Positions 1-64,000 of a stretch of 64,000 bases of DNA are shown here, in pieces. The translations under genes and the position numbers were made by a program. The stretch lies in NCBI RefSeq assembly GCF_041915215.1, contig NZ_JAYSBV010000012.1; one strand, written 5' to 3'. The DNA is from Zoogloea sp. (GTDB lineage: Bacteria > Pseudomonadota > Gammaproteobacteria > Burkholderiales > Rhodocyclaceae). Under the pieces are notes generated by a model, which made no database searches, was not told where the DNA came from, and was given only the letters and a program-made list of their open reading frames with translations. How positions within the stretch are numbered: position 1 is the first letter of the stretch; every line of letters begins with the position of its first letter.

Positions 1-1
1 G

Positions 2-667
2 CGCCTGTTCTTCACCCACTCGGTGCTCCACAACCCCACCTCCAGCAATCTGTCGGCAGCCACTGCCTTTCGGGTGCTCCAGCTGGCGGAGCGGCATGAC
101 TTCATGATCGTGGAAGACGATATTTACGGGGATCTGGTGAATGGCAGCGCCACCCGGCTGGCCAGCCTGGATCAGCTCAGCCGGGTGATCTACACCAGCA
201 GCTTCTCCAAGACGATTTCGGGCAATCTGCGGGTTGGGTTTTTGGCCTGTCAGCCGGATCTGGCCCAGGCCCTGACGGACGTGAAGATCGTCTCGATGAT
301 GTCCTCCCCCGAGCTCCCCGAACAGCTGGTGCATCAACTGCTCACCGATGGCCATTACCGCAAGCACCTGGAGCGGGTGCGCGGACGCCTAAGCGAGGCC
401 ACCGCCCGGGGGCTGCGCATGCTGGAACGGGTGGGGCTCAAGGTGGACATGGAGCCCCGGGGCGGGCCCTTCATCTGGGCCCGGGTGCCGGGCCTGCAAG
501 ACACCGCCCAGCTGGCCCGGGATGCAGCCCGGGAAGACATCGTGCTGGCACCGGGGCATGTGTTCCGCCCCCAAAACCAGCCTTCGGGCAATCTGCGCTT
601 CAATGTGGGCCACTGCGACCACCCACGCCTGGAGCGCTACCTGGCCGAAGCCCTAGGCCGGCTCTGA
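2..667 (+). CDS. PLP-dependent aminotransferase (class I/II or MocR-type) C-terminal fragment; 5' end lies outside the window
   Basis: The ORF runs to the window edge. It carries the SFSKTISGNLRVGF pyridoxal-lysine motif typical of class I aminotransferase folds. Confidence 0.6.
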   Translation, partial: RLFFTHSVLHNPTSSNLSAATAFRVLQLAERHDFMIVEDDIYGDLVNGSATRLASLDQLSRVIYTSSFSKTISGNLRVGFLACQPDLAQALTDVKIVSMMSSPELPEQLVHQLLTDGHYRKHLERVRGRLSEATARGLRMLERVGLKVDMEPRGGPFIWARVPGLQDTAQLARDAAREDIVLAPGHVFRPQNQPSGNLRFNVGHCDHPRLERYLAEALGRL

Positions 668-693
668 ATGCCGCCTAGGAGCCAGGGTTCGGC

Positions 694-1212
694 TCAAGGC
701 CAGCGCCGCCAGCCTGGAGCGGGACGCATATAGGGGCCGGGATAAAAGAAGGGATCGGGATACATCCGGTAGGCGTCCATCTCCCGGCGTCGGGCAGCTT
801 CGGCCTCCGCCTTGGCCCGGGCCAGTGCGTCGGCCTGCTCCACTTCCCGCTTGTGCTTGTCGGCGGCGGCCTGATCCCGCAGCCAACGCTCATGGGCATC
901 CACCAGCGCATCCAGCACCGCCGGCTGTACCCCCTTCTGGCGCAGCTCCAGCACCTGGCTGGGGTTCAGGCCGTAGTGGGTGCCGGTTGTGCGGATCTGG
1001 TCGATCAACACTTCGGGGGGCGTGCTACGGGAGCGCGCCACGATCTCATCCAGGCTGAGCGGGCGCAGGGCCGCCTGGGCTGCTTCGATGCGGGCCAGCT
1101 CGGCCGGCTCAAGACGCTGCACCTGAGCCGCCACCGGCTGGGGCGGCGCCACCACGCAGCCCCCCAGCCCCAAAGCCAGCAGGGGTAGCACAACCCAGAC
1201 GGCGGGCCTCAC
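694..1212 (-). CDS. hypothetical lipoprotein (GTG start)
   Basis: Signal peptide with lipobox LALGLGGC. Ala/Glu-rich coiled segment. Overlaps the upstream gene by 4 nt, so probably the same operon. Confidence 0.5.
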   Translation of the reverse strand: MRPAVWVVLPLLALGLGGCVVAPPQPVAAQVQRLEPAELARIEAAQAALRPLSLDEIVARSRSTPPEVLIDQIRTTGTHYGLNPSQVLELRQKGVQPAVLDALVDAHERWLRDQAAADKHKREVEQADALARAKAEAEAARRREMDAYRMYPDPFFYPGPYMRPAPGWRRWP

Positions 1213-1994
1213 GCAGCCACCTTCTCGTACATGCTCACCACCGCATCCATCTGACCCAGGATGCGCTCACTGGTGCTGGCCACATCGGCGGCGGCCTTCT
1301 GCTGCTCCGAAGTCCGGGCACCCAGGGCCGTCTGGAAGAAGAACCACTGCTGCTCCACCAGACCCAGCTCGGACTTGATCTGGGCGGTGTTGAGGGGGCT
1401 GGCCTTGAGCTGGTCATGGGCCTTGGAGAACTCCAGTACCGACTGGGTCAGCATCTCGGTGGCCTGGGGCACGTTCACATTCATCACCCGGAACAAATAG
1501 GCCTTGGCCATGCGCTGGGACAGCATGCGCTGGCGCCCGGCCAGGTTGATGACCTGGGCGGCATGGGCGCCGCTGGCCTGTTCATAGGCCTTGGTCAGCT
1601 GATCTGCGCTCGTCAGCACGGACTCATTGGCCGTCCAGACCGCCTTGGGATCGCTCTGCACCGCCCCCAGCAGAGGACGAAACCGCCCCCACTCCTGCTC
1701 CAGATGCACCAGACGGGACTTCACATCATCATTCGGCACCACCCCACGCAGATCCTGGAGCTGCTGCTCGAACAGGCTCATGGACTGGCCCAGCAGCTGC
1801 TTGCCTTTGTCTGACTGCACCCCTGCAGCCTCCTGCAACCAGGCCTTGGCCAGACGTTGCGACAGCATGCGCTGGCGCCCCGCCTTGTTGATGGCCACAG
1901 GGAGGGAAGCTCCCGGTGCCGGGGCTGCAAACACGTCCCGACCCGCCAAAGTACAGCACACGCCCGCCAGGGCGAGAAAACCACGTCTATCCAT
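1209..1994 (-). CDS. periplasmic protein with two tandem NarX/PilJ-type four-helix sensor domains (P-box motif AGRQRMLSQR)
   Basis: Tat/Sec-like N-terminus RRGFLALAG. Two repeats of about 110 aa, each opening with INKAGRQRMLSQRLAKAWL or INLAGRQRMLSQRMAKAYL. Confidence 0.6.
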   Translation of the reverse strand: MDRRGFLALAGVCCTLAGRDVFAAPAPGASLPVAINKAGRQRMLSQRLAKAWLQEAAGVQSDKGKQLLGQSMSLFEQQLQDLRGVVPNDDVKSRLVHLEQEWGRFRPLLGAVQSDPKAVWTANESVLTSADQLTKAYEQASGAHAAQVINLAGRQRMLSQRMAKAYLFRVMNVNVPQATEMLTQSVLEFSKAHDQLKASPLNTAQIKSELGLVEQQWFFFQTALGARTSEQQKAAADVASTSERILGQMDAVVSMYEKVAA

Positions 1995-1997
1995 TGC

Positions 1998-3455
1998 TCA
2001 AGCTCCAGTACCGCCAACAGTCAAACCATCAATCCGCAGAGTGGGCTGGCCCACCCCCACCGGCACGCTCTGGCCGTCCTTGCCGCAGGTGCCCACCCCC
2101 GGGTCCAGGGCCAGATCGTTGCCGATCATCGAAACCCGGGTCAGGCAGTCCGGGCCGTTACCAATCAGGGTTGCACCCTTCACCGGCCGCGTCACCTTGC
2201 CGTCCTCAATCAGATAGCATTCTGAGGTGGAAAATACAAACTTGCCGGAGGTGATGTCCACTTGGCCGCCACCGAAGTTCACCGCATACAGGCCGTTTTT
2301 AACCGAGGCGATGATTTCGGCGGGATCATGCTGGCCGGGGAGCATGATGGTGTTGGTCATGCGCGGCAGGGGCAGATGGGCGAAGGATTCGCGCCGCCCG
2401 TTGCCGGTAGGCTCCACGCCCATCAGACGGGCGTTGAGGGTGTCCTGCATGTAGCCGGTCAGGATGCCGTCTTCGATCAGCACAGTGCGCCGGGTCGGGT
2501 TGCCCTCGTCGTCGATAGTGAGGGAACCGCGCCGATCCGGCAGGGTGCCGTCATCCACCACCGTCACACCCTTGGCGGCCACCTGCTGGCCGATGCGACC
2601 ACTGAAGGCGGAGCTTTCCTTGCGGTTGAAATCGCCCTCCAGCCCGTGGCCGATGGCCTCGTGGAGCAGGATGCCGGGCCAGCCATTGCCCAGCACCACG
2701 GTCATGCTGCCGGCAGGTGCGGGGCCGGCATCCAGGTTAACGCGGGCCTGGTGCACAGCAGCCCGGGCGAAGCTGGTGAGCACTTCATCGGTGAAATAGC
2801 CGTAGTCGTAGCGCCCGCCGCCGCCACCGGAGCCCTGCTCGCGGCGGCCCTTGTCTTCCATGATCACCGACACCGACACCCGCACCAGGGGGCGCACATC
2901 AGCCGCCAGGTGGCCGTCGCTGCGGGCCACCAGCACCACTTCCCAGCTTCCCACCAGGCTGGCCATGACTTCCTTGACGCGGGGGTCTTCGGCCCGGGCC
3001 AGGCCTTCGAGGCGCTCCAGCAGCTTCACCTTGGCGATGTCATCCAGGGAGCCCTGGGGGTTGTCGGCCCGGTAGAGGGCCAGGGGCGGCTTCTTGGCCG
3101 GCGAAAGGGGCACGCACTTGCGCCGCCCGGCAGCGGCAATCGCCCGGGTCGCATCGGCGGCATCCTTGAGGGCCTTCAGGCTGATGTCGTCGGAGTAGGC
3201 GAAGGCGGTCTTCTCGCCGGTGATGGCCCGCACCCCCACGCCCTGCTCAATGTTGAAGCTGCCGGATTTGACGATGCCTTCTTCCAGGCTCCAGGCCTCG
3301 GAACGGTGGTACTGGAAGTACAGATCGGCGTAGTCGAGCTTGTGGCGGTAGAGCTTGCGGAACACCTTGTCCAGGTCTTCCAGATCCAGGTCATAGGGCT
3401 TCAGCAACAGCTTGCTGGCGGTCTTGAGATGACTACTGGGGGCGTTTTTGCTCAT
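1998..3455 (-). CDS. tldD: metalloprotease TldD
   Basis: [12 protein letters not shown] motif. Full-length similarity to TldD. Start taken at MSKNAPSS by analogy to the E. coli N-terminus; the ORF extends 7 codons further to 3476. Confidence 0.85.
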
Positions 3456-3591
3456 GGTCTTGGGGAAATGTCGCAAGTTGGGCAGAAGGTGAACGCTTCT
3501 TCAACGCTTCTGCCAGTTTGAATCCGGAGGCCGGGCACAGTGCCCGGCCCGCTTGTGCATGTAGGTTCAGACGTTCAGGTTCGGGGCCGGC

Positions 3592-4407
3592 TCACTTCAC
3601 GCGGCGATGCTCCAGGGCGGGCAGGCTGGCCCGGACTTCGGCAATCCGGTTGCGATCCACGTTGCCCCTCACCACCCCGGGCCCTTCGGGCAGGCAACTC
3701 AGCACATCACCCCAGGGGTCGATCAGCATGCTGTGGCCCCAGGTGCGGCGCCCGCTCGGGTGCACGCCCCCCTGGGCGCTGGCCAGCACGTAGCACTGGT
3801 TTTCGATGGCCCGGGCGCGCAACAGGGTTTCCCAATGGGCCCGGCCTGTGGTGTAGGTGAAAGCGGCGGTGAGGATGATCAGATTCACCTCGCCCATCGC
3901 CCGGAACAGCTCGGGGAAGCGCAGGTCGTAACAAATCGACACCCCCACCCGGCCGCAGGGCGCCTCGAAGGTGACGACCTCGTTGCCTGCCTCGATGGTG
4001 GCAGATTCGTCGTAACGCTCGTTGCCCTTCACAAAGCCGAACAGGTGCAGCTTGTCATAAGACGCCACCCGACGCCCCTGATCGTCGAAGATCACGGTGG
4101 TGTTGCGCACCTTGTCGGCCGCCTCGGCCTCCAGGGGCAGGCTGCCGCCCACCACCCAGATCCGGTGCCGGCGGGCCGCATCGGCCAGAAAATTCTGGAT
4201 GGGGCCGCCAGTGCGCAACTCACGAATGCGCACCTTGGCCGACTCGTCGGGGCTGATGAGGGGGAAATACTCAGGCAGGGCCACCAGGCGGGCGCCTTGG
4301 TCGGCGGCCTCGGCAATCAGGCGCTCGGCCTCCTTCAGGTTGGCCTCCACATCGGGGCCGGAGATCATCTGGGCCGCCGCCACCGGCCATACCGGATTCA
4401 TCGTCAT
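3592..4407 (-). CDS. carbon-nitrogen hydrolase (nitrilase superfamily) protein
   Basis: ALPEYF glutamate region and ICYDLRFPE catalytic cysteine region. Overlaps the yhdP start by 4 nt. Confidence 0.8.
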   Translation of the reverse strand: MTMNPVWPVAAAQMISGPDVEANLKEAERLIAEAADQGARLVALPEYFPLISPDESAKVRIRELRTGGPIQNFLADAARRHRIWVVGGSLPLEAEAADKVRNTTVIFDDQGRRVASYDKLHLFGFVKGNERYDESATIEAGNEVVTFEAPCGRVGVSICYDLRFPELFRAMGEVNLIILTAAFTYTTGRAHWETLLRARAIENQCYVLASAQGGVHPSGRRTWGHSMLIDPWGDVLSCLPEGPGVVRGNVDRNRIAEVRASLPALEHRRVK

Positions 4408-7400
4408 GGGGTTTTCCCTTCAGGAACAGCGGAAGGCAGGGCCCGGGCCGACAGTTTATCCACCTTGGGATCGGACCAGCTTCCGGTGATTGCATACTCA
4501 AAACTGAACAACTGCTCGACCGGGTCGCGCAGGGCTTTCTGAACCAGATAGGTGGCCAGGCCCACCGCCGGGTGCACCGCCCCGACTCCGGTGGCCAGCA
4601 CCGAGCCCACCGCCACCGATTCGGTCAAGGTGGGCTGCACCTTGACCTTCAGGTTTTGGGACTCCCGGGCCAGATCCGCATCCCCGGTAATGAACACCCG
4701 GGCCGCAGCACCCGTCAGGGCCAGATCTTCGGTGTGCAGCACACCGCCATTCATCTGGATGCTACCGGAAATGCGGTCGAAGGCGAATCCTTCGGAAAAC
4801 ACATCGCGGAAATCCAGCGTGACCCGGCGCGGCAAGGCCTGCAGGCTCAGCACCCCCAGCAGACGCCCCACCCCGGGCTCCAGGCGGGTGAACTGGCCCT
4901 TGTCCACATGCAGCTGCATATGGCCGTTGAGGCTCGCGAAATCCAGATCCACCGGAGCGCCCTGCCAGCCCAACTCCCCCTCCAGGGTGGTATGGGCCTG
5001 GCGTACCGCTTCCGGGTAACCCAGGCGGGCCAGCATGCGCTCGGGGCTCGCCACATCCAGCCGGACATTGATCCGGGTTTCCTCCCGGCTCCCCGGACGC
5101 CAGCTGCCCTTGCCGCTCAGGCTGCCGTCGGGGTTGCTGATCAGAAACTGATCCAGGCTCCAGACATCGCCCTGGTTGGAAGCCTTCAGCTCCAGTTTGC
5201 CCAGCTGATGCCCCCGAATCACCAGACTATCGGCGCTGATGTCCAGCCCTGGCAACTCGGCCAGTTTTTCCTTGCTCTCCTGGCTCGGGGGCGGCATCCC
5301 GTTCCCGGTGGCACTGCCCAGCACCAGCTGGCGGAAACGGCCTTGCAGGCGGCCCCGGCCCTGATCGCGCCAGATGAACTCGCCGGTGGCCTCCCGGCTT
5401 TGGAGCCGGGCCTGCCAGCCGCCCTGCTCCATCACCGCCCGCAGATTGGCGTCATGCAGATGCTGGCCCAGCAGTTGCAAATCGCTTGCCTTGAGGGCCA
5501 GCCCGGACAAGGGAAAACCGCTCCCAGCGGCTGGCGCATGCTCATGCCCCCCGGCCTGGGCCTGGGGAGGGGGATTACCGGCCAGGGCCTTGCGCCAGGC
5601 ATCCGCATCCAGGGTATCGGCACTCGCCGCAATCATCACCCCCTGGTCGGGGATGCGCAGGGCTTCGTTCAGGGCCAGCCCACCCCGCTGGATGAGGCTG
5701 CGATTGCCCTCCCGCCGGCGAATGAACTGGGCCTGAAAACCGCCCCCCGCACTCAGCTTGAGGGTATCGCCCGGCACGCCCGGCGTAGCCAGCAGCTCAA
5801 AGTGGAAAGGCAGCGGCTGGCTCGCAGTTTTGCCAAAAGGCGGCGGCAGGCTGGCCGTAACCCCCTGCAAGCTACTGTCCAGCACAAACTCCACGCCCCC
5901 CGTATGGGGCACCGTGATCGTGCCCTTCCAGGGCGCGGTGCCGCTCATGTGGTCCAGCAAGGGCAGATCCAGCTCCTTGCGCAGGGCCGCCATGCCCACA
6001 CTGCCCTGGGCATTGAGCAGCACGCCCCCGTCGGGACGGGTGCCGCCACTCACACTGACCGCCTCGCCAAACACCCGGCCCACGCCCTGGCGGATCGTCA
6101 TCTGGCTTTCGGTAAAGCCCACCTTGGCCCCCGCCTCCACAATCACCGGCAAGGCCGGGTCGGGCTGGAAGCGGTTGTGGGCAAACTGAAACTCGCCCTT
6201 GACCCGGGATTTGGGCAGATCGTGCAGGGGCAGGCTCAGGTGCAGATCCAGGCTCCCCGCACCTTCTGAGCGAAACGGATCGGTAAAGTGGCCGATCCAG
6301 CCGCCCACCGGGCTCTCGCCCAGAAAACGCAAAAACTCCTGGGTGGGCCCCTGGGCCTGGCCGTGGATGGCCAGCACCGCATCGTTCTTGAAATCCGGCA
6401 ACACCACGCTCACATCGCGCAGCTCCACCCCCAGGGTCTTGCCGCGTCGGGCCTTGATGTTCATGCCAGCGCCCTCGAACACCAGATCACCCTGAATGTC
6501 TTCGATCCGGGGCCAGCCGGGGGCGTATTCGAGCAGCCCATCCATCACCTTCACATTCACCCGGAACAGCCCATCTGCCGAGTCGCGGAAGGGAAAATGG
6601 GACAGATCACCCTTCAGCACCAGCCGGGCATCGGGCGCCTTGCCGCCCAGCAGGCCGCGCTCCAGCCAGTCCCTGGCGCCCTTGCTCACCACGCCGGGCA
6701 TGTAGCGCCACACGGCGGTGCTGTCCGCATCCTGCAAACGGGCCTGAAGATCAATCACCCCCGGCGTGTCGGGGGTGGCCCGGTAGCGTCCGCTGGCCGT
6801 GCCCCGGGCATCCCGGTTGGCAAAGGTGGCCTTGCTCAGATTGAGTTCCAGCAGGCCTTCGGGGTGAGTCCAGGTACCTTCAGCGGCAAGCGCATCCAGG
6901 GCCAGACGTGGCTCGGGGAAGACCTTGGGCATCACGAGGGCCGCATCCTTGCCCGTCAGCACGAAATGGCCGCCCTTCTCACTGCCCTCGATCCGCCCCG
7001 AGAGGCCCGCAAAGCCTGGCCAGGCTTCCAGAGGCGCAATGCCCAGGCCCGAGAAACGCGCATCCACCGTATAGCTGGCCAGATCGCCCCCGCTATCCAG
7101 CGCCCATTTCAGGCTGAGCGGCCCCACCTGCCCGGTGGGCGCCAGGGTGTCCAGCCGGCTGCGCACGCCCACCGGCAGGGGCAGACGCCCGGCCAGTTCG
7201 GAGAGCACCGCCAGATCCAGCTGGCTGGCCACCAGCTCACCGCGCCCGCCGTGGCTGCCCGCCGGGGCCAACAGGCGCAGGAAGAAATCGGTAGGCGGCA
7301 GCACCAGCCCATCCCGGGTTTCGATGGACAACTGGCGGGCGCTCGCTTCCCGCAACCCGCCCTCATCCCGGTAGCGCAAGCGCCCGGAAGCCCGATTGAA

Positions 7401-8297
7401 GGGGATGTCCTCCAGATCTTTGGCGAGCCGGATGCGTGCATCCTTGAGGGAAAAATCGGCGGTAATGGACTGAACCCGACCATGCCCCAGGCTCAGCCAG
7501 GCCTTGAGCCCACCTGAGCCCTCCGCATCCAGTGGGTAATCCACCCAGGGGCGCCAGGCCCCCAGCTTGGCGTAATCGAGACCCGCAAACAGTTCTCCCC
7601 GCCAGCTGGCGCCATGCTTGAGATCGCTGCCGTGCAGCTCGCCGCGCACATCCAGCATGGTGGCCAGGGCCTCGGGCGGGTGGGCGGTCAGCCCGAAGCG
7701 GTGCAGCGCGCCCCGGTTTTCGAGCCGGAAATCCACCTCATCCAGGGCCAGGGGCGGGGCCTTGCGCAGCCCGTCGCGCCATTCCAGGCGGGCATGGCGG
7801 ATCAACACCTCCCGCTGGCTCAGGAGCCAATCGGCAAAAGCCCCATCGCTTTCGCCGGAGGTTTGCACCGGCAGGCCGGCCACAAACAGTTGCCCGTCCC
7901 CATCGCGCCGGATGCTCAGTTCGGGGGCATCGATCTCCAGCCGGTAGAGCTTGAGGCGCATCAGGGGCAAGGACACCCAGGCCACCTCAGCCTCCACCCG
8001 ATCCAGGGTGAGGGCAGGCAGCCCGGCCTTGTCATGAATCGTGAAGCCTTCGAGGTGCAGGCGCGGACGCCAGCCATCCAGGCTCGCCCCCAGCCCCCGG
8101 ATCTGCACCGGCAGACCAATGGAATGGGCAATCAGGCCCGCAATCTCGCCCCGGTACTCGGGCAGATGGGGCAAGACCAGATGCCGCACCCCAAGAAAGC
8201 TCAGGCCACACAGGAAATACACGCCCCCCCCCACCCACAACAACAGGCGCAGGGTCTTGCGGATTCGCCGGAACACGGAGAGGCGCAACTTAGCCAC
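4404..8297 (-). CDS. yhdP: YhdP/AsmA-family inner-membrane-anchored large periplasmic protein
   Basis: 1297 aa with an N-terminal TM helix and repetitive beta-rich body. Conserved tldD-yhdP neighbourhood, as in enterobacteria. Confidence 0.75.
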   Translation of the reverse strand: MAKLRLSVFRRIRKTLRLLLWVGGGVYFLCGLSFLGVRHLVLPHLPEYRGEIAGLIAHSIGLPVQIRGLGASLDGWRPRLHLEGFTIHDKAGLPALTLDRVEAEVAWVSLPLMRLKLYRLEIDAPELSIRRDGDGQLFVAGLPVQTSGESDGAFADWLLSQREVLIRHARLEWRDGLRKAPPLALDEVDFRLENRGALHRFGLTAHPPEALATMLDVRGELHGSDLKHGASWRGELFAGLDYAKLGAWRPWVDYPLDAEGSGGLKAWLSLGHGRVQSITADFSLKDARIRLAKDLEDIPFNRASGRLRYRDEGGLREASARQLSIETRDGLVLPPTDFFLRLLAPAGSHGGRGELVASQLDLAVLSELAGRLPLPVGVRSRLDTLAPTGQVGPLSLKWALDSGGDLASYTVDARFSGLGIAPLEAWPGFAGLSGRIEGSEKGGHFVLTGKDAALVMPKVFPEPRLALDALAAEGTWTHPEGLLELNLSKATFANRDARGTASGRYRATPDTPGVIDLQARLQDADSTAVWRYMPGVVSKGARDWLERGLLGGKAPDARLVLKGDLSHFPFRDSADGLFRVNVKVMDGLLEYAPGWPRIEDIQGDLVFEGAGMNIKARRGKTLGVELRDVSVVLPDFKNDAVLAIHGQAQGPTQEFLRFLGESPVGGWIGHFTDPFRSEGAGSLDLHLSLPLHDLPKSRVKGEFQFAHNRFQPDPALPVIVEAGAKVGFTESQMTIRQGVGRVFGEAVSVSGGTRPDGGVLLNAQGSVGMAALRKELDLPLLDHMSGTAPWKGTITVPHTGGVEFVLDSSLQGVTASLPPPFGKTASQPLPFHFELLATPGVPGDTLKLSAGGGFQAQFIRRREGNRSLIQRGGLALNEALRIPDQGVMIAASADTLDADAWRKALAGNPPPQAQAGGHEHAPAAGSGFPLSGLALKASDLQLLGQHLHDANLRAVMEQGGWQARLQSREATGEFIWRDQGRGRLQGRFRQLVLGSATGNGMPPPSQESKEKLAELPGLDISADSLVIRGHQLGKLELKASNQGDVWSLDQFLISNPDGSLSGKGSWRPGSREETRINVRLDVASPERMLARLGYPEAVRQAHTTLEGELGWQGAPVDLDFASLNGHMQLHVDKGQFTRLEPGVGRLLGVLSLQALPRRVTLDFRDVFSEGFAFDRISGSIQMNGGVLHTEDLALTGAAARVFITGDADLARESQNLKVKVQPTLTESVAVGSVLATGVGAVHPAVGLATYLVQKALRDPVEQLFSFEYAITGSWSDPKVDKLSARALPSAVPEGKTP

Positions 8298-8380
8298 GGA
8301 AATCAGGCTTGACGAAAATCAGTCCGGCAGACATAACACGAGACCAACATAGAAACGATCATTCTACCAATCGCGCCGCC

Positions 8381-11059
8381 ATGTCCGAAGCCTCCGCTCC
8401 CTTGCCCGCTGCCGTTCAGCATGCCGTTTCCTGCTCCCGTTTCCTGGCCCGCCAGCTCGCCAGCCGTTCCTGGCTGGCCGACGCCCTCGCCCGCAGCATC
8501 GAGCACCCTCTCAGCGCCGCCGCCCTGCGGGATTTCCTGCACGCCGAAAAGGTGGACGAAAATACCCTCAAACCCGCCCTGCGCAAGCTGCGCGCCTGGG
8601 TGATCTGCCACGCGATGGTGCGCGATCTGGCCGGTCTGGCGCCCCTCGCCGAAGTCACCGAGAGCATGACCCTGCTGGCCGATGTCGCCGTCGAGACCGC
8701 CCATGACATCCTGCGCGCCCAGCTGGTGGCACGCCACGGGGAACCCCTTTCTGCCGACGGACGCGAACAGGAGTTCATCATCATCGGCATGGGCAAGCTG
8801 GGCGGGCGGGAGTTGAATGTTTCTTCCGACATCGACCTGATCTTCGTCTACCCGGAAGACGGCGCCACCGCCGGCCCCAAGATCATCGACAACTACGAGT
8901 TCTTCACCAAGCTCGGACGTAGCCTGATCCAGGCCCTCAACGACCTGACCGGCGACGGCCAGGTCTTCCGGGTGGACATGCGCCTGCGCCCCAACGGCGA
9001 CTCCGGCCCCCTGGTGGCGAGCTTCGACATGCTCGAAAACTACTTCATCACCCAGGGCCGGGAGTGGGAGCGCTACGCCTGGATCAAGGCCCGGGTCATG
9101 ACCGGCATCCGGGGCGAGGAGCTGGCCCAGATCGCCCGCCCCTTCATCTTCCGCAAATACCTGGACTTTGGCGCCATCAACGCCATGCGCGACCTGCACG
9201 CCCAGATCCGGCGCGAAGTGGCCCGCAAGGATATGGTGAATAACGTCAAGCTGGGCCCCGGCGGCATCCGCGAGATCGAGTTTCTGGCCCAGGTTTTCCA
9301 GCTGATCCGGGGCGGGCGCGACACCCAGCTCCAGATCAAGCCCACCCTCCAGGTGCTGGCCCGGCTCGCCGAGCGGGGCATCATCACCCCCGAGGCCGAG
9401 CGGGAACTGGCGAGCGCCTATGACTTTCTGCGCCGGCTGGAACACCGGCTCCAGTACCTGGAAGACGCCCAGACCCACACCCTGCCCGGTCGCCCCGAAG
9501 ACCAGGCCATCATCGCCCGGGCCATGGGCTTTGCCAGCTACGCGGCCCTGCTCGAAGAACTGGACGACCACCGCCGGGCGGTGAGCCAGCACTTCAACGG
9601 CGTGTTTGGCGACCCCAACGAAAACGGCCACGACCTGGACAACCTGTGGGCCGGCGCCTGCGACGAAGAACGCAGCCAGGAAGCCTTCCGCAGCCTGGGC
9701 TACCCGGACCCGAGCGCCGCCGCCCGGCGCCTGGCCACCCTGCGCAATGGCAACCGCTACCAGCAGATGCCGCCCAGCATCAAGGTGCGCTTTGATCCGC
9801 TGATTCCCCGGGTAATCGAGGCCGCCGCCGAAACCGGCCACCCGAACGCAACCTTCGACCGGCTGCTCGACCTGCTGGACGCCATCAGCCGGCGCGCCGC
9901 CTATCTGGCCCTGCTCCAGCAATACCCCCAAACCCTGCACAAGGTGGCCGAGCTGGTGGGCGCCTCCGCCTGGGCCGCCCAGTTCCTGAACCGCCACCCC
10001 ATTCTGCTCGACGAAGCCCTGGACCCGCGCATCCTGGACGAGGAGCTGGACCTCAGCGCCTTCCGTACCGAACTTTCCGCCCAGCTGGACGCCGTGGAAC
10101 CCGACATGGAACGCCAGATGGACCTGATGCGCGAGCAGCACCACGCCCAGGTGTTCCGCCTGCTCACCAAGGACATCGCAGGTCGGCTCACCGTGGAGCG
10201 CCACGCCGACTTTCTCTCGGGCCTGGCCGACATCATCGTGGACCTCACCGTGAGCATGTGCTGGCGCAAGATCAAGAACCGCCACCGGGATGACCCGAAG
10301 TTTGCGGTGCTGGCCTACGGCAAGCTGGGCGGCAAGGAACTGGGCTACGCCTCCGACCTGGACATGGTTTACATCCACGACGACGAAGCCCCCGAAGCCG
10401 GCGAGCTCTACACCCGCCTGGGCCAGCGCACCAACACCTGGCTCTCGGCCCAGACTCCGGCAGGCCAGCTGTTTGATACCGACCTGCGCCTGCGCCCCAA
10501 TGGCGACGCGGGGCTCTTGGTGGTGTCCCTCGAATCCTTCCGCCAATACCAGCTCCAGAACGCCTGGGTGTGGGAACACCAGGCCCTCACCCGGGCCCGG
10601 TTCTGCGCCGGCGACCGGGAAATCGGACGCAAGTTTGAAGAAATCCGCATCGAAGTGCTGCGCCAGCCCCGGGATCTGGGCACGCTGCGCACCGAAGTGC
10701 TGGCCATGCGCCAGCGCATGCGCGATGCCCACCCGCCCAAGGCCGGGATCTTCGACCTCAAGCACGACCAGGGCGGCCTGATCGACGTGGAGTTCATGGT
10801 TCAGTACCTGGTGCTCGGCCACGCCCACGCCCACGCGGCCCTCACCGGCAATCTGGGCAACATCGCCCTGCTGCGGATTGCGGGCGAACTGGGGCTGATC
10901 CCCGTCGAGCAGGCCGCCTTCGTGGCCGATGCTTACCGGGAATACCGCCGCCTGCAACACGGCCTGCGCCTCAACACCCAGGAATCCCGCGTTGCCCCCG
11001 CCCAGGTCGAAACCCAGGCCGCCGGCGTGCGCCAGCTGTGGGCCCTGCTGTTCGACTAG
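8381..11059 (+). CDS. glnE: glutamine synthetase adenylyltransferase / adenylyl-removing enzyme GlnE
   Basis: Two nucleotidyltransferase halves (GMGKLGGRELNVSSDIDLIF and LAYGKLGGKELGYASDLDMVYIHD). About 890 aa from the ATG at 8381. Confidence 0.9.
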   Translation: MSEASAPLPAAVQHAVSCSRFLARQLASRSWLADALARSIEHPLSAAALRDFLHAEKVDENTLKPALRKLRAWVICHAMVRDLAGLAPLAEVTESMTLLADVAVETAHDILRAQLVARHGEPLSADGREQEFIIIGMGKLGGRELNVSSDIDLIFVYPEDGATAGPKIIDNYEFFTKLGRSLIQALNDLTGDGQVFRVDMRLRPNGDSGPLVASFDMLENYFITQGREWERYAWIKARVMTGIRGEELAQIARPFIFRKYLDFGAINAMRDLHAQIRREVARKDMVNNVKLGPGGIREIEFLAQVFQLIRGGRDTQLQIKPTLQVLARLAERGIITPEAERELASAYDFLRRLEHRLQYLEDAQTHTLPGRPEDQAIIARAMGFASYAALLEELDDHRRAVSQHFNGVFGDPNENGHDLDNLWAGACDEERSQEAFRSLGYPDPSAAARRLATLRNGNRYQQMPPSIKVRFDPLIPRVIEAAAETGHPNATFDRLLDLLDAISRRAAYLALLQQYPQTLHKVAELVGASAWAAQFLNRHPILLDEALDPRILDEELDLSAFRTELSAQLDAVEPDMERQMDLMREQHHAQVFRLLTKDIAGRLTVERHADFLSGLADIIVDLTVSMCWRKIKNRHRDDPKFAVLAYGKLGGKELGYASDLDMVYIHDDEAPEAGELYTRLGQRTNTWLSAQTPAGQLFDTDLRLRPNGDAGLLVVSLESFRQYQLQNAWVWEHQALTRARFCAGDREIGRKFEEIRIEVLRQPRDLGTLRTEVLAMRQRMRDAHPPKAGIFDLKHDQGGLIDVEFMVQYLVLGHAHAHAALTGNLGNIALLRIAGELGLIPVEQAAFVADAYREYRRLQHGLRLNTQESRVAPAQVETQAAGVRQLWALLFD

Positions 11060-11141
11060 GGCTAAGCGCAACAAAACACCTCGCCGGGCCCAGGTCCGGC
11101 ACCTCACCCCTTCCAGAAAATTTCGCCAAAATCACCCAAGC

Positions 11142-11801
11142 ATGCGCCCCTACACCCACATTCTGTTTGACCTGGACGGCACCCTGATCGACTCGGCCCC
11201 GGCCATTCTCGCCAGCTTCCGAGATGCCTTTGCCCGGGCCGGAATCAGCCCGGTGCGCAGCATCGACGACAGCATCATCGGCCCGCCCCTCACCGAGACC
11301 CTGCAACTGCTCGCCGGCAGCACCGATGCCCCCCTGATCGCCCAACTGGCCGAGCACTTCAAGGCCAGCTACGACACCGAAGGCTACAAGGCCACCAGCG
11401 CCTACCCGGGCATCACCGAGCTCCTGGCCGGCCTGAAGGGCGCCGGGCTGCACCTCTCCATCGCCACCAACAAGCGCATCCACCCCACCCGGCTGATCCT
11501 CGAACACCTGGGCTGGGCGGGCTTTTTCGATCACGTGTATGCGCTGGATCTGTTCACCCCGCGCCTGCCCCACAAGGCCGCGATGATCGAACGCCTGATG
11601 CACGACCAGCAGATCCCCGCCAGCCAGGCGGTCTACATCGGCGACCGCCCCGAAGACGGTCACTCCGCCGACGCCAACGCCCTCCCCTTCATCGCCGCCT
11701 GCTGGGGCTACGGCAGCATCAGCGAAGAAGAACGGGAAGCGGGCTGGGCGGTGTGCCGGAGCGCGGCAGAAATGCTGAAAAAACTGCAGGAAATGCGGTG
11801 A
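11142..11801 (+). CDS. HAD-superfamily phosphatase (phosphoglycolate phosphatase-like)
   Basis: Motif I FDLDGTLIDS and a C-terminal GDRPED motif. Start chosen at MRPYTHILFDLDGTL rather than the long upstream ORF extension. Confidence 0.75.
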   Translation: MRPYTHILFDLDGTLIDSAPAILASFRDAFARAGISPVRSIDDSIIGPPLTETLQLLAGSTDAPLIAQLAEHFKASYDTEGYKATSAYPGITELLAGLKGAGLHLSIATNKRIHPTRLILEHLGWAGFFDHVYALDLFTPRLPHKAAMIERLMHDQQIPASQAVYIGDRPEDGHSADANALPFIAACWGYGSISEEEREAGWAVCRSAAEMLKKLQEMR

Positions 11802-12028
11802 TCCATGCCACCTGACGGCATCAAAAACTGCACATAACACCTACAAAAATAAAAAAACGAAAACCAATCAACATTTACATTTTATGCAGTGATAAGCTCC
11901 AGAAGCCTTGCCAGCAAAAAACAAATGACAAAAGCACTTGTTACGCCCAAGGCCGTAAAAAACCCATCAATGCCAATTACAAGGCTGGCCCGTAAAACCT
12001 GGGCATATCTGGATCTGGAGATGTTGTC

Positions 12029-12796
12029 GTGAACAAATTTGCAACTTCTGGCCTGCTGCTCATGCTGGCCGGAGTGGTTGCAGGCTGTACGCCGCGCTAT
12101 GCGGACGTGCCTGCTCCAACCCGTTTTGAAAACTCAACCCAGCAAAAAATCCAGGCTGCACAACACTGGCAGAAAATCGCTGAGCACATGGCGATCCAGA
12201 TCGGCAGCGACCTCCAAGGGAAACTCAACGGGCGGGCATTGTTCATCCCGCTGCAGGAAGGAGAACAAGCCTTTGTCTCGGGCTTCCGGGAACTGCTGAT
12301 CACATCGCTGGTGCAACAAGGGGTGCCTGTCAGTACCGACAAGCGCAACGCATTGACCGTAGATGTGCGTTACTCCATCTACAAGTTCAATCCCGAGCGT
12401 TCGGCCAATACCTACAAGTACGGCCAAATCACCGCCCTCACAGCCGGACTCTGGAGCGCAGGCGGAATCATTGGGGCGATTGTGGATAGCAGCAGCTCTG
12501 CAGGCGCGACAGCCGCCGCGAGCGTGCTTGCCGTGGGTGCCGCAGAAACCCTGGGATGGGCGCTTAATGAGGCCGGTGAAGCCGGTAAACACGCACCTGG
12601 ATCAGTCCCGCGCTCAGAGATCGTGCTGACGCTCTCCATCAGCGATCAATCACAGATCATCGCCCGCCGCACCCAGATTTATTACGCGACGGACACCGAT
12701 CAGGATCTGTACTGGAAGCGCAGCACCAGCAACGGCTACACCCTCCCGGTGGTAGGCAGTTCCTGTAGCGAAGGAGGTGGCTCATGCGCACGCTAA
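12029..12796 (+). CDS. hypothetical lipoprotein (GTG start)
   Basis: Lipobox LAGVVAGC. Preceded by a roughly 230-nt AT-rich intergenic region. Gene GC is visibly lower than its surroundings. Confidence 0.5.
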   Translation: MNKFATSGLLLMLAGVVAGCTPRYADVPAPTRFENSTQQKIQAAQHWQKIAEHMAIQIGSDLQGKLNGRALFIPLQEGEQAFVSGFRELLITSLVQQGVPVSTDKRNALTVDVRYSIYKFNPERSANTYKYGQITALTAGLWSAGGIIGAIVDSSSSAGATAAASVLAVGAAETLGWALNEAGEAGKHAPGSVPRSEIVLTLSISDQSQIIARRTQIYYATDTDQDLYWKRSTSNGYTLPVVGSSCSEGGGSCAR

Positions 12797-13374
12797 GTCT
12801 CGGATTGATCAGCTGTGCGCTGCTGATGGGATGTGAAACCGCGCCGGTACAGGCCCCCCAGCAGGAACCGACCTACGAGCAAGCCCAGAACAACAACTTT
12901 CAAGCGGCCAACTATGCTGCCGTCACCGAGCTGCTCAAGCGCATGCCAGCCGGGGCTGTCAGTAGCAGTAACAGCTCTAGCAGCAATGATGGAAGCAACT
13001 CTCCTTTCATTGTCGCGACACTGGTCAACATTGACCAGCTGGAACAGTCATCCACGCTGGGACGCCTGATTTCCGAGCAGGTTGCCTCCAAAATGACTCA
13101 GCTTGGGCACAACGTGCTGGAGTTGAAAGTCCGCAACAGCGTCTATCTGAAGCGCAACGAAGGCGAACTACTGCTGACCCGCGAAATCCGCGAAGTTGCC
13201 AACAATCACCGTGCCCAGGCCGTGATTGTGGGCACCTACGCAGAAAGTGCCACCCTCGTGTATGTCAATCTGAAGGTGGTCAATCCGGCCACCAACGTGG
13301 TTCTGGCTGCCCACGACTACGCACTGCCGCTGAACAAGCAAGTGCGCAGCATGCTGCGCAAAACCCCAGGCTAA
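12784..13374 (+). CDS. outer-membrane lipoprotein, possibly FlgO/LpoB-like fold (uncertain)
   Basis: Lipobox LLMGC and a Ser-rich linker, then a compact alpha/beta domain (LGRLISEQVASKMTQLGHNVLE...VIVGTYAESATLVYVNLKVVN). Overlaps the previous gene by 13 nt. Confidence 0.5.
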   Translation: MRTLSLGLISCALLMGCETAPVQAPQQEPTYEQAQNNNFQAANYAAVTELLKRMPAGAVSSSNSSSSNDGSNSPFIVATLVNIDQLEQSSTLGRLISEQVASKMTQLGHNVLELKVRNSVYLKRNEGELLLTREIREVANNHRAQAVIVGTYAESATLVYVNLKVVNPATNVVLAAHDYALPLNKQVRSMLRKTPG

Positions 13375-13393
13375 GAAACGGTCGTTAAAACTC

Positions 13394-13415
13394 CCACCCC
13401 TGGCTGCAGGGGTGG
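13394..13415 (+). terminator. stem-loop (9-bp stem CCACCCCTG/CAGGGGTGG) downstream of the lipoprotein pair
   Basis: Perfect inverted repeat with a 4-nt loop, followed by a GTTT-containing tract. Confidence 0.4.
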
Positions 13416-13477
13416 CAGAGTTTGGCATACACTCGGGCCTTCGTTTTTACTTTCCGACTTGCTGTCCGACCCCTGCC

Positions 13478-13732
13478 ATGTTCCGTCTGCTGACCTGTAT
13501 CGCGCTGCTCGTCCCCACCCTCGCCCTGGCCCAAGTGCAGGTGATGACTGACCGTTCCGCCGCCTCCATCCTGGGGCAAGACAGTACCCGGGGCGGAGCC
13601 AAGGGGAGCGGGAACGAGAATGGCGGCAAGAGCCAGGCGGATGCACCGCCCGCCCCTCAGGATAACTGCGAGTACAAGGCGGTGATGACCGACGAGGATT
13701 ACCGCAAGTGCGGGATCAATCCCGGGCGTTGA
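13478..13732 (+). CDS. small secreted protein (84 aa) with a C-terminal Cys pair
   Basis: Signal peptide MFRLLTCIALLVPTLALAQ. Gly/Ser-rich middle and C-terminal CEYKAVMTDEDYRKC. Start chosen at the signal-peptide Met. Confidence 0.4.
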   Translation: MFRLLTCIALLVPTLALAQVQVMTDRSAASILGQDSTRGGAKGSGNENGGKSQADAPPAPQDNCEYKAVMTDEDYRKCGINPGR

Positions 13733-13757
13733 TGGCGCGCGGCGCCGGGCGCCAGGC

Positions 13758-14729
13758 TCAATCCTCGCGCAGGGATGCGGAGGGCAGTTCGCCGAACATG
13801 CGCCGGTAATCCTGGGCGAACTGGCTCAGGTGGGTGAAGCCCCAGTCGTAGGCCACGCTCGATACCGAGCGCCGCCCCTGCCCGTAGCGCAGCGCCCGCC
13901 GCACCTCGTTGAGGCGCAGGCTGCGGATGTAGGCGAGGGGTGCGAGGCCGGTGATTTCTTCCACACAGTTCTGCAGGGCGCGCCGGCTCAGGTGCAGCCG
14001 GGCACACAGTTCGGTGATGCTGGGCGGGCTTTCCGGGTCGGCCAGCACCAGCTGACGCAGGCGCTCCACCAGTTGCTGGTGCTGGAGCCGGGTACGCGCC
14101 GCCTGGGCTGGCAGGGAATCGGGGCTCACCAGCACCCCGGCCAGGGCGTCAAAGATGCGCTGCTGCAGGCTGGCCGGGCAATCCGGGGTCTGGGGTGCCT
14201 GGGCATCGGCCAGGATGCCATTGAGGGTGGCGCACAAGGATTCCTTGCGCCCGGGGGCCAGATCCCGCACATCGCCCTGGAGCAGCAGCCGGTCAAGATC
14301 CTGGTGCAGGTGCAGCTCCAGGTGTTCGGCCAATGCAGCCCGATCCACCACCACGCCGTACAGATTGAAATCAGGGGCGGTCAGCAGATCGAATTCGGCG
14401 CCCCCGTCCCGCACGCACACGGCCCGGGCGGACAGGGCCTTGCCGCCCATGGACATCATCCCGTCGGCGGCTGCCGGAATGCCGAACCACACCGATTCGG
14501 CCCAGGCCGCACAGGTCTGGCGCAGCTGGCGGTTGGCCTGCTCCACGAAGATCTGGGTCTTGGGCAGCCAGAGCTCGGTCACGCTGCCCTCGAAACTGCC
14601 CGGGGTGAGCTGGTCGTAACGCTGATCCCACTGGGACAGGTTGTGGGCCTGCTCGTCCGCATCCCGCGCCCGGGTCGTCCGGCGCAGGACAGACAGGGAG
14701 GTATAGGGATGCGAAGAAGAGGCGCTCAT
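13758..14729 (-). CDS. AraC-family transcriptional regulator (EutR-like; divergent from the ethanolamine genes)
   Basis: C-terminal AraC HTH (LAYIRSLRLNEVRRAL...GFTHLSQFAQDYRRMFG). Divergently placed relative to eat-eutBC. Confidence 0.75.
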   Translation of the reverse strand: MSASSSHPYTSLSVLRRTTRARDADEQAHNLSQWDQRYDQLTPGSFEGSVTELWLPKTQIFVEQANRQLRQTCAAWAESVWFGIPAAADGMMSMGGKALSARAVCVRDGGAEFDLLTAPDFNLYGVVVDRAALAEHLELHLHQDLDRLLLQGDVRDLAPGRKESLCATLNGILADAQAPQTPDCPASLQQRIFDALAGVLVSPDSLPAQAARTRLQHQQLVERLRQLVLADPESPPSITELCARLHLSRRALQNCVEEITGLAPLAYIRSLRLNEVRRALRYGQGRRSVSSVAYDWGFTHLSQFAQDYRRMFGELPSASLRED

Positions 14730-15094
14730 GGGTTTTTCCTGAACAACGTGCGGTGATTCTGCGAATAGAAGCAAACAACGTACCGCCCGCCCCCATTCTT
14801 GTGCCCCCATCACCCACCCCATGGCGGGCCTACGCAGCCGAACGGGCCATCTTTCGGGCCGTTTTTTTATAAGCTAAAGCCTGTACCTGCTTTTCTGCAA
14901 GGCCCATCGTTGGTGCATTGCAGCAGCGTATTCATTTCTTTTGCACCCCCTTGGTGCGGTTTTGGCGGCATTTTCGCGACACTTGGTTTTTTGTCGGGAA
15001 ATGTGCCAATTCTTGATAGTGGCGTGCCAAAACTTGATACATGTCAAACCCGCCCGTGGGCCACGATGCAGCCATCCAACCCAAGGAGTGAATC

Positions 15095-16480
15095 ATGAGT
15101 ACGCAGTCTGCGCCCCACGGCCTCTCGGCCACCCTGGGCACCTGGCAGTTGTGGGGGATCGCCGTCGGTCTGGTGATTTCTGGCGAATACTTTGGCTGGA
15201 GCTTCGGCTGGGCCTCGGCCGGAACCCTCGGTTTCATGGTCACCACCGTGATGGTGGCCATCATGTACGGCACCTTCATCTTCAGTTTCACCGAGCTGAC
15301 CGCCAGCATTCCCCACGCGGGCGGCCCCTTTGCCTACAGCTACCACGCCTTCGGCCCCCTGGGCGGCTACCTGGCCGGCATGGCCACCCTGATCGAGTTT
15401 GTGTTTGCCCCGCCCGCCATCGCCCTGGCGATTGGCGCCTACCTGAACGTCCAGTATCCGTCCCTGGATCCGAAGATTGCCGCCACCTGTGCTTACGTGG
15501 TGTTCATGGGCCTCAACATCGTGGGGGTGACGATTGCCGCCACCTTCGAGCTGTTCGTGACCCTGCTCGCCATTTTTGAACTGCTGGTGTTCATGGGCGT
15601 GGTCGCCCCCGGCTTTGAAATGGCCAACTTCACCAAGGGCGGCTGGAGCGGTGCGGATGAGTTCTCTGTGGCGGCCCTGCCCGGCATCTTTGCGGCGATT
15701 CCGTTTGCGATCTGGTTCTTCCTCGCCATCGAAGGCGTGGCCATGGCCGCCGAAGAGGCCAAAGACCCGAAGCGCTCCATCCCCATCGCCTACACCTGCG
15801 GCATCCTGACCCTGGTGGTGCTGGCCGTGGGCGTGATGATGTTCGCCGGCGGCGTGGGCGACTGGACCAAACTCGCCAACATCAACGATCCGCTGCCCCA
15901 GGCCATGAAGATCATCGTGGGCGAATCCAGCGGCTGGCTGCACATGCTGGTGTGGCTGGGCCTGTTCGGGCTGGTGGCGTCCTTCCACGGCATCATCCTG
16001 GGCTACTCGCGCCAGATCTACGCCCAAGCCCGGGCCGGCTACCTGCCCCCCTGGTTTGCCCAGGTTCATCCCCGCTTCAAGACCCCGCACCGGGCCATCA
16101 TCGCTGGCGGCGTGGTGGGGATTGCCGCGATCTTCAGCGACGAGCTGCTCTCCTTCGGCGGCCAGAGCCTGACCGCCAACATCGTCACCATCTCGGTGCT
16201 GGGCGCCCTCACCATGTACGCCATGAGCATGGTTGCGCTGTTCAAGCTGCGCGCCACCGAACCGAACCTGGAACGCCCCTACAAGGTGCCCTTCTACCCG
16301 GTGTTCCCCACCATCGCCCTGGCCGGCGCGCTGGTCTGCCTGGCGACCGTGATCTGGTTCAACCCCCTGCTGGCCGGGCTGTATGCAGGCATTCTGGTGG
16401 CGGGCTATGGCTACCACCTGGCCACCCACCATCACCGGGCCGCCCAGCCCATCGCCGCCCTGGCCAGCGAAACCAAGTAA
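15095..16480 (+). CDS. eat: ethanolamine permease (APC family)
   Basis: 12-TM amino-acid/polyamine permease pattern directly upstream of eutBC. RBS AAGGAG. Confidence 0.8.
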   Translation: MSTQSAPHGLSATLGTWQLWGIAVGLVISGEYFGWSFGWASAGTLGFMVTTVMVAIMYGTFIFSFTELTASIPHAGGPFAYSYHAFGPLGGYLAGMATLIEFVFAPPAIALAIGAYLNVQYPSLDPKIAATCAYVVFMGLNIVGVTIAATFELFVTLLAIFELLVFMGVVAPGFEMANFTKGGWSGADEFSVAALPGIFAAIPFAIWFFLAIEGVAMAAEEAKDPKRSIPIAYTCGILTLVVLAVGVMMFAGGVGDWTKLANINDPLPQAMKIIVGESSGWLHMLVWLGLFGLVASFHGIILGYSRQIYAQARAGYLPPWFAQVHPRFKTPHRAIIAGGVVGIAAIFSDELLSFGGQSLTANIVTISVLGALTMYAMSMVALFKLRATEPNLERPYKVPFYPVFPTIALAGALVCLATVIWFNPLLAGLYAGILVAGYGYHLATHHHRAAQPIAALASETK

Positions 16481-16513
16481 GCCGCCCCCCGCCAGCCCCG
16501 GAGCTCCAACGCC

Positions 16514-17896
16514 ATGAACTACAGCTGCAATCTGGGCGTACGCCGCTACGTCTTCCCCGACCTGAAAACGGTACTGGCCAAAGCCAGCCCGGCCCGCTCC
16601 GGCGACATGCTCGCCGGGGTCGCGGCGGCCAGCGAAGAAGAACGGATGGCCGCTCGCCTCGTGCTCGCCGACATCCCCCTGGTGCGCTTTCTGCACGAGG
16701 CGGTGGTGCCCTACGAGCGCGACGAGGTGACCCGGCTGATCATCGACGGTCACGATGCCACCGCCTTCGGGCCGGTGGCGATGCTGAGCGTCGGGGAGTT
16801 CCGGGACTGGCTCTTGTCTGATAACGCCGACAGCATCGCCCTCGCCGCCCTCGCCCCCGGGCTCACCCCCGAAATGGTGGCGGCGGTGAGCAAGCTGATG
16901 CGCAACCAGGATCTGATCCTGGTGGCCGCCAAATGCCAGGTGGTGACCCGCTTCCGCAACACCCTGGGGCTGCCGGGCCGGCTCGCCGTGCGGCTCCAGC
17001 CCAACCACCCCACCGACGACCCCCGGGGCATCGCCGCCTCCATGCTGGACGGGCTGCTCTACGGGGTGGGCGATGCGGTGATCGGCATCAACCCGGCCAC
17101 CGACAGCCTGCCCGCCATCACCACCCTGCTCAAACTGATCGACGATTTCCGCCAGCAGTACGAGGTGCCCACCCAGAGCTGCGTGCTGACCCATGTCACC
17201 AACAGCATCCGGGCCATCGAAAACGGCGCGCCGCTGGATCTGGTGTTCCAATCGATTGGCGGCACCGAAGGCGTCAATCGCAGCTTCGGCGTGACCACGG
17301 CCATTCTGGACGAAGCCTGGGATGCCGCCCTGTCCCTCAAACGCGGCACCGTGGGGCAGAACGTGATGTACTTTGAAACCGGCCAGGGTAGCGCCCTTTC
17401 GGCCAACGCCCACCATGGCGCCGACCAGCAGACCCTGGAAGCCCGGGCCTACGCCCTCGCCCGCCGCTACCAGCCCCTGCTGGTGAATACCGTGGTCGGC
17501 TTCATCGGCCCCGAATACCTCTACGACGGCAAGCAGATCATCCGCGCCGGGCTGGAGGATCACTTCTGCGGCAAGCTGCTGGGCCTGCCCATGGGCTGCG
17601 ACATCTGCTACACCAACCATGCCGAGGCCGACCAGGACGACATGGACACCCTGCTCACCCTGCTCGGGGTGGCGGGCATCAACTTCATCATCGGGGTGCC
17701 GGGGGCGGACGACATCATGCTCAATTACCAGAGCACCTCCTTCCACGACGCCCTCTACCTGCGCCGCATCCTCAACCGCCGGCGGGCCCCCGAGTTCGAA
17801 GACTGGCTCGAACGGATGGGCATCACCGATTACCGGGGCCAGCTCCTGCCCCCGGGCGCCGACCAGCCCCTGCTCGCCCTGGCCGAGCGGATCTGA
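16514..17896 (+). CDS. eutB: ethanolamine ammonia-lyase large subunit
   Basis: 460 aa with full-length EutB similarity (MNYSCNLGVRRYVFPDLKTVLAKASP...). Confidence 0.9.
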   Translation: MNYSCNLGVRRYVFPDLKTVLAKASPARSGDMLAGVAAASEEERMAARLVLADIPLVRFLHEAVVPYERDEVTRLIIDGHDATAFGPVAMLSVGEFRDWLLSDNADSIALAALAPGLTPEMVAAVSKLMRNQDLILVAAKCQVVTRFRNTLGLPGRLAVRLQPNHPTDDPRGIAASMLDGLLYGVGDAVIGINPATDSLPAITTLLKLIDDFRQQYEVPTQSCVLTHVTNSIRAIENGAPLDLVFQSIGGTEGVNRSFGVTTAILDEAWDAALSLKRGTVGQNVMYFETGQGSALSANAHHGADQQTLEARAYALARRYQPLLVNTVVGFIGPEYLYDGKQIIRAGLEDHFCGKLLGLPMGCDICYTNHAEADQDDMDTLLTLLGVAGINFIIGVPGADDIMLNYQSTSFHDALYLRRILNRRRAPEFEDWLERMGITDYRGQLLPPGADQPLLALAERI

Positions 17897-17916
17897 CCAC
17901 TGCCCCCCCACGCCCC

Positions 17917-18738
17917 ATGCCCCAAGGACAGGCCATGAACAAGCCCGCCATCATCACCCCCGACCCCTGGCAGCGCCTGCAAAGCCTCACCCGCGCCCGA
18001 CTCGCCCTGGGCCGGGCCGGGGTCAGCCTGCCCACCCGCGAAGTGCTGCGCTTTGGCACCGCCCACGCCCAGGCCCGGGATGCCGTCCACCAGGCCCTGG
18101 ATGTGGAAGGCCTGCAGCAAGAACTGCGGGCCAGCGGCTTCAAGCCCCTGCACGTGCATAGCCAGGCGCCCGACCGGGTCACCTACCTGCGCCGCCCGGA
18201 CTGGGGGCGCAGCCTGGCGCCCGCGAGTGCCGATACCCTGGGCGCCATCGCCCCCCAGGCCTGGCCCCGCCCTCCGGCACTGGCCATCGTGGTGGCCGAC
18301 GGGCTCTCGTCCCTCGCCACCCGCAGCCACGCCCAACCCCTGCTCCAGGCCCTGCTGCCGTACTTTCCGGATCTGCGCGAGATGCCGGTGGTGATCGCCA
18401 CCCAGGCCCGGGTCGCCCTGGGCGATGAAATCGGCCACCTGCTGCGGGCCGAACACGTGGTGGTGATGATCGGCGAACGCCCCGGGCTCTCATCCCCCGA
18501 CAGTCTGGGCCTCTACCTCACCGCCGCGCCCCGCCCGGGGCTGACCGACGCTTACCGGAACTGCATCTCCAACGTGCGCCCGGAAGGGCTCAACTACCCG
18601 GAAGCCGCCCGCAAGCTGGCCTTTCTGATCGCCGGCGCCCGCCGCCTGGGGCGTACCGGCGTGGATCTGAAGGACGACAGCGACGCCCCCGCCCTGGCTG
18701 CCGACACCCCAGAAACGCCCCTGCTGGCCAGCACCTGA
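17917..18738 (+). CDS. eutC: ethanolamine ammonia-lyase small subunit
   Basis: Follows eutB by 20 nt. Typical EutC length and conserved core (VVIATQARVALGDEIG...VVMIGERPGLSSPDSLG). Confidence 0.85.
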   Translation: MPQGQAMNKPAIITPDPWQRLQSLTRARLALGRAGVSLPTREVLRFGTAHAQARDAVHQALDVEGLQQELRASGFKPLHVHSQAPDRVTYLRRPDWGRSLAPASADTLGAIAPQAWPRPPALAIVVADGLSSLATRSHAQPLLQALLPYFPDLREMPVVIATQARVALGDEIGHLLRAEHVVVMIGERPGLSSPDSLGLYLTAAPRPGLTDAYRNCISNVRPEGLNYPEAARKLAFLIAGARRLGRTGVDLKDDSDAPALAADTPETPLLAST

Positions 18739-18802
18739 CACACCACATTTGCCCCCCTCGCCCGCCTTTTTTGATGCTTTGCCCTTTTTGAAGGAGAACA
18801 CC

Positions 18803-19666
18803 ATGATCCGCCCCGCCCTGCGTCCCCTCTCCGCCCTGATCGCCCTCGCCTGTCTGGGCGCCGCCGGCAGCAGCCGTGCCGCCGACGCCCCCGCCGATGC
18901 GCCCGCATCGGCCTGGACGGTGCCGGTGAGTGTGAGTCTGGTGAGCGATTACATCTTCCGGGGCCAGTCCCAGACCTGGGGCAAGCCGGCCCTGCAGCTG
19001 AGCGTGGAAGCCGACCACGCCTCCGGCGCCTATGTGGGCTTTGCCGCCTCCAATGTCTCCAGCCACTGGCTGCCCGGTGCCACTGTGGAAACCGACTTTT
19101 TCGGCGGCTTCCGGGGCAAACTCTCCGAGCCGGTGGGCTACGACGTGGGCCTGATCTACTACGCCTACCCGGGCGCCGACTGGAAGGATTCCTGGTTTGA
19201 TGGCTACAACAAGGGCAACAGCCTCAACACCGCCGAGGCCTATGTCTCGATCAGCTACGACTGGCTGAGCTTCAAGACCGGCCGCACCCTCACCGAATAC
19301 TTTGGCTGGAGCACCAACAATTCCCCGGTAGCGGGTGGCTTCAACGGCAACCCGGCGGCCGGCGTCACCGGCAGCACCCGGGGTTCGTATTTTTATGAAC
19401 TGAACGCCAGCAAGGACGTGGCCGAAGGCTGGAACCTGAGCGGCCAGATCGGGCGCCAGGTGATTGCCCACGCTACCGGGCTGGACATCACCTATTACAA
19501 GCTGGGCCTCACCCGCGCCCTGCCCGACGGCTGGAGCGCCGGAGCCTTCTACTCCGCCTCCAGCCAGCCCAAGGCTTACGACCGCTTCCTGAGCCTGGAC
19601 AACGGCCACTCGGAATCCAACATCGCCCGCAACAAGGTATTCGTGAGTCTGAGCAAGGCGTTCTGA
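18803..19666 (+). CDS. outer-membrane beta-barrel protein (TIGR02001-like conserved hypothetical porin)
   Basis: Signal peptide MIRPALRPLSALIALACLGAAGSSRA. Alternating amphipathic beta strands and a C-terminal aromatic residue (…KAF). RBS AAGGAGA. Confidence 0.55.
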   Translation: MIRPALRPLSALIALACLGAAGSSRAADAPADAPASAWTVPVSVSLVSDYIFRGQSQTWGKPALQLSVEADHASGAYVGFAASNVSSHWLPGATVETDFFGGFRGKLSEPVGYDVGLIYYAYPGADWKDSWFDGYNKGNSLNTAEAYVSISYDWLSFKTGRTLTEYFGWSTNNSPVAGGFNGNPAAGVTGSTRGSYFYELNASKDVAEGWNLSGQIGRQVIAHATGLDITYYKLGLTRALPDGWSAGAFYSASSQPKAYDRFLSLDNGHSESNIARNKVFVSLSKAF

Positions 19667-19710
19667 GCCACTCAACTCAACTCAACTTAACCCAACCCAG
19701 CTCAGCACCG

Positions 19711-19734
19711 CCACGTACCCCTCGGGGTACGTGG
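19711..19734 (+). terminator. perfect 10-bp-stem hairpin (CCACGTACCC-TCGG-GGGTACGTGG) without a U-tract
   Basis: Directly readable inverted repeat downstream of the outer-membrane protein gene. Confidence 0.4.
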
Positions 19735-20122
19735 CTTAGCAATTCCCCTTCTTGGCCTGACCCGGCGGGCAAAAATCCCCACCACCACGATGGCCCCCGC
19801 TGCCACCTCGGTTCGGGTCCACAATCACGGCGCCACCCGGGGTGTATACCGCGCAGCCCCCCAACAGATTCAAAAAACTCGCCACAGCAGCCAGCATCAG
19901 CACTTTTTTCATTATTTATCCCTCATCGCATTGATTGTGTGGAATGGATCAGACAGCACCCATCCTGCCACGAGTCATTAAAAAGCACATCTCCAAACAC
20001 CGCCATCCAGGGCCAGAGGCAGCGGTCTCCCCACCAAAATACCCCCCTTTCCTCCCCCTGTTCTCCCCTAAGCCCAAGGGCGCCGATATCTAAGATTGCT
20101 GCAACCCTTCCAAGGAGCAGCA

Positions 20123-20893
20123 ATGAAGGCCGTGATCCTCGCGGGTGGCCTGGGCACCCGTCTTAGCGAAGAAACCGTCTCCCGCCCCAAGCCCATGGTG
20201 AACATCGGGGGGCGTCCCATCCTGTGGCACATCATGAAGATCTACTCCAGTCATGGCATCCATGACTTCGTGATCTGCTGCGGCTACATGGGCTACGTGA
20301 TCAAAGAGTATTTCGCCAACTACTTCCTGCACATGTCGGACGTCACCTTCGACATGAGCAACAACCAGATGGAAATCCACGAGCACCACGCCGAGCCGTG
20401 GCGCATCACCCTCGTGGATACCGGCGACCAGACCCAGACCGGCGGCCGCCTGGCCCGGGTGAAGCAGTACGTGAAGAACGAAGAGATGTTCTGCTTCACC
20501 TACGGCGACGGGCTGGCCGACATCGATGTGCGGGCCGAAATCGACTTCCACCGACGCCACGGCAAGCCCGCCACGGTGGCCGCCGTCCAACCCCCGGGGC
20601 GCTTCGGCTCGCTCCAGCTGGACGGGCCCGATGTGAGCGCGTTTGTCGAAAAGCCCCTGGGCGACGGCGGCTTCATCAACGGCGGCTTTTTCGTGCTCAA
20701 CCCCGGAGTGCTGGATCTGATCGACGGCGATCACAGCGTCTGGGAAGGCGACGTGCTCGCCCGCCTGATCGAACGCCACGAGCTGGCCGCCTTCCAGCAC
20801 AACGGCTTCTGGCGCCCCATGGACACCCTGCGGGACAAGTCCTACCTCGAAGAACTCTGGAACACCGGGAGCGCCCCATGGAAAACCTGGTGA
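20123..20893 (+). CDS. rfbF: glucose-1-phosphate cytidylyltransferase
   Basis: MKAVILAGGLGTRLSEET nucleotidyltransferase motif. About 256 aa. RBS AAGGAG. Confidence 0.9.
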   Translation: MKAVILAGGLGTRLSEETVSRPKPMVNIGGRPILWHIMKIYSSHGIHDFVICCGYMGYVIKEYFANYFLHMSDVTFDMSNNQMEIHEHHAEPWRITLVDTGDQTQTGGRLARVKQYVKNEEMFCFTYGDGLADIDVRAEIDFHRRHGKPATVAAVQPPGRFGSLQLDGPDVSAFVEKPLGDGGFINGGFFVLNPGVLDLIDGDHSVWEGDVLARLIERHELAAFQHNGFWRPMDTLRDKSYLEELWNTGSAPWKTW

Positions 20894-22014
20894 CGCCTCT
20901 TGTAGATCCGGGCTTCTGGGCCGGGCGGCGGGTATTTCTCACCGGCCACACCGGCTTCAAGGGCAGCTGGCTCGCCCTGTGGCTGCACCAGATGGGCGCA
21001 GAGGTGCAGGGCTATGCCCTCGCCCCGCCCAACAGCCCCAATCTGTTTGCCCTGGCGGGCATCAGCGAGCTGCTCCACAACCGGATCGGCGATCTGCGCG
21101 ACGGTGCTCACCTGCGGGCCTGCCTCACCAGCTTCGCCCCGGAAGTGGTGCTCCACCTGGGTGCCCAGGCGCTGGTGTCGGAAGGCTATGCCGACCCGGT
21201 GGGCACCTTCGCCACCAATGTCCAGGGCACCGTGAACCTGCTCGAAGCCGTGCGCTACTGCCCCAGCGTGGGTGCCGTGGTGGTGGTGAGCAGCGACAAG
21301 TGCTACGAAAACCGCGAATACACCGCCACCGACCGGGGCTATCACGAAGATGACCCCATGGGCGGCTACGACCCCTATTCGGCCAGCAAGGGCTGCACCG
21401 AACTGGTCGCCTCTGCCTACCGGCGCTCGTTTCTGCTGCAACGGGGCGTGCCCCTGGCCAGCGCCCGGGCCGGCAACGTGATCGGTGGCGGCGACTGGAG
21501 CCCTGCCCGGCTGGTGCCGGACGTGCTCGCTGCCTTCAGCGCCGGCCGCCCGGTGCTGCTGCGCAACCCGGACGGCGTGCGCCCCTGGCAGCACGTGCTC
21601 GAACCCCTGGCCGGCTACCTGGCCCTGGCCCAGCGCCTGCACCAGGAAGGCGCCCCCTGGGCCGAAGGCTGGAACTTTGGCCCCGACCCGGCGGATGCCC
21701 GGAGCGTGGGCTGGGTGGTGGAACACCTGGCCCGGGCCTGGGGCCCGGATGCCTGCTGGGACAAGGGCGATGCCCCCATCCATGAAGCTGGCACCCTGCG
21801 CCTGGATTGCCACAAGGCCCACACCCGCCTGGGCTGGCAGCCCCGCTGGGACACCGCCACCGCCCTCGACCGCAGCCTGGCCTGGTTCCGGGCCTGGCAA
21901 CAGGGCGCCGACATGCGCCAGTACAGCCGCGCCGAGATCGACGCCTACTGCGACGCTCCCGGCCTGGCCCCCACCGCCCCCACCCTCCACGGAGACACAT
22001 CATGCCCGGTCTGA
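20878..22014 (+). CDS. rfbG: CDP-glucose 4,6-dehydratase
   Basis: SDR extended family with [14 protein letters not shown] Rossmann motif. About 378 aa. Overlaps rfbF by 16 nt. Confidence 0.85.
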
Positions 22015-23369
22015 TCCGCTACGCCCTGCGCCCCGACGCGTCTGGCCAATGCCAACTGAACCTGCCCGAACTGGCCGGCCAGGATGTGGAAATCCTGGTG
22101 CGCCCGCGCCAGCCCGACAGCAGCGACACCCCCTGGCGCGCCGGGCGGGACAGCGTGCAGCCCTCGGGCAAGGTAATCGGCGAACCCGAAAAGAACGCCA
22201 TGATCGAAGCCGCCCTGGATGGCTGGCTCACCACCGGGCGCTTCAACGATGCGTTTGAGGAGCGCCTCGCCCGCTTTGTCGGGGTGCCCTACGCCCTCAC
22301 CGTGAATTCCGGCTCCTCGGCCAATCTGGTGGCCTTCACCACCCTGACCTCGCCCCAGCTGGGCGAACGGGCGATCCGCCCGGGGGATGAAGTCATCACC
22401 GTGGCCGCCGGCTTCCCGACCACCGTGTATCCCATCATCCAGAACGGGGCGATCCCGGTGTTCGTGGATGCCCGGCTGCCCGACTACAACATCGACGTGG
22501 CCATGCTGGAAGCGGCCCTCAGCCCCCGCACCAAGGCCATCATGGTGGCCCACACCCTGGGCAACCCCATTGATCTGGACACGATTTGCGCCTTTGCCCA
22601 GGCCCACAAGCTGTGGCTGATCGAAGACTGCTGCGATGCCCTCGGCTCCCGCTGGAAAGGCCGCCGGGTGGGGAGCTTCGGGGATCTGGCCACCCTGTCC
22701 TTCTACCCCGCCCACCACATCACCATGGGCGAAGGGGGCGCGGTGCTGACCGCCAACCCGGAGCTCAAGCGGATTGCCGAATCCTTCCGCGACTGGGGGC
22801 GGGACTGCTGGTGCAAGACCGGCTGCGACAACACCTGCGGCAAGCGCTTTGGCTGGCAGCAGGGCCGCCTGCCCGCCGGCTACGACCACAAATACACCTA
22901 CAGCCATGTGGGCTACAACCTCAAGATCACCGACATGCAGGCCGCCTGCGGGCTGGCCCAGCTGGATCGGCTGGAAGACTTCATCGCCGCCCGCAAGCGC
23001 AACTTCAACCACCTGAAGGCGGCCCTGGCCGATTGCACCGACTTTTTGATCCTGCCCGAAGCCACCCCGGGCAGCGATCCGGCGTGGTTCGGCTTCCCCA
23101 TCACCCTCAAGCCTGAAGCCGGGGTGAACCGGGTGGATCTGGTCCAGTACCTGGATCAGCACAAAATCGGCACCCGGCTGCTGTTTGCCGGCAACCTGAT
23201 CCGCCAGCCGGCCATGGCCGGGCGGGATTACCGGGTGATCGGCACCCTGCCGGTGGCCGACCAGATCATGCGCGACACCTTCTGGATCGGCGTGTGGCCC
23301 GGCCTCAGCCGGGAGCAGCTGGACTATGCCGTGCATCACATCAAGACCTTCCTGGGAGTCGAATTATGA
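22002..23369 (+). CDS. rfbH: CDP-6-deoxy-D-xylo-4-hexulose 3-dehydrase (E1, PMP-dependent, DegT/AHBA family)
   Basis: [10 protein letters not shown]...[12 protein letters not shown]-terminal signature of RfbH/DdhC. Start codon uncertain; the ATG at 22002 gives 455 aa and overlaps rfbG by 13 nt. Confidence 0.8.
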
Positions 23370-24862
23370 GCACCAAGCCCCTCATGGTGTTTGAAATGGC
23401 CAACAACCACATGGGCGACCTGGGCCACGGCCTGGCCACCATCCGCGCCCTGCGCGAGGCCTGCACCGGCTTCGAGGCCGATTTCGACTTCGCCTTCAAG
23501 CTCCAGTACCGGGATCTGGACACCTTCATCCACGCCTCGGTGCGCGGGCGCGAAGACGTGAAGTACGTGAAGCGCTTTGAAGAAACCCGGCTGAGCGACG
23601 CTTCCTTTCAGGAACTGGTGCGGGAAATGCGCGACAACGGCTTTCAAACCGTATGCACACCCTTCGACGAGCCCTCGGTGGACAAGATCGAAGCCCACGC
23701 CATCGAGAGCATCAAGGTCGCCAGCTGCTCCTTCACCGATTGGCCCCTGCTGGAGCGCATCGCCCAGAGCAACAAGCCGGTGATCGCCTCCACCGCCGGC
23801 GCGACGCTGGAAGAGATCGACAACGTGGTGAGCTTCTTCCTGCACCGCCACAAGCAGCTCACCCTGATGCACTGCGTGGCCGAATACCCGACCCCGGACG
23901 CCAGCCTGCAGGTGAATCAGATCGCCCTGCTCCAGGCCCGCTACCCGGACTGCCGGATCGGCTACTCCACCCACGAATCCCCCGACAACACCCTGGCGGT
24001 GGCCCTGGCCGTGGCCAAGGGCGCCCGGGTGTTCGAGAAGCATGTGGTGCTGCCCACCGCCCGCTACCCGGCCAATGCCTACTCGGCCAACCCGGCCCAG
24101 ATCCGGGCCTGGCTGGAAAGTGCGCGCCGGGCCCTGGCCATCTGCGGCAGCGCCGACCGCTACCAGCCCTCCCGCGCCGAAGAAGCCAGCCTGCACAGCC
24201 TGCGCCGGGGGGTGTTTGCCACCCGCCCCATTCCTGCCGGCACCCAGCTGACCCGGGACATGATCGAGTTTGCCTTCCCGCCGGTGGAAGGCCAGCTCAC
24301 CGCCAACGCGTGGTCCAAGTACAGCCAGTTCCGCGCCACCCAGGACATTCCTGCCGGCACCCCGGTGCTGCACATGGATCTGGCCGAAAGCCACCTGCGC
24401 AGCCAGGTGATGGGCATCGTTCAAGACGTGAAGAAGCTGCTCAAGGCCGCCCATGTGGTGATTCCGGGCAAGTCGGAACTGGAGATTTCCCACCACTTCG
24501 GGCTGGAGCGCTTTGACGACTTCGGGCTCACCATGCTCACCGTGGTGAACCGGGAATACTGCAAGAAGCTGCTGGTGCTGCTGCCGGGCCAGACCCACCC
24601 CGAGCAATACCACCTCAAGAAGGAAGAAACCTTTGTGGTGGTGCACGGCGAACTCACCCTGTGGCTCGATGGCGAAGAACGCCTGGCCCACGCCGGCGAC
24701 GTGATCACCGTGAACCGGGGCGTGCGCCACCGCTTTTACACCCGCGTGGGCGCGGTGTTCGAGGAGATTTCCTCCACCCACGAGCCCAACGACTCCTACT
24801 ACACCGACCCGGCCATTGCGCGGAACACCCAGCGCAAGACCTGGCTCACCTACTGGATGTAA
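23366..24862 (+). CDS. NeuB-family (sialic-acid-synthase-like) PEP-condensing enzyme with SAF domain, fused to a C-terminal cupin
   Basis: NeuB signatures [44 protein letters not shown] domain [17 protein letters not shown]. An extra roughly 140-aa cupin ([23 protein letters not shown]). ATGA overlap with rfbH. Confidence 0.65.
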
Positions 24863-24880
24863 GCCCGGAGACTGCCCACC

Positions 24881-26704
24881 ATGCGCCTTGCCGACTGGAT
24901 CATGCAGCGCCTCGCCGCCGAAGGGGTGCGCCACGTTTTCACCCTGCCCGGGGGCGGTGCCATGCATCTGAACGATGCCTTGGCCTGCGAAACCCAGCTT
25001 ACCCCAGTGCCCGGCCACCACGAACAGGCCTGCGCCATTGCTGCCGAGGCCTGCGGGCGCAGCGGCCCCCCGGGCTTTGGCGTGGTGCTGGTGACCACCG
25101 GGCCGGGGGCCACCAATGTGGTGACGCCCGTGGCCGGGGCGTGGATAGACTCGGTGCCCCTGCTGGTGATTTCTGGCCAGGTGAAGCGGGCCGATCTGCT
25201 CAATGGCCGTCCCCTGCGCCAGACCGGCGTGCAGGAGGTGGACATCATCAGCATGGTGCGCGGCATCACCAAATACGCGGTCACCGTCACCGACCCCCTC
25301 ACCATCCGCCAGCACCTGGAACAGGCCCTGTACCGGATGCGCCATGGCCGGCCCGGCCCGGTCTGGCTGGATATTCCGTTGGACGTGCAGGCTGCCCCCA
25401 TCGAACCCGAACAGCTCCCCGGCTGGAGCGCCCCCGAGCTGGACAGCCCCCTGCCCGGTCACACCCTGAGCGCCATTGCCGGGCTGCTCCAGAAATCCCG
25501 CCGCCCGCTGATTCTGGCGGGCCACGGGGTGCGTCTGGCCGGCGCGGCCAAGGACTTCCGGCAACTGGTGGACGCCCTCGGGATTCCCGCCGTCACCACC
25601 TGGAACGCCCTGGACCTGCTCCCCTGGGAACACCCCCTCAACCTGGGCCGCCCCGGCGTGGTGGCCGCCCGGGCCGCCAATTTTGCGGTGCAGAACTGCG
25701 ACCTGCTGATCGCCATTGGCAGCCGGCTGGACCCCATCATCACCGCCTACAACCCCAAGGGCTTTGCCCGGGAGGCACGCAAGGTGGTGGTGGATGTGGA
25801 CCCCCACGAACTGGCCCGCCTCGCCCAGCAAGACATGCCCATCGACCACGCCCTGGCCCTGGATGCGGGCGACTTCATCCGGGGGCTGGAAGTGGCCACT
25901 CGCAGCCTGAACCTGGATCAGCACGAAGCCTGGCGGGTGCGCTGCCGGGGCTGGAAGACCCGCTATCCGCTCAACGAAACCCCGCGCTTCCCCAGCGAAG
26001 GCCCCATCGGCCACGCCCATTTTGTGGCGGCCCTCTCGGAGGCGGCCCCGCCGGATACCCTCATCAGCACCGGCAGTTCGGGGCTGGCGGTGGAGTTTTT
26101 CTATGCGGGCTTCAAGAACAAGGAAGGGCAGCGCTGCTTCCTCACTTCCGGGCTCGGGGCCATGGGCTACGGCCTGCCCGCAGCGATTGGCGCCAGCCTG
26201 GGCCAGGACAAGCAAGCCTCCCTGGCGGTGGAGTCCGATGGGAGCCTGCAGCTCAACCTGCAGGAACTCGCCACCCTGGTGGCCCAACGCCTGCCGGTGT
26301 GCCTGTTCATCATGAACAACGGGGGCTATGCATCGATCCGCAACACCCAGCGCAACTACTTTGCCGGGCGCTATCTGGCGAGCGGCCCCCAATCCGGCCT
26401 GCACATGCCCGAACTGGGCCCCCTCGCCACCGCCTACGGGCTGCCCTACATGCAGATCAGCAACTGCCGAAATCTGGCCCAGCAACTGCGCGAAGCGCAA
26501 AACCTGCCCCGCCCCTGCCTGATCGACGTGCGCCTGATTCCCGATGAAACCCTCGCCCCCAAGTGCGCCGCGATTCCCCGGCCCGACGGTTCGATTGTTT
26601 CCATGCCGCTCGAAGACATGAGCCCCCTGCTGCCCCTGGAAACCCTCCAGCGGGAAATGCTGGTGCCGCTCCTGCCCGCATCGCTGGAAGCCCCCCGTTC
26701 CTGA
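24881..26704 (+). CDS. thiamine-diphosphate-dependent acetolactate-synthase-like enzyme (YerE-type sugar two-carbon branching enzyme candidate)
   Basis: ALS/TPP family architecture, 607 aa, with a GDG-like TPP region. Embedded in the CDP-sugar operon, as yerE is in the yersiniose cluster. Confidence 0.7.
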   Translation: MRLADWIMQRLAAEGVRHVFTLPGGGAMHLNDALACETQLTPVPGHHEQACAIAAEACGRSGPPGFGVVLVTTGPGATNVVTPVAGAWIDSVPLLVISGQVKRADLLNGRPLRQTGVQEVDIISMVRGITKYAVTVTDPLTIRQHLEQALYRMRHGRPGPVWLDIPLDVQAAPIEPEQLPGWSAPELDSPLPGHTLSAIAGLLQKSRRPLILAGHGVRLAGAAKDFRQLVDALGIPAVTTWNALDLLPWEHPLNLGRPGVVAARAANFAVQNCDLLIAIGSRLDPIITAYNPKGFAREARKVVVDVDPHELARLAQQDMPIDHALALDAGDFIRGLEVATRSLNLDQHEAWRVRCRGWKTRYPLNETPRFPSEGPIGHAHFVAALSEAAPPDTLISTGSSGLAVEFFYAGFKNKEGQRCFLTSGLGAMGYGLPAAIGASLGQDKQASLAVESDGSLQLNLQELATLVAQRLPVCLFIMNNGGYASIRNTQRNYFAGRYLASGPQSGLHMPELGPLATAYGLPYMQISNCRNLAQQLREAQNLPRPCLIDVRLIPDETLAPKCAAIPRPDGSIVSMPLEDMSPLLPLETLQREMLVPLLPASLEAPRS

Positions 26705-26727
26705 CTCCGACTGACTGAGGTCTGCCC

Positions 26728-27888
26728 ATGAGCCTCGCCTGCCGGCTGTGTGACCAGCCCCTGTTCCCCGACCCGCTGCTGTGCCAGCACCACATGCCCG
26801 CCGCCGCCCAGGAGCTGCCCACCGCCGCCACCCTGAGCGCCGATGGGGGGGTGAGTCTGGCCCTGCACCAGTGCAGCGCCTGCGGCGTGGTCCAGCTCAC
26901 CAACCCACCGGTGCCCTATTACCGGGACGTGATCCGCGCTGCCGGGCTCTCGGCGGAGATGCGCGCCTTCCGCCTCCAGCAGTTTGGCGCCTGGGTGGCC
27001 GGGCACGACCTCGCCGGCAAGCCGGTGCTGGAAGTGGGCTGCGGCCAGGGGGAATACCTGGCCCTGCTGCGCGAGGCCGGCGTGGATGCGTGGGGCCTGG
27101 AGCACCGGGCCGCCTCGGTGGCCCACTGCCAGACCCAGGGCCTGCAGGTCTTGCAGGGCTTCATGGAAGGCCCTGAAACCCGCTTCGCCGGGCCGGGCAT
27201 CCCGGGCCACTTCGACGGCTTTGCGATTCTCAATTTTCTGGAACACATCCCCGCCGCGCACCGAACCCTGGCCGGCATCGCCGCCCACCTGAGCCCGGGG
27301 GCCAGCGGGCTGGTGGAAGTGCCCAATTTCGACATGATCCTGAAGGCCGGGCTGTTTGCCGAGTTCATCCCGGATCATCTGCACTACTTCACCCAGGCCA
27401 CCCTCACCGGCCTGCTGGAGCGCAGCGGTTTCGAGGTGCTGGAGTGCCGGCCCGAATGGCACGATTACGTGCTCTCGGCCACGGTGCGCAAGCGCCAGCC
27501 CCTGGATCTGTCCAGCCTCAACCAGCGCCAGCACGCCCTGGCCGACGAATTCCGCCGCTTTCTGGCCGGCTTTGCGCCGGGCCGGGTGGCGATCTGGGGC
27601 GCTGGCCACCAGGCCCTGGCCCTCATCAGCCTGATGGACATCGCCCCCCACATCCGCTACGTGCTGGATTCGGCCCCCTTCAAGCAGGGGCGTTACACCC
27701 CGGCCACCCACCTGCCCATCGTGCCCCCCGAGCGGCTGGCCGAGGGCGAGGTGGATGCGGTCATCGTGCTCGCCGCCAGCTATTCGGACGAAGTGTTGCG
27801 CACCCTGCGGGCGCGCCACGGCAGCCGCTTTCGCACCGCTGCCCTGCGTGGCGAGCACCTGGTCTGCGATCCGGAGCCCCAGCCATGA
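26728..27888 (+). CDS. sugar C-methyltransferase (TylC3-like; Zn-ribbon + class I SAM MTase + C-methyltransferase C-terminal domain)
   Basis: N-terminal Cys-rich CRLCDQP...CQHH...CSACG. SAM motif VLEVGCGQGEY. C-terminal Rossmann-like VAIWGAGHQALALISL domain. Confidence 0.7.
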   Translation: MSLACRLCDQPLFPDPLLCQHHMPAAAQELPTAATLSADGGVSLALHQCSACGVVQLTNPPVPYYRDVIRAAGLSAEMRAFRLQQFGAWVAGHDLAGKPVLEVGCGQGEYLALLREAGVDAWGLEHRAASVAHCQTQGLQVLQGFMEGPETRFAGPGIPGHFDGFAILNFLEHIPAAHRTLAGIAAHLSPGASGLVEVPNFDMILKAGLFAEFIPDHLHYFTQATLTGLLERSGFEVLECRPEWHDYVLSATVRKRQPLDLSSLNQRQHALADEFRRFLAGFAPGRVAIWGAGHQALALISLMDIAPHIRYVLDSAPFKQGRYTPATHLPIVPPERLAEGEVDAVIVLAASYSDEVLRTLRARHGSRFRTAALRGEHLVCDPEPQP

Positions 27889-28442
27889 ATGCGCCACCTT
27901 CAAGCCCCGTCACCCCGGACGCCCTGGAGGCCGCCATTGCCACCCTGCAGGCCGCCGTGGGCTCGGCCCAGGCGGGGCTGCCCGAGCCGGTGTTCCAGCT
28001 GGTCAGCAGCCTGACCCCGCTCATCAATGTGGATCTGCTGATCCACGACGAACACGGTCGCTGCCTGCTCACCTGGCGCCACGATGCCTTCTACGGGCCA
28101 GGCTGGCACATTCCGGGGGGCATCATCCGCTTCAAGGAAGCCGCCGCCCAGCGCATTGCCGCCGTGGCCGACCTGGAGCTGGGCTGCTGCGTCACGTTCG
28201 CACCCCTGCCCATCGCCCTGCACGAAATCACCAACCCGAACCGGGACGTGCGCGGCCATTTCATCTCGCTGCTGTACTCCTGCCGCCTGGCCAGCCCCCC
28301 CGACCCGGGCCGGGCCTTTGATCCGGCCAGCCCCCGGGCAGGGGACTGGGCCTGGCACACGGGCAGCCCGGACAACCTGATCCACCAGCAGCACATCTAC
28401 CGCCCCTACATCGACAACCCCCTTGCCGGAGTCTGGTCATGA
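27885..28442 (+). CDS. NUDIX hydrolase, GDP-mannose mannosyl hydrolase (Gmm/NudD)-like NDP-sugar hydrolase
   Basis: Modified Nudix box GGIIRFKEAAAQRIAAVADLELG, alignable to Gmm GGRVQKDETLEAAFERLTMAELG. ATGA overlap with the methyltransferase. Confidence 0.55.
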   Translation: MNAPPSSPVTPDALEAAIATLQAAVGSAQAGLPEPVFQLVSSLTPLINVDLLIHDEHGRCLLTWRHDAFYGPGWHIPGGIIRFKEAAAQRIAAVADLELGCCVTFAPLPIALHEITNPNRDVRGHFISLLYSCRLASPPDPGRAFDPASPRAGDWAWHTGSPDNLIHQQHIYRPYIDNPLAGVWS

Positions 28443-29512
28443 GCGCGCTCGATATTCTGGTCACCACCTACAACGGCGTCGCCCACCTGGGTGACTGCCT
28501 GCAATCCCTCGTCCGGCAACGCTTCACCGACTTTCGGGTGCTGGTGATCGACAACGCCTCCAGCGACGCCACCCCCGCGCTGGTGGAAGAATGGATGGCC
28601 CGGGATGCCCGCATCCACTACCACCGCAACCCCCAGAACATCGGCCACATGCTGTCCGCCGACACGGCCTACCGGATGACCGGGGCCGAATACGTGCTCC
28701 AGATCCACGACGACGACATGCTGCACCCGGACTTCCTCAGCCAGGTGCTGGAACAGGGTCTAATGCAGCATCCGGACTGCCCCTTCGCCTACAGCCTGTT
28801 TTACCGGCTGGTGGACGGTGTCACCCTACCCGGCATCCACCAGTACCGGCCCGAGCTGCCCACCGGCGTGCATGACGTGCTGCCCGCCCTGTGCTTCACC
28901 AACTGGATCCTCCAGTCCTTCACCGTGTTCCGGCGGGCATGGTTTGATGCGGTAGGCGGCTTCCAGCGCCACATCGCCCGGCTCCACCCGGAAGACGCGG
29001 TCAAGCTGCGGGGCGGGTTTGTGGATCACTACATGTGGGCCCGGCTCGCCACCCTGGGGCCCGCCTATGTGGTGGATGAGCCCCTGGGCTATTACCGCAT
29101 CCACGCCAGCAGCCAGTTCAACCAGTCCAGCGGCAGCCGGCGCCTGATCCAGGAAGCGATCCGCACCTACGACTACATCTACGACGATCACGACCTGTTC
29201 GACGACGTGACCCGCTACCTGGTCAAGCTCAACCAGGCGGGCCGGCTGCTGACCCAGTGCGGGCTGATCAAAACCGCCGTCGACATGCTCCAGAGCCCCG
29301 ACACGGGCCCCGAACTGGCGCCCATCCGGCGTGCCTTCCTGCAGGGTCTGCACACCGGGCTGGAGCACATGGTGTTCGATTCCCCCAAGTTTCGGGAGCA
29401 CTTCCGGCTGGAAACGCCGGAAACCCTGGGCATGCTGGCCCAGATCATCCGCGACCTGCCCCCCGACACCACCCTGCGGCCCCGCAACACCCTGCGCGCC
29501 CGCATGTCCTGA
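28439..29512 (+). CDS. glycosyltransferase family 2
   Basis: ILVTTYNG...LVIDNASSD GT2 Rossmann start and a DDD motif. 4-nt overlap with the NUDIX gene. Confidence 0.75.
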   Translation: MSALDILVTTYNGVAHLGDCLQSLVRQRFTDFRVLVIDNASSDATPALVEEWMARDARIHYHRNPQNIGHMLSADTAYRMTGAEYVLQIHDDDMLHPDFLSQVLEQGLMQHPDCPFAYSLFYRLVDGVTLPGIHQYRPELPTGVHDVLPALCFTNWILQSFTVFRRAWFDAVGGFQRHIARLHPEDAVKLRGGFVDHYMWARLATLGPAYVVDEPLGYYRIHASSQFNQSSGSRRLIQEAIRTYDYIYDDHDLFDDVTRYLVKLNQAGRLLTQCGLIKTAVDMLQSPDTGPELAPIRRAFLQGLHTGLEHMVFDSPKFREHFRLETPETLGMLAQIIRDLPPDTTLRPRNTLRARMS

Positions 29513-29527
29513 GCCGCCCCCCGCGCC

Positions 29528-30568
29528 ATGTCCCCCGCCCTGCTTGCCGCCCCACTAAACCCGTTTGCCGACTGGGCCGCCCTGCGTGGCGCCCGGATCT
29601 TCATCACCGGCGGCACCGGCCTGTTCGGCCACTGGCTGCAGCCCCTGCTCTGCCGGGCCAACCAAACCCACGGACTGGGGCTGCAGCTCACGGTACTGAG
29701 CCGCGACCCGGCGCGCTTTCTGGCCGCCCATCCGGAACTGGCCGATGATACGGCGCTCAGCTTCATCGCCGGGGATGTGCGCGACTTTGCCTTCCCGGCA
29801 GGGGAATTCAGCCATGTGATCCACGGGGCGGCCACCGCCGCTGCCGCCACCTTCCACCGCCAGGAAGACGCCCTCACCAAGTTCGACACCACCTATGCCG
29901 GTACCCGCCGGGTGCTGGATTTCGTGGCCGAACGGGGTATCCCGCGCCTGCTGGTGCTGGGCTCGGGCGCTTACTACGGCCCCCTCCAGGCGGGCCACAC
30001 GGCCTACCCGGAGGACTACCCGGTCGCCCCCGAGCCCGGCAATCTGGACGTGGCCATTGGCCATGCCAAGCGGGCGGCGGAGTTCCTGTGCGCGGCCTAC
30101 GCGGCCCGCCACGGGTTTTCGTATTCGGTGGCGCGCTGCTTTTCCTTTGTCGGCCCCCATCTGCCCCTGGATCTGCACTACGCCATCGGCAACTTCATTC
30201 GCGATGCGCTGACGGCGCCCGCCATCATCGTGGGGGGCGACGGCAGCCCGATCCGCTCCTATCTGTATCTGGGCGACCTGATGGTCTGGCTGCTGACCGT
30301 GCTCACCCGGGGCGCCCCGGGGCAGGCCTACAACGTGGGCTCGGATGAAGCGATCAGCATCGGCGAACTGGCCCGGCGGGTGGGCGCGCTGTTGGCGCCC
30401 GGCAAGCCGGTACACATCCTGGGCCAGCCGAACGGGCTGCCTACCCGCAACATCTACGTGCCGGACATCCGCCGCGCCCGGGCGGAACTGGGGCTGGACG
30501 TACTCACCCCGCTGGATGATGCGATCCGCATCACCGCCCGCCATGCCGCGCCCCAAAGGCCGAATTAG
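29528..30568 (+). CDS. NAD-dependent epimerase/dehydratase (SDR) family protein, candidate NDP-4-keto-sugar reductase/epimerase
   Basis: ITGGTGLFGHWL glycine-rich NAD-binding motif. About 346 aa. Confidence 0.7.
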   Translation: MSPALLAAPLNPFADWAALRGARIFITGGTGLFGHWLQPLLCRANQTHGLGLQLTVLSRDPARFLAAHPELADDTALSFIAGDVRDFAFPAGEFSHVIHGAATAAAATFHRQEDALTKFDTTYAGTRRVLDFVAERGIPRLLVLGSGAYYGPLQAGHTAYPEDYPVAPEPGNLDVAIGHAKRAAEFLCAAYAARHGFSYSVARCFSFVGPHLPLDLHYAIGNFIRDALTAPAIIVGGDGSPIRSYLYLGDLMVWLLTVLTRGAPGQAYNVGSDEAISIGELARRVGALLAPGKPVHILGQPNGLPTRNIYVPDIRRARAELGLDVLTPLDDAIRITARHAAPQRPN

Positions 30569-30694
30569 CCCCGGCTGACCGGTCTTTTCCGGCCATGGCC
30601 CGCCCGGGCCTGGTTTCACAATGTGCTCAAAGCCGGATAAGCCAATTACCCGGCTGGCTGCTGTCATTCCCCGACAACCCAGCGAGAGCACACC

Positions 30695-31807
30695 ATGAGC
30701 ATTGCCCTAACCCCTGACGCCGGCCTCAACCCCGGCGAAGCCGCGAAACGCAACGACCTGGCGCAACGCAAGCCCTACATCGCCGCCAAGCTGGCGCGCA
30801 TCACCGAGATGGAGGAACGCGGCGAGATCAGCCCCATCATCCGGCTGGAAAAGAGCTATCTGTGCAACTTCACTTGCACCCATTGCTCTGCCGAGTACTA
30901 CATGGACCGGCACCTTAAAAAGGTTTTCCAGATCGTGGATGAGCGCCGCAAGATTGATCTGGACGACATTCGCCGGATCTCCCGCGAAGCCGACGAACTG
31001 GGCCTTGCCCGCTTCGTGATTACCGGGGGCGAGCCCCTGGTGATGAAGGACTTCGATGAGGTGGTGGCCGCCATCGACCCGGATCGCCATTACGTGATCA
31101 CCGACACCAATGGCTGGTTCCTGGATCTGGCCAAGGCCAAGCACCTGAAATCCATCGGCGTTGAAAAAGTCCAGCTCTCGCTGGACAGCATGGTGGAAGC
31201 CGATCACGACGCCTTCCGCAACAAGCCCGGCTCCTACAAGCGGGTGATGCGCGCCATCGACGCGGCCCGGGAGGCCGGCCTCAACCTGATTCTCTCCACC
31301 GTGCTGGTCAAGGGCCGGGCCAAAACCGACGAGTTCCGCCAGATGTGCGAATTCGCCAAGGCCAAGGGCATCGGGCTGTATGTGTCTTACGCCAAGCCCA
31401 CCGGCTCGTGCACCGAACACCCGGAGTTCGTGATCGAGAAGGAAGACGCCGACATCGTGCGGGAGCTGGAAAAGGAATATCCGGTATTCACCCACATGAC
31501 CCCTTCCTACGGCTCCTTCAAGGGCTGCATCACGGTGAAGGGCATCATCACCATCACCTCCACCGCCGAGGTGACGCCCTGCCCCTACATTGATTTTTCG
31601 CTCGGCAACCTGCGCGAGACGCCCCTCAAGGAAATTCTCGCCCGGGGCATGCGCAATCCCTGGCTCGGCCCCCACCGGCCCGACTGCCTGATCGGCGAAG
31701 ACCCCCAGTTCATCAAGATCCACACCGAACGCACCCAGGGCCGCACCCATCTGCCGGTGCCCTGGGGCCAGGGTTTTTCGGATCACGACAGCCTCCAGGA
31801 CGAGTGA
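30695..31807 (+). CDS. radical SAM enzyme (CX3CX2C; C-terminal Cys-containing auxiliary region)
   Basis: CNFTCTHC cluster motif. GGEPLV SAM-binding motif. C-terminal CPYID...C residues. Confidence 0.75.
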   Translation: MSIALTPDAGLNPGEAAKRNDLAQRKPYIAAKLARITEMEERGEISPIIRLEKSYLCNFTCTHCSAEYYMDRHLKKVFQIVDERRKIDLDDIRRISREADELGLARFVITGGEPLVMKDFDEVVAAIDPDRHYVITDTNGWFLDLAKAKHLKSIGVEKVQLSLDSMVEADHDAFRNKPGSYKRVMRAIDAAREAGLNLILSTVLVKGRAKTDEFRQMCEFAKAKGIGLYVSYAKPTGSCTEHPEFVIEKEDADIVRELEKEYPVFTHMTPSYGSFKGCITVKGIITITSTAEVTPCPYIDFSLGNLRETPLKEILARGMRNPWLGPHRPDCLIGEDPQFIKIHTERTQGRTHLPVPWGQGFSDHDSLQDE

Positions 31808-31876
31808 ACGCACGAGCACGCACGCTCACGCAGCCCCCCACATACACCCCACCTTCCGACCCGGGAGCCAGAGACC

Positions 31877-32683
31877 ATGTTTGCCACCGCCGACACCCTG
31901 CCCGACCTGTCCCTGTTTGATGAAAGTGGCCGCTGCCTGCCCAAGGGCCTGAACGCCCCGGCCCACGCCCGCAGCCGTCGCTACTTCCGCCTCCAGCCGC
32001 CGCGTCTGGACATGCCCAATCTGCACGCCCGGCTGCGCCAGCACCTGGGCGCCGGCCAAGGCATCAGCACCCAGGATTTCTGCACCCGGGTGGACGCCCT
32101 GCGCGCCAACCTGCAGGCAGACCCCCACCTGGCCGCCATTACCCGGGGCATCGGGATTCCCTTCATCCTGCCCCGGCTGGAGCACCCTGATGTGGGTACC
32201 GTACTGGACAAGCGCTACCTGCCGGCCATTGCCAGCGCCTTTGGCCAGCGCTTCCCGGATTACCGCTTCACCAGCCACCACACCCGCCCCCTGGCCGGGC
32301 TGTTGGGGGTACTGGAAGGCAGTCGCCACGAACGCCTGATCGAAGCCAGCCGGGAACGGGAGGTGGTGGGCCTGTACTTCCCTTGCCTCTCGGAATACTC
32401 GGTGCCCGCCGCCCTCGAACAGGTGGCCCGGCTGCCCGACAACTTTGTGCTGGCCGGCGGCTATGACACCAGTGCCGCCCTGGTGGCCTGCCCCGAGCTG
32501 CTGCTGCGCACCGACGGTTACCCGCCCCTGCTGTGGCTTTCGGCCCTGGCCGAAAACGGCAAACCCGGCATTGGCTACCACTACGAAGCCTACGGCTACA
32601 ACCTGACCTTCAACCGGCGCCCCCACCTGGGCATGGCCGCCGAGTACTGGAGCCACGGCCTGAGCGTGCTGGAAACCGTCTGA
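31877..32683 (+). CDS. hypothetical protein
   Basis: Co-directional ORF inside the island with no recognisable motif. Start uncertain. Confidence 0.35.
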   Translation: MFATADTLPDLSLFDESGRCLPKGLNAPAHARSRRYFRLQPPRLDMPNLHARLRQHLGAGQGISTQDFCTRVDALRANLQADPHLAAITRGIGIPFILPRLEHPDVGTVLDKRYLPAIASAFGQRFPDYRFTSHHTRPLAGLLGVLEGSRHERLIEASREREVVGLYFPCLSEYSVPAALEQVARLPDNFVLAGGYDTSAALVACPELLLRTDGYPPLLWLSALAENGKPGIGYHYEAYGYNLTFNRRPHLGMAAEYWSHGLSVLETV

Positions 32684-32725
32684 CCCCCTCTTCTGCACAA
32701 GACTGCAAGACCAAGGAAGGCCCCC

Positions 32726-35700
32726 ATGTCCAGCACGCTCCTGCGTCAGCTCTACGGCGCCCGCCGCCATCCCTATTACGTGATGGCCCCGGACTACCGG
32801 CGCACCTCCGCCGGCATCCGGGTCATGCACCAGCTCTGCCATGCCCTGCGCCTGAGCGGGGAGGAGGCCTGGATCGTGACCCAGCAGACCCACCCGGGCC
32901 TGGACACGCCCCTCCTGACCGATGAAATCCGCGCCGCCCACCAGAAAGCCGGCCTGGTGCCCATCGCCATTTACCCGGAAGTGGTGGGCCGCAACCCGCT
33001 CAACGGACGCGTGGTGGTGCGCTACCTGCTCAACCGCCCGGGCATGCTGGGCGAAACCCCGGCCTACGGCGCCGATGATCTGATTTACGTATACGAACCC
33101 GAGCTGGCCACCCACAGCGAGCGGGTGGATGGGGTGCTGCACATGCCCTCCATCGACACCCGGCTGTTCCATAACCGGGACAACCCGGACGAGGGCCGAC
33201 GCTCGGGATGCTGCATCTACTTTGGGCGCTACACCGGCGGCCCCCAGGAATACGCCGAACTGGCCGCCCGCTGCACCACGATCACCAGCGACTTTCCGGC
33301 CAGCCGGGAAGCACTGGCCGCCCTGCTGCGCCGCTCCGAATGGCTCTACTGCTTCGAAAACACCGCCCTGTCGATGGAAGCCCGCCTGTGCGGCTGCCCG
33401 GTGGTGATCCTGCCCGGCCCCATGTTCCGGGCCGAGAGCTTCTTTGGCCGGGAGCAGGGCTTTGAGCAAGGGGTGGCCTTCTCCGAAGAGCCCGCCGCCC
33501 TCGCCCAGGCCCGGGCCAGCGTGGGGCGCATCCCCGCCCTCTACGCCCGGCTGGAAGAAAAGTTCTGGAGCGGGCTGGACAGCCTGATCGAACAGACCCA
33601 GACCCGGGCCCAGGAAGAAGCCGCCCGCATCGGCGAAGAAGACCCGGCCCACCCCCGGAGCAGCAGCCAGGACCCGGAATACGCCACCTGGCGCGCCCGC
33701 CAGAGCCTGCAGGAAGTGGATGCCGAGGTGCTGGCCGAACGCATGGTGCAGCGCTGGACCCACCGCCCGGGCATCCACCTGATCCTCGAACTGCGCGCCG
33801 GCCAGGAGCCCCTGCTGGCCGACACCCTGGACAGCCTGGCCGCCCAGCTCTACCCCGAGTGGCTGCTGACCGTGGTGACGGTGCTGGACAAGCCCCCGGT
33901 GGCCGATGAGATTCCGAATCTCCAGTGGCTGAGCCTGCGCGACATCACCCACACCGATTACGTCATCGACGAAATGGCCAAGGCCTCCCCGGGCCAGTGG
34001 GTCGCCCGCATCGTGCCCGGCCTGACCCTGGAACCCCAGGCCCTGCAGGTGGCAGCGGATTACATCAATGCCCGCCCGGCCTGGCGCCTGATCTACACCG
34101 ACGAAGACACCCTGGAAGCAGACGGCAGCTACAGCCAACCCCTGTTCAAGCCCGATTTCAACCTGGACCTGCTGCGCGCCCAGGCCTATTTCGGCAGCCT
34201 GGTGCTGGTGGAAAAGCAGGCCCTGGTGGCCGCCGGCAGCTATGGCCCGGGCCAATACCCCTGGGCCGAAAACTATGACCTGAGCCTGCGGGTGCTGGAA
34301 CAGCAGGGCGAGGCGAGCATCGGCCACATCGACCAGATGCTCGTGCACCTGCATCGTCACAGCCCCCTCAGCCTCAACCCGGCCAGCGAAAAGGCCGCCC
34401 TGGAAGCCCATCTGGCCCGTTGCGGGCTGGAAGTGCGGGTACACGACAGCCCCCTGGCCGGCACCCGCCGGCTGGAACACCTGTGGCCCACCACGCCCCT
34501 GGTCAGCCTCATCATCCAGACCCGGGACCGGGAGGAATACCTGCGCCCCCTGCTGGACAGCCTGCGCGAACGCACCCGCTACCCGGCCTGGGAAGTGGTG
34601 CTGGTGGATAACGACAGCAGCGAGCACGACAGCCTCGCCTACCTGGCCGAGCTGCAGGCCGACCCGTTCTGGAGTGCCCGGCTGCGCGTCGTCCCCTGCC
34701 CGGGTGAGTTCAGCTACGCCCGGGGCGCCAACACCGGCGCCCGCCAGGCCCGGGGCGCCTATCTGATGTTCCTGGACAACGACATGCACATCGTTCAGGA
34801 CGAATGGCTGGACCGGCTGATGAGCCACGCCCAGCGCCCCGAGGTACTGATCGTGGGCCCGCGCCTGAGCTACCCGGAAACTGGCAAGGTACAGCAGACC
34901 GGCTGGGTGCTGGGCCTGCGGGGCAGTGCCGGCAGCCCCTGGGACAATGATCTCGAACTGGCCGCCCCCGGCTACATGGGGCGCGGGCTGTGCGATCAGA
35001 ACGTGGGCGCCATTGGCGGCTCGGCCCTGCTGATCCGCCAGACCGAATTTGCCCGGGTGGGCGGGATGGACGAGGTGAATTTCCCCCTCGCCCAAAGCGC
35101 GCTGGATCTGTGCCTGCGCGTTACCGGCGAAGGGGCCCCGGCGGGTGCCAAGATCGTCTGGACCCCCCACGCGATGCTGGTCCATTACGGCAGCGTTTCC
35201 CTCAAGGCCCGCCAGCGCAAGACCGAGGTGGCCCTGGCCGACCTGCTTGAAGCCCAGCGCGCCCACGATCAGGTGGTGGAGCGCTGGCTCCCCCGGCTGG
35301 CCCGGGACCCGGCCTATAACCGCCATCTGAGCTTGGTCAGCCCCTTCAAGCCCGAACATGTGATCCCCATGGACTGGGATCCGAACTTCCACGACCGGCC
35401 CCGCATTCTGGGCGTTCCGCTCACCGGCGGCGCTGGGGAATACCGGCTGCGCGCCCCCCTGCGCGCCCTGGCCCAACGGGGCCTGGCCCAGACCACCATC
35501 TGCGATCCACCCCGGGCCTTTACGGTGCGCATCCTGTCGCCAGTGGAAGTGGCCCGGGCCGCGCCGGACAGCCTGGTGCTGCACCAGCCCCTGGATGATG
35601 CCCAGAGCGACGCCCTCGCGGCCTACGCCCGCTTCGTCCCTGAGGTGAAGCGCATCGTGACCATGGATGACCTGATCACCGCCCTGCCCAAGAAGAACTG

Positions 35701-36394
35701 CTTTTATAAAAGCGGCTTCAAGGACGCCCGGGCCCGGCTGCGCCGCAACCTGGGCCTGGCAGACCGGCTGGTGGTGAGCACCCAGCCCCTGGCCGAGCTG
35801 TGCGCCGGGATGATCGACGATATCCGGGTGATGCCCAACGGGCTGGAAAGCGCACTCTGGCTCCCGGTTCAGCCGCCCCGCAAAGCCCGCCGCAAGCCCC
35901 GGGTGGGCTGGGCCGGCGCCCAACAGCACCAGGGCGACCTGGAACTGATTTACCCGGTGGTGGAAGCCCTGGCCGATGAGGTGGACTGGATTTTCATGGG
36001 CATGTGCCCGGACCCGCTCAAACCCTTCGTACGGGAAGCCCACGGCTTCGAGCTGAATTTCCGGGCCTATCCGGCAGCCCTCGCCCGGCTGGATCTGGAT
36101 CTGGCCATCGCGCCCCTGGAAATCCACGCCTTCAACGAAGCCAAGAGCAACCTGCGCCTGCTGGAATACGGGGCCATGGGCTGGCCCGTGGTGTGCACCG
36201 ACATCTACCCTTACCAGGACGCACCGGTGACCCGACTCCCCAACGATCCACAACGCTGGATCACCACCCTGCGCGAAATGCTGGCCGAACCCGAGGCCCT
36301 GGCCGCTGCGGGTCAGCAGCTACGCCAATGGGTTCTGGATCGTTACCTACTTGAAAACCTGCTGCCAGACTGGCTCTCCGCCTACGGCCCCTGA
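32726..36394 (+). CDS. large multidomain glycosyltransferase (unknown N-terminal region + two GT2 domains + C-terminal GT1/GT4-like domain)
   Basis: LVSLIIQTRD...VVLVDNDSS...FLDNDM (GT2 with DxD). An earlier GT2-like segment (LILELRAG...YTDEDT). C-terminal RVGWAGAQQHQGD...GWPVVCTDIYPY GT1-like segment. Ends 290 nt before fliC. Confidence 0.75.
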   Translation: MSSTLLRQLYGARRHPYYVMAPDYRRTSAGIRVMHQLCHALRLSGEEAWIVTQQTHPGLDTPLLTDEIRAAHQKAGLVPIAIYPEVVGRNPLNGRVVVRYLLNRPGMLGETPAYGADDLIYVYEPELATHSERVDGVLHMPSIDTRLFHNRDNPDEGRRSGCCIYFGRYTGGPQEYAELAARCTTITSDFPASREALAALLRRSEWLYCFENTALSMEARLCGCPVVILPGPMFRAESFFGREQGFEQGVAFSEEPAALAQARASVGRIPALYARLEEKFWSGLDSLIEQTQTRAQEEAARIGEEDPAHPRSSSQDPEYATWRARQSLQEVDAEVLAERMVQRWTHRPGIHLILELRAGQEPLLADTLDSLAAQLYPEWLLTVVTVLDKPPVADEIPNLQWLSLRDITHTDYVIDEMAKASPGQWVARIVPGLTLEPQALQVAADYINARPAWRLIYTDEDTLEADGSYSQPLFKPDFNLDLLRAQAYFGSLVLVEKQALVAAGSYGPGQYPWAENYDLSLRVLEQQGEASIGHIDQMLVHLHRHSPLSLNPASEKAALEAHLARCGLEVRVHDSPLAGTRRLEHLWPTTPLVSLIIQTRDREEYLRPLLDSLRERTRYPAWEVVLVDNDSSEHDSLAYLAELQADPFWSARLRVVPCPGEFSYARGANTGARQARGAYLMFLDNDMHIVQDEWLDRLMSHAQRPEVLIVGPRLSYPETGKVQQTGWVLGLRGSAGSPWDNDLELAAPGYMGRGLCDQNVGAIGGSALLIRQTEFARVGGMDEVNFPLAQSALDLCLRVTGEGAPAGAKIVWTPHAMLVHYGSVSLKARQRKTEVALADLLEAQRAHDQVVERWLPRLARDPAYNRHLSLVSPFKPEHVIPMDWDPNFHDRPRILGVPLTGGAGEYRLRAPLRALAQRGLAQTTICDPPRAFTVRILSPVEVARAAPDSLVLHQPLDDAQSDALAAYARFVPEVKRIVTMDDLITALPKKNCFYKSGFKDARARLRRNLGLADRLVVSTQPLAELCAGMIDDIRVMPNGLESALWLPVQPPRKARRKPRVGWAGAQQHQGDLELIYPVVEALADEVDWIFMGMCPDPLKPFVREAHGFELNFRAYPAALARLDLDLAIAPLEIHAFNEAKSNLRLLEYGAMGWPVVCTDIYPYQDAPVTRLPNDPQRWITTLREMLAEPEALAAAGQQLRQWVLDRYLLENLLPDWLSAYGP

Positions 36395-36417
36395 AAGGGC
36401 AGCCTACCCCAGCCACA

Positions 36418-36446
36418 AAAACCCGGCCTGTTGCGCCGGGTTTTTG
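36418..36446 (+). terminator. Rho-independent terminator (CCCGGC-loop-GCCGGG + TTTTT)
   Basis: Readable hairpin and T-run immediately after the large GT gene. Confidence 0.6.
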
Positions 36447-36565
36447 TGCTTTGCACCCTAAAGACTCGGCCCTCCCAGGCCGCTACCACTGGCAAGCCGG
36501 TAATCCGTCCAGAACTCCAACAAAACACAAAAACAAAAAAGTCAAGAGATTTATAGGGCGTTTTC

Positions 36566-36593
36566 TAAAGTCTTTTCCGGGCTTTCCGTAAAT
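36566..36593 (+). promoter_or_regulatory. candidate sigma-28 (FliA) promoter of fliC: TAAAG-N15-CCGTAAAT
   Basis: Match to the TAAA-N15-GCCGATAA class III flagellar promoter consensus, about 90 nt upstream of fliC. Confidence 0.4.
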
Positions 36594-36681
36594 GAATTCA
36601 ACGGCGGTTGCACAGCACACAACAAAGCTGACGCAAACCAAAGTCGAACACTGCTCATGTACGGAATGAAGGAGAAGCAAA

Positions 36682-37506
36682 ATGGCTGCCACGATCAACA
36701 CCAATTCCATGTCGCTCAACGCACAGCGGAATCTGTCTTCCTCGGCCGGTATCATGGCCAAGTCGGTCCAACGCCTGTCTTCGGGCCTGCGGATCAACGG
36801 CGCATCCGATGATGCAGCCGGCCTGGCGATTGCCGACAAGATGAACTCCCAGGCCAAGGGTTTTGACGTGGCCATCCGCAATGCCAACGACGGCATCTCC
36901 ATGGCCCAGACCGCAGAAAGCGCGATGCAGGCCGTGACCGACAACCTCCAGCGGATGCGCGAACTGGCGGTCCAGTCGGCCAACGGTACCTACACCAGCG
37001 GTGACCAGGCCAACATGGATACGGAATTCCAGCAGCTGCAATCGGAAATCCAGCGGGTTGTGGGGGGCACCACCTTCAACGGTCAGAACGTGCTGAACCT
37101 CAGCTCCAACGTGAATTTCCAGGTGGGTGCCGGTACTGCCACCACGGACACCATCACGGTGCAAAGCAGCGCAGTGACCCTGTCCGGGGTGTCCGCCGCC
37201 GTGACCGGCAGCATCAGCGCCGCCTCGGCTGCCACCGCCGCGATTGCCAACATCGACACCCAGATCAACAACCTGAACACTGCCCGCGCCACGTGGGGCG
37301 CCGTGCAGAACCGGTTCTCCTCGGTGGTCCAGACCCTGCAGGTGGCTTCGGAAAACGCCAAGTCCTCCCGTGGCCGGATCATGGATGCAGACTTCGCCCA
37401 GGAAACCTCCAACATGACCCGCGGCCAGATCCTGCAACAGGCCGGTACCGCGATGGTGGCCCAGGCCAACAGCGCCCCCAACAACGTGCTGTCCCTGCTC
37501 CGCTAA
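36682..37506 (+). CDS. fliC: flagellin (short, 274 aa)
   Basis: Conserved flagellin N-terminus ([16 protein letters not shown]...[20 protein letters not shown]) and C-terminus ([26 protein letters not shown]). RBS AAGGAG. Confidence 0.9.
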
Positions 37507-37532
37507 GCCAAATTGTCCAATGAAACCCGGTG

Positions 37533-37561
37533 GGCGCCGTGATCCCCAGGGACACGGCGCC
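37533..37561 (+). other. stem-loop GGCGCCGTG/CACGGCGCC between fliC and flaG (no U-tract)
   Basis: 9-bp inverted repeat. Possible partial terminator or processing site. Confidence 0.35.
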
Positions 37562-37583
37562 AGCCGCATGAGGGGGAAGCAGC

Positions 37584-38036
37584 ATGAGTATCCAGCCCAT
37601 CGGCGCCAGCACGTCAGCCTACGTGCCACCACAGACCAGTGCCGCACCCAGCGCCGTGCGTCAGGCCGAGGGTCAGTCAGACAGCCAGCGGGCAGAAGTT
37701 GCCAAAGCTGAAGCCGCCAAGGCCGAGGCCAACAAGGCCGCCACCAACACATCCGCAGTTCAGGGCAGCAGCGCCGTCCAGAACCCGAATCAGCCCAACG
37801 CGGCCAAACCCAGCCGAGAAGATTTGGCCCATGCGGTCAAGCAGATCCAGGATGTGGTCAAACCCAGCGCCCAGAACCTGCAGATTTCCATCGATGAAGA
37901 TGTGAACATGACCGTGGTGAAGGTGGTGGATGGCGAATCCAAGAAGGTCATCCGCCAGATTCCATCCGAAGAGGTCATCGAGATCGCCAAAGCCCTGGAT
38001 AAACTCCAAGGGCTGTTCGTCAAGCAACAGGCCTGA
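37584..38036 (+). CDS. flaG: flagellar protein FlaG
   Basis: Position between fliC and fliD. C-terminal VVKVVDGESKKVIRQIPSEEVIEIAKAL typical of FlaG. Confidence 0.7.
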   Translation: MSIQPIGASTSAYVPPQTSAAPSAVRQAEGQSDSQRAEVAKAEAAKAEANKAATNTSAVQGSSAVQNPNQPNAAKPSREDLAHAVKQIQDVVKPSAQNLQISIDEDVNMTVVKVVDGESKKVIRQIPSEEVIEIAKALDKLQGLFVKQQA

Positions 38037-38075
38037 GGGGCCAAACACGCACCAGTTCCTCCTGGCAAGCAATTG

Positions 38076-38100
38076 ACCCACCCTTGCGGTGGGTTTTTTT
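38076..38100 (+). terminator. Rho-independent terminator (ACCCACC-loop-GGTGGGT + T7)
   Basis: Hairpin followed by seven T after flaG. Confidence 0.65.
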
Positions 38101-38270
38101 CGCCCCAACACATGCCAATTCACTAAACAACTCACCAAATGCGGGTAGCGCAAAGGCAGAAAAGCGGGGACAAGCCCCCTCTGCTATGGCTCAAGTTCTG
38201 GGCCCGGAAACCGTAATCTGGCTTATCCGTTTTAACGCTCCCCCATCAGCCAAATATCAGGGGATACCAA

Positions 38271-39644
38271 ATGGCAACGCTTTCTTCCGCCGGCATAGGT
38301 TCGGGACTCAATGTGGAGTCCCTGATTTCAGGCTTGATGCAGATCGAGCGGCAACCGCTGACGAGTCTCCAGACCCAGCAGAGCACCGCCCAATCCAAGA
38401 TTTCGGCCCTCGGGACCATCAAGAGCAATCTGGCTTCGCTCCAGAACGCTGCCAAGGCCCTGACGCCCACCACGCTGCAAACGGCCACCTCGGCCCTGTC
38501 CAACTACACGGCAGCCCTGACCGACACCACCATTGGCAGCGCCAGTGCCACCAGCTCGGCCGTGCCGGGCACCTACAGCATCGAAGTCACCGCCCTCGCC
38601 AACGAGCAGCGCTACCAGCTGGGCAAGTCCTACGCCAGCACCGATGCGGTCATCGATTTCGGTGGCGCGAGCACCAAGACCCTGAGCTTCACCAAAGGCA
38701 GCACCACCGTTAACGTAACCCTGGACACCACCCAGAACACCCTGGGCGGCATCCGTGATGCGATCAACAAGGCCGGCACGGGTCTGAACGCCACCGTGGT
38801 CACCGGCACCGACGGCAAGCAGAACCTCCTGCTTTCGGCCGCCACCGGGGGGACGGCCAACACCGTCAGCATCGGAGGCACGGCCCAGTTCATCGACAGC
38901 AGCAACCCGAGTTCGCCGATTGCCGCCAGCAGTGCCTTCAACCAGACCCAAGCCGCCACCGACGCGGTGGTCAAAGTGCAAGGGGTTTCGATCAGCACTG
39001 CCGGCAACACCATCACCGGCGCGGTGGATGGTGTCACCCTGAACCTCACCAAAACAGGCACCACCACCCTCACCGTGTCCCGGGACACCTCGGCCCTGCA
39101 GACCAAGCTGCAGACCTTGGTGAATTCCTACAACACCCTGAACAGCTCCATCAAAAACCTGAGCGCCTACAACGCCAACACCAAGACCGCAGCCGTCCTG
39201 AACGGCGACTCCACCCTGCGCAGCATCCAGGGCACCCTGCGCAACACCCTGGGCAATGCCTCCGACTCCACCAGCAGCAGCATCAAACAGCTGGCCGATA
39301 TCGGCGTGAGTTTCCAGACCGACGGCAGCCTGAGCCTGGATACTGCCAAGTTCAGCAAGGCCGCTACCACCGATTTTGCCGCGACAGCCAGCGTGATCGC
39401 GTACTACTCCAAGGCCCTCAAGAGTGACGCTACGGCCATGCTGGACACCAATGGCACCCTGACCAACCGAACAACGGGCCTGAACTCCACGGTCAAGAAT
39501 CTGGGCAAGCAGATCGACGCCATGAACACCCGGCTCACCCGCATCGAAAATAACTACCGCAGCCAGTACACAGCCCTGGACAAGGCCATGAGCAGCATGA
39601 GCACCACCAGCAGCTACCTCACCCAACAATTGGCACTGCTCTAA
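38271..39644 (+). CDS. fliD: flagellar filament cap protein FliD (hook-associated protein 2)
   Basis: N-terminal GIGSGLNVESLISGLMQIERQPLTSLQTQQ signature. 457 aa. Confidence 0.85.
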   Translation: MATLSSAGIGSGLNVESLISGLMQIERQPLTSLQTQQSTAQSKISALGTIKSNLASLQNAAKALTPTTLQTATSALSNYTAALTDTTIGSASATSSAVPGTYSIEVTALANEQRYQLGKSYASTDAVIDFGGASTKTLSFTKGSTTVNVTLDTTQNTLGGIRDAINKAGTGLNATVVTGTDGKQNLLLSAATGGTANTVSIGGTAQFIDSSNPSSPIAASSAFNQTQAATDAVVKVQGVSISTAGNTITGAVDGVTLNLTKTGTTTLTVSRDTSALQTKLQTLVNSYNTLNSSIKNLSAYNANTKTAAVLNGDSTLRSIQGTLRNTLGNASDSTSSSIKQLADIGVSFQTDGSLSLDTAKFSKAATTDFAATASVIAYYSKALKSDATAMLDTNGTLTNRTTGLNSTVKNLGKQIDAMNTRLTRIENNYRSQYTALDKAMSSMSTTSSYLTQQLALL

Positions 39645-39669
39645 GCCCTGATCCCGACAGGAGAACACG

Positions 39670-40086
39670 ATGTCCTTTGGCCTAGCCTCCCGCCGCGCAG
39701 CCGCCGCCTATAACGAAGTCAGCGTTGAAACCGGCGTATCCGGTGCAGACCCCCATAAACTCATCCTGATGCTGTTTGAGGGTGCCCTGCTCCAGGTGGG
39801 CAGTGCGGCCATCGCCATGGAAAACCGCGACATCCCGGCCAAGGGCACCGCCATTTCCAAGGCCATCGAGATCATCACCAATGGCCTCAAGATCAGCCTC
39901 GACTTTGAAGCCGGTGGAGAACTGGCCGAACGCCTCGGCGCCCTCTACGATTACATGGCCCAGCGCCTTCTGTACGCCAATCTCCATAACAGCCGGCCCG
40001 CCCTGGACGAGGTCACCCGGCTGCTCACCGATTTGAAAGACGCCTGGGCAGCCATCGGGTCTGCCACGGTGGAGCCCGCCCGCTGA
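39670..40086 (+). CDS. fliS: flagellin-specific chaperone FliS
   Basis: AYNEVSVETGVSGADPHKLILMLFEGAL...LYDYM FliS motifs. Confidence 0.85.
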   Translation: MSFGLASRRAAAAYNEVSVETGVSGADPHKLILMLFEGALLQVGSAAIAMENRDIPAKGTAISKAIEIITNGLKISLDFEAGGELAERLGALYDYMAQRLLYANLHNSRPALDEVTRLLTDLKDAWAAIGSATVEPAR

Positions 40087-40102
40087 ACGTCCGGAGAGTT
40101 GA

Positions 40103-40432
40103 TTGATGAGTTCCCTCGCCTTGCTCAAAGAGATGAGCCAATACTCCCACCAGATGGTGGATGCCGCCCGCGCCAACGACTGGGATCGTCTCAGCCGGCT
40201 GGAGCGTCAGGTGGCTTCCCTGCGGGATCGTCTGGGGGTGGAAGACGCGCTCAATCTTCCCAACCGTAACCGACGCCTGTCCGATGATGAGCGCCAGCAA
40301 CGGGTCAAGCTGATTAACCGTATTCTCGATGACGACAAAGAGGTCCGGGTGCACACCCAACCCTGGCTCGACAACGTTCGTCAGCTGCTTTCAGGTCGCC
40401 GTACGGATACCTCCCCGTCCGGAGACGCCTAA
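40103..40432 (+). CDS. fliT: FliT-like flagellar chaperone/regulator
   Basis: Small helical protein immediately after fliS. Confidence 0.5.
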   Translation: MMSSLALLKEMSQYSHQMVDAARANDWDRLSRLERQVASLRDRLGVEDALNLPNRNRRLSDDERQQRVKLINRILDDDKEVRVHTQPWLDNVRQLLSGRRTDTSPSGDA

Positions 40433-40462
40433 ACCCACGCCCCACCGGCCAGGAGCCACCCC

Positions 40463-41722
40463 ATGATTCCGGGCGATCTGGCCAGCCGCCTGCGCATGCT
40501 GGGCGAGGCAGGCTTCCTCAGCGGGGAGCCCAGCCTCGCACCACTGGCGCGCATCAAGGCCATTTCAGGCCAGCTCCCCGACTTCACCCCCGGGGAGCGC
40601 ATCATTGCCCACCTGGAAGCGCCCCGCCCGGACAACACCGCCCAGGCTCGCATCGACGGGCGGGAGGTGATTCTGGCCCTCTCCCCTGGCGTCAAGGCCG
40701 GGGACGTGCTTGAACTGGTGGTGACCCATGTGAGCCCCCAGGCTGTGCTAGCCCGGCTCGCCACCAATCCGGCACCACTCCCCCCCACCCCCGGGGAAAC
40801 GATCACCACCCCCCAGACGAGCGGCCCCATCCTGAGCCAGGCCGGACGCCTGATCAGCTATCTGCTCGCTGGCCCACCGGGCCAGGCCCCGGAAGTCACC
40901 CTCTCATCCACCGCCCAACTGCTGAGTGCCCGCAACGACAGCGCCCCCCAGGCCGCCAGCAGCAGCGCCCCGCTGCTCGCCACCCCGCCCGGCGCGCCCC
41001 AGGACGTGCCCCGCCTGGCGGGCCAGCTGGCCCAGGCTTTGGGTGAAAGCGGGCTGTTCTACGAGGCCCATCAGGCCCGCTGGCTGGCAGGCCAGACCCA
41101 AGCCAGCCAACTCCTGCAGGAACCCCAGGGCCGGCTCTCGCCCCTGCTCCAGCTGTTTGGTGGCAAGCTGCCCGATGCGGCCACCCTCAACCAGCTGGTA
41201 CAAGACACCATCCCCAAAACCAGCAGCTCCACCCCCTGGATGCCGGGGGACGGGAGCATGCCCGCTGAAGACACACCGCCCCCCCCGGCCCTGCGCTTCG
41301 TATCTGCCAACGAAAGCGGCCCGGCGGGCATTCCCGAACGGCTGGTGCCCCTGGTGCATCAGCAGTTGGACAGCCTCGCCACCCATCAGGTGAGCTGGCA
41401 GGGACAGATCTGGCCTGGGCAGATGATGGAATGGGAGATCGAAGACCCGGAGACTCAGGAGCGCGAAGCTGGCAATCCGGACGAACCCGCCGCCCACTGG
41501 AACTCCACCCTGCGCCTCACCCTACCCGGTCTGGGCCAGATCGAGGCCCGGCTGCAGCTGACACCCCAGGGCGTCGCCCTGCGCCTGGTGAGCGAGGACG
41601 AAAATACCCGCCAGCAACTCCAGCGTAACGCGGCCAGCCTGGAAGAGGCCCTCGCCGCCGCCAACGTGCCCCTCACCGGTCTGGTGGCCGAAGTCCGCCG
41701 CCGGGGGCTGCTGCGCCTATGA
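40463..41722 (+). CDS. fliK: flagellar hook-length control protein FliK-like
   Basis: Pro/Ala/Gln-rich central region. C-terminal FliK-type domain (TLRLTLPGLGQIEARLQLTPQGVALRLVSED). Confidence 0.6.
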   Translation: MIPGDLASRLRMLGEAGFLSGEPSLAPLARIKAISGQLPDFTPGERIIAHLEAPRPDNTAQARIDGREVILALSPGVKAGDVLELVVTHVSPQAVLARLATNPAPLPPTPGETITTPQTSGPILSQAGRLISYLLAGPPGQAPEVTLSSTAQLLSARNDSAPQAASSSAPLLATPPGAPQDVPRLAGQLAQALGESGLFYEAHQARWLAGQTQASQLLQEPQGRLSPLLQLFGGKLPDAATLNQLVQDTIPKTSSSTPWMPGDGSMPAEDTPPPPALRFVSANESGPAGIPERLVPLVHQQLDSLATHQVSWQGQIWPGQMMEWEIEDPETQEREAGNPDEPAAHWNSTLRLTLPGLGQIEARLQLTPQGVALRLVSEDENTRQQLQRNAASLEEALAAANVPLTGLVAEVRRRGLLRL

Positions 41723-42048
41723 ACAAACCCGACCCCCGCGCCGAAGCCGTCGCCCTGGCCTACACCGCCGGCCAAAGTGCGCCCACAGTAGTGGCCAAGG
41801 GGCGCGGGCTGATGGCGGGCCAGATCATCGCCCGGGCCAAGGAGGCGGGGGTGTATGTGCATGAATCCCCCGAGCTGGTGGCCCTGCTGATGCAGGTGGA
41901 TCTGGACGCCCGGATTCCCCCCGCCCTGTATGTGGCGGTGGCCGAGCTGCTGGCCTGGCTCTACCGGATCGAACAGGGCCAGAGCAGCCCGCCCCCTGAA
42001 TTCAAAACCCCGGTGCCGGAGCCCGAACCCGCCAAACCCGAGGCCTGA
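41719..42048 (+). CDS. FlhB C-terminal-domain-like protein (EscU/YscU/HrcU-family export switch domain, stand-alone)
   Basis: VVAKGRGLMAGQIIARAKEAGVYVHESPELV matches the FlhB cytoplasmic C-domain. 4-nt overlap with the fliK-like gene. Confidence 0.6.
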   Translation: MNKPDPRAEAVALAYTAGQSAPTVVAKGRGLMAGQIIARAKEAGVYVHESPELVALLMQVDLDARIPPALYVAVAELLAWLYRIEQGQSSPPPEFKTPVPEPEPAKPEA

Positions 42049-42054
42049 CCCCGC

Positions 42055-42146
42055 CCGCCGTATCAAATCACGCCGTATCAAATCACGCCGAATCAAAGCA
42101 CGCCGAATCAAAGCACGCCGAATCAAAGGCACGCCGAATCAAAGGC
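42055..42146. repeat. six-copy tandem direct repeat of a 15-16-nt unit CGCCG(T/A)ATCAAA(T/G/GG)CA
   Basis: Read directly: two copies with TATCAAATCA, two with AATCAAAGCA, two with AATCAAAGGCA. Confidence 0.85.
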
Positions 42147-42185
42147 ACGGGGCCCCGCCCACCCGAAGGTGAACGGGGCCCCGTG
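42147..42185. terminator. two copies of the GC palindrome CGGGGCCCCG forming a hairpin between convergent genes (flhB-like and yggX)
   Basis: ACGGGGCCCCGCCCACCCGAAGGTGAACGGGGCCCCGTG. Likely a bidirectional terminator. Confidence 0.45.
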
Positions 42186-42239
42186 CAGATCCGGGCACCC
42201 AAAGGCGCCCTGGATCGGATCTTCAGTTCAGATCAGGGC

Positions 42240-42512
42240 TCAGGCCTGGGGCGGCACGTAGCCGCCGATCTGGTCGGCGCCACCGGCAAAGAAGTAACGA
42301 TCCATCTGCTCGGCCAGGTACTTGCGGGCGCGGGGGTCCATCAGGTTGAGCCGGTTTTCGTTGATCAGCATGGTCTGATGCCGGATCCACTGCTGCCAGG
42401 CTTCCTTGGAAACGTTCTCGAACACCTTCTTGCCCAGCTCACCGGGCAGGGGCGGGAGATCCAGACCTTCGGCCTCGCGGCCGAGCTTCACACAATTGAC
42501 CATCCGTGCCAT
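42240..42512 (-). CDS. yggX: Fe(2+)-trafficking / oxidative-damage protection protein YggX
   Basis: 90 aa, [18 protein letters not shown]...[11 protein letters not shown], typical of YggX. Confidence 0.85.
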
Positions 42513-42618
42513 GTATCACCTCTTCTAATGGAATAGCCGCCGGAAGCGGCAGGGCTTCCGAAGCGGTAGCAAGATTCTAGCCCAAAGCCGGAGCGCCCGA
42601 ACGCTCCGTAAAACCGCG

Positions 42619-44019
42619 CTAGGGCAGGGGTTTCATGAAGATCTTGGAGCGCCGGTTCACGTCGTACATTTCCCGCTTCTGGCGCGGCAGACGCTCGGGG
42701 GCGACCTCATTGAAGCCCCGTTCCCGAAACCAGTGGGCGGTGCGGGTGGTGAGCACAAAGAGCTGCTCCACCCCCATCCGGCGCGCCCGACCTTCGATCC
42801 GTTTGAGGAGCATTTCCCCCAATCCGGAGCGCCGATGTTCGGGAACCACCGCAACGCAGGCCATTTCGGCCAGGTGCTCGGCCATGAAAGGGTAAAGGGC
42901 GGCGCAGCCCACCAGCACCCCGTCGTACTCCACCACGGTGAATAATTCGATCTCGGCCTCCAGCCGCTCGCGGCTGCGCCGCACCAGGGTGCCGTCGGCC
43001 TCCATGGGGGCGATCATGGTGGCCAGGGCGCCGATATCTTCCACCGTCGCTTCCCGCAGGCGGAACAGGGGGTCGCGGGTCAGCACCGTGCCCACTCCCT
43101 GGGGGGTGAAGAATTCGAGCAGCAGCCCGCCGTCCTTGTCCCGGTCGATCAGGTGGGCGCGGCCAACGCCCTGGCGCACCGCCCGAATCGCGCAGGGCAG
43201 GTACAAGTCCAAATCTTCGGTAAGCCCCTGACCGGCCTTGAGCATGGATTCGGCGTCGTCGGCGGTGATGGCCTCGATCAGGCCCCCGTCCTCATCCAGC
43301 AAGCCGGGGGCGTCGCACAGGTAGATCAGCTTTTCGGCCTTGAGGGCCACGGCCACCGCCTCGGCCACCCGCTCCATGCTCATGTTGAAGATTTCACCCG
43401 CAGGCGAAACCCCCAGGGGCGACATCAGCACCACATTCTGCTGATCCAGATCGGCGGCGATTTCTTCGGCGATCACCCGGCGTACCGCGCCGGTATAGCC
43501 GTAATCCACCCCATCCACGATGCCCACCGGCTTGGCGGTGATGAAGTTGCCGCTGGTCACCCGCATGAAGCTGCCCGCCATGGGGGTATTGGGCAGGCCC
43601 TGGGACAGCATGGCCTCCACCTCGATGCGGGTGACGGCCATGGCGGCCTTCACGCATTCGAGGGCGGCTGCATCGGTCACGCGCAGGCCCTGGTGGAAAC
43701 GGGGCTGCAAGCCCCGGCGCGCCAGCTCCGCATCAATCTGGGGGCGGGCCCCATGCACCAGCACCAGGCGCACCCCCAGGGCGGCCAGCAGGTTGCAGTC
43801 GTAGGCCAGGGATTCGGCCAGCTTGCCGGCGGCCACCTCGCCCCCGAAGCCGAGCACGAAGGTCTTGCCCCGGAAGGCGTGGATGTAGGGAGCGGCGGCG
43901 CGCACCCAGGCGACAAAACGTTGGGACAGATCCCCCGGCGGCACCGGGGCGGCATTCACTTGTTGAACAGGGTTCACGGCATTCCTTCGGCAGATCCGGG
44001 TACGGGTACGGGTACGCAC
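42619..44019 (-). CDS. argA: amino-acid N-acetyltransferase (N-acetylglutamate synthase, kinase-like + GNAT domains)
   Basis: HAFRGKTFVLGFGGE...VLVHGARPQID matches the ArgA N-terminus. C-terminal GNAT domain. True start probably internal (GTG/ATG) to the 466-aa ORF. Confidence 0.8.
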   Translation of the reverse strand: MRTRTRTRICRRNAVNPVQQVNAAPVPPGDLSQRFVAWVRAAAPYIHAFRGKTFVLGFGGEVAAGKLAESLAYDCNLLAALGVRLVLVHGARPQIDAELARRGLQPRFHQGLRVTDAAALECVKAAMAVTRIEVEAMLSQGLPNTPMAGSFMRVTSGNFITAKPVGIVDGVDYGYTGAVRRVIAEEIAADLDQQNVVLMSPLGVSPAGEIFNMSMERVAEAVAVALKAEKLIYLCDAPGLLDEDGGLIEAITADDAESMLKAGQGLTEDLDLYLPCAIRAVRQGVGRAHLIDRDKDGGLLLEFFTPQGVGTVLTRDPLFRLREATVEDIGALATMIAPMEADGTLVRRSRERLEAEIELFTVVEYDGVLVGCAALYPFMAEHLAEMACVAVVPEHRRSGLGEMLLKRIEGRARRMGVEQLFVLTTRTAHWFRERGFNEVAPERLPRQKREMYDVNRRSKIFMKPLP

Positions 44020-44128
44020 ACCGGATCATCATCGTTGCGCAGCATGACGGGACGACGGGGCGCCGCCATGCATCATCGGGTCAAAGACATGGAGATAAAG
44101 CGACAGACTTCCCGGGCCAGGCCCGGAT

Positions 44129-45631
44129 TCATCGTCGCAAGGCCTGCTCCAACCGTTCGACCAGGGTCGTCATCACCTTGATGCGCGCGTAGTACTTGTT
44201 GTCGGCCTCCACCAGGGTCCAGGGGGCGTTCTCGGTGCTGGTGCGATCCATCATGTCGCACACGGCCTGCTCGTAGGCGGGCCATTTTTCCCGGTTGCGC
44301 CAGTCTTCGGCGGTGATCTTGTAGCGCTTGAAGGCGGCTTCTTCCCGGGCCTTGAAGCGGGCGAGCTGCTCGTCAGCGCTGATCGAGAGCCAGAACTTGA
44401 GCACCAGCCCGCCAGCAGCCACGATCTGATCCTCAAAATCGTTGATCTCAGCATAGGCCCGCATCCAGTCGGCTTCCGAGCAGAAGCCTTCCACCCGCTC
44501 CACCAGCACCCGGCCATACCAGGAGCGATCAAAAATCGCCACCTTGCCCCGGCGCGGCACCTTGCGCCAGAAGCGCCACAGATAGGGCTGGGCACGCTCC
44601 TCCTCGGTGGGCGCGGCGATGGGCATCACATGGTACTGGCGCGCATCCAGGGCCTGGGTCACGCGCCGGATGGTACCGCCCTTGCCTGCAGCATCCATGC
44701 CTTCGAACACCAGCACCAGGCTGCGCTTGGCAAATTCGGGGCTGCGCACCGCCAGGGCGAGGCGTCCCTGGAGCTTTTCCAGCTGGCGCTCGTAGTCTTT
44801 TTTGTCCAGGGGGCGGTTGAGCACCAGCGCATTCAGCAGATTGCGTCCGTCGGCGCTCGGGGCCAGGGGCGCGGCGCTCTGGCGCGGCAGAAAGCCCTTG
44901 CGCTGCTGCTCCAGGCGGCCGTGCAAGGCATCCACCACGGTGCGCGCCACCTGCACCGCCCGGTAACGGGGGTCGGAACCATCCACGATCACCCAGGGGG
45001 CGTGGCCGGTGCTGGTGCGGCGCAGCACATGCTCGGCCACTTTCCGGTAGCGGTCGTAGTTGTGATAGTAGGCCCAGTCTTCGTCCCCCACCCGCCAGCG
45101 GGTGTCCGGGTCGGCCTCCAGGGCCTTGAGGCGCTGCTTCTGGCCATCCCGGGAGAGGTGGAACCACAGCTTGATGAGCACCACTCCTTCGGCGGCCAGC
45201 ATGGCTTCGAAGCGATTGAACTCGGACAGGCGCTGATCCAGCCCGTCCTTGCGCAGCCGCCCTTCGGCCCGCTCGGCGAGGGGGTCGGAATACCAGTTGC
45301 CAAAAAATACCCCGATCTTGCCCCGGGGCGGCAGGGCGTGCCAGAAACGCCACAACAGGGGGCGGGCGCGGGCCTCGTCGGTGGCGCGGTCGAAGGCATG
45401 GACGTCGATATGGCGCGGGTCCATCCACTCGTTGAGCAGATTGACGGTTTCACCCCGCCCGGCGCCGTCGATGCCGTTGATGAGGATCACCGCCGCAAAG
45501 GCACGGTTTTCCAGCAGCTCAAACTGGGCCTCCAGCAGGGCGGTGCGCAGGCCCGGCACCAGGGCTTCGTACTCGGCCTTGGCCAGCTTGTGGCCCAGCT
45601 CGGCAGATTCAAACATCGGCATCCCCCGCAA
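44129..45631 (-). CDS. two-domain polyphosphate kinase 2 (polyphosphate:AMP/ADP phosphotransferase type)
   Basis: Two PPK2 P-loops: GIDGAGRGET and GMDAAGKGGT. About 500 aa. Confidence 0.8.
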   Translation of the reverse strand: MRGMPMFESAELGHKLAKAEYEALVPGLRTALLEAQFELLENRAFAAVILINGIDGAGRGETVNLLNEWMDPRHIDVHAFDRATDEARARPLLWRFWHALPPRGKIGVFFGNWYSDPLAERAEGRLRKDGLDQRLSEFNRFEAMLAAEGVVLIKLWFHLSRDGQKQRLKALEADPDTRWRVGDEDWAYYHNYDRYRKVAEHVLRRTSTGHAPWVIVDGSDPRYRAVQVARTVVDALHGRLEQQRKGFLPRQSAAPLAPSADGRNLLNALVLNRPLDKKDYERQLEKLQGRLALAVRSPEFAKRSLVLVFEGMDAAGKGGTIRRVTQALDARQYHVMPIAAPTEEERAQPYLWRFWRKVPRRGKVAIFDRSWYGRVLVERVEGFCSEADWMRAYAEINDFEDQIVAAGGLVLKFWLSISADEQLARFKAREEAAFKRYKITAEDWRNREKWPAYEQAVCDMMDRTSTENAPWTLVEADNKYYARIKVMTTLVERLEQALRR

Positions 45632-46358
45632 TCCCGGCGTAATCGCCCCACAGGGTTTGCAGGGCCGCCATGGCGGCCAGCCCGGCAGTTTCGGTACGGA
45701 ACACCCGGGGGCCCAGGGCCAGGGGCTCGCAGCCGGCCCGCTCGGCCAAGGCGAGCTCGGCGGGCGACCAGCCCCCTTCGGGCCCGATCAGGATTTCGAC
45801 AGGGCCAGCGGGCGCCTGCTTGCGGGCCAGGGCCCCAGCAGCCCCCGGCGCCAGGATGAAGCGCTTGCCCCGAGCCGGCTGGGCCAGATAGGCGGCCAGG
45901 CTGAGAATCTCGGCCACCTGGGGCACCCGGTTGCGCCCGCTTTGCTCGCAGGCCGATACGACCACCTGCTGCCAGTGGGCCACCCGCTTGGCCGCCCGGT
46001 CGCCGGAGAGGCGCAGCACCGAGCGCTCGGCGGCCACCGGCTGCACACCAGCGGCGCCCAGCTCAACGGCCTTCTGGATCACCCAGTCCATTTTGTCGCC
46101 ACTGGCGAGGGCCTGCACCAGATGGATCTGGAGGGGAGATTCCCGCTCCACCGGCAGACGCGGGCCGAGCCGGGCCACAGGCTGCTTGCCCAGGCTTTGC
46201 AAGGTGGCGGCACATTCGCCGCCCTGGCCATCAAACAACACCACCTCATCCCCCACGCGCAGGCGCAGTACGCGCTCCGCATGGTGGGCCACCGCGTCGG
46301 GGAGAGGCATTTCAGAGTCGGGCACCAGGCCCTCGGGGCAGAAGAAGCGTGGATTCAT
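45609..46358 (-). CDS. rsmE: 16S rRNA (uracil1498-N3)-methyltransferase RsmE
   Basis: 249 aa with an RsmE-type PUA-like N-domain and SPOUT C-domain (ILIGPEGGWSPAE). Confidence 0.75.
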   Translation of the reverse strand: MNPRFFCPEGLVPDSEMPLPDAVAHHAERVLRLRVGDEVVLFDGQGGECAATLQSLGKQPVARLGPRLPVERESPLQIHLVQALASGDKMDWVIQKAVELGAAGVQPVAAERSVLRLSGDRAAKRVAHWQQVVVSACEQSGRNRVPQVAEILSLAAYLAQPARGKRFILAPGAAGALARKQAPAGPVEILIGPEGGWSPAELALAERAGCEPLALGPRVFRTETAGLAAMAALQTLWGDYAGIAGDADV

Positions 46359-46472
46359 CATGCTATTATCCGCAAAACCACGCCTCGAACGGGATCGAAA
46401 CTTGAATCCTGCCCTCGGTTTTTCATTTCCACCCGCCAGCGGCCTGCGCCGTTGCCTGCTTCCTGCACATCC

Positions 46473-47294
46473 ATGGCTCACGAACTGAACACCAGCGCCC
46501 AGCGCCTCACCTGCGCCCGCGCCCTGGCCGACCTGGTCCGGGACATGGCCCGGGACACCATCCTGCCCCTCTACCAGAAGGCCGTGCGCGAACAGAAGGC
46601 CGACGGGACCCTGCTCACCCAGGCTGATCTGGCGTCCCAGGCGGCCCTGGAAATCCGGCTGCCCACCCTGCTCCCGGCCCCCGTGCTGGGCGAAGAGATG
46701 ACCCCGGAGGCCCAGGGCCAGGTCTGGCAGGAAGGGCAAGAGGGCCTGTGGGTGATCGATCCCATCGACGGCACCACCAACTTCGCCAACGGCATCCCCT
46801 TCTTCGGGGTGGCGGTGGCCTATCTGGTCAAGCACAAGACCCAGCTCGGCGTGGTGTACAACCCGGTGACCGACGAGGCCTTCTACGCCGCCCGGGGCGC
46901 CGGGGCCTGGCTCAACGCGGTGCCCCTGCCCCTGCGCAGCCCCGCCACCCAGCTCAAGGATGCCGTCGCGGGCGTGGACTTCAAGCGCATCAGCCACCAT
47001 CTGGGCGATGAACTGGCGGTGCGCCCGCCGTATTACTCCCAACGCAACTTTGGCTCCAGCGCGCTGGAGTGGTGCTACGTGGCGGCGGGCCGGCTGGACG
47101 TATACATCCACGGCGGCCAGATGTTGTGGGACTACGCCGCCGGGCGCCTGATCCTCGAAGAGGCGGGCGGCAGCTACAGCACCCTGGGGGGCACGCCCCT
47201 CACCGCCGGGCCGGCCATCAAGCGCTCGGTGATCGCCGCCGCCAGCCCATCCCTGTTCGAGCAGTGGCGCACCTGGCTGCACGTCCACGCCTGA
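46473..47294 (+). CDS. inositol monophosphatase family protein (SuhB-like)
   Basis: WVIDPIDGTTNF metal-binding motif. 273 aa. Confidence 0.75.
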   Translation: MAHELNTSAQRLTCARALADLVRDMARDTILPLYQKAVREQKADGTLLTQADLASQAALEIRLPTLLPAPVLGEEMTPEAQGQVWQEGQEGLWVIDPIDGTTNFANGIPFFGVAVAYLVKHKTQLGVVYNPVTDEAFYAARGAGAWLNAVPLPLRSPATQLKDAVAGVDFKRISHHLGDELAVRPPYYSQRNFGSSALEWCYVAAGRLDVYIHGGQMLWDYAAGRLILEEAGGSYSTLGGTPLTAGPAIKRSVIAAASPSLFEQWRTWLHVHA

Positions 47295-47326
47295 CCCGCC
47301 GGCCCCCGCGTCCGTCCTTCATTTCA

Positions 47327-47367
47327 AGGCCCACCTGCCACAAATTTGTGGGGTGGGCCTGTTTATT
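47327..47367 (+). terminator. Rho-independent terminator (AGGCCCACC...GGTGGGCCT hairpin + T-rich tail)
   Basis: Long hairpin with an internal CACAAATTTGTG palindrome, followed by GTTTATTGCT. Confidence 0.55.
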
Positions 47368-47474
47368 GCTCGGAAATCTGCAAAAATCAGTGCTGTAACG
47401 TGCGTTCCGAGTGCTTTTGGGCCAGGCCATGGGGCCGTGCCCTGCTCCAAAACTACTCACTTTCGGGAATCATC

Positions 47475-48350
47475 ATGTCCATGAAACACCCCATCATCGT
47501 GGTGACAGGCTCCTCAGGGGCCGGCACCACCACGGTGAAGCACACCTTTGAAGGGATCTTCTGGCGCGAGAAGGTGAATGCGGCGGTCATCGAGGGGGAC
47601 AGCTTTCACCGCTACACCCGCGACGAGATCCGGGATCTGATCGTGGACGCCGAAAGCCGTGGGGAGCGGGGCATCAGCCATTTCGGCCCCGAAGCCAACC
47701 TGCTCGAAGAGCTGGAGCAGCTGTTCCGCTCCTACGGGGAAACCGGCACCGGGCGGCGGCGCCATTACGTGCACACCCCCGAAGAATCCCTTCGGCTGAA
47801 TGTTCCGATGGGCAACTTCGGCCCCTGGGAAAACCTGCCCGAAGACACCGACTGTCTGTTCTACGAGGGCCTGCACGGGGCCGTCATCACCGACAAGACC
47901 AACACCTGTCGCCACGCCGATCTACTGATCGGCGTCGTTCCAATCATCAACCTGGAGTGGATACAAAAGATCCACCGGGACACCAAAACCCGGGGCTATT
48001 CGCTTGAGGCGGTGCAGGAAACCATCCTGCGCCGGATGCACGACTACGTGCATTACATCGTCCCCCAGTTCTCCCACACCCACATCAACTTCCAGCGGGT
48101 GCCGATGGTGGACACCTCCAACCCCTTCATCGCCCGGGACATCCCGTCCCAGGATGAATCCATGGTGATCATCCGCTTCCGCGACCCCCGGGGCGTGGAT
48201 TTTCCCTACCTGCTGCGCATGATCCACGACAGCTTCATGTCCCGCGCCAACACCATCGTGGTGCCGGGCGGCAAGCTGGATCTGGCAATGCAGCTGATCC
48301 TGACGCCCCTCATCTGGAAGCTGATGGAACGCCGCCGCCAGTGGGTGTGA
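47475..48350 (+). CDS. prk: phosphoribulokinase
   Basis: MSMKHPIIVVTGSSGAGTTTVKHTFEGIF P-loop N-terminus and VVPIINLEWIQKIHRD, closely matching PRK/PrkB. Confidence 0.8.
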   Translation: MSMKHPIIVVTGSSGAGTTTVKHTFEGIFWREKVNAAVIEGDSFHRYTRDEIRDLIVDAESRGERGISHFGPEANLLEELEQLFRSYGETGTGRRRHYVHTPEESLRLNVPMGNFGPWENLPEDTDCLFYEGLHGAVITDKTNTCRHADLLIGVVPIINLEWIQKIHRDTKTRGYSLEAVQETILRRMHDYVHYIVPQFSHTHINFQRVPMVDTSNPFIARDIPSQDESMVIIRFRDPRGVDFPYLLRMIHDSFMSRANTIVVPGGKLDLAMQLILTPLIWKLMERRRQWV

Positions 48351-48395
48351 GGGTGACGCCTGGGCCAGGCGCCCCCCGCCGGGCCTCAACTGGCT

Positions 48396-50165
48396 TCAGC
48401 GGGCGCTGATGACCCGGCCACTCTCGGTACGCTGGTCGTCCCGGAACTCGCCTTCCCAGCCATCCCCACCGGGCCAGGTGATGCGCCCCTGGCCGTGCTT
48501 GCGCCCCATCACCCATTCACCTTCGTACAGGTTGCCGTTTTTCCAGAGATAGTTGCCCCGACCGTGGAAGACGCCGCGCACGAAGTCGCCGGTGTAGCGG
48601 TCGCCGCTGGCAAACACCATCACCCCTCGCCCGTGGGGCTGGCCATCCTGCACCGCACCTTCGTAGCGGTTCCCCCCCGGGAACTGGATGGTGCCCTGGC
48701 CCAGGGCTCGACCTTCCTGCCAGTCGCCTTCGTACCACTGGCCCGTGGTCCAGTTGAAGCGCCCGCGCCCTTGGCGCACCCCGTTCACCAAAGTCCCCTG
48801 AAAGCTTTCTCCGTTGGCCCACTCCACCCGCCCGGTGCCACTCACGATGCCACTCACCGGATCGGGGGTAAAGCGCCCGGTATAAGTGGTATCACCCGCC
48901 ACCAGCACACCTTCGGCGGGTGCCTGCGGGGCGGTGGGTGCCACCAACGCAGCACTGCTGGCCGGCGCCTGGGCTCCGCTCCGAGCGGGAGCTGCCGCCG
49001 GGGTCGTTGCAGCCGGCGCTGCACCTGCTACGGCGCTTGATGTAGCACTTGATGTGGTGCTTGCAGGAGCGGCTTGCGCGGCGGTATGTGTGGCCACAGG
49101 CGCTGCAGCTGCCGGCACCGGCCCGGCCTTGCGGCTGGCGTACTGGCTCATGGCCTGGGGTGGCAAGGGTGCACCCCGCTCCCGGGCCAGGGCGTCTGCG
49201 TTATTGCGGGCCTGGCTCTGGGGCGTACCCCGGCACTGGCTGGCAGCCTCGCGCCAGGCCACTTCAGCCCGGATCGAGAGCCCGTCCCGTTCGCTGGCGG
49301 GGGCCGTGACTGCCCCTTTGTAGCGCTGGCTCAGGTCGGTGGCTGCCTCCCACAGGGGGCCGCAGAATTCAGCGTTGTGGGCGTCCACCTGGGTCTGTTC
49401 GGCCTTGCGTTGGGCCTGTTGCTGGCGGGGGCCAGTGCATTTGTCGGCGGCCCCTTCCCAACCCAGCACCGCCTTCCCATACAGGGCCGATGCGTCTTCC
49501 CAGCGCTTTTCGCGCCAGGCACTACGGGCGTAATCCACCAGCGCCCCGGCACTCTTCCAGGCGGCGTCACACGCGGGGCCTGCACTCAACAGCTCGGCAT
49601 TGGCGGCCCGCTGGCGAATGGTGGCGGCCAGATTGCGTTCGGCCTTCTCCCGATTGGGGGGCAGGCACAGACTGGAAGCCTCCCGCCACAGGGTTTCCAC
49701 CTCGGCAAACAGGCGCTCCAGGGCGGCCGGTTCGGCCTGCTCGGCCCGGGCTGCAGCCACCCGCACCTCCAGCTCCAGGGCTTTGTCGAGGCGGGGTTGG
49801 CATTCGGTCTGGTGGGTGACCTGGGCTTCGGCCTGACGCAGCGCCTGCAGCACCTGTTCACCCTGGCGCTGGGCCTGGGGCGCTTGGGCGGCGCATTCGG
49901 CCCCCACCCGGCCAAACTGGCGGGAGGCTTCCCGCAGCAGGGGCAAGGCATCTTTCCAGCGCCGGACGGCGAGGAGTTCGCGCCCCCGTTCGCCCCCCGC
50001 CTCGGCCTCCTGGAGCAGTACCGGACAATCGGCCCCCGCACCGCCCGAAGACTCGGGGAGCAGCGCATCCCCCTGGGCCGCCACCGGCAGGGCGCAGCCC
50101 AGCAGCAGGGCGGAAAAACAGGCATCAAGCCGGAACATGGGCATCTTGGGTCGCATCATCATCAA
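48396..50165 (-). CDS. lipoprotein with C-terminal MORN repeats
   Basis: Lipobox ALLLGCA. Ala/Gln/Glu-rich helical middle. At least 6 MORN-type repeats (YEGDWQEGRALGQG, YTGDFVRGVFHGRG, YEGEWVMGRKHGQG). Confidence 0.6.
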   Translation of the reverse strand: MMMMRPKMPMFRLDACFSALLLGCALPVAAQGDALLPESSGGAGADCPVLLQEAEAGGERGRELLAVRRWKDALPLLREASRQFGRVGAECAAQAPQAQRQGEQVLQALRQAEAQVTHQTECQPRLDKALELEVRVAAARAEQAEPAALERLFAEVETLWREASSLCLPPNREKAERNLAATIRQRAANAELLSAGPACDAAWKSAGALVDYARSAWREKRWEDASALYGKAVLGWEGAADKCTGPRQQQAQRKAEQTQVDAHNAEFCGPLWEAATDLSQRYKGAVTAPASERDGLSIRAEVAWREAASQCRGTPQSQARNNADALARERGAPLPPQAMSQYASRKAGPVPAAAAPVATHTAAQAAPASTTSSATSSAVAGAAPAATTPAAAPARSGAQAPASSAALVAPTAPQAPAEGVLVAGDTTYTGRFTPDPVSGIVSGTGRVEWANGESFQGTLVNGVRQGRGRFNWTTGQWYEGDWQEGRALGQGTIQFPGGNRYEGAVQDGQPHGRGVMVFASGDRYTGDFVRGVFHGRGNYLWKNGNLYEGEWVMGRKHGQGRITWPGGDGWEGEFRDDQRTESGRVISAR

Positions 50166-51550
50166 TCGGCAGATTCGAGGGGCATGTGCAGCAGGGCATC
50201 CACCAGGCCGCCCCCTGGCGATCCAGCAGGACGCCCCTCATCAGCGTCGGAAGCCAAGGCCATGCCGGCCTGGCTGGTTTCTTCCATCTGGCTGGGCAAA
50301 TCGCCCAACTGGAGGGAAAACGCTTCCAGGGATTCACCCTTGAGCAGGGCAGTAAACAGATCCCGGCGCTGGGCCTGGGTGGCCAGACCGCCGTAATGCT
50401 GCAGGCGCTCCGGGTCGAGTACAAACACGTTGCTGACCTTGCCCAGATCCAGCAGTTTCTGGTGCAGGCTGGCTCCGGCCAAAGGGTCGCGCCCCAGACG
50501 CAGCATGCGGTCGAAGGCCCAACGATCTGCATCGTCAAAAGCGGTGGTCGCCACCCATGAAAGACTGGAGACTGACATCCCAACGCGTCCCATGAAGGTC
50601 GTGGTGAGCGCATTGGTTGCCTGACGTCCAACCGCTTTGGCCACCTCCTGCCCCACCCGCTGGGCGTAATCCTGGGCCGCCTGTTCGGCGATCTGACGCG
50701 CTGCTTCCTGAAGCGCCTGCTTGGCAGCCGCTTCGCTGGCAGACTTGGCCGCCGCCGCTGCAGCCGTCTGGGCCGCCTGGTTCACAGCCACCTTGGCCGC
50801 CTGGGCAGCCGCGTTAAGGCCCGTGGCCAGGGTGGCCAACTCGAACAGGGTGGACACGACCTCCTTGGTGTAGTGGAAGGTCTTCATGCGCCCGCCCCCT
50901 TCCTCGGACAGGCCTTGGCTCCAGAGCACCACCCACAGGGCTTCATCCTCACTCAGGCGGGGCTCGAACACCTCCAGGGGCTGCACGCTCATCAACCAGT
51001 GAAAATCCTGGTAGCCCGGGGTGAGGGGCGGGGCCAGACGGGTATAGCCCCGGCACACCTGCAGGGGGGTAATGGGCACCTGGCGCCCGCTGGCTGTGCG
51101 TACGGTGAAGGGTTTGCCGTTATCGCGCAGCTCGGCCAATTCGAGCAGCATCTTGTTGGCGTTATCCCGCCGGTAGCCGTTAAGCTCCACCAGCTTGTCG
51201 CCGGGCTCCAGCGCCAGCCCGGGGCTGGTCGCCACCACGGTCAGGCGCTCGTCCACCTGAAGCGCCCGCACCCAGGCCACTCGATCATTCTCGGGCCATT
51301 CATAGCTGGTGGCCACGCTGAAGGGTAGATCCCACTGCTGGCTGCAATCGGGATCCTTGAGCTGGGCGGCCCGCACAATGGCCGGCCGCAGGGCCCGTTC
51401 TCCGTGGCCCAACAGGCGCAGATTGGCGAGCAGAGCCTCGTCCACCTTGCGTCCGTCATCAACGGTATATTTCATCGAACTGCAAGCACTCAGCAGCAAG
51501 GCCAGCACACCGGCCAGCACGCGCCCTCCCTTGCACAGACCTCCCCCCAT
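50162..51550 (-). CDS. hypothetical lipoprotein (operon partner of the MORN lipoprotein)
   Basis: Lipobox LLLSAC. Ala-rich low-complexity block (AAQAAKVAVNQAAQTAAAAAAKSASEAAAKQ). 4-nt overlap with the downstream gene. Confidence 0.5.
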   Translation of the reverse strand: MGGGLCKGGRVLAGVLALLLSACSSMKYTVDDGRKVDEALLANLRLLGHGERALRPAIVRAAQLKDPDCSQQWDLPFSVATSYEWPENDRVAWVRALQVDERLTVVATSPGLALEPGDKLVELNGYRRDNANKMLLELAELRDNGKPFTVRTASGRQVPITPLQVCRGYTRLAPPLTPGYQDFHWLMSVQPLEVFEPRLSEDEALWVVLWSQGLSEEGGGRMKTFHYTKEVVSTLFELATLATGLNAAAQAAKVAVNQAAQTAAAAAAKSASEAAAKQALQEAARQIAEQAAQDYAQRVGQEVAKAVGRQATNALTTTFMGRVGMSVSSLSWVATTAFDDADRWAFDRMLRLGRDPLAGASLHQKLLDLGKVSNVFVLDPERLQHYGGLATQAQRRDLFTALLKGESLEAFSLQLGDLPSQMEETSQAGMALASDADEGRPAGSPGGGLVDALLHMPLESAD

Positions 51551-51725
51551 CGCAGTCTCCCCAAACCGGCATATGCTTTCGAATTTGTAAGATTATGCCG
51601 CAAGCGCAGGCCCACCCGCATATCCGGTGAAATGGGGGCCGTTTTCCTGCAGCGCTACCCAAGTACCGGAAAATCAACGATAATCACGGTCTTTGCGTGC
51701 CGTTCTCCGGCCCAAGGTTCTTGCG

Positions 51726-53759
51726 ATGTCTTCTACGCGTAACGTCAAGCTGCCTGTCTTCAATCCTCTGACTGGCGCTATCCGCGCGCTGGCCATGGAC
51801 GCCGTCCAAAAGGCCAATTCCGGTCACCCCGGTGCTCCCCTCGGCATGGCCGAAATCGCTGAAGTGCTGTGGCGCCGTCATCTGCGCCACAACCCGGCCA
51901 ACCCGCAATGGGCCGACCGGGACCGCTTCGTGCAATCCAACGGCCACGGCTCCATGCTGATCTACAGCCTGCTGCACCTGACCGGCTACGATCTGTCCAT
52001 CGACGACCTCAAGAACTTCCGCCAGCTGCACAGCAAGACCCCGGGCCACCCCGAAGTGGGCTACACCCCCGGCGTCGAAACCACCACCGGCCCCCTGGGC
52101 CAGGGCATCACCAACGCCGTGGGCATGGCCCTGGCTGAAAAGATTCTGGCCGACAGTTTCAACCGCCCCGGCCACGACATCGTCAACCACTACACCTACG
52201 TGTTCCTGGGTGATGGCTGCCTGATGGAAGGCGTGTCCCACGAAGCCTGCTCCCTGGCCGGCACTTGGGGCCTGGGCAAGCTGATCGCTTTCTACGACGA
52301 CAACAACATCTCCATCGACGGCCACGTCGAAGGCTGGTTCACCGACGACACCCCCAAGCGCTTCGAAGCCTACGGCTGGCATGTGGTGCGGGACGTGCAA
52401 GGCCACGATCCGGTCGAGATCGAAGCCGCCCTGAAGGCCGCCCAGGCTGAAACCGGCAAGCCCACCCTGATCTGCTGCAAGACCGTGATCGGTGCCGGCT
52501 CCCCCAACAAACAGGACAGCCACGACGTGCACGGCGCCCCCCTGGGTGCTGCCGAAATCGAAGCGGCCCGCGCCTACATCGGCTGGACCCACGCCCCCTT
52601 CGAAATCCCCGCTGACGTTTACGCCGCCTGGGATGCGCGTGAAAAGGGTGCCGCTGCCGAAGCAGAATGGAATACCCGCTTCGACGCCTACGCCGCCGAG
52701 TTCCCCGAACTGGCCGCCGAATTCAAGCGTCGCATGGCCGGCGAGCTGCCCGCCGACTGGGCAGCCCACGTCGAGAGCGTGATTGGCCAGGTCACTGCCA
52801 AGGGCGAAACCATCGCCACCCGCAAGGCCAGCCAGAACGCCATTCAGGCCTTCGCCCCCAAGCTGCCCGAACTGCTGGGCGGCTCCGCCGACCTGGCCGG
52901 CTCCAACCTGACCCTGTGGTCCGGCGCCAAGGGCGTGAGCCGTGAAACCGGCGGCAACTACGTGTATTACGGCGTGCGCGAGTTCGGCATGGCAGCCATT
53001 GCCAACGGCGCGGCCCTGCACGGCGGCCTGATCCCCTACACCGCCACTTTCCTGATGTTCTCCGAGTACGCCCGCAATGCCCTGCGCATGGCGGCGCTGA
53101 TGAAGGTGCGTCAGGTGTTCGTGTTCACCCACGACTCCATCGGCCTGGGCGAAGATGGCCCCACCCACCAGCCGGTCGAACAAATCGCCACCCTGCGCCT
53201 GATCCCCAACATGGACGTGTGGCGCCCCTGCGACACCACCGAATCCGCAGTGGCTTGGGCCGCCTCCATCGAACGCAAAGATGGCCCCTCTTCCCTTGCC
53301 TTCTCCCGCCAGAACCTCCCGTTCGTGACCCGGGATGGCGAGCAAGTGGCCAATATCCGGCGCGGCGGCTATGTTCTGAGCGAAGCGGCGGGCAATGATT
53401 CACAGTCTGTAACCGCACAAGCCGTTATCATTGCGACCGGCTCCGAAGTCGCGCTGGCGCTGGCCGCGCAGCAACAGCTCGCCCAAGAAGGCATTGCCAC
53501 CCGCGTGGTGTCCATGCCCAACACCAACGCCTTCGACCGGCAGGATGCAGCCTACAAGGCCAGCGTGCTGCCTAAGGGTCTGCCGCGGGTTGCGGTGGAA
53601 GCCGGTGTTACCGACATCTGGCGCAAGTATGTGGGCCTGGAAGGTGAAGTGATCGGGATCGACCGCTTCGGCGAATCCGCCCCGGCCGGCGAGCTGTTCA
53701 AGTATTTCGGCATCACCACCGACGCCGTTGTGGCTGCGGTGAAGAAGGTTCTGGCCTGA
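51726..53759 (+). CDS. tkt: transketolase
   Basis: [33 protein letters not shown]-terminus. About 677 aa. Confidence 0.9.
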
Positions 53760-53870
53760 TCCTGCGGGGTCGGGTCCGGCCCCCCAAAAAGCTTTCCGGC
53801 GCTGCCCCGAGGCGGCGCCGAACTGAATCCGGTTTCAAGTGCATTTAGATTTGTCTAGGGAGAAGAATCG

Positions 53871-54899
53871 ATGAGCATCAAGGTCGCCATCAACGGTTTC
53901 GGTCGTATCGGTCGCTGCACGCTGCGCGCCATCTACGAGCAAGGTCTGCAAAACGAATTTGAAGTGGTCGCCATCAACGCCTCCGGCGATCTGGCCACCA
54001 ACGCCCACCTGCTGAAGTACGACACCACCCACGGTCGCTTCGCTACCTCCGTGGAAACCGAAGGCGAAAACACCATCATCATCGATGGCAAGAAGATCCC
54101 CTTCTACTCCACCAAAGATCCCAAGGGCGTGAACTGGGGCAGCCACGGCGTGGACGTGCTGCTCGAATGTACCGGCGCCTACACCACCAAGGCCAAGGCC
54201 CAAGCCCTGCTGGAGCAAGGTGCCAAGCGCGTGCTGATCTCCGCCCCCGGCGGTGATGACGTGGACACCACCATCGTCATGGGCGTGAACGAAGGCGACC
54301 TGAAGGGCGAATTCACCGTCGTCTCCAACGCCTCCTGCACCACCAACTGCCTGGCCCCCGTGGCCAAGATCCTGGCTGACAGCGTTGGCATCAAGCAAGG
54401 CCTGATGACCACCATCCACGCCTACACCAACGACCAGGTCACCGTGGACGTGCGCCACAAGGATCTGCGCCGCGCCCGCGCCGCTGCCGCCAACATCATC
54501 CCCACCAAGACCGGCGCCGCCAAGGCCGTGGGTCTGGTGCTGCCCCAACTGAAGGGCAAGGTGGATGGTTTCGCCCTGCGCGTGCCGACCATCAACGTCT
54601 CCCTGGTGGATCTGACCTTCACCGCCGAGCGCGCCACCACCAAGGAAGAAATCAACGAGCTGATGACCGCCGCCGCCAATGGCCCCCTGAAGGGCATCCT
54701 GGCTGTGAACACCGATCCGCTGGTTTCCTCCGACTTCAACCACACCACCGTGTCCTCCACCTTCGACGCCACCCAAACCCGCGTCATCAAGGGTGAAGAC
54801 GGTTCCACCCTGGTCAAGGTGCTGGCCTGGTACGACAACGAGTGGGGCTACTCCTGCCGCATGCTGGACGCTGCCCGCGCCTTCGTGAACGCCAAGTAA
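53871..54899 (+). CDS. gap: glyceraldehyde-3-phosphate dehydrogenase (type I; could be an Epd-like paralogue)
   Basis: [12 protein letters not shown] motif and [12 protein letters not shown] catalytic Cys motif. Confidence 0.9.
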
Positions 54900-54911
54900 G
54901 CAGCAAGAATC

Positions 54912-54942
54912 GGCGGGGAGCCTGGCTCCCCGCCCTTTTTTT
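54912..54942 (+). terminator. Rho-independent terminator (GGCGGGGAGC-CTG-GCTCCCCGCC + T7)
   Basis: Perfect 10-bp stem followed by a T-run after gap. Confidence 0.65.
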
Positions 54943-54995
54943 GCCCATTGTTTGCCCTCACCCCACTCCTTTTCGGAACACCACGGAACACGATC

Positions 54996-56180
54996 ATGCA
55001 AGTCAAGAAACTCACCGACCTCGACGTCAACGGCAAGCGCGTCTTCATCCGCGCTGACCTGAACGTGCCCCAGGACGACGCCGGCAACATCACCGAAGAC
55101 ACCCGCATCCGCGCCTCCATTCCCTCCATCAAGTACGCCCTGGACGGCGGCGCTGCCGTGATGGTCACCTCCCACCTGGGTCGCCCCACCGAAGGCGAAC
55201 TCAAGGCCGACGACACCCTGGCCCCCGTGGCCGTGCGTCTGGGCCAGCTGCTGGGCAAGCCCGTGCGCCTGATCCAGAACTGGGTTGACGGTGGCTTTGA
55301 AGTGGCCCCGGGCGAAGTGGTGCTGCTCGAAAACTGCCGCTGCAACAAGGGCGAAAAGAAGGACAACGAAGAGCTGGCCAAGAAAATGGCCGCCCTGTGC
55401 GATGTCTACGTGAACGATGCCTTCGGTACCGCCCACCGGGCCGAAGCCACCACCCACGGCATCGCCCGCTTCGCCCCCGTGGCCTGCGCCGGCATCCTGA
55501 TGGGCGCCGAAATCGACGCCCTGGGCAAGGCCCTGCACGCCCCGGCCCGCCCCCTGGTGGCCATCGTGGGTGGTTCCAAGGTCTCTTCCAAGCTGACCAT
55601 CCTCAAGTCCCTGGCCGACAAGGTGGACCAACTGATCGTCGGTGGCGGCATCGCCAACACTTTCCTGCTGGCCTCCGGCAAGCGCATCGGCGAATCCCTG
55701 GCCGAGCCCGAGCTGGTCAAGGAAGCCCAGGCCATCATCGACATGATGAAGGCCCGTGGCGCCGAAGTGCCCCTGCCCGTCGACGTGGTGGTGGCGGATG
55801 AAGTCTCCGCCATGGCCCGCGCCAACAAGGTGTCGGTGGATGACGTCGGCCCCCACGACCGCATTCTGGACGTGGGCCCCAAGACCGCTGCCAAGCTGTC
55901 TGACATCATCGCCCACGCAGGCACCATCGTCTGGAACGGCCCGGTGGGCGTGTTCGAACTGCCCCAGTTTGCTGGCGGCACCAAGATGATGGCTTCCGCC
56001 ATTGCCCACTCCGAGGCTTTCTCGATTGCCGGTGGTGGCGACACCCTGGCCGCCATCGCCAAGTTCGACATCGCGGGCGATGTGGGTTACATCTCCACCG
56101 GCGGCGGCGCCTTCCTCGAGTTCCTGGAAGGCAAGACCCTGCCCGCCATCGCAGCCCTGGAAGAACGCTTCAAGGACTGA
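54996..56180 (+). CDS. pgk: phosphoglycerate kinase
   Basis: [26 protein letters not shown]-terminus. 394 aa. Confidence 0.9.
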
Positions 56181-56226
56181 ACGCCGCCAAGCTGCCGTTA
56201 GCACACCGACGGCATCCAACGGCCAT

Positions 56227-56251
56227 GCGACCCTGCGGGGTCGCATTTTTT
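56227..56251 (+). terminator. Rho-independent terminator (GCGACCC-TGCG-GGGTCGC + T6)
   Basis: Hairpin and T-run after pgk. Confidence 0.65.
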
Positions 56252-56326
56252 GTACACGACATTTCCAACAGCACGCACAATTGCGGGAATCCCTAAACTT
56301 GCCTTGTCTGCGTTGGCCCCTCCTTC

Positions 56327-57520
56327 ATGCGTGATTCGGTTCCAGGCCTTGCTTATCCCTCCAACCGTCTGCTGGGCGCCGTACTTCTGTTCCTGATCCT
56401 GGATCTAAGCGTTTTGCTGATCAATCTATGGATTGCGAACGAGGTCGCCTGCAATGCGGTCGCCATCAACCTGGCGGGCCGCCAGCGCATGCTTTCCCAA
56501 CAAATCAGCAAGAATCTACTCCTGCTGACCCAAACCGACCCCCAGCAAGTCCCACCGGGCACCCGCCAGGAACTCAACCAGGGCTTGTACCTCTTCCAGC
56601 AAACCTTGAGCGCCTTTGCCGAAGGCAGCACCGCCACCGACACCACCCTCCAGCCGGTAGCCCTACGCGCCGTCGAGGGCGAAGCGGCGCTCCTGGTGAG
56701 TCGCACCCGCCTCCTGATTCAACCCCTCACCCGCCTGCTCCACAGCGCTCATCCAGGGCCCACCTCAGACCCCAGCGTACTGCAGCCCGCCAACCGCTAT
56801 ATGGTGGAACATAATCGGGAAATCCTCGATCTCATGAACCGCCTGACCTGGCGCTTGGAAGAGGATGCCCGCCAGCGCACCCGAACCCTCCAGATCGTGC
56901 AGGTGTGTGCTTTCACCCTGGCTATTGGCAATTTCGCAGCCATCATGATCTGCATGCTCAGACGCATGCGCCAAGCCGAACGCCAACGGCGCGAATGGCA
57001 AGATGCGGCTTACCACGATCCGCTCACCGGCCTCCTCAATCGCCATGGCCTCGAAACCAAGGCCCGTCACCTGCTCGCCGATGGGCACACCCAGGGCACC
57101 CTGTTGCTGCTGGATCTGGACGGCTTCAAACCCATCAACGATCTCCACGGCCACCCCACCGGGGATCTGGTATTGAAATACGTGGCCCAGGCCCTCCGGC
57201 AGGTGGCACGCAATACCGACCTGCTCGCCCGCATGGGCGGCGATGAATTCGTCCTCATTTGCCCTCGCATCGACCAAGCCGATGCGGTGCAGCATCTATG
57301 CAACCGGCTGCTGGATGCCATTGCCCGAGTCAGCCTGCCCGATCACCCCATTCATCTGCGGGTCAGCATTGGCGCAGCCTTCTTTCCTCGCCAAGCCGCC
57401 CACTTGCCCGAATTGATCAGAATCGCCGATCAGGCCATGTATCTTTCCAAACGGGACGGGGGGCAACGCTGGAGCCTGGCCCCCCAGAGCGCCCCTGTCG
57501 CAAACCCGACAGCCCGCTAA
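56327..57520 (+). CDS. membrane sensor diguanylate cyclase (NarX/PilJ-type P-box sensor domain + GGDEF)
   Basis: AINLAGRQRMLSQQISKNLLLL sensor motif between two TM segments. GGDEF motif RMGGDEFVLI. Confidence 0.8.
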   Translation: MRDSVPGLAYPSNRLLGAVLLFLILDLSVLLINLWIANEVACNAVAINLAGRQRMLSQQISKNLLLLTQTDPQQVPPGTRQELNQGLYLFQQTLSAFAEGSTATDTTLQPVALRAVEGEAALLVSRTRLLIQPLTRLLHSAHPGPTSDPSVLQPANRYMVEHNREILDLMNRLTWRLEEDARQRTRTLQIVQVCAFTLAIGNFAAIMICMLRRMRQAERQRREWQDAAYHDPLTGLLNRHGLETKARHLLADGHTQGTLLLLDLDGFKPINDLHGHPTGDLVLKYVAQALRQVARNTDLLARMGGDEFVLICPRIDQADAVQHLCNRLLDAIARVSLPDHPIHLRVSIGAAFFPRQAAHLPELIRIADQAMYLSKRDGGQRWSLAPQSAPVANPTAR

Positions 57521-57589
57521 GCCTCTCGCCTGCATCCTCCGCGTCAATACTCGGGTTTTGCCTGCAAAACCACATGGCACCCCGCTTGC

Positions 57590-58981
57590 TTGGCTCTCCA
57601 TCTCTGGAGAGCCCCCATGAAACATCACCTCGATTGGTCGTCCTATGAAACCGCCGGGCAGGGCGATGCCTATGCCGGCATCCCTGCCACTGGCGGCGAT
57701 TTTGCCCGGGCGGTGGCGGTCTGCATCAGCGACCGCCAGTGCCAGCGCAGCCCCAAGGGGGTCATGTGCCCCAGCTTTCGCGCCACCCAAGACCCGGTTC
57801 AATCGCCCGGCGGGCGGGTGGTGCTGCTCAAGGCCGCCCTGAACGGGGAGCTGGGGCTCACGCCCTTCACCCACCCCGAGCTCGCCGCCGCGATGGATCT
57901 GTGCGTGGGCTGCAAGGGCTGCAAGCGGGAATGCGCCAACCAGGTGGACATGGCCGCCCTCAAGATCGAATACCAAGCCCAGCGCAACGCCCTGAACGGC
58001 GTGCGCCTGCGGGATCGGCTGTTTGCCGCCATGCCCCGCCTGCTGGCCCGCCACCCGGGCAGCGTGCGCAACCTGATCAAGCTGCGGGATCGCGTCCCCG
58101 GAGCAGCCCAGCTGGCCGAGCGCCTGGTGGGGATTGCCGCCCAACGCCAACTCCCCCTGCCCGCCCCCCAGCCCTTTGTAGCGCCCGAGCCCCAGGGAGA
58201 AGGACGCACGGTGATCCTGTTTGTGGACACCTTTGCCCGCCATTTTTCCCCCAGCATCGCCGATGCAGCCTGCCAGGTGCTGACGCGGGGCGGCTATCGG
58301 GTGCAGGTGCTCGAACCCGCCCCGGATGATGCAGAAGCCGACCGCCCCCTGTGCTGCGGACGCACCTATCTTTCCCTGGGCCAGGTCGAGGCCGCCCGCC
58401 ACGAAGCCCAGCGCATGCAGCGAGCCCTGCGCCCGGCCCTGGCCAGTGGGCATCCCATCATCGGGCTGGAACCCTCCTGCATCCTCTCGCTGCGGGACGA
58501 TCACCTCAAGCTGGGGCTGGGCCCGGAAGCCGAAGCCCTGGCCCGCCAGGTTCATTTGCTTGAAGAATTCATCGCCCGGGAACACGACCGCAAGCAGCTC
58601 CAACTACCGCTTCAACCTCTGCCGGGCCCCCGGTTGCTGGTGCATGGCCACTGCCACCAGAAAGCCGTGGGGGCCATGAAATCCATGCGCAAGGTGCTAC
58701 GCCTGATCCCGGCTCTGGACTTCGAATTCATCGAAAGCAGCTGCTGCGGGATGGGGGGCAGCTTCGGGCTGGAGGCCGAGCACGCGGCCCTGGCCGATGC
58801 CATGGGCGAGCTGGCCCTGTTTCCGGCGATCAGGAACGCGCCCACTTCGCCTCTGCTCGCCAACGGCTTTTCCTGTCGTGGCCACTGTGAAGAAGCCACC
58901 GGGCGTCGGGGGCTGCATGTGGCCGAAATCCTGCTCCACAGCCTGGACGGCACCGCCCTCAGCCCGACCGAAGTGGCTTGA
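57590..58981 (+). CDS. (Fe-S)-binding protein with CCG cysteine-rich domains (GlcF/GlpC-like), stand-alone
   Basis: CVGCKGCKRECAN ferredoxin-like cluster motif and C-terminal CCG motifs (HGHCHQKA..., SSCCGMGGSF). No adjacent FAD-binding partner. Confidence 0.55.
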   Translation: MALHLWRAPMKHHLDWSSYETAGQGDAYAGIPATGGDFARAVAVCISDRQCQRSPKGVMCPSFRATQDPVQSPGGRVVLLKAALNGELGLTPFTHPELAAAMDLCVGCKGCKRECANQVDMAALKIEYQAQRNALNGVRLRDRLFAAMPRLLARHPGSVRNLIKLRDRVPGAAQLAERLVGIAAQRQLPLPAPQPFVAPEPQGEGRTVILFVDTFARHFSPSIADAACQVLTRGGYRVQVLEPAPDDAEADRPLCCGRTYLSLGQVEAARHEAQRMQRALRPALASGHPIIGLEPSCILSLRDDHLKLGLGPEAEALARQVHLLEEFIAREHDRKQLQLPLQPLPGPRLLVHGHCHQKAVGAMKSMRKVLRLIPALDFEFIESSCCGMGGSFGLEAEHAALADAMGELALFPAIRNAPTSPLLANGFSCRGHCEEATGRRGLHVAEILLHSLDGTALSPTEVA

Positions 58982-60659
58982 TCTGCCCGATCTGCTCAAA
59001 ACTCAAGCCAAAGCGGGCCAGATACTTGCGCAGGCGGTCTGCATCATTGGGCTGCTTGCGCCCCTGCCGGGATACCGCAAACAAGTGGCGCCCGGCCTCC
59101 GAGAGGCTGGATGCCCGGGCGCAGACCTCCACCACCGCCCGCAGCTGGACTTGATCGAACACATCCAGCGCCGCCCAGCCCCTTTCCCCCAGCAGCGCAA
59201 TCATGGGATCGACGGCGCCCCCATCGACATCGAGAACCTTCTCCCCTTCTCCGCAGGCTGCAGGGTGCCACGTGGCCTGGAGCCGCCCAATCTCTTCTTC
59301 CACCCCGGCCTCGGTGATCCGCCCGGCGTTCGCCAGGGTCGCCATGCGGGTAAGCGAGGCGCCCAGCTCCCGGAAGTTACCCCGCCAGCAGGCCTCCGGC
59401 CCGGTGGCAAACGCCAAGTAGCGGCGCCGGGCTTCGGCGTTAAAGCGCACCTGCTCGCCGTACTCCCGGGCATGGCGGGCCAGTTCAAAATCCAGATTCG
59501 GCTCGATGTCCTCACGCCGCCCGGCCAAACCCGGGAGTTGGAAAGTCCAGAGGTTGATGCGCGCAAACAGATCTTCCCGAAACAGCCCTTCACTCACCCG
59601 CTGCCGCAAATCCCGATGGGTGCCGGCGATCAGCTGAAAATCGCTCTCCACCTCCCGATCTGAACCAAAGGGGAAGAAACGTTTCTCCTCGATGGCCTTG
59701 AGCAACATGGCCTGCTCATCCAGCCCCAGTTCGCCGATTTCATCCAGAAAGAGCACGCCCCCATGGGCCGCCCGCAGCAGCCCGGCCCGCTCCCCAAGGG
59801 CCCCCGTAAAAGCCCCCTTCACATGGCCAAACAGGGTGGACATGGCGGCATCGCCCCGCAGGGTGGCGCAATTCACCTCCACAAAACGCCCTTCCAGGCG
59901 CTGATGCTGGGCCTTGAGCGTGTGGATGCGTCGGGCCAGAAAAGACTTGCCCGCGCCCGTCGGCCCCACCAACAGCATGGGCGCCCGGGAACGCCCTGCC
60001 ACCCGCTCAATCTGCTCGATCATCCGGTTAAAGGGCTCGTTTCGGGTCGCGATGCCCGCCTTCAGGAAGCTCAGGTTATCGGCCTGCTCCCGGGCAAAAC
60101 GCTGGGCGATCTGGTCGTAGCGCGACAAATCCAGGTCGATGATGGCATGCCCACCCACGGTTTTGGAGACCTCCTCCTGACGTGGCGGGAAAGTCTGGAT
60201 CAGACGCGCCGGCAGATAACGGGCCTCCGTCAGCAAAAACCAGCAGATCTGGGCCACATGGGTGCCGGTGGTGATGTGCACCAGATAATCCTCGGCCTCG
60301 GGCGCAAAGGAATAGGCCCGGGTGAAATCATGCAGCCGGGTGTAAACCTCTTCAAAATCCCAGGGGTCATGCAGATCCAGGGCATGGAGCACCACCTCCA
60401 CATGGGGTGCCAGCAGCGCAATATCCGCCCGCACCCGCGCCGCCAGCCCCAGGCTGGCCGGAGCATGGATCAAATCCAGTCGATCCACCGGCAAATCCGG
60501 CTGCAGGCAAAGCCCCACCGTAGGACGCCACTTGCCAAAGCGCCTCCCCTTGCGCCCCATGAAATCCAACTGGGTGCCCACAAAGCCGATAACCACCCGC
60601 TTCTTGCCCCCAGCCGGGATCAGCCGCCCATCCACGTCCATGTCCATGCTCACACTCAT
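58959..60659 (-). CDS. rtcR: sigma-54-dependent transcriptional regulator RtcR (CARF + AAA+ sigma-54 activator)
   Basis: Near-colinear match to E. coli RtcR (FGFVGT...KWRP, HNPWDFEEVY, IHITTGTHVAQICWFLL, GAFVEVNCATLRGD, FLDEIGELG, DADRLRKYLARFGL). Confidence 0.9.
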   Translation of the reverse strand: MSVSMDMDVDGRLIPAGGKKRVVIGFVGTQLDFMGRKGRRFGKWRPTVGLCLQPDLPVDRLDLIHAPASLGLAARVRADIALLAPHVEVVLHALDLHDPWDFEEVYTRLHDFTRAYSFAPEAEDYLVHITTGTHVAQICWFLLTEARYLPARLIQTFPPRQEEVSKTVGGHAIIDLDLSRYDQIAQRFAREQADNLSFLKAGIATRNEPFNRMIEQIERVAGRSRAPMLLVGPTGAGKSFLARRIHTLKAQHQRLEGRFVEVNCATLRGDAAMSTLFGHVKGAFTGALGERAGLLRAAHGGVLFLDEIGELGLDEQAMLLKAIEEKRFFPFGSDREVESDFQLIAGTHRDLRQRVSEGLFREDLFARINLWTFQLPGLAGRREDIEPNLDFELARHAREYGEQVRFNAEARRRYLAFATGPEACWRGNFRELGASLTRMATLANAGRITEAGVEEEIGRLQATWHPAACGEGEKVLDVDGGAVDPMIALLGERGWAALDVFDQVQLRAVVEVCARASSLSEAGRHLFAVSRQGRKQPNDADRLRKYLARFGLSFEQIGQIKPLRSG

Positions 60660-60859
60660 CGCTCGGTCTACGTCTATGCACGTTTGTGACTATCGCAGAC
60701 AGCTTAGCTAAATTTATAAACACTGCTCAAGTTTGTTATCTATTTGTATAAAAAACCCACTTTGCGCCAGCCTCAAAGCCTCCGCGTAGGCACCTATCAA
60801 AAAATAAAATCATTTAAAAACATACAGATAAAAACAAAACCAGGCCCAAGCAAGCATTC

Positions 60860-60875
60860 TGGCACGCTCTTCGCA
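60860..60875 (+). promoter_or_regulatory. candidate sigma-54 (-24/-12) promoter TGGCACGCTCTTCGCA
   Basis: GG and GC elements at consensus spacing (TGGCACG-N4-TTGCW, 14/16 match). Preceded by a 200-nt AT-rich region. Lies divergent to rtcR, where the RtcR-activated promoter is expected. Confidence 0.5.
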
Positions 60876-60887
60876 ATAGCATGCGGG

Positions 60888-61170
60888 ACGGTATCCAACC
60901 GCCAGCCTACGGACAGGGCTTTCCCGCCCGTCGGTACGCCACTGCCAGGGTCTCAAAGCTGAGTTGCAGGGGCGCATGCCGCACCGGTTGGAACCGCCAC
61001 GTCAGCACGCCCGTTGGGGGTGATCGGGTTCGATTCCCGACGTGCAGCTTGCAGCACTCTCGGTAGATCAGGCCTTACCGGCCTGAGCGGGTTCGACTCC
61101 CGCTTTAGCGCTGTGTCCCAGCGCCTTCAGTGCAGTACCCCACCGGTTGTGGCTAGACCTCGGTCTGCCC
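60888..61170 (+). ncRNA. candidate structured RNA / long leader with two tRNA-like T-arm modules (possible Y-RNA-like tRNA mimic)
   Basis: TCGGGTTCGATTCCCGA at 61024-61040 and GCGGGTTCGACTCCCGC at 61087-61103 (5-bp stems with 7-nt TTCGAYT loops). D-loop-like CTCGGTAGATCAG at 61058-61070. Hairpin AGGCC-TTACC-GGCCT at 61070-61084. No credible ORF; no canonical acceptor stem. Confidence 0.3.
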
Positions 61171-61344
61171 CCCGGGCTGAGCCGGTCTCCGCGTCTCCTC
61201 CGATGGCCGGATGCCCTCCGCCTATGCCGTGCCCACTCGGGCGGCCTGGGCCCAGAGCATCCACCCATCCGCGGCACGCCCCACCCGCCCAGCCCGGGCC
61301 CCACCGGCCAGCCCCAATTCGCCCTGTTCCTTTGGAGAACCCTG

Positions 61345-62490
61345 ATGTGGCAAAGCTTTCTAATCAAGAAAAATGAATACGCTATCCTGTTCCAGAGCGG
61401 AGACTTCAAGGCCATTCTGACGCCCGGCCATTATCGTTTCATCGATCCCTTACGGCGCCTGACCCTCCAGACTTGGCAAGCGGGCTGCCTGATGGATAAC
61501 GAAGACTGGATGGATTGGCTGCGCGAACATCACCCCGAAGAAGTCGCACGCCATTTCGATGATCTGAGCCTCGGCGAACACGAAGCCGGACTGCTCTACG
61601 TGGATGATCTGCTGGTTGAAATACTTCCCCCAGGCCAACGCGTGGCGTTCTGGAAAGGCTCCCGCCAACGCCGACTACTGTCTGTGGATCTGCGCGACCA
61701 ACTCAGCCTGCCCAGCGAGCTGGCACTCCAGCTCCAGCAACCCGCCCTGCGTCATCAAGCCCTCCGGGGGCAAAATTCAGTGCTCATGGCCCAGATCCCG
61801 GCTTACCACCAGGGCATTCTGAAAGTGGATGGGCAGGTGCAACGCTTGCTGCCACCTGGCATCGAATATTTCTGGCGCTTGCGTCACGAGGTACAGGTGG
61901 AACTGGTGGACACCCGATTGCAAAGCATGGAGGTCAGCGGCCAGGAAATCCTGACCCGAGACAAGGTAAACCTGCGGATTAACTTGGCCGCCAACTGGCA
62001 ATACACCGACGTGCTCCAAGCTCATGCAGCCCTCAGCCGACCGACAGACTTCATATATCGCGAACTCCAGTTCGGCCTGCGAGCAGCCGTGGGCACCCGC
62101 AGTCTGGATGAGCTGCTCGAAAACAAGCAGATCCTTGATGAGCTTATTAGTCAGCACATGGCTCGCCAACTGAACGGTCTGGGCCTGGTCGTGGGGAGCC
62201 TGGGGGTGAAAGACATCATTCTCCCCGGAGAAATGAAAACCATCCTGAGCCAGGTCGTGGAAGCTCAAAAAGCCGCCGAAGCCAATGTGGTACGACGCCG
62301 GGAAGAAACCGCCGCCACCCGGGCCCTGCTCAATACTGCCAAGGTGATGGAAGACAACCCCATCGCCCTGCGCTTGAAAGAACTCGAAACCCTGGAGCGG
62401 GTGGCCGAAAGAATCGACCGAATTTCAGTTTTCGGAGGACTGGATCAAGTGCTGAATGGTTTGATCCACATTCCCACCCGCCAAGGCTAA
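61345..62490 (+). CDS. SPFH/band-7 (slipin-like) domain protein
   Basis: Band-7 core (KVNLRINLAANWQY...ILPGEMKTILSQVVEAQKAAEANVVRRREETAA). RBS GGAGAA. Sits between the structured leader and rtcB. Confidence 0.75.
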   Translation: MWQSFLIKKNEYAILFQSGDFKAILTPGHYRFIDPLRRLTLQTWQAGCLMDNEDWMDWLREHHPEEVARHFDDLSLGEHEAGLLYVDDLLVEILPPGQRVAFWKGSRQRRLLSVDLRDQLSLPSELALQLQQPALRHQALRGQNSVLMAQIPAYHQGILKVDGQVQRLLPPGIEYFWRLRHEVQVELVDTRLQSMEVSGQEILTRDKVNLRINLAANWQYTDVLQAHAALSRPTDFIYRELQFGLRAAVGTRSLDELLENKQILDELISQHMARQLNGLGLVVGSLGVKDIILPGEMKTILSQVVEAQKAAEANVVRRREETAATRALLNTAKVMEDNPIALRLKELETLERVAERIDRISVFGGLDQVLNGLIHIPTRQG

Positions 62491-62533
62491 GCGCCAGGCC
62501 CATCCATAACAACAAGGAAAAAGGACAATACCC

Positions 62534-63751
62534 ATGGATCACGATTTGCTCCACGCCCCAGGCGCCCATCCCATCAAACTATGGACCCACGGCGTTCCGG
62601 TCGAGGAAGATGCCCGCAAGCAACTTATCAACACCGCCCGCATGCCTTTCATCTTCAAGCACCTGGCGGTGATGCCGGATGTGCATCTGGGAAAGGGATC
62701 AACCATCGGTAGCGTGATTCCCACCCAGGGCGCCATCATTCCGGCGGCGGTTGGCGTGGATATCGGCTGCGGCATGATGGCCGCCCGTACCAGCCTCAAG
62801 GCGGCTGATCTGCCAGACCATCTGTTCGGGCTACGCACCGCCATTGAGGCGGCTGTTCCCCACGGACGTACTGCCCAGCGCGGAATCCGCGACAAGGGCG
62901 CCTGGGGAGAAGCGCCCCATGAAGTGGATCAAATGTGGGCGCACTTAGAACCGGGCTTCAAGCGCATCACCGAGAAATATCCCCGGCTCGAAAAGACCAA
63001 CAACCACCTGCATCTGGGAACCCTGGGCACCGGGAACCATTTCATCGAGGTCTGCTTGGATGAAGGCGAAAACGTGTGGTTCATGCTGCACTCCGGCTCC
63101 CGGGGGGTGGGAAACGCCATCGGAACCCTATTCATCGAACTCGCCCAACAAGACATGCGTCAGCATATGGCCCAGCTACCGGACAAGGATCTGGCGTATT
63201 TCACCGAAGGTAGCCAGCACTTTGAAGATTACGTGGAGGCCGTCGGCTGGGCTCAGGATTACGCCCGCCGTAACCGGCAGGTGATGATGGCGCGCGTGGT
63301 GGCCGCCGCTCGCAGCATCATTGCCAAACCTTTCGATGCACAAGTGGAGGCCGTCAATTGCCACCACAACTACGTGCAGCAAGAAACCCACTTCGGCGCC
63401 CAGGTATTGGTCACCCGCAAAGGAGCCGTTTCAGCCCATAAAGGTGAACTGGGTATCATCCCCGGCTCCATGGGGGCTCGCAGCTACATCGTGCGGGGGC
63501 TGGGAAATGAGGAAAGTTTCTGCTCCTGCAGCCACGGTGCAGGCCGCGTGATGAGCCGCAACGAAGCACGCCGCCGCTTCAGCATCGCCGATCAGGAACA
63601 GGCCACCGCCCACGTGGAATGCCGCAAGGACAGCGAGGTGATCGACGAAATCCCGATGGCCTACAAAGACATCGACGCGGTCATGGCCGCCCAACGGAGC
63701 CTGGTGGAAGTCGTCCATACCCTGCGCCAGGTGATCTGCGTGAAGGGGTAA
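62534..63751 (+). CDS. rtcB: RNA-splicing ligase RtcB
   Basis: 405 aa with MPDVHLGKGSTIGSV, GVDIGCGM, NHFIE, HSGSRG and CNHN motifs of RtcB (3'-phosphate/5'-OH RNA ligase). Confidence 0.9.
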   Translation: MDHDLLHAPGAHPIKLWTHGVPVEEDARKQLINTARMPFIFKHLAVMPDVHLGKGSTIGSVIPTQGAIIPAAVGVDIGCGMMAARTSLKAADLPDHLFGLRTAIEAAVPHGRTAQRGIRDKGAWGEAPHEVDQMWAHLEPGFKRITEKYPRLEKTNNHLHLGTLGTGNHFIEVCLDEGENVWFMLHSGSRGVGNAIGTLFIELAQQDMRQHMAQLPDKDLAYFTEGSQHFEDYVEAVGWAQDYARRNRQVMMARVVAAARSIIAKPFDAQVEAVNCHHNYVQQETHFGAQVLVTRKGAVSAHKGELGIIPGSMGARSYIVRGLGNEESFCSCSHGAGRVMSRNEARRRFSIADQEQATAHVECRKDSEVIDEIPMAYKDIDAVMAAQRSLVEVVHTLRQVICVKG

Positions 63752-63880
63752 ACGCATAGAACCCACATAAAGCCGGCATCGAGCATCAGCTAAAAATCAG
63801 CTATTTTCAATGCCGGCTTTTTCGTACATCAGATTTTTGCACCGTAATCTAAACGCCAAATATCTAAACGCCCAACGCAA

Positions 63881-63912
63881 AAAACCCCACTGCCATTTGG
63901 CAGCGGGGTTTT
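63881..63912. terminator. bidirectional Rho-independent terminator (AAAA-CCCCACTGCC-ATTT-GGCAGCGGGG-TTTT) shared by rtcB and the convergent rrn operon
   Basis: 10-bp stem flanked by an A-run and a T-run, so a U-tract is available on either strand. Confidence 0.55.
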
Positions 63913-63921
63913 GCATGGGGT

Positions 63922-64000
63922 AGCCTGACGATGACCTACTTTCACGCACGCGTGTGCACTATCATCGGCGCGGTCTCGTTTCACGGTCCTGTTCGGGATG
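63922..64000 (-). rRNA. rrf: 5S rRNA, 3' portion (the gene continues beyond the window end)
   Basis: The reverse complement reads ...CCCGAACAGGACCGTGAAACGAGACCGCGCCGATGATAGTGCACACGCGTGCGTGAAAGTAGGTCATCGTCAGGCT. This matches the conserved proteobacterial 5S core (CCGAAC...GTGAAACG...GCCGATGGTAGTG...AGTAGG...CAGGC). Confidence 0.7.

Follow-up and report, generated by a model that had tools for sequence, protein, structure and literature searches.

A Zoogloea gene island upstream of fliC with a predicted pathway to a branched, C-methylated CDP-dideoxyhexose

Flagellin glycosylation islands have been described in Pseudomonas, including orfA-orfN of P. aeruginosa PAK and, in P. syringae, fgt1/fgt2 and a viosamine island with the 1173-aa VioT (PMC3927599). 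In these islands, sugar genes and multi-domain transferases of ~1150-1250 aa lie directly 5' of fliC, and the sugar module is variable (PMC3927599). Other related pathways make acyl-branched sugars: yersiniose (DdhA-D, YerE, YerF), erwiniose (ErwE/F/I/J), caryophyllose (MMAR_2331-2333), gastriose and 'ropiose'. Their published scheme uses CDP-4-keto-3,6-dideoxyglucose, a 4-hydroxy-2-oxo acid, a YerE-like enzyme, a reductase and sometimes a SAM methyltransferase (PMC9306805).

The locus studied here lies in a 64,000-nucleotide stretch of Zoogloea sp. DNA (the window). Twelve genes transcribed in one direction form a 16.5-kb operon (20123-36394, + strand) with a terminator at its end (Table 1). 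An earlier, sequence-only reading had proposed this co-directional array, and all of its genes are present with strong domain support from Pfam, NCBIfam and PDB matches. Consecutive genes were said to overlap by ATGA or 13-16 nt. This holds for five junctions (in order, one of 16 nt, one of 13 nt and three of ATGA), but the other six are gaps of 15-126 nt. Downstream of the terminator are a FliA-type promoter and fliC-flaG-fliD-fliS-fliT, in the order already described, and fliK is also present. The fliC ATG lies 234 nt downstream of the terminator. The FliA-type motif occurs only once in the whole window, and TAAAGT-N14-CCGT(A/T)AA is found 116-125 nt 5' of fliC both here and in seven related loci. 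The central segment of this flagellin is rich in Ser, Thr and Ala.

Table 1. Features of the island and the adjoining flagellar genes, in window coordinates
Feature	Position	Strand	Evidence or remark
rfbF/ddhA, glucose-1-phosphate cytidylyltransferase, 256 aa	20123..20893	+	TIGR02623 equivalog, 462 bits vs cutoff 300, full length
rfbG/ddhB, CDP-glucose 4,6-dehydratase, 378 aa	20878..22014	+	TIGR02622, 449 bits vs cutoff 278
rfbH/ddhC (E1), CDP-4-keto-6-deoxyglucose 3-dehydratase, 455 aa	22002..23369	+	NF011936 RfbH, 720 bits vs cutoff 423
NeuB-SAF-cupin fusion, 498 aa	23366..24862	+	Pfam NeuB 1e-43, SAF, Cupin_2 1e-12; PDB 3g8r 4.5e-144
YerE/JanthE-like ThDP carboligase, 607 aa	24881..26704	+	TPP_enzyme_N/M/C domains (3); best PDB match JanthE 8rph 2e-111
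Sugar C-methyltransferase, TcaB9/KijD1/TylC3 type, 386 aa	26728..27888	+	Methyltransf_23 and C-terminal Methyltransf_14; PDB 5t64 1.5e-23, TcaB9, 4rv9
Nudix-fold protein, degenerate Nudix box, 185 aa	27885..28442	+	PF00293 1.6e-5
GT2 glycosyltransferase, 357 aa	28439..29512	+	PF00535 3.8e-19
Extended SDR, 346 aa	29528..30568	+	Epimerase family 1e-28; PDB UDP-glucuronate decarboxylase and dTDP-glucose dehydratase type SDRs
Radical-SAM/SPASM enzyme, 370 aa	30695..31807	+	PF04055 and SPASM; CX3CX2C at C57/C61/C64
268-aa protein, obligate partner of the radical-SAM enzyme	31877..32683	+	
Four-module glycosyltransferase, 1222 aa	32726..36394	+	Proposed flagellin glycosyltransferase
Intrinsic terminator, end of island operon	36419..36448	+	Stem CCCGGCC-loop-GGCCGGG, then TTTTTGTG
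FliA (sigma-28)-type promoter-like motif	36566..36592	+	TAAAGT-N14-CCGTAAA; same place and sequence before fliC in 8 loci, several genera
fliC, short flagellin, 274 aa	36682..37506	+	Flagellin_N 4.9e-43, Flagellin_C 1e-24; proposed acceptor
flaG, fliD, fliS, fliT, fliK (filament cap, chaperones, hook-length control)	37584..41722	+	Pfam FlaG, FliD_N/C, FliS, FliT, Flg_hook

The cassette was surveyed at 74 loci around the radical-SAM gene and its partner, with a neighbourhood view of 10 kb. The island's enzymes had been thought to co-occur rarely, which is wrong: RfbF, RfbG, RfbH, the NeuB-cupin, the ThDP enzyme, the 3-C-methyltransferase, the Nudix-like protein, the SDR, the radical-SAM enzyme and the 268-aa partner form a conserved cassette of ten in 74 species of Proteobacteria, Nitrospirales, Myxococcota and other groups. 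The radical-SAM pair has the NeuB-cupin, ThDP, C-methyltransferase, Nudix and SDR genes for neighbours wherever enough of the locus is in view, and in many cases rfbFGH as well. The radical-SAM protein is the best conserved of the cassette (71-88% identical over the 74 species), its adjacency to the partner is invariant, and one natural fusion of the two was found. Its closest PDB match is MoaA (5.6e-15), and no NCBIfam model reaches its cutoff on it. The cassette is probably a horizontally mobile unit.

Based on equivalog-level assignments, RfbF, RfbG and RfbH would convert glucose-1-phosphate to CDP-4-keto-3,6-dideoxy-D-glucose, with an E3 electron donor from elsewhere. The start of rfbF is most likely ATG 20123 instead of TTG 20096, the start first chosen, since an AAGGAG ribosome-binding site precedes the ATG and the HMM match is full length. 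The gene for RfbG overlaps rfbF by 16 nt, with GTG 20890 as an alternative start, and is itself overlapped by 13 nt by rfbH, whose product carries a Cys-rich segment. The three enzymes bear out the proposed entry into CDP-3,6-dideoxyhexose chemistry, but not its completeness: neither the island nor the scanned set of window proteins yielded an E3 reductase (DdhD/AscD). E3 is also missing from the cassette at every locus examined and, thus, the acceptor keto-sugar is itself an assumption.

The next gene does encode a NeuB-family synthase fused to a cupin, as had been read from the sequence, and the 120 best homologues share the fusion, with identities of 63-79%. It scores far under the equivalog cutoffs for NeuB (147 vs 400) and PseI (138 vs 340). 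The cupin part matches the D-lyxose isomerases 2y0o and 7nzo in the PDB. We propose that this protein makes a 3-deoxy-2-ulosonic (alpha-keto) acid from PEP. The ThDP enzyme, with the ThDP motif SDG...NN, has JanthE of Janthinobacterium sp. HH01 as its nearest relative among characterised enzymes and matches it (2e-111) much better than acetolactate synthases (1e-72) in the PDB. We propose that the ThDP enzyme attaches the branch to C-4 of the CDP-keto sugar, in line with the YerE-type function suggested before. The two-carbon branch suggested with it fits less well. The NeuB and ThDP genes are neighbours wherever both were seen, point the same way even at loci with an inverted block, and recur as a pair (37-39% identity) in a divergent Pseudomonas flagellin island with rfbFGH. 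No CMP-sugar (CMP-ulosonic acid) synthetase was detected in the island by domain and HMM scans. The constant adjacency and the lack of this synthetase suggest that the NeuB-cupin product is the alpha-keto-acid donor for the ThDP enzyme, and a donor from this source would make the branch longer than the two carbons of yersiniose. A long polyhydroxyalkyl branch is the more likely outcome, and the PEP condensation, previously called optional, is probably not. An HAD phosphatase is a recurrent neighbour of the cassette (13 loci).

Another explanation is that the ThDP enzyme uses pyruvate, as YerE does. The sugar would then carry a yersiniose-type two-carbon branch and a C-methyl group, while the NeuB-cupin would act separately, making a second nonulosonic-type sugar or having no role in the branched one, and both products would go to flagellin. 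JanthE (PDB 8rph), a characterised YerE-like carboligase, takes ketones, has a broad alpha-keto-acid donor range and accepts pyruvate in vitro, so a two-carbon branch could still form. Sialic-acid-like flagellin sugars are the usual products of NeuB-family enzymes, and the NeuB-cupin partly matches the NeuB and PseI models. However, these matches are the subcutoff ones given above, and the scans also detected no PseB/C/H/G- or LegB/C-type genes in the island, nor these or a CMP-ulosonic acid synthetase in the cassette. The NeuB-ThDP pairing described above speaks against separate roles, and ErwE-type relatives refuse pyruvate and need 4-hydroxy-2-oxo acids (PMC9306805). We consider the use of pyruvate doubtful.

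Domain searches agreed with the remaining assignments of the sequence-only reading in most cases. The TylC3-type C-methyltransferase has the two domains given in Table 1, and its PDB matches KijD1 and TcaB9 are labelled sugar 3-C-methyltransferases. The GT2, SDR and radical-SAM proteins were likewise confirmed, as was the ORF without a family, the 268-aa protein giving no match. The GT2 has an orthologue (at least 45% identity) at only 2 of the 74 loci and appears to be a lineage-specific accessory outside the conserved cassette. The SDR is a cassette member at 46 of 74 loci, and we propose that it either reduces the side-chain ketone, as YerF does, or acts as an epimerase. For the supposed Gmm-like NUDIX hydrolase, the Nudix fold stands, but the likeness to GDP-mannose mannosyl hydrolase is weak (26 bits vs cutoff 146) and the box is degenerate, with GGIiRfKE..a.Ri..VA..Elg conserved and the catalytic RE..EE residues missing. 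In nonulosonic acid pathways, free hexose is released from its nucleotide ahead of the NeuB-type condensation. By analogy with PseG/PseI, the Nudix-like protein, which is present at 58 of 74 loci, could free the tailored CDP-dideoxyhexose for extension with PEP by the NeuB-cupin, both halves then coming from CDP-glucose. The degenerate box and the low Gmm score argue against this role, and the resemblance of the cupin to free-sugar ketol isomerases points instead to a ketose from primary metabolism as the starting material. We regard this route as highly improbable.

The large transferase has a GT-B-like module (residues 1-300), a GT-A module (~345-590), a GT2 module (594-719 and beyond) and a GT-B-like C-terminus. 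Of the GT2, GT2 and GT1-like modules first described, the two GT-A modules and the C-terminus stand, the latter as a weak GT1-like match, and the N-terminal module had been missed. The occurrence of this module follows that of the cassette: it was seen at 32 of 74 loci, and two homologues inspected next to different cassettes lack it. Homologues of the transferase lie directly 5' of fliC beside unrelated sugar cassettes; the family sits with interchangeable sugar cassettes upstream of fliC. The conserved cassette is within 10 kb of fliC at 15 of 74 loci. In Chromobacterium sp. CV08, fliC is just past the 10-kb view, and the layout is identical in five other Chromobacterium species. The adjacency recurs in Rhodocyclales, Chromobacterium, Methylophaga, Ideonella, Sulfuricella and Dechloromonas.

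It could be argued that the position beside fliC is coincidental and that the island is an O-antigen, capsule, other surface polysaccharide or general protein-glycosylation locus. Every YerE-type branched sugar of known structure belongs to LPS or LOS. The cassette is also present in a genome of the Pelagibacteraceae, a group not known to be motile, and at many loci without flagellin in view. The sugar is therefore not intrinsically flagellar, and the cassette is not flagellum-specific in every lineage. Against a polysaccharide locus here, neither the scanned window proteins nor the genes that recur next to the cassette in other genomes included a Wzx, Wzy, Wzz, ABC transporter, WaaL or undecaprenyl-phosphate priming transferase. 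The fliC adjacency in several genera and the placement of the transferase family beside fliC with other cassettes too are further arguments, and we think a coincidental position quite improbable. These observations support flagellin as the target, as originally proposed. Since the cassette and a large transferase of the fliC-adjacent type lie directly upstream of fliC, the island most likely decorates the flagellar filament.

The best explanation, to which we give a probability of about 0.6, is a flagellin O-glycosylation island of two units, a branched-sugar cassette and a glycosyltransfer unit. The first would produce a CDP-activated, C-4 acyl-branched, C-methylated 3,6-dideoxyhexose; we infer every chemical step past RfbH. 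The NeuB-SAF-cupin would join PEP to a free aldose, which its lyxose-isomerase-like cupin domain may provide, and so form a 3-deoxy-2-ulosonic acid, a compound of the 4-hydroxy alpha-keto acid type. The cupin could alternatively act on a nucleotide sugar. The ThDP enzyme would decarboxylate the ulosonic acid and attack the C-4 ketone with the resulting acyl carbanion, so that C-4 becomes a tertiary alcohol bearing a long polyhydroxylated side chain; this step is modelled on the published erwiniose, caryophyllose and gastriose scheme, with NeuB in place of the pyruvate aldolase. The SDR, like YerF, may reduce the side-chain ketone, the TcaB9-type enzyme may C-methylate a carbon adjoining a ketone, and the radical-SAM enzyme and its partner may perform one further radical tailoring step. 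In the second unit, the 1222-aa transferase, helped by the extra GT2, would place the sugar on Ser/Thr of the central flagellin segment and probably add further sugars. No comparable flagellin glycan turned up in literature searches, in agreement with the earlier reading, which could name no flagellin glycan pathway that matches. The island would represent flagellin glycosylation with new sugar chemistry, its sugar having a structure without prior description.

Compared with pseudaminic and legionaminic acid flagellin glycosylation, the Zoogloea island shares a NeuB-family PEP-condensing synthase in a flagellin-linked locus. However, its NeuB-cupin falls under the equivalog cutoffs for the synthases of those systems, and their CMP-synthetase, UDP-GlcNAc-derived precursor genes and Maf-type transferase were not detected in the island. 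The placement parallels the Pseudomonas islands, as previously noted, with a very large transferase and sugar genes upstream of fliC. The likeness to Fgt1, VioT and OrfN, whose transferase role is backed by experiment, is one of context and size; full-length homologues of the Zoogloea transferase in Pseudomonas are 36-37% identical, one of them inside a fliC-adjacent island. The known Pseudomonas islands provide rhamnose and acylated viosamine from dTDP-sugars, whereas the Zoogloea island has CDP-3,6-dideoxy chemistry, the NeuB-cupin, the ThDP carboligase and the radical-SAM pair. JanthE is the best structural-database match to the ThDP enzyme over its full length (~40% identity), and the first residue of its ThDP motif is also atypical; the Zoogloea enzyme has SDG in place of GDG or CDG. 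JanthE belongs to another orthologous group: identity is 41-72% among the cassette ThDP orthologues and about 40% between them and JanthE. With the acyl-branched pathways, the island has ddhA/B/C, a YerE-like ThDP enzyme and an SDR reductase in common, as well as a SAM methyltransferase as in R. palustris and a predicted 3-deoxy-4-hydroxy-2-oxo acid donor. It differs from them in lacking ddhD (E3), in the PEP-dependent NeuB-cupin that replaces the pyruvate aldolase, in the additional radical-SAM/partner and Nudix-like proteins, and in a context that is flagellar instead of LPS.

The island genes were called by an ORF and GC3 scan with inspection of start codons, in a window whose G+C is about 66%. 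Twelve co-directional genes were found, running from rfbF to the large transferase, a 1222-aa glycosyltransferase of four modules, after which an intrinsic terminator follows. Consecutive genes overlap by 16 nt, by 13 nt and, at three junctions, by ATGA, and the remaining gaps are 15-126 nt. Downstream, Pfam gives the order 274-aa flagellin, flaG, fliD, fliS, fliT and fliK, with fliC 288 nt past the island end. Both in the window and at seven related loci, from Zoogloea, Dechloromonas and further Rhodocyclaceae, the motif TAAAGT-N14-CCGT(A/T)AA lies 116-125 nt before the fliC start codon; it is found once in the whole window. Because of this conserved place and single occurrence, it fits a predicted FliA-type promoter. 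ORF, Pfam and motif scans thus confirmed the co-directional array, terminator, sigma-28-type promoter motif, flagellin and flaG-fliD-fliS-fliT described in the sequence-only reading. That reading also placed rfbF first, correctly, while its start codon gives way to the more likely ATG at 20123. The element GCCGATAT lies 34 nt before rfbF begins and matches the sigma-28 -10 element at 7/8 positions; no correctly spaced TAAA -35 element accompanies it upstream of rfbF, and we make no claim for a sigma-28 promoter there. A sigma-70 scan of the region gave no matches. Gene arrays identical to the island also occur on metagenome contigs, and an NCBI protein from a Rhodocyclales MAG is 100% identical to the large transferase.

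Several other features of the window were observed. Some 7 kb before the island, with an AraC regulator and eut genes in between, a 255-aa ORF without a family match precedes a FlgO-domain gene (2e-37); the two may be flagellar accessory genes of the outer membrane. Between the Gcw_chp gene and rfbF, a short ORF begins with a lipoprotein-like N-terminus (MKKVLMLAAVASFLNLLGGC), and directly downstream of fliK a 109-aa protein has a match to FlhB/YscU that is limited to the C-terminal part of this family (PF01312, 1.2e-17). The Calvin-cycle-like cluster (phosphoribulokinase, transketolase, GAPDH and phosphoglycerate kinase) has an inositol-monophosphatase-family protein, PPK2 and argA upstream and a MORN-repeat protein on the opposite strand. 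The last 5 kb, with a G+C of 0.58-0.60 against about 0.66 elsewhere, holds two ORFs without a family match, an SPFH/Band 7 protein and an RtcB RNA ligase, and may be foreign DNA.

Coordinates of features in the window and in related loci of other genomes (L-numbers)
Sequence	Coordinates	Strand	Feature
Window	12029-13374	+	255-aa ORF and FlgO-domain gene
Window	12784-13374	+	FlgO-domain gene
Window	19763-19921	-	Short ORF upstream of rfbF
Window	20082-20089	+	-10-like element
Window	20123-36394	+	Twelve-gene island
Window	30695-32683		Radical-SAM and partner genes, region matched by P0361
Window	32726-36394	+	Large transferase
Window	36419-36448		Intrinsic terminator
Window	41719-42048	+	FlhB/YscU C-terminal-like protein
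Window	47346-56180	+	Calvin-cycle-like cluster
Window	48396-50165	opposite to cluster	MORN-repeat protein
Window	59000-64000		Low-G+C segment
L005	13397-15067		B12-binding radical-SAM gene
L082	13713-15458		B12-binding radical-SAM gene
L012, L013, L015	1-10000		Zoogloea loci with other upstream genes
L029	19264-20166		N-terminal module of large transferase
L036	6018-9944		N-terminal module of large transferase
L039	3174-9929		N-terminal module of large transferase
L056	3921-4892		N-terminal module of large transferase
L066	3927-4886		N-terminal module of large transferase
L076	350-7099		N-terminal module of large transferase
L081	4766-19492		Divergent flagellin island, Pseudomonas kurunegalensis

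RfbF (TIGR02623, 462 bits against a cutoff of 300), RfbG (TIGR02622, 449 against 278) and RfbH, the E1 enzyme (NF011936, 720 against 423), all score above curated cutoffs and make up the DdhA, DdhB, DdhC set for CDP-4-keto-3,6-dideoxyglucose. The E3 reductase (DdhD/AscD) was found neither in the island nor among the scanned window proteins or the recurrent neighbors of the other loci. The entry into CDP-3,6-dideoxyhexose chemistry had been called complete; its three genes stand, and its completeness does not. The idea that the radical-SAM enzyme and its partner replace E3 was dropped for want of support. Pfam shows a NeuB-SAF-Cupin_2 fusion. Its NeuB part scores 147 bits against the NeuB equivalog cutoff of 399.65 and 137.7 against 340.25 for PseI, far below both, and its cupin part resembles D-lyxose/D-mannose ketol isomerases, which are enzymes of free sugars. 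The ThDP enzyme has three domains and reads SDG in its ThDP motif. Its best match among solved structures is full length, to 8rph (2e-111), which is JanthE, a YerE-like carboligase of Janthinobacterium sp. HH01; acetolactate synthases match at 1e-72, and every acetolactate synthase equivalog model scores it below cutoff.

The methyltransferase is a class I SAM enzyme with Methyltransf_23 (4e-17) and Methyltransf_14 (3.8e-15, the C-terminal domain of sugar C-methyltransferases), an N-terminal Cys4 motif (CxxC...CxxC, residues 5-8 and 49-52) and matches to the sugar 3-C-methyltransferases KijD1, TcaB9 and 4rv9 (1e-14 to 1e-23). These results uphold the TylC3-type assignment, as the JanthE match upholds that of a YerE-class ThDP enzyme. 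The "Gmm-like" label is nominal only: the Nudix-like protein scores 26 bits against the Gmm/NudD cutoff of 146, and neither it nor any of its orthologues has the RE..EE residues in its Nudix box. Among the family models, those for RfbF, RfbG and RfbH bore out the first assignments, and the NeuB/PseI and Gmm equivalogs fell below cutoff. The SDR is a conserved extended SDR that matches, at family level, those of nucleotide-sugar metabolism; it is a candidate for a YerF-like NAD(P)H reductase of the side-chain ketone. Pfam and NCBIfam also identify GT2 and radical-SAM/SPASM proteins; MoaA is the closest match of the latter, which scores below the cutoff of every curated family.

These enzymes had been thought rarely to co-occur; instead, they belong to a cassette conserved across 74 loci. 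The NeuB-SAF-cupin fusion is itself a large family, whose best 120 homologues are 63-79% identical. Azoarcus sp. KH32C and Chromobacterium violaceum carry the array rfbF-rfbG-rfbH-NeuBcupin-ThDP-C-methyltransferase-Nudix-(SDR)-radical SAM-unknown-(SDR)-large transferase, and their radical-SAM proteins are 81-83% identical to that of the window. A scan with the radical-SAM protein as query, one genome per species, returned the 74 loci at 71-88% identity, from Beta-, Gamma- and Alphaproteobacteria, Nitrospirales, Anaeromyxobacter, Bacteriovoracia and one Pelagibacteraceae genome. Window proteins were then placed on these loci by tblastn. The 268-aa partner follows the radical-SAM gene in 73/74, and the Nudix-like protein is present in 58, the C-methyltransferase in 53, the ThDP enzyme in 51, the SDR in 46, NeuB-cupin in 45, RfbH in 35, RfbG in 28 and RfbF in 26, counts limited by the many views that end at contig ends or at the 10-kb flank. 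The 357-aa GT2, with an orthologue in only two of the 74, is a local addition. Where both come into view, the NeuB-cupin gene always neighbors the ThDP gene in the same orientation, even in loci that carry the pair in reverse to the other genes.

Neither Pfam nor NCBIfam gives a match for the 268-aa partner, and its homologues among the matches listed carry no precomputed Pfam domains; the family comprises 469 clusters among 1.84 billion representatives. In the homologous protein P0361 (632 aa), both are naturally joined in one chain: the N-terminal part is 82% identical to the radical-SAM enzyme and the C-terminal part 53% identical to the partner. Because of this fusion, it is very likely that the two proteins work together. 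A second homologue, P0392, seems to be a piece of another such fusion, with a SPASM segment and the partner domain.

Families that recur beside the cassette are GT2, large-transferase-like, B12-radical-SAM, HAD (a phosphatase, in 13 loci), further radical-SAM, FkbM methyltransferase, PhyH and SDR proteins. Often, but not always, the cassette is extended by the B12-binding radical-SAM protein, which resembles class B methylases (L005, L082 and 15 further loci); this suggests extra, lineage-specific methylation; the window has none. In three Zoogloea loci (L012, L013 and L015), the order radical SAM-partner-large transferase-fliC is preceded by genes for a GFO/IDH/MocA oxidoreductase, Methyltransf_24 proteins, a fatty-acid desaturase and an FkbM methyltransferase. 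No rfb, NeuB or ThDP genes appear in their 10-kb views; these may be displaced further off or absent. Since inserted methyltransferase, desaturase and oxidoreductase genes fill the views, we dropped the reading of these loci as a radical-SAM pair without sugar genes and draw no inference of absence.

Of the 74 loci, 15 have flagellin genes inside the 10-kb view. In Chromobacterium sp. CV08, two large transferases and then a B12-radical-SAM gene come after the cassette, with fliC-fliC-flaG-fliD just past that limit, and five more Chromobacterium species share this layout as far as the view reaches. Large-transferase homologues lie immediately upstream of fliC in most flagellin-linked cassette loci, and the one of Pseudomonas kurunegalensis is inside a fliC-adjacent island. 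Homologues of the C-terminal ~900 residues were also found directly upstream of fliC beside quite different sugar genes (in a 2.9-Mb genome and a gammaproteobacterial MAG), FdtA/DegT/acyltransferase in one and DegT/formyltransferase/TylF in another. The N-terminal GT-B-like module is missing from both checked homologues beside other sugar cassettes. It occurs in 32/74 cassette loci, where it begins the large transferase, stands alone as a protein of ~300 aa or is part of giant proteins; in Methylophilaceae, 1300-2250-aa proteins encoded just before the radical-SAM gene end with it. The module acts as a shuffled unit that goes with the cassette. Genes for Wzx, Wzy, an ABC exporter, a priming transferase or a ligase were not found among the scanned window proteins or the recurrent neighbor families. 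Flagella are unlikely in Pelagibacteraceae. The cassette is present in one such genome, so its sugar would be a mobile module not tied to one acceptor, and different lineages may attach it to different acceptors. Judged by gene content and context, the locus is most likely a flagellin glycosylation island of known kind that carries a widespread branched-sugar cassette whose predicted chemistry is new.

What the cassette makes can be approached through the single scheme that Steitz et al. showed to underlie the long-branched sugars erwiniose, caryophyllose and gastriose. A pyruvate aldolase supplies a 4-hydroxy-2-oxo acid, a YerE-like ThDP enzyme couples it to CDP-4-keto-3,6-dideoxyglucose and a YerF-like reductase completes the product; the R. 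palustris version adds a SAM methyltransferase (PMC9306805). The island has no pyruvate aldolase of the ErwI, MMAR_2331 or MygI type. The slot beside the ThDP gene is held by the NeuB-cupin fusion, so that a PEP-dependent synthase stands where known pathways place the aldolase, and NeuB-type products, like the aldolase products, are 3-deoxy-4-hydroxy-2-oxo acids. No CMP-ulosonic acid synthetase or enzymes for UDP-GlcNAc-derived precursors were detected among the 12 island proteins or the recurrent neighbors, which, with the sub-equivalog scores of the synthase, sets the island apart from nonulosonic acid (NeuB/PseI/LegI) pathways. A two-carbon branch drawn from pyruvate is possible. We infer instead that NeuB-cupin would make the alpha-keto-acid donor for ThDP branching, because its gene stays next to the ThDP gene wherever both are seen, because the pair recurs in Pseudomonas kurunegalensis, because the CMP-synthetase was not detected and because the HAD phosphatase recurs. 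Such a phosphatase also features in KDN-9-phosphate-type routes.

The Pseudomonas kurunegalensis island (L081) was observed to contain rfbF-rfbG-rfbH, a 1163-aa transferase, a NeuB without cupin and a ThDP enzyme with a GDG motif. Next come genes for an FkbM methyltransferase, an SDR, a further methyltransferase and KAS III, followed by fliC. Its NeuB-ThDP pair is only 37-39% identical to that of the Zoogloea island, and it has no radical-SAM pair. It looks like a second NeuB+ThDP flagellin chemistry.

We tentatively propose, with a probability of roughly one in three, that the cassette makes a new class of higher-carbon sugar. A NeuB-made C8-C9 ulosonic acid would be grafted decarboxylatively by the JanthE-type ThDP enzyme onto C-4 of CDP-4-keto-3,6-dideoxyglucose, and the product would be C-methylated and remodelled by the two-component radical-SAM system, for example by carbocyclisation. 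This sugar would commonly decorate the flagellin of Rhodocyclales, Chromobacterium, Methylophaga and relatives.

Flagellin glycans influence filament assembly, motility, and phage and immune recognition, and few chemistries are known for them: nonulosonic acids, rhamnose/viosamine and a small number of others. To our knowledge, CDP-3,6-dideoxyhexose formation, NeuB-type PEP condensation and YerE-type ThDP branching have never been shown working together. From the locus, a new and widespread flagellin sugar is predicted, the product of a pathway that joins these steps and includes an extremely conserved radical-SAM pair. Literature searches on flagellin glycans turned up no account of such a system; earlier mention of the NeuB or flagellar context in work on YerE-like or JanthE clusters is possible, as Lanza reportedly treated JanthE in 2024 and Krug, in the same year, more than 200 YerE-like gene clusters. 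If the proposal is true, JanthE-type enzymes gain their missing physiological role, and the NeuB family a new function, that of supplying ThDP donor substrates. The locus also offers a route to predict acyl-branched sugars from sequence and a concrete physiological context for JanthE-like carboligases, which are being engineered as biocatalysts and whose natural substrates are not known (PMC12188165).

Compared with YerE-type acyl-branched pathways, the cassette, with the SDR counted as a candidate YerF-like reductase, has all elements but the pyruvate aldolase and E3. The likeness to known flagellin glycosylation islands that was first noted is borne out by adjacency to fliC and by a fliC-proximal transferase with a swappable sugar module. 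This combination is the mark of the flagellin glycosylation islands of Pseudomonas, whose transferases are of similar size (for example VioT, 1173 aa; PMC3927599), a likeness of context and size.

Follow-up and report, generated by a model that had tools for sequence, protein, structure and literature searches.

What would an enzyme that resembles acetolactate synthases do inside a gene set for CDP-sugar synthesis, and which carbon donor would it use? The question is raised by a gene of Zoogloea sp. (24881–26704, plus strand, like the other genes of its block and the flagellin gene that follows them), located in a stretch of 64 kb that was analysed as a whole and is called the window below. 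The open reading frame starts with ATG, has a GC3 of 0.85 in a genome of 66% GC and encodes a predicted ThDP-dependent carboligase of 607 aa. Three Pfam domains (TPP_enzyme_N, 1.4e-31; TPP_enzyme_M, 2.6e-35; TPP_enzyme_C, 1.4e-29) match over the full length of the protein, which places the reading frame far beyond chance, and its start is supported by the N-terminal peptide MRLADWIM, conserved among orthologues. The protein carries the catalytic Glu47 in a HHEQ motif and the ThDP-binding motif S-D-G-X26-NN. Pfam and equivalog scores confirm the gene order given in the first-pass annotation, in which the gene follows rfbFGH and a NeuB-like gene and precedes a sugar C-methyltransferase gene. From this context, that annotation had predicted a YerE-like enzyme that branches a CDP-ketosugar with a two-carbon unit taken from pyruvate.

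The names attached to the protein point to acetolactate synthase (ALS): its top NCBIfam matches all bear this name, and its relatives carry the public annotation 'acetolactate synthase large subunit'. It is like the AHAS large subunits (IlvB/IlvG/IlvI) in fold and domain order, keeps the catalytic Glu (HHEQ) and is about 31% identical to them. However, its best ALS score (TIGR00118, 351 bits) lies under the cutoff of 538, and it falls below the cutoffs of the remaining ALS models too. Structural work on AHAS has established that R377 and W574 (AtAHAS numbering) are the residues that recognise the acceptor keto acid. In the alignment, D376 is replaced by Pro, R377 by Ile and W574 by Thr, and these substitutions are conserved in the orthologues. 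The protein also differs from AHAS by an extra loop and a C-terminal tail (PLEDMSPLLP), the latter absent from the aligned AtAHAS. The genomic context is equally unlike that of an ALS. The earlier remark that no ilv genes surround the gene holds within the 64-kb window, where none was found among the main open reading frames and where neither ilvN, ilvH, ilvC nor alsD lies near the gene, so that no regulatory subunit is encoded nearby. The only other ThDP enzyme among the main open reading frames of the window is a transketolase, with no second member of the same family. No ilv-type family occurs around the gene in two annotated orthologous loci, which list sugar genes, and the gene is kept within the sugar operon in 80 genomes. 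Rejecting the ALS assignment on family cutoffs, active-site residues and context, we conclude from these sequence comparisons that the protein has no role as a branched-chain-amino-acid acetolactate synthase; a bona fide anabolic or catabolic enzyme of this type, placed in a sugar operon by chance, is extremely improbable.

The best solved relative is JanthE from Janthinobacterium sp. HH01 (PDB 8rph/8rpi/8rpj), a characterised YerE-like lyase that accepts ketones (PMC12247030). JanthE (8rph) aligns with residues 2–594 at 377 bits, versus 249 bits for the best AHAS. Both proteins contain the same three domains and share a loop insertion of 6 residues behind the GQV/GNE loop, as well as a C-terminal tail of the form PK..DG..VS.PLED.SPL.P; both genes lie downstream of rfbF-rfbG-rfbH, and neither protein has glycine as the first residue of its ThDP motif. 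They differ in overall sequence (34.6% identity), in this first residue (CDG in JanthE, SDG here) and in the JanthE C458/M406 pair, which corresponds to S452/S400. An alignment-based census of the motif found SDG in the Zoogloea protein and its 13 closest representative clusters, and CDG in at least 95% of 120 aligned JanthE-clade proteins.

The relation to YerE itself is looser. As for YerE of Yersinia pseudotuberculosis and PpYerE (PDB 5ahk), which act in yersiniose A synthesis, the ThDP enzyme is encoded together with ddhA/B/C-type genes for CDP-4-keto-3,6-dideoxy-D-glucose, and the 6-residue insertion relative to AHAS is common to PpYerE and the Zoogloea protein. PpYerE, in contrast, carries a canonical GDG motif, and the alignment with it ends ahead of the C-terminal tail. 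An NJ tree of four groups, with JanthE, PpYerE and AtAHAS as its only references, joins the SDG clade to the JanthE clade, away from AtAHAS, with a bootstrap of 100/100, and PpYerE falls with AtAHAS. Among these references, the protein is thus closer to JanthE than to AHAS, but PpYerE (249 bits, 30.7% identity) is no closer to it than plant AHAS (249 bits, 31.0%). The predicted YerE-like branching therefore stands as far as the CDP-ketosugar context, the non-ALS character and the proximity of JanthE are concerned, and not as a particular closeness to PpYerE. We consider that the protein is probably a YerE-like ThDP-dependent carboligase of a previously uncharacterised clade related to JanthE. 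Its presence outside the yersiniose context, presented as new in the first-pass annotation, has precedents beyond Yersinia: homologues of YerE had been recognised in O-antigen loci of Pseudomonas (PMC4509608), and PMC12247030 cites more than 200 predicted clusters.

The genes for the putative acceptor open the block. The first, rfbF/ddhA (20096–20893), encodes a glucose-1-phosphate cytidylyltransferase (TIGR02623, 461.6 bits vs a cutoff of 300); its true start is likely the ATG at 20123, which follows an AAGGAG ribosome-binding site, and the family model first aligns at residue 10 of the open reading frame. It overlaps by 16 nt with rfbG/ddhB (20878–22014), encoding a CDP-glucose 4,6-dehydratase (TIGR02622, 449 bits vs 278), and is followed by rfbH/ddhC (22002–23369), encoding the CDP-6-deoxy-4-hexulose 3-dehydrase, or E1 (PRK15407, 720 bits vs 423). 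RfbH contains SFYPAHH, in which the Schiff-base Lys is replaced by His, and the exact Fe-S pattern C-X57-C-X-C-X7-C at Cys211/269/271/279. The three enzymes would convert glucose-1-phosphate into CDP-4-keto-3,6-dideoxy-D-glucose. A search with the E3 reductase (AscD/DdhD) of locus L085 as query found no E3 gene in the window or in the 80 other loci (81 in total), so that 3-deoxygenation needs a partner encoded elsewhere, whereas the yersiniose cluster includes its E3 gene, ddhD. The genes rfbFGH lie upstream of the ThDP gene in 55–63 of the 80 loci, many of which are incomplete. The operon context thus supports CDP-4-keto-3,6-dideoxyglucose as the acceptor.

The gene directly upstream of the ThDP gene (23366–24862) bears on the donor. 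It encodes a single protein of 498 aa in which a NeuB-type PEP-condensing synthase and a SAF domain are fused to a D-lyxose/D-mannose-isomerase-like cupin, and which we propose as the maker of an α-keto-acid donor. The first-pass annotation lacked the SAF and cupin domains of this NeuB-like protein, as well as seven more genes of the block and the end of the block at fliC. The fusion gene lies directly upstream of the ThDP gene in each of the 80 orthologous loci; for 78 of these, the median distance between the two genes is about 18 nt. A reverse search starting from NeuB-cupin homologues recovered the same arrangement in Chromobacterium violaceum and in a Gemmatimonadaceae MAG. Residues E10, K45, K117, H203 and H226 of the NeuB domain and Q414, H416, E421 and H455 of the cupin are invariant, and from these residues both domains look functional. 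The cupin fold is closest to that of free-sugar isomerases; a point against is that the first metal-ligand His of the cupin is Gln in this protein.

Like the nonulosonic-acid synthases NeuB, PseI and LegI, the synthase part combines a TIM barrel with a SAF domain; it retains their catalytic Glu, Lys and His, and the residues for the catalytic metal and for PEP are conserved. Unlike them, it scores far below the nonulosonic acid synthase equivalogs (147 and 138 bits vs cutoffs of 400 and 340), carries the additional isomerase-like cupin and has no CMP-activating enzyme nearby. Its alignment places a Pro at the position of R314, the N-acetyl-binding Arg of NmNeuB. For the synthase part, a near-orthologue has been solved (PDB 3g8r, 484 bits), a structure without published function. 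No CMP-sugar synthetase of the CTP_transf_3 type was found in the island of the window or in the two annotated loci of the reverse search (L083/L084), leaving the NeuB product without an evident activation route of its own.

Related ThDP enzymes have other neighbours. The JanthE gene has as neighbours genes for a DmpF-like acetaldehyde dehydrogenase and a DmpG-like 4-hydroxy-2-oxovalerate aldolase, whereas the neighbour here is the NeuB-isomerase fusion; the DmpF/DmpG pair is present in three of three JanthE-clade loci versus none of 81 SDG-clade loci. Intermediate members with a GDG motif are flanked by NeuB plus a HAD phosphatase, by a 616-aa NeuB fusion or by a HpcH/HpaI aldolase. The clade of the ThDP enzyme therefore co-varies with the type of its keto-acid-forming neighbour. 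This mirrors a published scheme in which a neighbouring C–C-forming enzyme produces a long γ-hydroxy α-keto acid that the ThDP enzyme grafts onto a CDP-ketosugar, followed by reduction (Steitz et al., 2022; PMC9306805). In that work, ErwE and MMAR_2332 use aldolase-made γ-hydroxy keto acids, and ErwE rejects pyruvate. By their description, the systems of ErwE, MMAR_2332 and MyGE with their aldolases (erwiniose, caryophyllose and gastriose; PMC9306805) share the mechanism proposed here; they differ in the origin of the donor, which comes from DmpG- or HpcH/HpaI-type pyruvate aldolases and not from a NeuB-type synthase that uses PEP and is fused to a sugar isomerase, and in that their targets are LPS or LOS, whereas flagellin is implied here. 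The invariant NeuB-cupin neighbour suggests that the side chain is long and derived from a sugar acid, rather than a two-carbon unit. We also considered the upstream eutBC genes (16514–18738) as a source of acetaldehyde; no other locus has them beside the module, and this adjacency is treated as coincidental.

The two-carbon transfer from pyruvate put forward in the first-pass annotation is probably wrong in the light of the NeuB-isomerase fusion upstream in 80 of 80 loci, the DmpFG, HpcH/HpaI and NeuB-plus-phosphatase neighbours of related clades and the behaviour of ErwE. A true YerE-type enzyme would add an acetyl (C2) unit from pyruvate to CDP-4-keto-3,6-dideoxyglucose to give a yersiniose-like sugar, and the NeuB-cupin protein would make an unrelated second sugar of the same glycan. 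The acceptor pathway genes are present for such a reaction, a SDR encoded in the block could act like YerF, and JanthE accepts pyruvate in vitro among other donors (PMC12188165, PMC12247030). An independent second sugar is nevertheless hard to reconcile with the strict adjacency of the fusion gene, which extends to non-flagellar contexts, and with the lack of a CMP-sugar synthetase to activate an ulosonic acid in the island and the two annotated loci; the co-variation of neighbour type with ThDP clade across the family also speaks against this reading. YerE uses pyruvate for O-antigen synthesis, and the GDG YerE-type enzyme is a different lineage, represented among our loci by a 572-aa protein (L085) that is 69% identical to PpYerE and 31% identical to the Zoogloea protein. 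We consider this C2 reading unlikely. One chemical point counts against the use of an ulosonic acid by a ThDP enzyme, namely that such acids are mostly cyclic in solution.

The tight pairing of the two genes could also be read differently. Since the closest linkage in the module is that of the NeuB-cupin gene with the ThDP gene, and ThDP decarboxylases are common in the superfamily, the enzyme could act only as a decarboxylase or small-molecule carboligase, turning the ulosonic acid into a 2-deoxy-aldose or an acyloin that enters the glycan by another route, with no ligation to a CDP-ketosugar. The lack of rfbFGH in the sampled flanks of some loci (e.g., L067 and L079) would fit this possibility. 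In most complete loci, however, rfbFGH directly precede the NeuB-cupin/ThDP pair and form one operon-like block with it, an enzyme to re-activate a free deoxy-aldose as a nucleotide sugar is absent, and the closest relatives of known activity are carboligases that use ketones (PMC12247030). This reading is quite improbable, and we favour ligation of a NeuB-cupin-made donor to the CDP-ketosugar.

The genes that follow encode putative tailoring and transfer enzymes. The product of the next gene (26728–27888; Pfam Methyltransf_23 and Methyltransf_14) is a nucleotide-sugar C-methyltransferase whose closest solved structures are the sugar 3-C-methyltransferases KijD1 (5t64) and TcaB9; the gene is present in 39 of the 80 loci. 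A NUDIX hydrolase gene (27885–28442; Pfam NUDIX, 1.6e-5), found in 38 of 80 loci, gives a weak match to GDP-mannose mannosyl hydrolases (PRK15434, 26 bits, far under the cutoff of 146), and its product may release a free sugar. It is followed by genes for a GT2 glycosyltransferase (28439–29512; Pfam Glycos_transf_2, 3.8e-19) and an extended SDR of the epimerase/dehydratase/reductase family (29528–30568; Pfam Epimerase, 1e-28; 44 of 80 loci). The SDR, whose nearest solved structures are UXS and dTDP-glucose dehydratases, is 33% identical to a 351-aa SDR of the JanthE locus and may reduce the branch carbonyl. Of all proteins in the module, the best conserved, with 76–88% identity across genera, is a radical SAM/SPASM enzyme (30695–31807; Pfam Radical_SAM and SPASM) that scores below all NCBIfam cutoffs. 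Its gene co-occurs with one encoding a 268-aa protein (31877–32683) for which no match was found in Pfam, NCBIfam or PHROG, and whose AF2 single-sequence model was unusable (pLDDT 34). The last of these genes (32726–36394) encodes a multidomain glycosyltransferase of 1222 aa, in which a GT2 domain lies in the centre and a weak GT1-like region at the C-terminus. Its homologues are found at the equivalent position in loci of Zoogloea, Thauera and Chromobacterium, and it is a candidate flagellin glycosyltransferase. A promoter and terminator scan and an exact sigma-28 pattern search gave nothing decisive, and the window contains no Rfam match.

The block of 13 genes on the same strand (20096–36394) ends 287 nt before fliC (36682–37506), encoding a flagellin of 274 aa (Pfam Flagellin_N and Flagellin_C; NCBIfam flagellin models) as the presumed glycan acceptor; downstream of fliC lie flaG, fliD, fliS and a fliK-like gene. 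The module lies beside fliC/fliD in seven other lineages (L023, L051, L059, L060, L072, L076 and L077). These two observations point to a flagellin glycosylation island here, and the target of the glycan is probably flagellin. A flagellin gene is within reach in eight of 81 loci, a count limited by the 10-kb flanks, and at least one locus looks non-flagellar. Literature searches found no YerE-like enzyme in a flagellin context. The SDG motif, the NeuB-isomerase donor module and the probable flagellar target are the features that mark the clade as a variant among YerE-like enzymes.

From the observed gene identities, conserved synteny and clade relationships, we infer a route with the following chemical steps, donor and target. 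RfbF, RfbG and RfbH, with an E3 partner supplied from outside the island, would provide the CDP-linked 4-ketosugar. The cupin domain may isomerise free sugars of the lyxose or mannose type, ketose to aldose and back, and condensation of the aldose with PEP by the NeuB domain would give a 3-deoxy-2-ulosonic acid, a γ-hydroxy α-keto acid; this acid, rather than pyruvate, is the more likely donor. The ThDP enzyme would decarboxylate it and add the acyl-anion equivalent to the C4 ketone of the CDP-sugar, yielding a tertiary alcohol with an acyl branch. While still linked to CDP, the sugar could next be modified by the C-methyltransferase, the SDR and the radical SAM/SPASM enzyme, before the two glycosyltransferases would transfer it to flagellin. 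Taken as a whole, a route that combines a YerE-like enzyme, a NeuB-cupin-made donor, CDP-4-keto-3,6-dideoxyglucose as acceptor and flagellin as target appears to us rather likely. More tentatively, the locus could represent an undescribed convergent route to branched sugars of about C13–C14, in which the isomerase-NeuB fusion turns a common pentose or hexose and PEP into a C8–C9 ulosonic acid, the SDG ThDP lyase decarboxylates this acid and grafts it onto C4 of CDP-4-keto-3,6-dideoxyglucose, and the product, after C-methylation and radical-SAM tailoring, decorates the flagellin of many Betaproteobacteria, including cultivable Chromobacterium and Zoogloea, a proposal that we hold possible rather than probable.

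Few biocatalysts convert unactivated ketones into chiral tertiary alcohols; YerE-like enzymes do so, and for most of these, also for JanthE, the physiological substrates are not known (PMC12188165, PMC12247030). The locus described here gives a concrete donor hypothesis for a large uncharacterised clade and proposes a role for the widespread orphan NeuB-cupin family to which the 3g8r structure belongs. It also predicts that the flagella of bacteria that can be cultivated, Chromobacterium violaceum for example, carry an unusual higher-carbon branched sugar. Were the two-carbon reading true, the locus would simply be one more yersiniose-type cluster. If the convergent NeuB route is true, NeuB-type enzymes would join the DmpG and HpcH/HpaI aldolases as a third group that supplies donors to YerE-like enzymes.

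The ORF at 24881-26704 (+) starts with ATG, comprises 607 codons and has a GC3 of 0.85 in a genome of about 66% GC. Its product, a ThDP protein already recorded in identical form from a Zoogloea sp. MAG, is spanned over its entire length by three Pfam ThDP-enzyme domains (E 1e-29 to 1e-35). The gene belongs to a block of 13 genes on a single strand (20096-36394), spaced by overlaps or gaps of at most 23 nt as far as a short-chain-dehydrogenase-type (SDR) gene and of at most 126 nt beyond. The proteins RfbF, RfbG and RfbH score over their NCBIfam equivalog cutoffs (461, 449 and 720 bits, respectively), a NeuB-family gene (23366-24862) lies directly 5' of the ThDP gene, and a C-methyltransferase gene (26728-27888) follows it, the nearest solved structures of its product being the nucleotide-sugar 3-C-methyltransferases KijD1 and TcaB9. 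The first-pass annotation had described this arrangement correctly, including the lack of surrounding ilv genes: Pfam scans of the remaining main ORFs of the window found none, and the only other ThDP enzyme detected is a transketolase. It had missed the flagellar context and the block beyond the C-methyltransferase gene, which encodes, in order, a NUDIX hydrolase, a GT2 protein, an extended SDR, a radical SAM/SPASM enzyme, a 268-aa orphan and a 1222-aa glycosyltransferase.

Acetolactate synthase (ALS) was considered as the function of the ThDP protein and ruled out. The best NCBIfam ALS model reaches 351 bits, with its cutoff at 538; the remaining ALS equivalogs are all sub-cutoff as well. 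In the alignment with Arabidopsis AHAS (AtAHAS), D376/R377 and W574, known from established structural work to recognise the acceptor keto acid, are replaced by Pro/Ile and Thr, substitutions shared by the orthologues; compared with AtAHAS, the protein also contains an extra 6-residue insertion past the GQV loop and a C-terminal extension of about 45 residues. The top solved structure (8rph, 377 bits, versus 249 for the best AHAS) is that of the Janthinobacterium sp. HH01 protein JanthE. This characterised lyase is YerE-like, joins alpha-keto acids to ketones and bears an unusual CDG ThDP motif (PMC12188165, PMC12247030). JanthE shares 34.6% identity with the window protein, whereas PpYerE (5ahk) is no closer (30.7%) than AHAS (31.0%). 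In a neighbour-joining tree of 24 sequences, with few reference groups and without YpYerE, ErwE and MMAR_2332, the window and JanthE sequences form one monophyletic clade each, and the two clades are jointly separated from PpYerE plus AtAHAS in 100/100 bootstraps.

The ThDP motif of the window protein is S-D-G, invariant among close orthologues. JanthE residues C458 and M406, reportedly in contact, correspond to S452 and S400 (DNA about 26078-26236), with at least 95% conservation of each pair within its own clade. Searched exhaustively with HMMER, 1.84 billion cluster representatives gave 3471 matches at E <=1e-30. Among the 149 of the best 150 (372-745 bits) included in the motif alignment, most of which share a C-terminal PLED(M/L)xP tail, the motif is GDG in 127 and GEG in 7, and SDG is restricted to the 13 closest. 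Judging from this search and alignment, the ThDP protein is one of a large and diverse family, nearly all of it uncharacterised, within which its sequence places it in a distinct SDG clade. The first-pass reading of the protein is partly supported: it is predicted to be a YerE-like sugar-branching enzyme, but probably not a two-carbon one.

The combination of RfbF, RfbG and RfbH predicts, from sequence, the synthesis of CDP-4-keto-3,6-dideoxy-D-glucose, the acceptor of YerE and ErwE, with no E3 gene found alongside. RfbH displays SFYPAHH, with His for the Schiff-base Lys, and an exact C-X57-C-X-C-X7-C at Cys211/269/271/279, both hallmarks of E1 according to established work on the Yersinia enzyme. 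A gene for E3 (an AscD/DdhD-type Fer2-FNR reductase) was found beside that for E1 (RfbH) neither in the window nor in the 80 orthologous loci described below nor in the JanthE locus; two further loci of the JanthE clade (L085 and L086) do carry one.

A scan with one genome per species yielded 390 relatives, the best 80 of which (55-72% identity) were used for locus comparison; they come from Rhodocyclales, Chromobacterium, Methylophilaceae, Polynucleobacter, Gallionellaceae, Geobacteraceae, Gammaproteobacteria and Pirellulales. The gene for the NeuB-cupin protein is immediately 5' of the ThDP gene in 78 of these loci (median gap about 18 nt, cupin retained) and about 0.8 kb upstream in the remaining two. 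Other module genes, in a set where many loci are truncated by contig ends, were counted as follows: rfbH 63, rfbG 59, rfbF 55, SDR 44, C-methyltransferase 39, NUDIX 38, radical SAM 32 and 268-aa orphan 22. Conversely, the best 120 matches to NeuB-cupin are all at least 63% identical and all contain NeuB and Cupin_2 domains, and the order rfbF-rfbG-rfbH-NeuB-cupin-ThDP-C-methyltransferase recurs in both of the contexts looked at, those of C. violaceum and of a Gemmatimonadaceae MAG. The radical SAM/SPASM and 268-aa pair (30695-32683 in the window) recurs in L003, L006, L027, L031, L060 and other orthologous loci; no other protein of the module is as conserved as the former (76-88% identity across genera, versus 55-72% for the ThDP enzyme), and the latter, regularly 3' of it, matches no Pfam, NCBIfam or PHROG family.

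The N-terminal part of NeuB-cupin is a NeuB-type synthase matching PDB 3g8r (484 bits), a structural-genomics entry without published function. Residues E10, K45, K117, H203 and H226, invariant in 120 homologues, align with the catalytic Glu and Lys and the metal-binding His of NmNeuB. A NeuNAc, Pse or Leg synthase is ruled out: the scores of 147 and 138 bits fall short of the respective cutoffs, 400 and 340, and a Pro stands at the position of the NmNeuB Arg that binds the N-acetyl group. Over its C-terminal 150 residues, NeuB-cupin resembles D-lyxose ketol-isomerase in sequence (2y0o, E = 3e-9), with a metal site Q-x-H...E...H in which an invariant Gln replaces the first His; mean column conservation is 0.80 in the cupin domain versus 0.78 in the synthase domain.

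The first-pass annotation had proposed YerE-type transfer of a two-carbon unit. The predicted YerE-like branching role stands, but the C2 unit is probably wrong, given the NeuB-cupin neighbour and donor genes that follow the clades. The donors of ErwE, MMAR_2332 and MyGE are gamma-hydroxy alpha-keto acids; ErwE rejects pyruvate, and among its neighbouring genes is one for an aldolase that is predicted to provide the donor (Steitz et al., PMC9306805). The JanthE locus (rfbF-rfbG-rfbH-JanthE-SDR, DmpF-like acetaldehyde dehydrogenase, DmpG-like 4-hydroxy-2-oxovalerate aldolase, second SDR, GT) fits this pattern of donor-making neighbours, and DmpF/DmpG also occur in two further JanthE-clade loci (Pseudomonas extremaustralis and Roseateles). 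Neither was found with any of the 81 SDG-clade sequences, all of which are accompanied by NeuB-cupin. In the GDG relative of L090 (44% identical; 5650-8806), a 289-aa NeuB lacking SAF and cupin and a Hydrolase_3 protein (KdsC/Kdn-9-P-phosphatase-type) are encoded directly 5' of the ThDP gene, in a wider block rfbH-rfbG-rfbF-C-methyltransferase-SDR...radical SAM/SPASM-GT2, which implies that donors are supplied there on the same logic, but from phosphosugars. Two other intermediate GDG members from the representative search have as neighbours a 616-aa NeuB fusion and an HpcH/HpaI aldolase, respectively; on the short contig of L089, no alpha-keto-acid-building enzyme was seen near the ThDP gene. 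With these neighbours, every ThDP member inspected with enough flank adjoins an alpha-keto-acid-building enzyme, whose type tracks the ThDP clade.

NeuB enzymes condense PEP and an aldose into a 3-deoxy-2-ulosonic acid. Since this is a gamma-hydroxy alpha-keto acid, it corresponds exactly to the donor pattern needed, and it has no obvious other fate because no CMP-sugar synthetase was found in the window island, the C. violaceum and Gemmatimonadaceae loci or L090. Because the keto-acid-forming neighbours track the clade and the NeuB product fits, our analysis favours a polyhydroxylated C7-C8 branch derived from the NeuB reaction over a C2 branch. The NeuB-cupin reaction would supply the donor that the ThDP enzyme attaches to the CDP-ketosugar; the SDR, C-methyltransferase and radical SAM enzyme would carry out tailoring steps, and the NUDIX protein, which resembles GDP-mannose mannosyl hydrolase very weakly (26 bits, cutoff 146), may release the free sugar substrate. 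All beyond gene identity and synteny is at present inferential. Separately, L085 (P. extremaustralis, 6220-9833) carries tandem ThDP genes in one CDP-sugar cluster with E3 and DmpF/DmpG, encoding a 572-aa PpYerE-type protein (69% identical to 5ahk, GDG) and a 610-aa JanthE-type protein (CDG), which suggests that two different branched sugars are made or that branching takes place twice in succession.

The flagellin gene fliC lies 287 nt beyond the end of the block and is followed by flaG, fliD, fliS and a fliK-like gene; on this gene content, the CDP-sugar operon of this genome is a probable flagellin glycosylation island. Flagellin genes directly adjoin the module in seven further loci (Pseudothauera, Halieaceae, Methylophilaceae, Methylophilus, an uncultured betaproteobacterium, Sulfuricella and Sulfuricellaceae), five of them also with fliD, and in several others a homologous giant glycosyltransferase comes last, just short of the 10-kb flank limit. 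Flagellar genes are not the only setting of the module: PMT_2 and ABC-transporter genes occur at the Gemmatimonadaceae locus, and Polynucleobacter (L054) also has the module. Several branched-sugar clusters (L081 1-5942, L079 4875-7388, L086 1080-2876) have at their flanks very large TPR + GT41 (O-GlcNAc-transferase-like) proteins, some of which also contain methyltransferase or GT2 domains. The copy at the JanthE locus (L081) adjoins a PEP-CTERM protein gene, an arrangement that hints at glycosylation of proteins other than flagellin. Upstream of fliC, TAAAGTCT...CCGTAAAT (36566-36595) loosely resembles a sigma-28 (FliA) promoter, and a search for the exact consensus gave no match. Directly upstream of the island (16514-19666) are genes for a Gcw_chp outer-membrane protein and the acetaldehyde-producing ethanolamine ammonia-lyase pair eutB and eutC, whose adjacency looks coincidental, as the pair is not conserved beside the module at other loci. 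A Calvin-cycle-type set (phosphoribulokinase, transketolase, GAPDH, PGK) and an RtcR-RtcB RNA-repair locus, in regions of lower GC (0.58-0.60; 47346-56180 and 58959-63751), have no relation to the branched sugar.

The first-pass annotation placed this chemistry outside the context in which yersiniose synthesis was described; YerE homologues outside Yersinia are already known, e.g., in Pseudomonas O-antigen loci (PMC4509608). An in silico study, as cited in a 2025 review, counted more than 200 YerE-like clusters; according to this review, these enzymes serve mainly LPS, and it mentions neither flagellin nor NeuB (PMC12247030). Full-text literature searches found no paper linking a YerE-like enzyme to flagellin, and NeuB-containing clusters may already have been described in Krug et al. 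2024. The ThDP/NeuB-cupin locus yields a sharply defined hypothesis, one that can be put to the test in Chromobacterium or Zoogloea, which are cultivable.

Follow-up and report, generated by a model that had tools for sequence, protein, structure and literature searches.

The closest described relatives of the methyltransferase reported here are TcaB9 from Micromonospora chalcea, KijD1 from Actinomadura kijaniata, MtmC and TylC3/EryBIII, all of them dTDP-4-ketosugar C-3 methyltransferases that share its three-domain layout. Our protein has about 30 residues fewer than TcaB9, KijD1 and MtmC in the stretch that links the SAM and C-terminal domains. Moreover, TcaB9, KijD1 and TylC3 operate in dTDP-sugar pathways of actinomycete antibiotic clusters, whereas the enzyme described here is encoded in a CDP-sugar pathway, within a Gram-negative flagellin island, and probably acts on a sugar without a 3-OH or 3-NH2 group. 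A preliminary description of this DNA had emphasized that the pathway is of the CDP and not of the dTDP type. The CDP context holds; however, it is less unusual than was implied, as NDP-sugar C-methyltransferases are restricted neither to dTDP nor to C-3. Indeed, the virenose pathway of Coxiella (C. burnetii), which includes a C-3 methyltransferase, is thought to use a GDP-sugar, CDP-vinelose from Azotobacter vinelandii is a CDP-linked 3-C-methyl sugar, and NovU/CloU methylate an NDP-sugar at C-5. To our knowledge, none of these systems (NovU/CloU, virenose, vinelose) is combined with a branch installed by a thiamine diphosphate (ThDP) enzyme.

ThDP-dependent branching is documented in a second group of systems, the YerE, ErwE, MMAR_2332, MyGE and JanthE clusters (yersiniose, erwiniose, caryophyllose and gastriose), which, like the island described below, combine rfbF-rfbG-rfbH, a YerE-like carboligase, a neighbouring gene for making a 2-keto acid (in our island a putative one) and an SDR (PMC9306805, PMC12247030). 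JanthE is a ketone-accepting, YerE-like enzyme (PMC12188165), and both JanthE and YerE accept pyruvate (PMC12247030, PMC12188165); the related ErwE, MMAR_2332 and MyGE use C4-C8 hydroxy-keto acids supplied by a neighbouring aldolase (PMC9306805). Three differences set our island apart from the YerE/JanthE-type clusters: where those clusters have a pyruvate aldolase, it has a PEP-dependent NeuB-SAF-cupin fusion as its putative keto-acid supplier; a TylC3-type methyltransferase, a radical SAM/SPASM enzyme and a NUDIX-like protein are further, optional members of its cassette; and its predicted target is flagellin instead of LPS or LOS.

Flagellin glycosylation islands are known in Pseudomonas aeruginosa (a-type), P. 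syringae, Burkholderia, Aeromonas and Campylobacter. As in the present case, these islands place a sugar operon and a large glycosyltransferase next to fliC-flaG-fliD-fliS, and their tailoring genes vary among close relatives; the sugars described are dTDP-, UDP- or CMP-linked (viosamine derivatives, pseudaminic and legionaminic acids), in contrast to the CDP pathway found here. Searching the literature, we came across no CDP-3,6-dideoxyhexose/ThDP route described for flagellin, and searches on flagellin glycosylation with CDP-glucose, cytidylyltransferase or NeuB, on TylC3 with CDP-4-keto and on vinelose returned nothing relevant.

The sequence analysed (hereafter the window) is a 64,000-nucleotide stretch of a Zoogloea sp. 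contig (NZ_JAYSBV010000012.1). rfbF, rfbG and rfbH lie in a single operon in which stop and start codons overlap (Table 1), and a hairpin and T-run terminator (~36420-36450) is present 3' of the last glycosyltransferase gene. RfbF, RfbG and RfbH each score above their NCBIfam equivalog cut-offs. In RfbH, a His replaces the aminotransferase Lys and a C-x-C-x7-C cluster is present, which we take to be the hallmarks of E1. The operon thus encodes a bona fide route from CDP-glucose to CDP-4-keto-3,6-dideoxyglucose, in line with the CDP-glucose-derived pathway of the preliminary description. RfbH normally requires an E3 reductase partner. No such reductase (AscD/DdhD/RfbI) was found among the island ORFs (20-36 kb); it could be encoded at another genomic location. 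ATGA overlaps occur between rfbH and the neuB-like gene (23366), between the methyltransferase and NUDIX genes (27885-27888) and between the NUDIX and GT2 genes (28439). The overlap said to fuse the methyltransferase gene to the CDP pathway therefore lies at its 3' end, toward the NUDIX-like ORF, and a 23-nt gap separates the methyltransferase from the ThDP gene upstream.

Table 1. Positions of the island genes, of the methyltransferase domains and of the adjacent flagellar genes in the window.
Feature	Position (nt)	Strand	Basis and remarks
rfbF, glucose-1-phosphate cytidylyltransferase	20123..20893	+	TIGR02623, 461.6 bits (cut-off 300); start is the Met opening the profile match
rfbG, CDP-glucose 4,6-dehydratase	20890..22014	+	TIGR02622, 444 bits (cut-off 278); probable GTG start overlaps rfbF stop
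rfbH (E1), CDP-6-deoxy-D-xylo-4-hexulose 3-dehydrase	22047..23369	+	NF011936, 719.8 bits (cut-off 423); start codon uncertain, ORF open from 21807
NeuB-SAF-cupin fusion: homologue of PEP-dependent 3-deoxy-2-ulosonic-acid synthases plus metal-cupin resembling a sugar isomerase	23366..24862	+	Pfam NeuB, SAF, Cupin_2
YerE/JanthE-like ThDP-dependent carboligase	24881..26704	+	three TPP_enzyme domains; ThDP motif S-D-G at nt 26234-26242
Three-domain SAM-dependent methyltransferase, TylC3/TcaB9/KijD1-like	26728..27888	+	Pfam, homology, predicted fold
N-terminal 4-Cys Zn-ribbon domain, residues 5-59	26740..26904	+	weak, sub-threshold PF08421 (13.2 bits, E 0.11, cut-off 31.3); invariant C5/C8/C49/C52
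Class I SAM-binding domain, residues 91-239	26998..27444	+	Methyltransf_23 (Pfam), E 4e-17; motif I E102-x-G104-C-G106-x-G108; putative catalytic H173/D216/H217 by TcaB9 mapping
C-terminal PF08484 domain (Methyltransf_14, 'C-methyltransferase C-terminal domain'), residues 274-362	27547..27813	+	Pfam, E 3.8e-15, 56.5 bits (cut-off 23.5); KijD1/TcaB9 alignments
NUDIX-like protein, degenerate Nudix box	27885..28442	+	PF00293, 25.3 bits; translationally coupled to methyltransferase
GT2 glycosyltransferase, 357 aa	28439..29512	+	present only in the window and a few relatives
SDR-type NAD-dependent epimerase/reductase	29528..30568	+	PF01370, E 1e-28
Radical SAM/SPASM enzyme	30695..31807	+	domain matches; co-varies with methyltransferase
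Conserved 268-aa protein	31877..32683	+	in ~23 related loci; no Pfam or NCBIfam match
1222-aa protein, central GT2 domain, candidate flagellin glycosyltransferase	32726..36394	+	flagellin-adjacent homologues in L008, L089, L090
fliC, 274 aa, Ser/Thr/Ala-rich central 48 aa	36682-37506	+	Pfam
flaG	37584-38036	+	Pfam
fliD	38271-39644	+	Pfam
fliS	39670-40086	+	Pfam

The island lies upstream of fliC, with 288 nt between the two; flaG, fliD, fliS and fliK follow fliC, and the same island-flagellin arrangement is found in Azoarcus KH32C and in two further loci, L089 and L090. This position directly 5' of fliC-flaG-fliD-fliS, together with the terminal 1222-aa GT2 protein, suggests that the cluster is a flagellin glycosylation island. 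The preliminary description had overlooked this flagellar context, as well as the accessory status of the methyltransferase (seen in its covariation with NUDIX and radical SAM genes) and the wide spread of the cassette. The adjacent eut operon was considered as a supplier of acetaldehyde and rejected, as it is unlinked to the cassette elsewhere.

We confirmed that the methyltransferase gene is a real ORF, with an ATG start, a GAGG sequence 8 nt 5' of this codon and a product of 386 residues in which the reported VLEVGCGQGEY motif occupies positions 100-110. The three-part architecture proposed earlier was also recovered, including the predicted Methyltransf_14 match. The Zn-ribbon profile is weak in the window protein itself; nevertheless PF08421 hits each of the 14 family members examined (best E 6.6e-8), and C5, C8, C49 and C52 are invariant across 51 orthologues, where they fall at the Cys pairs of KijD1 and TcaB9 in the alignments. 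Motif I (E102-V-G-C-G-Q-G108) is likewise invariant among the orthologues, and PF08484 matches all 14 examined. This last domain carries the motif D314-S-A-P-F-K319-Q-G-R-x-T324-P, whose D-[ST]-x-P-x-K-Q...T-P form is common to TcaB9 and KijD1, and it presumably binds the NDP moiety.

Full-length phmmer and profile matches were limited to sugar C-3 methyltransferases (KijD1, 1.8e-32; TcaB9, 6e-32; MtmC, 1.7e-27), and the overall range against the solved C-methyltransferases (E 1e-23 to 1e-32) is far beyond chance. Consistent with this, the 18 best PDB matches to an AF2 model of the protein (pLDDT 94.8) were all KijD1, MtmC or TcaB9 in Foldseek (E 8e-27 to 2.5e-23); generic methyltransferases ranked next (E >= 2.6e-11) and covered the Rossmann domain only. 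The TM scores against the solved members were only 0.52-0.58 and the rmsd ~27 Å, thus the placement of the domains differs from that in the crystal structures. When the active site was mapped, H181, E224 and H225 of TcaB9, positions probed by mutation according to the titles of mutant PDB entries, corresponded to H173, D216 and H217, which are invariant in the 51 orthologues, the Glu-to-Asp change at D216 being conservative. On the other hand, the sugar-positioning Tyr76 and Tyr222 of TcaB9 align with Ile69 and Ile214, beside an invariant R70 in the case of Ile69, thus the substrate pocket differs from that of TcaB9. Sequence and predicted fold together support the TylC3-type assignment of the preliminary description and place the protein in the TylC3/TcaB9/KijD1 sugar C-methyltransferase superfamily. 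With just 20-26% identity to the solved C-methyltransferases, its nearest characterised relatives, the protein is a diverged representative of an established enzyme type, and the surprise lies in the pathway and not in the fold.

Our main reading, to which we give a probability of roughly 55%, is that the protein acts as a SAM-dependent C-methyltransferase of TcaB9/KijD1/TylC3 fold and carries out an optional tailoring step of a CDP-sugar pathway decorating flagellin. As to its activity, C-methylation of a CDP-ketosugar fits best. The same scaffold might instead serve an O- (or N-) methyltransferase acting on an OH group of a completed or almost completed CDP-sugar. Indeed, the related caryophyllose-like branched sugar of R. 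palustris, whose cluster includes a SAM methyltransferase, is 3-O-methylated, which speaks against C-methylation (PMC9306805, PMC9912281), and the loss of the pocket residues Tyr76 and Tyr222 would also be compatible with another acceptor. However, every solved full-length relative is a C-methyltransferase, neither the general-base dyad nor the second His used in forming the enolate varies, and the 3-OH would already have been removed by RfbH in this pathway; O-methylation thus appears improbable.

We also determined the distribution of the methyltransferase gene. Orthologues (~50-73% identity) are present in more than 500 species of many phyla, and the cassette is very widespread, spanning many bacterial and some archaeal phyla. 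Presence and absence across loci were scored by tblastn, since the greedy ORF caller mis-called genes, both in the window and as antisense ORFs in L041, and the counts of loci per gene family are therefore approximate. Among 27 loci that had been seeded on NeuB-cupin, 14 carried the methyltransferase gene. It co-varies with the rSAM/SPASM gene (Fisher p = 0.0018) and with the NUDIX gene (p = 0.0063), values that ignore relatedness and are indicative only; about half of the NeuB-cupin loci lack NUDIX. In the ThDP and NeuB trees, loci with and without the methyltransferase are interspersed. Moreover, the sister pair L089 and L090 shares 87% nucleotide identity up to the exact 3' end of the ThDP gene and no homology beyond. 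The methyltransferase is an optional tailoring gene and not part of the core of the CDP-sugar cassette.

The nature of the branch was then considered. The best PDB match of the ThDP enzyme is JanthE (8RPH, E 2e-111), followed by PpYerE (5AHK, 1e-72), with acetolactate synthases scoring similarly to PpYerE and just behind. JanthE itself sits in a cluster of rfbFGH and an aldolase, and that cluster also lacks an E3 reductase. In the window, the place of this alpha-keto-acid-forming aldolase is held by the NeuB-SAF-cupin gene, and an aldolase occupies the same place in the erwiniose, caryophyllose and gastriose clusters (PMC9306805). The fusion protein matches PDB 3G8R (484 bits) and, weakly, D-lyxose isomerases, and its cupin part retains an invariant His and Glu. 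Furthermore, of 38 loci found with independent seeds, 36 carry the fusion gene next to the ThDP gene. This pairing and the aldolase position make a longer acyl branch likelier than an acetyl one. By analogy, the branch that the ThDP enzyme would add is probably longer than C2. The preliminary description was right that a ThDP enzyme is encoded, in fact a YerE-like one, yet its C2 assignment fits poorly with this pairing.

Worked out in full, that description would have the methyl group enter at C3 (or C5) of the CDP-4-ketosugar and a two-carbon, yersiniose-type acetyl branch then added from pyruvate. The TylC3-type fold, the catalytic dyad and the CDP-4-keto-3,6-dideoxyglucose pathway are all present as this would demand, and JanthE and YerE do take pyruvate (PMC12247030, PMC12188165). 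Nevertheless, a pyruvate donor would leave the NeuB-cupin protein without a role, although it accompanies the ThDP enzyme in nearly all loci, and homologous clusters have the keto-acid-forming aldolase at its position (PMC9306805). In addition, the near-identity of the ThDP and NeuB genes in cassettes with and without the methyltransferase argues weakly against an altered ThDP acceptor. We therefore regard this combination as unlikely. More generally, the two-branched sugar is one of several chemically equivalent outcomes, since the methyl group might reside on ring C3 or C5, on C2' of the branch or on the keto-acid donor.

The pathway that we favour retains C-methylation of a CDP-ketosugar. 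RfbF, RfbG and RfbH would produce CDP-4-keto-3,6-dideoxy-D-glucose, while the NeuB-cupin fusion would condense PEP with an aldose to form a 3-deoxy-2-keto acid. The JanthE/YerE-like ThDP enzyme may then decarboxylate this keto acid and attach it to C4 of the ketosugar, creating a long 4-C-acyl branch, the ketone of which would be reduced by the SDR, a candidate YerF-like ketoreductase. Finally, GT2 enzymes would move the sugar onto flagellin. By analogy to TcaB9, the C-terminal domain of the methyltransferase would hold the CDP-linked keto intermediate and the Asp216-His217 dyad, with His173, would take a proton alpha to the ketone, so that the resulting enolate attacks the methyl group of SAM. 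Candidate carbons are ring C3 or C5 of the 4-ketosugar prior to branching, or C2' of the acyl branch afterwards; we infer the substrate, the site and the order of the steps. The NUDIX and rSAM genes, tightly linked to the methyltransferase, are not accounted for by this scheme. For the island and for its counterparts in over 500 species, a more detailed structure can be suggested only tentatively: a higher-carbon, doubly C-branched 3,6-dideoxyhexose with a polyhydroxyalkyl chain, derived from a NeuB-made 3-deoxy-2-ulosonic acid and placed on C4 by the JanthE-like ThDP enzyme, a SAM-derived C-methyl group and radical-SAM/NUDIX tailoring, O-linked to flagellin in the present case.

Some loci depart from this organization. 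L039 and L040 carry the methyltransferase and NeuB-cupin genes without RfbH or the ThDP gene, indicating that the full proposed pathway is not obligatory for methyltransferase function; L039 is interrupted by an IS605-type transposase. L041, a high-GC Magnetococcales locus, is another exceptional methyltransferase locus that lacks the ThDP gene and RfbH and contains a CMP-transferase-like gene. Given the transposase in L039 and the antisense ORF calls in L041, annotation of these exceptional loci was of little informative value. The co-occurrence in L039 and L040 is in line with a methyltransferase that is not an NDP-sugar enzyme and acts on the free NeuB-cupin product, at C3 of the 3-deoxy-2-keto acid (alpha to the 2-keto group), before ThDP coupling. 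The same enolate chemistry would apply, and the replacement of the sugar-contacting Tyr residues of TcaB9 would find an explanation. Yet the C-terminal domain and the motif common to dTDP-sugar-binding enzymes are fully kept, the NeuB and ThDP genes are nearly identical whether or not the methyltransferase is present, and both of these loci, L039 and L040, have kept genes for an NDP-hexose 4,6-dehydratase pathway. Methylation of the keto acid consequently ranks among the least probable explanations.

Equally doubtful is a nonulosonic-acid-like route, in which the CDP-sugar would be C-methylated at the 4-keto stage, released as a free aldose by the NUDIX protein and joined to PEP by NeuB-cupin, with the ThDP enzyme acting at another point of the route: this order (NDP-sugar tailoring, hydrolase, NeuB homologue) is that of the Pse/Leg pathways, the nearest PDB match of the NUDIX-like protein is GDP-mannose mannosyl hydrolase (E 0.003), an enzyme that releases a free sugar, and L041 has its CMP-transferase-like gene, but no NeuA-type cytidylyltransferase was found in the window's island, its transferases are GT2 and not Maf-type, and the absence of NUDIX from about half of the NeuB-cupin loci ranks such a supply of free sugar to NeuB low.

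If C-methylation of the CDP-ketosugar is correct, the TylC3/TcaB9 family, known mainly from actinomycete antibiotic sugars, would extend to a widespread CDP-sugar pathway for surface glycans. The 'unifying scheme' of acyl-branched sugars, a ThDP enzyme with its keto-acid supplier, would gain a NeuB-cupin supplier and flagellin as a target. It would also provide testable physiological substrates for JanthE-like carboligases, enzymes of biocatalytic interest whose natural substrates are reported as unknown. In the tentative structure outlined above, the sugar with its two carbon branches would be of a type not described so far, and it would be the first glycan of the CDP/ThDP route on a flagellum. 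Island pairs with and without the methyltransferase offer a natural experiment for the mass of the flagellin glycan.

The methyltransferase gene, in a window of ~66% GC, starts with an ATG preceded by GAGG and encodes 386 amino acids. Two domains pass the Pfam thresholds. Residues 91-239 match Methyltransf_23, of the class I SAM methyltransferases (E 4e-17), and include the motif VLEVGCGQGEY at residues 100-110; residues 274-362 match PF08484, the 'C-methyltransferase C-terminal domain' (56.5 bits against a cut-off of 23.5). The N-terminal zinc domain, PF08421, was sub-threshold in the window protein (residues 5-59, 13.2 bits, E 0.11); it was matched by 14 of 14 orthologues tested (best E 6.6e-8), and each of 51 orthologues keeps the cysteines C5, C8, C49 and C52. 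The reading frame, motif and domains of the preliminary description are thus borne out, the zinc domain through the orthologues. The ATGA overlap that was said to fuse the gene into a CDP-sugar pathway lies at its 3' end, onto the NUDIX-like ORF at 27885; on the upstream side, a 23-nt gap separates it from the ThDP gene. The NUDIX-like ORF is translationally coupled on both sides, another ATGA joining it to the next GT2 gene. A PF08484 match was also seen at the N-terminus of a radical SAM protein in a related locus (L029, 13333-14571) and likewise in 12 further loci; these proteins suggest that PF08484 may be a reusable NDP-sugar-binding module.

The only full-length sequence matches in the PDB were sugar C-3 methyltransferases: KijD1 (1.5e-23), TcaB9 (~2e-20) and MtmC (4e-14). 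A profile built from 14 orthologues improved these values to 1.8e-32, 6e-32 and 1.7e-27, respectively, with a TcaB9 alignment that spanned residues 13 to 398. An AlphaFold2 model (51 orthologues as input, pLDDT 94.8, pTM 0.86) was compared to the PDB with Foldseek: the top 18 matches were all KijD1, MtmC or TcaB9 (E 8e-27 to 2.5e-23, identity 20-26%), and generic methyltransferases ranked after them, over the Rossmann domain only (E at least 2.6e-11). The TM-scores were modest (0.52-0.58), thus domain placement in the model differs from that in the crystal structures. The TcaB9 positions probed by the depositors were taken from the PDB entry titles (Y76F, H181N, Y222F, E224Q and H225N). H181, E224 and H225 correspond to H173, D216 and H217 of the methyltransferase, all invariant; the two Tyr, Y76 and Y222, examined as marks of membership, are not conserved as Tyr and are replaced by Ile (I69 and I214). 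By alignment, the acid-base machinery of TcaB9 appears to be kept in a protein with a different sugar pocket. The C-terminal motif D-S-A-P-F-K-Q-G-R-x-T-P is held in common with TcaB9 and KijD1 (D-T-T-P-x-K-Q-x-R-L-T-P), which we read as probable retention of NDP binding. Fold and catalytic residues, but not the two Tyr positions, place the predicted enzyme with the TylC3/TcaB9 C-methyltransferases.

Gene order of the sugar island (window coordinates)
Gene or product	Position	Strand	Family match
rfbF	20123-20893	+	TIGR02623, 462 bits vs 300
rfbG	20890-22014	+	TIGR02622, 444 vs 278
rfbH	to 23369	+	NF011936, 720 vs 423
NeuB-SAF-cupin fusion	23366-24862	+	
ThDP enzyme	24881-26704	+	
Methyltransferase	26728-27888	+	
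NUDIX-like protein	27885-28442	+	
GT2	28439-29512	+	
SDR	29528-30568	+	
Radical SAM/SPASM enzyme	30695-31807	+	
268-aa protein	31877-32683	+	no known family
1222-aa GT2 protein	32726-36394	+	

Beyond the last gene of this run, a hairpin terminator is followed by fliC (36682-37506), flaG, fliD, fliS and fliK. Because these flagellar genes come directly after the sugar and glycosyltransferase genes, the run is a predicted flagellin glycosylation island. At 274 aa the flagellin is short, and Ser, Thr and Ala abound in its central part. In the intergenic region (36395-36681), the hairpin and its T-run come after the large GT gene, and fliC is preceded by a sigma-28-like element, TAAAGTCT...CCGTAAAT, so the sugar operon and fliC are probably transcribed separately. 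Just upstream of the island (15095-19666) lie eutB, eutC and two further genes, one of the amino acid permease family, which may encode an ethanolamine transporter, and one for a Gcw_chp protein. No eut genes were seen beside the cassette (rfbFGH, NeuB-SAF-cupin and ThDP genes with tailoring genes) in C. violaceum or Azoarcus, thus their linkage to the island is probably coincidental.

In RfbH, His replaces the aminotransferase Lys and the C-x-C-x7-C motif is present; no E3 reductase for it is encoded within the island. Among solved structures, the ThDP enzyme comes closest to 8RPH (E 2e-111); PpYerE 5AHK (1e-72) and acetolactate synthases rank next. The protein in 8RPH, JanthE of Janthinobacterium sp. 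HH01, is a YerE-like carboligase that accepts ketones and has an unusual ThDP motif, CDG; its natural substrates are reportedly unknown (PMC12188165, PMC12247030). At the same position the window enzyme has SDG (residues 452-454, nt 26234-26242) where the canonical motif is G-D-G; SDG is common to one subclade of related loci (L089-L093, L095, L104, L105 and L153), the other ThDP orthologues having GDG. The JanthE locus, found via the protein database (L169, AMWD01000002.1 4131597-4153429), reads rfbF-rfbG-rfbH-JanthE-SDR-acetaldehyde dehydrogenase-DmpG-type aldolase-SDR-GT, likewise without an E3 gene. By its gene content, it is an erwiniose-type cluster as in PMC9306805, where the aldolase yields a hydroxy-2-keto acid that the ThDP enzyme couples to CDP-4-keto-3,6-dideoxyglucose. 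The cluster content therefore predicts CDP-4-keto-3,6-dideoxyglucose and 4-hydroxy-2-oxovalerate as the physiological substrates of JanthE.

In contrast to JanthE and erwiniose-type clusters, the neighbour of the ThDP gene in the cassette is the NeuB-SAF-cupin fusion. Its closest solved structure, the structural-genomics entry 3G8R (484 bits), covers the NeuB/SAF part only; in the cupin half, the His/Glu metal ligands are invariant and there is a weak resemblance to D-lyxose/mannose isomerases. NeuB-family enzymes convert PEP and an aldose into a 3-deoxy-2-keto acid. With such an enzyme encoded beside the ThDP gene, we think that the added branch exceeds C2, at odds with the C2 branch assumed previously. 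A conserved 196-aa ORF without Pfam match sits between the NeuB-cupin and ThDP genes in a representative locus (L085, 13763-14353; 45 further loci have the ORF); the window lacks this ORF, with 18 nt between the two genes.

Sequences identical to the methyltransferase came from SRA assemblies only. Among named organisms, its closest relatives (69-73% identity) belong to Rhodocyclaceae (Zoogloea, Aromatoleum, Azoarcus sp. KH32C, Thauera) and to Chromobacterium, and each bears just the annotation 'class I SAM-dependent methyltransferase'. The entire cassette is shared by C. violaceum and by Azoarcus KH32C, flagellin genes again coming after it in the latter. With one genome scanned per species, relatives turned up in at least 548 species; the best 80 (48-73% identity) range over Nitrospirota, Planctomycetota, Elusimicrobia, Omnitrophota, Patescibacteria and archaea. 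In these loci, ThDP, NeuB-cupin, RfbH, NUDIX and rSAM genes nearly always occur with the methyltransferase. Since this set was selected by the methyltransferase, a second one was seeded from metagenomes with NeuB-cupin. Of this second set, 38 loci extend for 5 kb or more downstream; ThDP was present in 36 of them, RfbH in 25, the methyltransferase in 22, rSAM in 19 and NUDIX in 17. Where both occur, the ThDP gene is usually immediately 3' of NeuB-SAF-cupin. With at least 7 kb downstream (27 loci, relatedness ignored), the methyltransferase occurred in 14 and was associated with rSAM/SPASM (11/14 vs 2/13, p = 0.0018) and NUDIX (p = 0.0063); in the same loci, no association was found with the ThDP gene, RfbH or SDR.

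Loci that carry the methyltransferase and loci that lack it are intermingled in both the ThDP enzyme tree and the NeuB-cupin tree. In two metagenomic flagellar islands, L089 and L090 (positions 5643-13197), DNA identity is 87% from rfbF through to the precise 3' end of the ThDP gene, after which the sequences are unrelated. The genes that follow in L089 are methyltransferase, NUDIX, B12-rSAM, SDR, rSAM/SPASM and one of unknown kind; in L090 they are SDR, B12-rSAM, GHMP kinase and a split transketolase, so that the pair shows a clean swap of modules. All together, the locus counts, the trees and this pair show NeuB-cupin and the ThDP gene as a near-invariant paired core, usually with rfbFGH, and the methyltransferase as the opening of a variable tailoring segment.

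The best-supported reading of our analysis is that the enzyme would perform SAM-dependent C-methylation alpha to the ketone of a CDP-linked intermediate. The Asp216-His217 dyad would generate an enolate, as proposed for TcaB9, and the SAM methyl would be placed on the carbon alpha to the ketone. That carbon may be C3 or C5 of CDP-4-keto-(3,)6-(di)deoxyglucose, prior to branching, or C2' of the 4-C-acyl branch (the former 3-deoxy methylene), since C1' would be the sole ketone past the ThDP step; C3 of the free keto acid is a less likely candidate. ThDP and NeuB genes that are nearly identical are found both where the methyltransferase is present and where it is absent, which weakly favours a post-branching step, or a position tolerated by the carboligase. 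Ring methylation is favoured by loci such as L039 and L040, among the few in which the methyltransferase occurs with an NDP-hexose dehydratase and the ThDP gene is missing.

Among the accompanying genes, the NUDIX-like one usually adjoins the methyltransferase across loci; in the window protein the Nudix box, GGIIRFKEAAAQRIAAVADLELG, is degenerate, and GDP-mannose mannosyl hydrolase is its nearest solved relative (E 0.003). The radical SAM/SPASM enzyme is nearest to MoaA and BlsE-type enzymes, and occurs as two sequence types, ~80% and ~45% identical to the window copy. The 268-aa protein, without Pfam or NCBIfam match, is conserved in 23 related loci, always with the high-identity type. Genes for B12-binding radical SAM proteins, candidate C-methylases, occur in some islands (L089, 14943-16808; L090, 16459-18111), including Azoarcus sp. 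KH32C (L008, 8321-9991), where the gene lies between the ThDP and methyltransferase genes; there is none in the window.

Compared with published acyl-branched-sugar clusters, the cassette has a similar pathway, a different keto-acid supplier and extra tailoring. Our literature search found no paper that treats the cassette or flagellin modified by a CDP/ThDP sugar. GDP-dependent and CDP-linked C-methyl sugars are known, thus C-methylation of a CDP-sugar would not be unprecedented in principle. The type of enzyme is ordinary; its interest lies in its pathway, its breadth and its predicted flagellar target.
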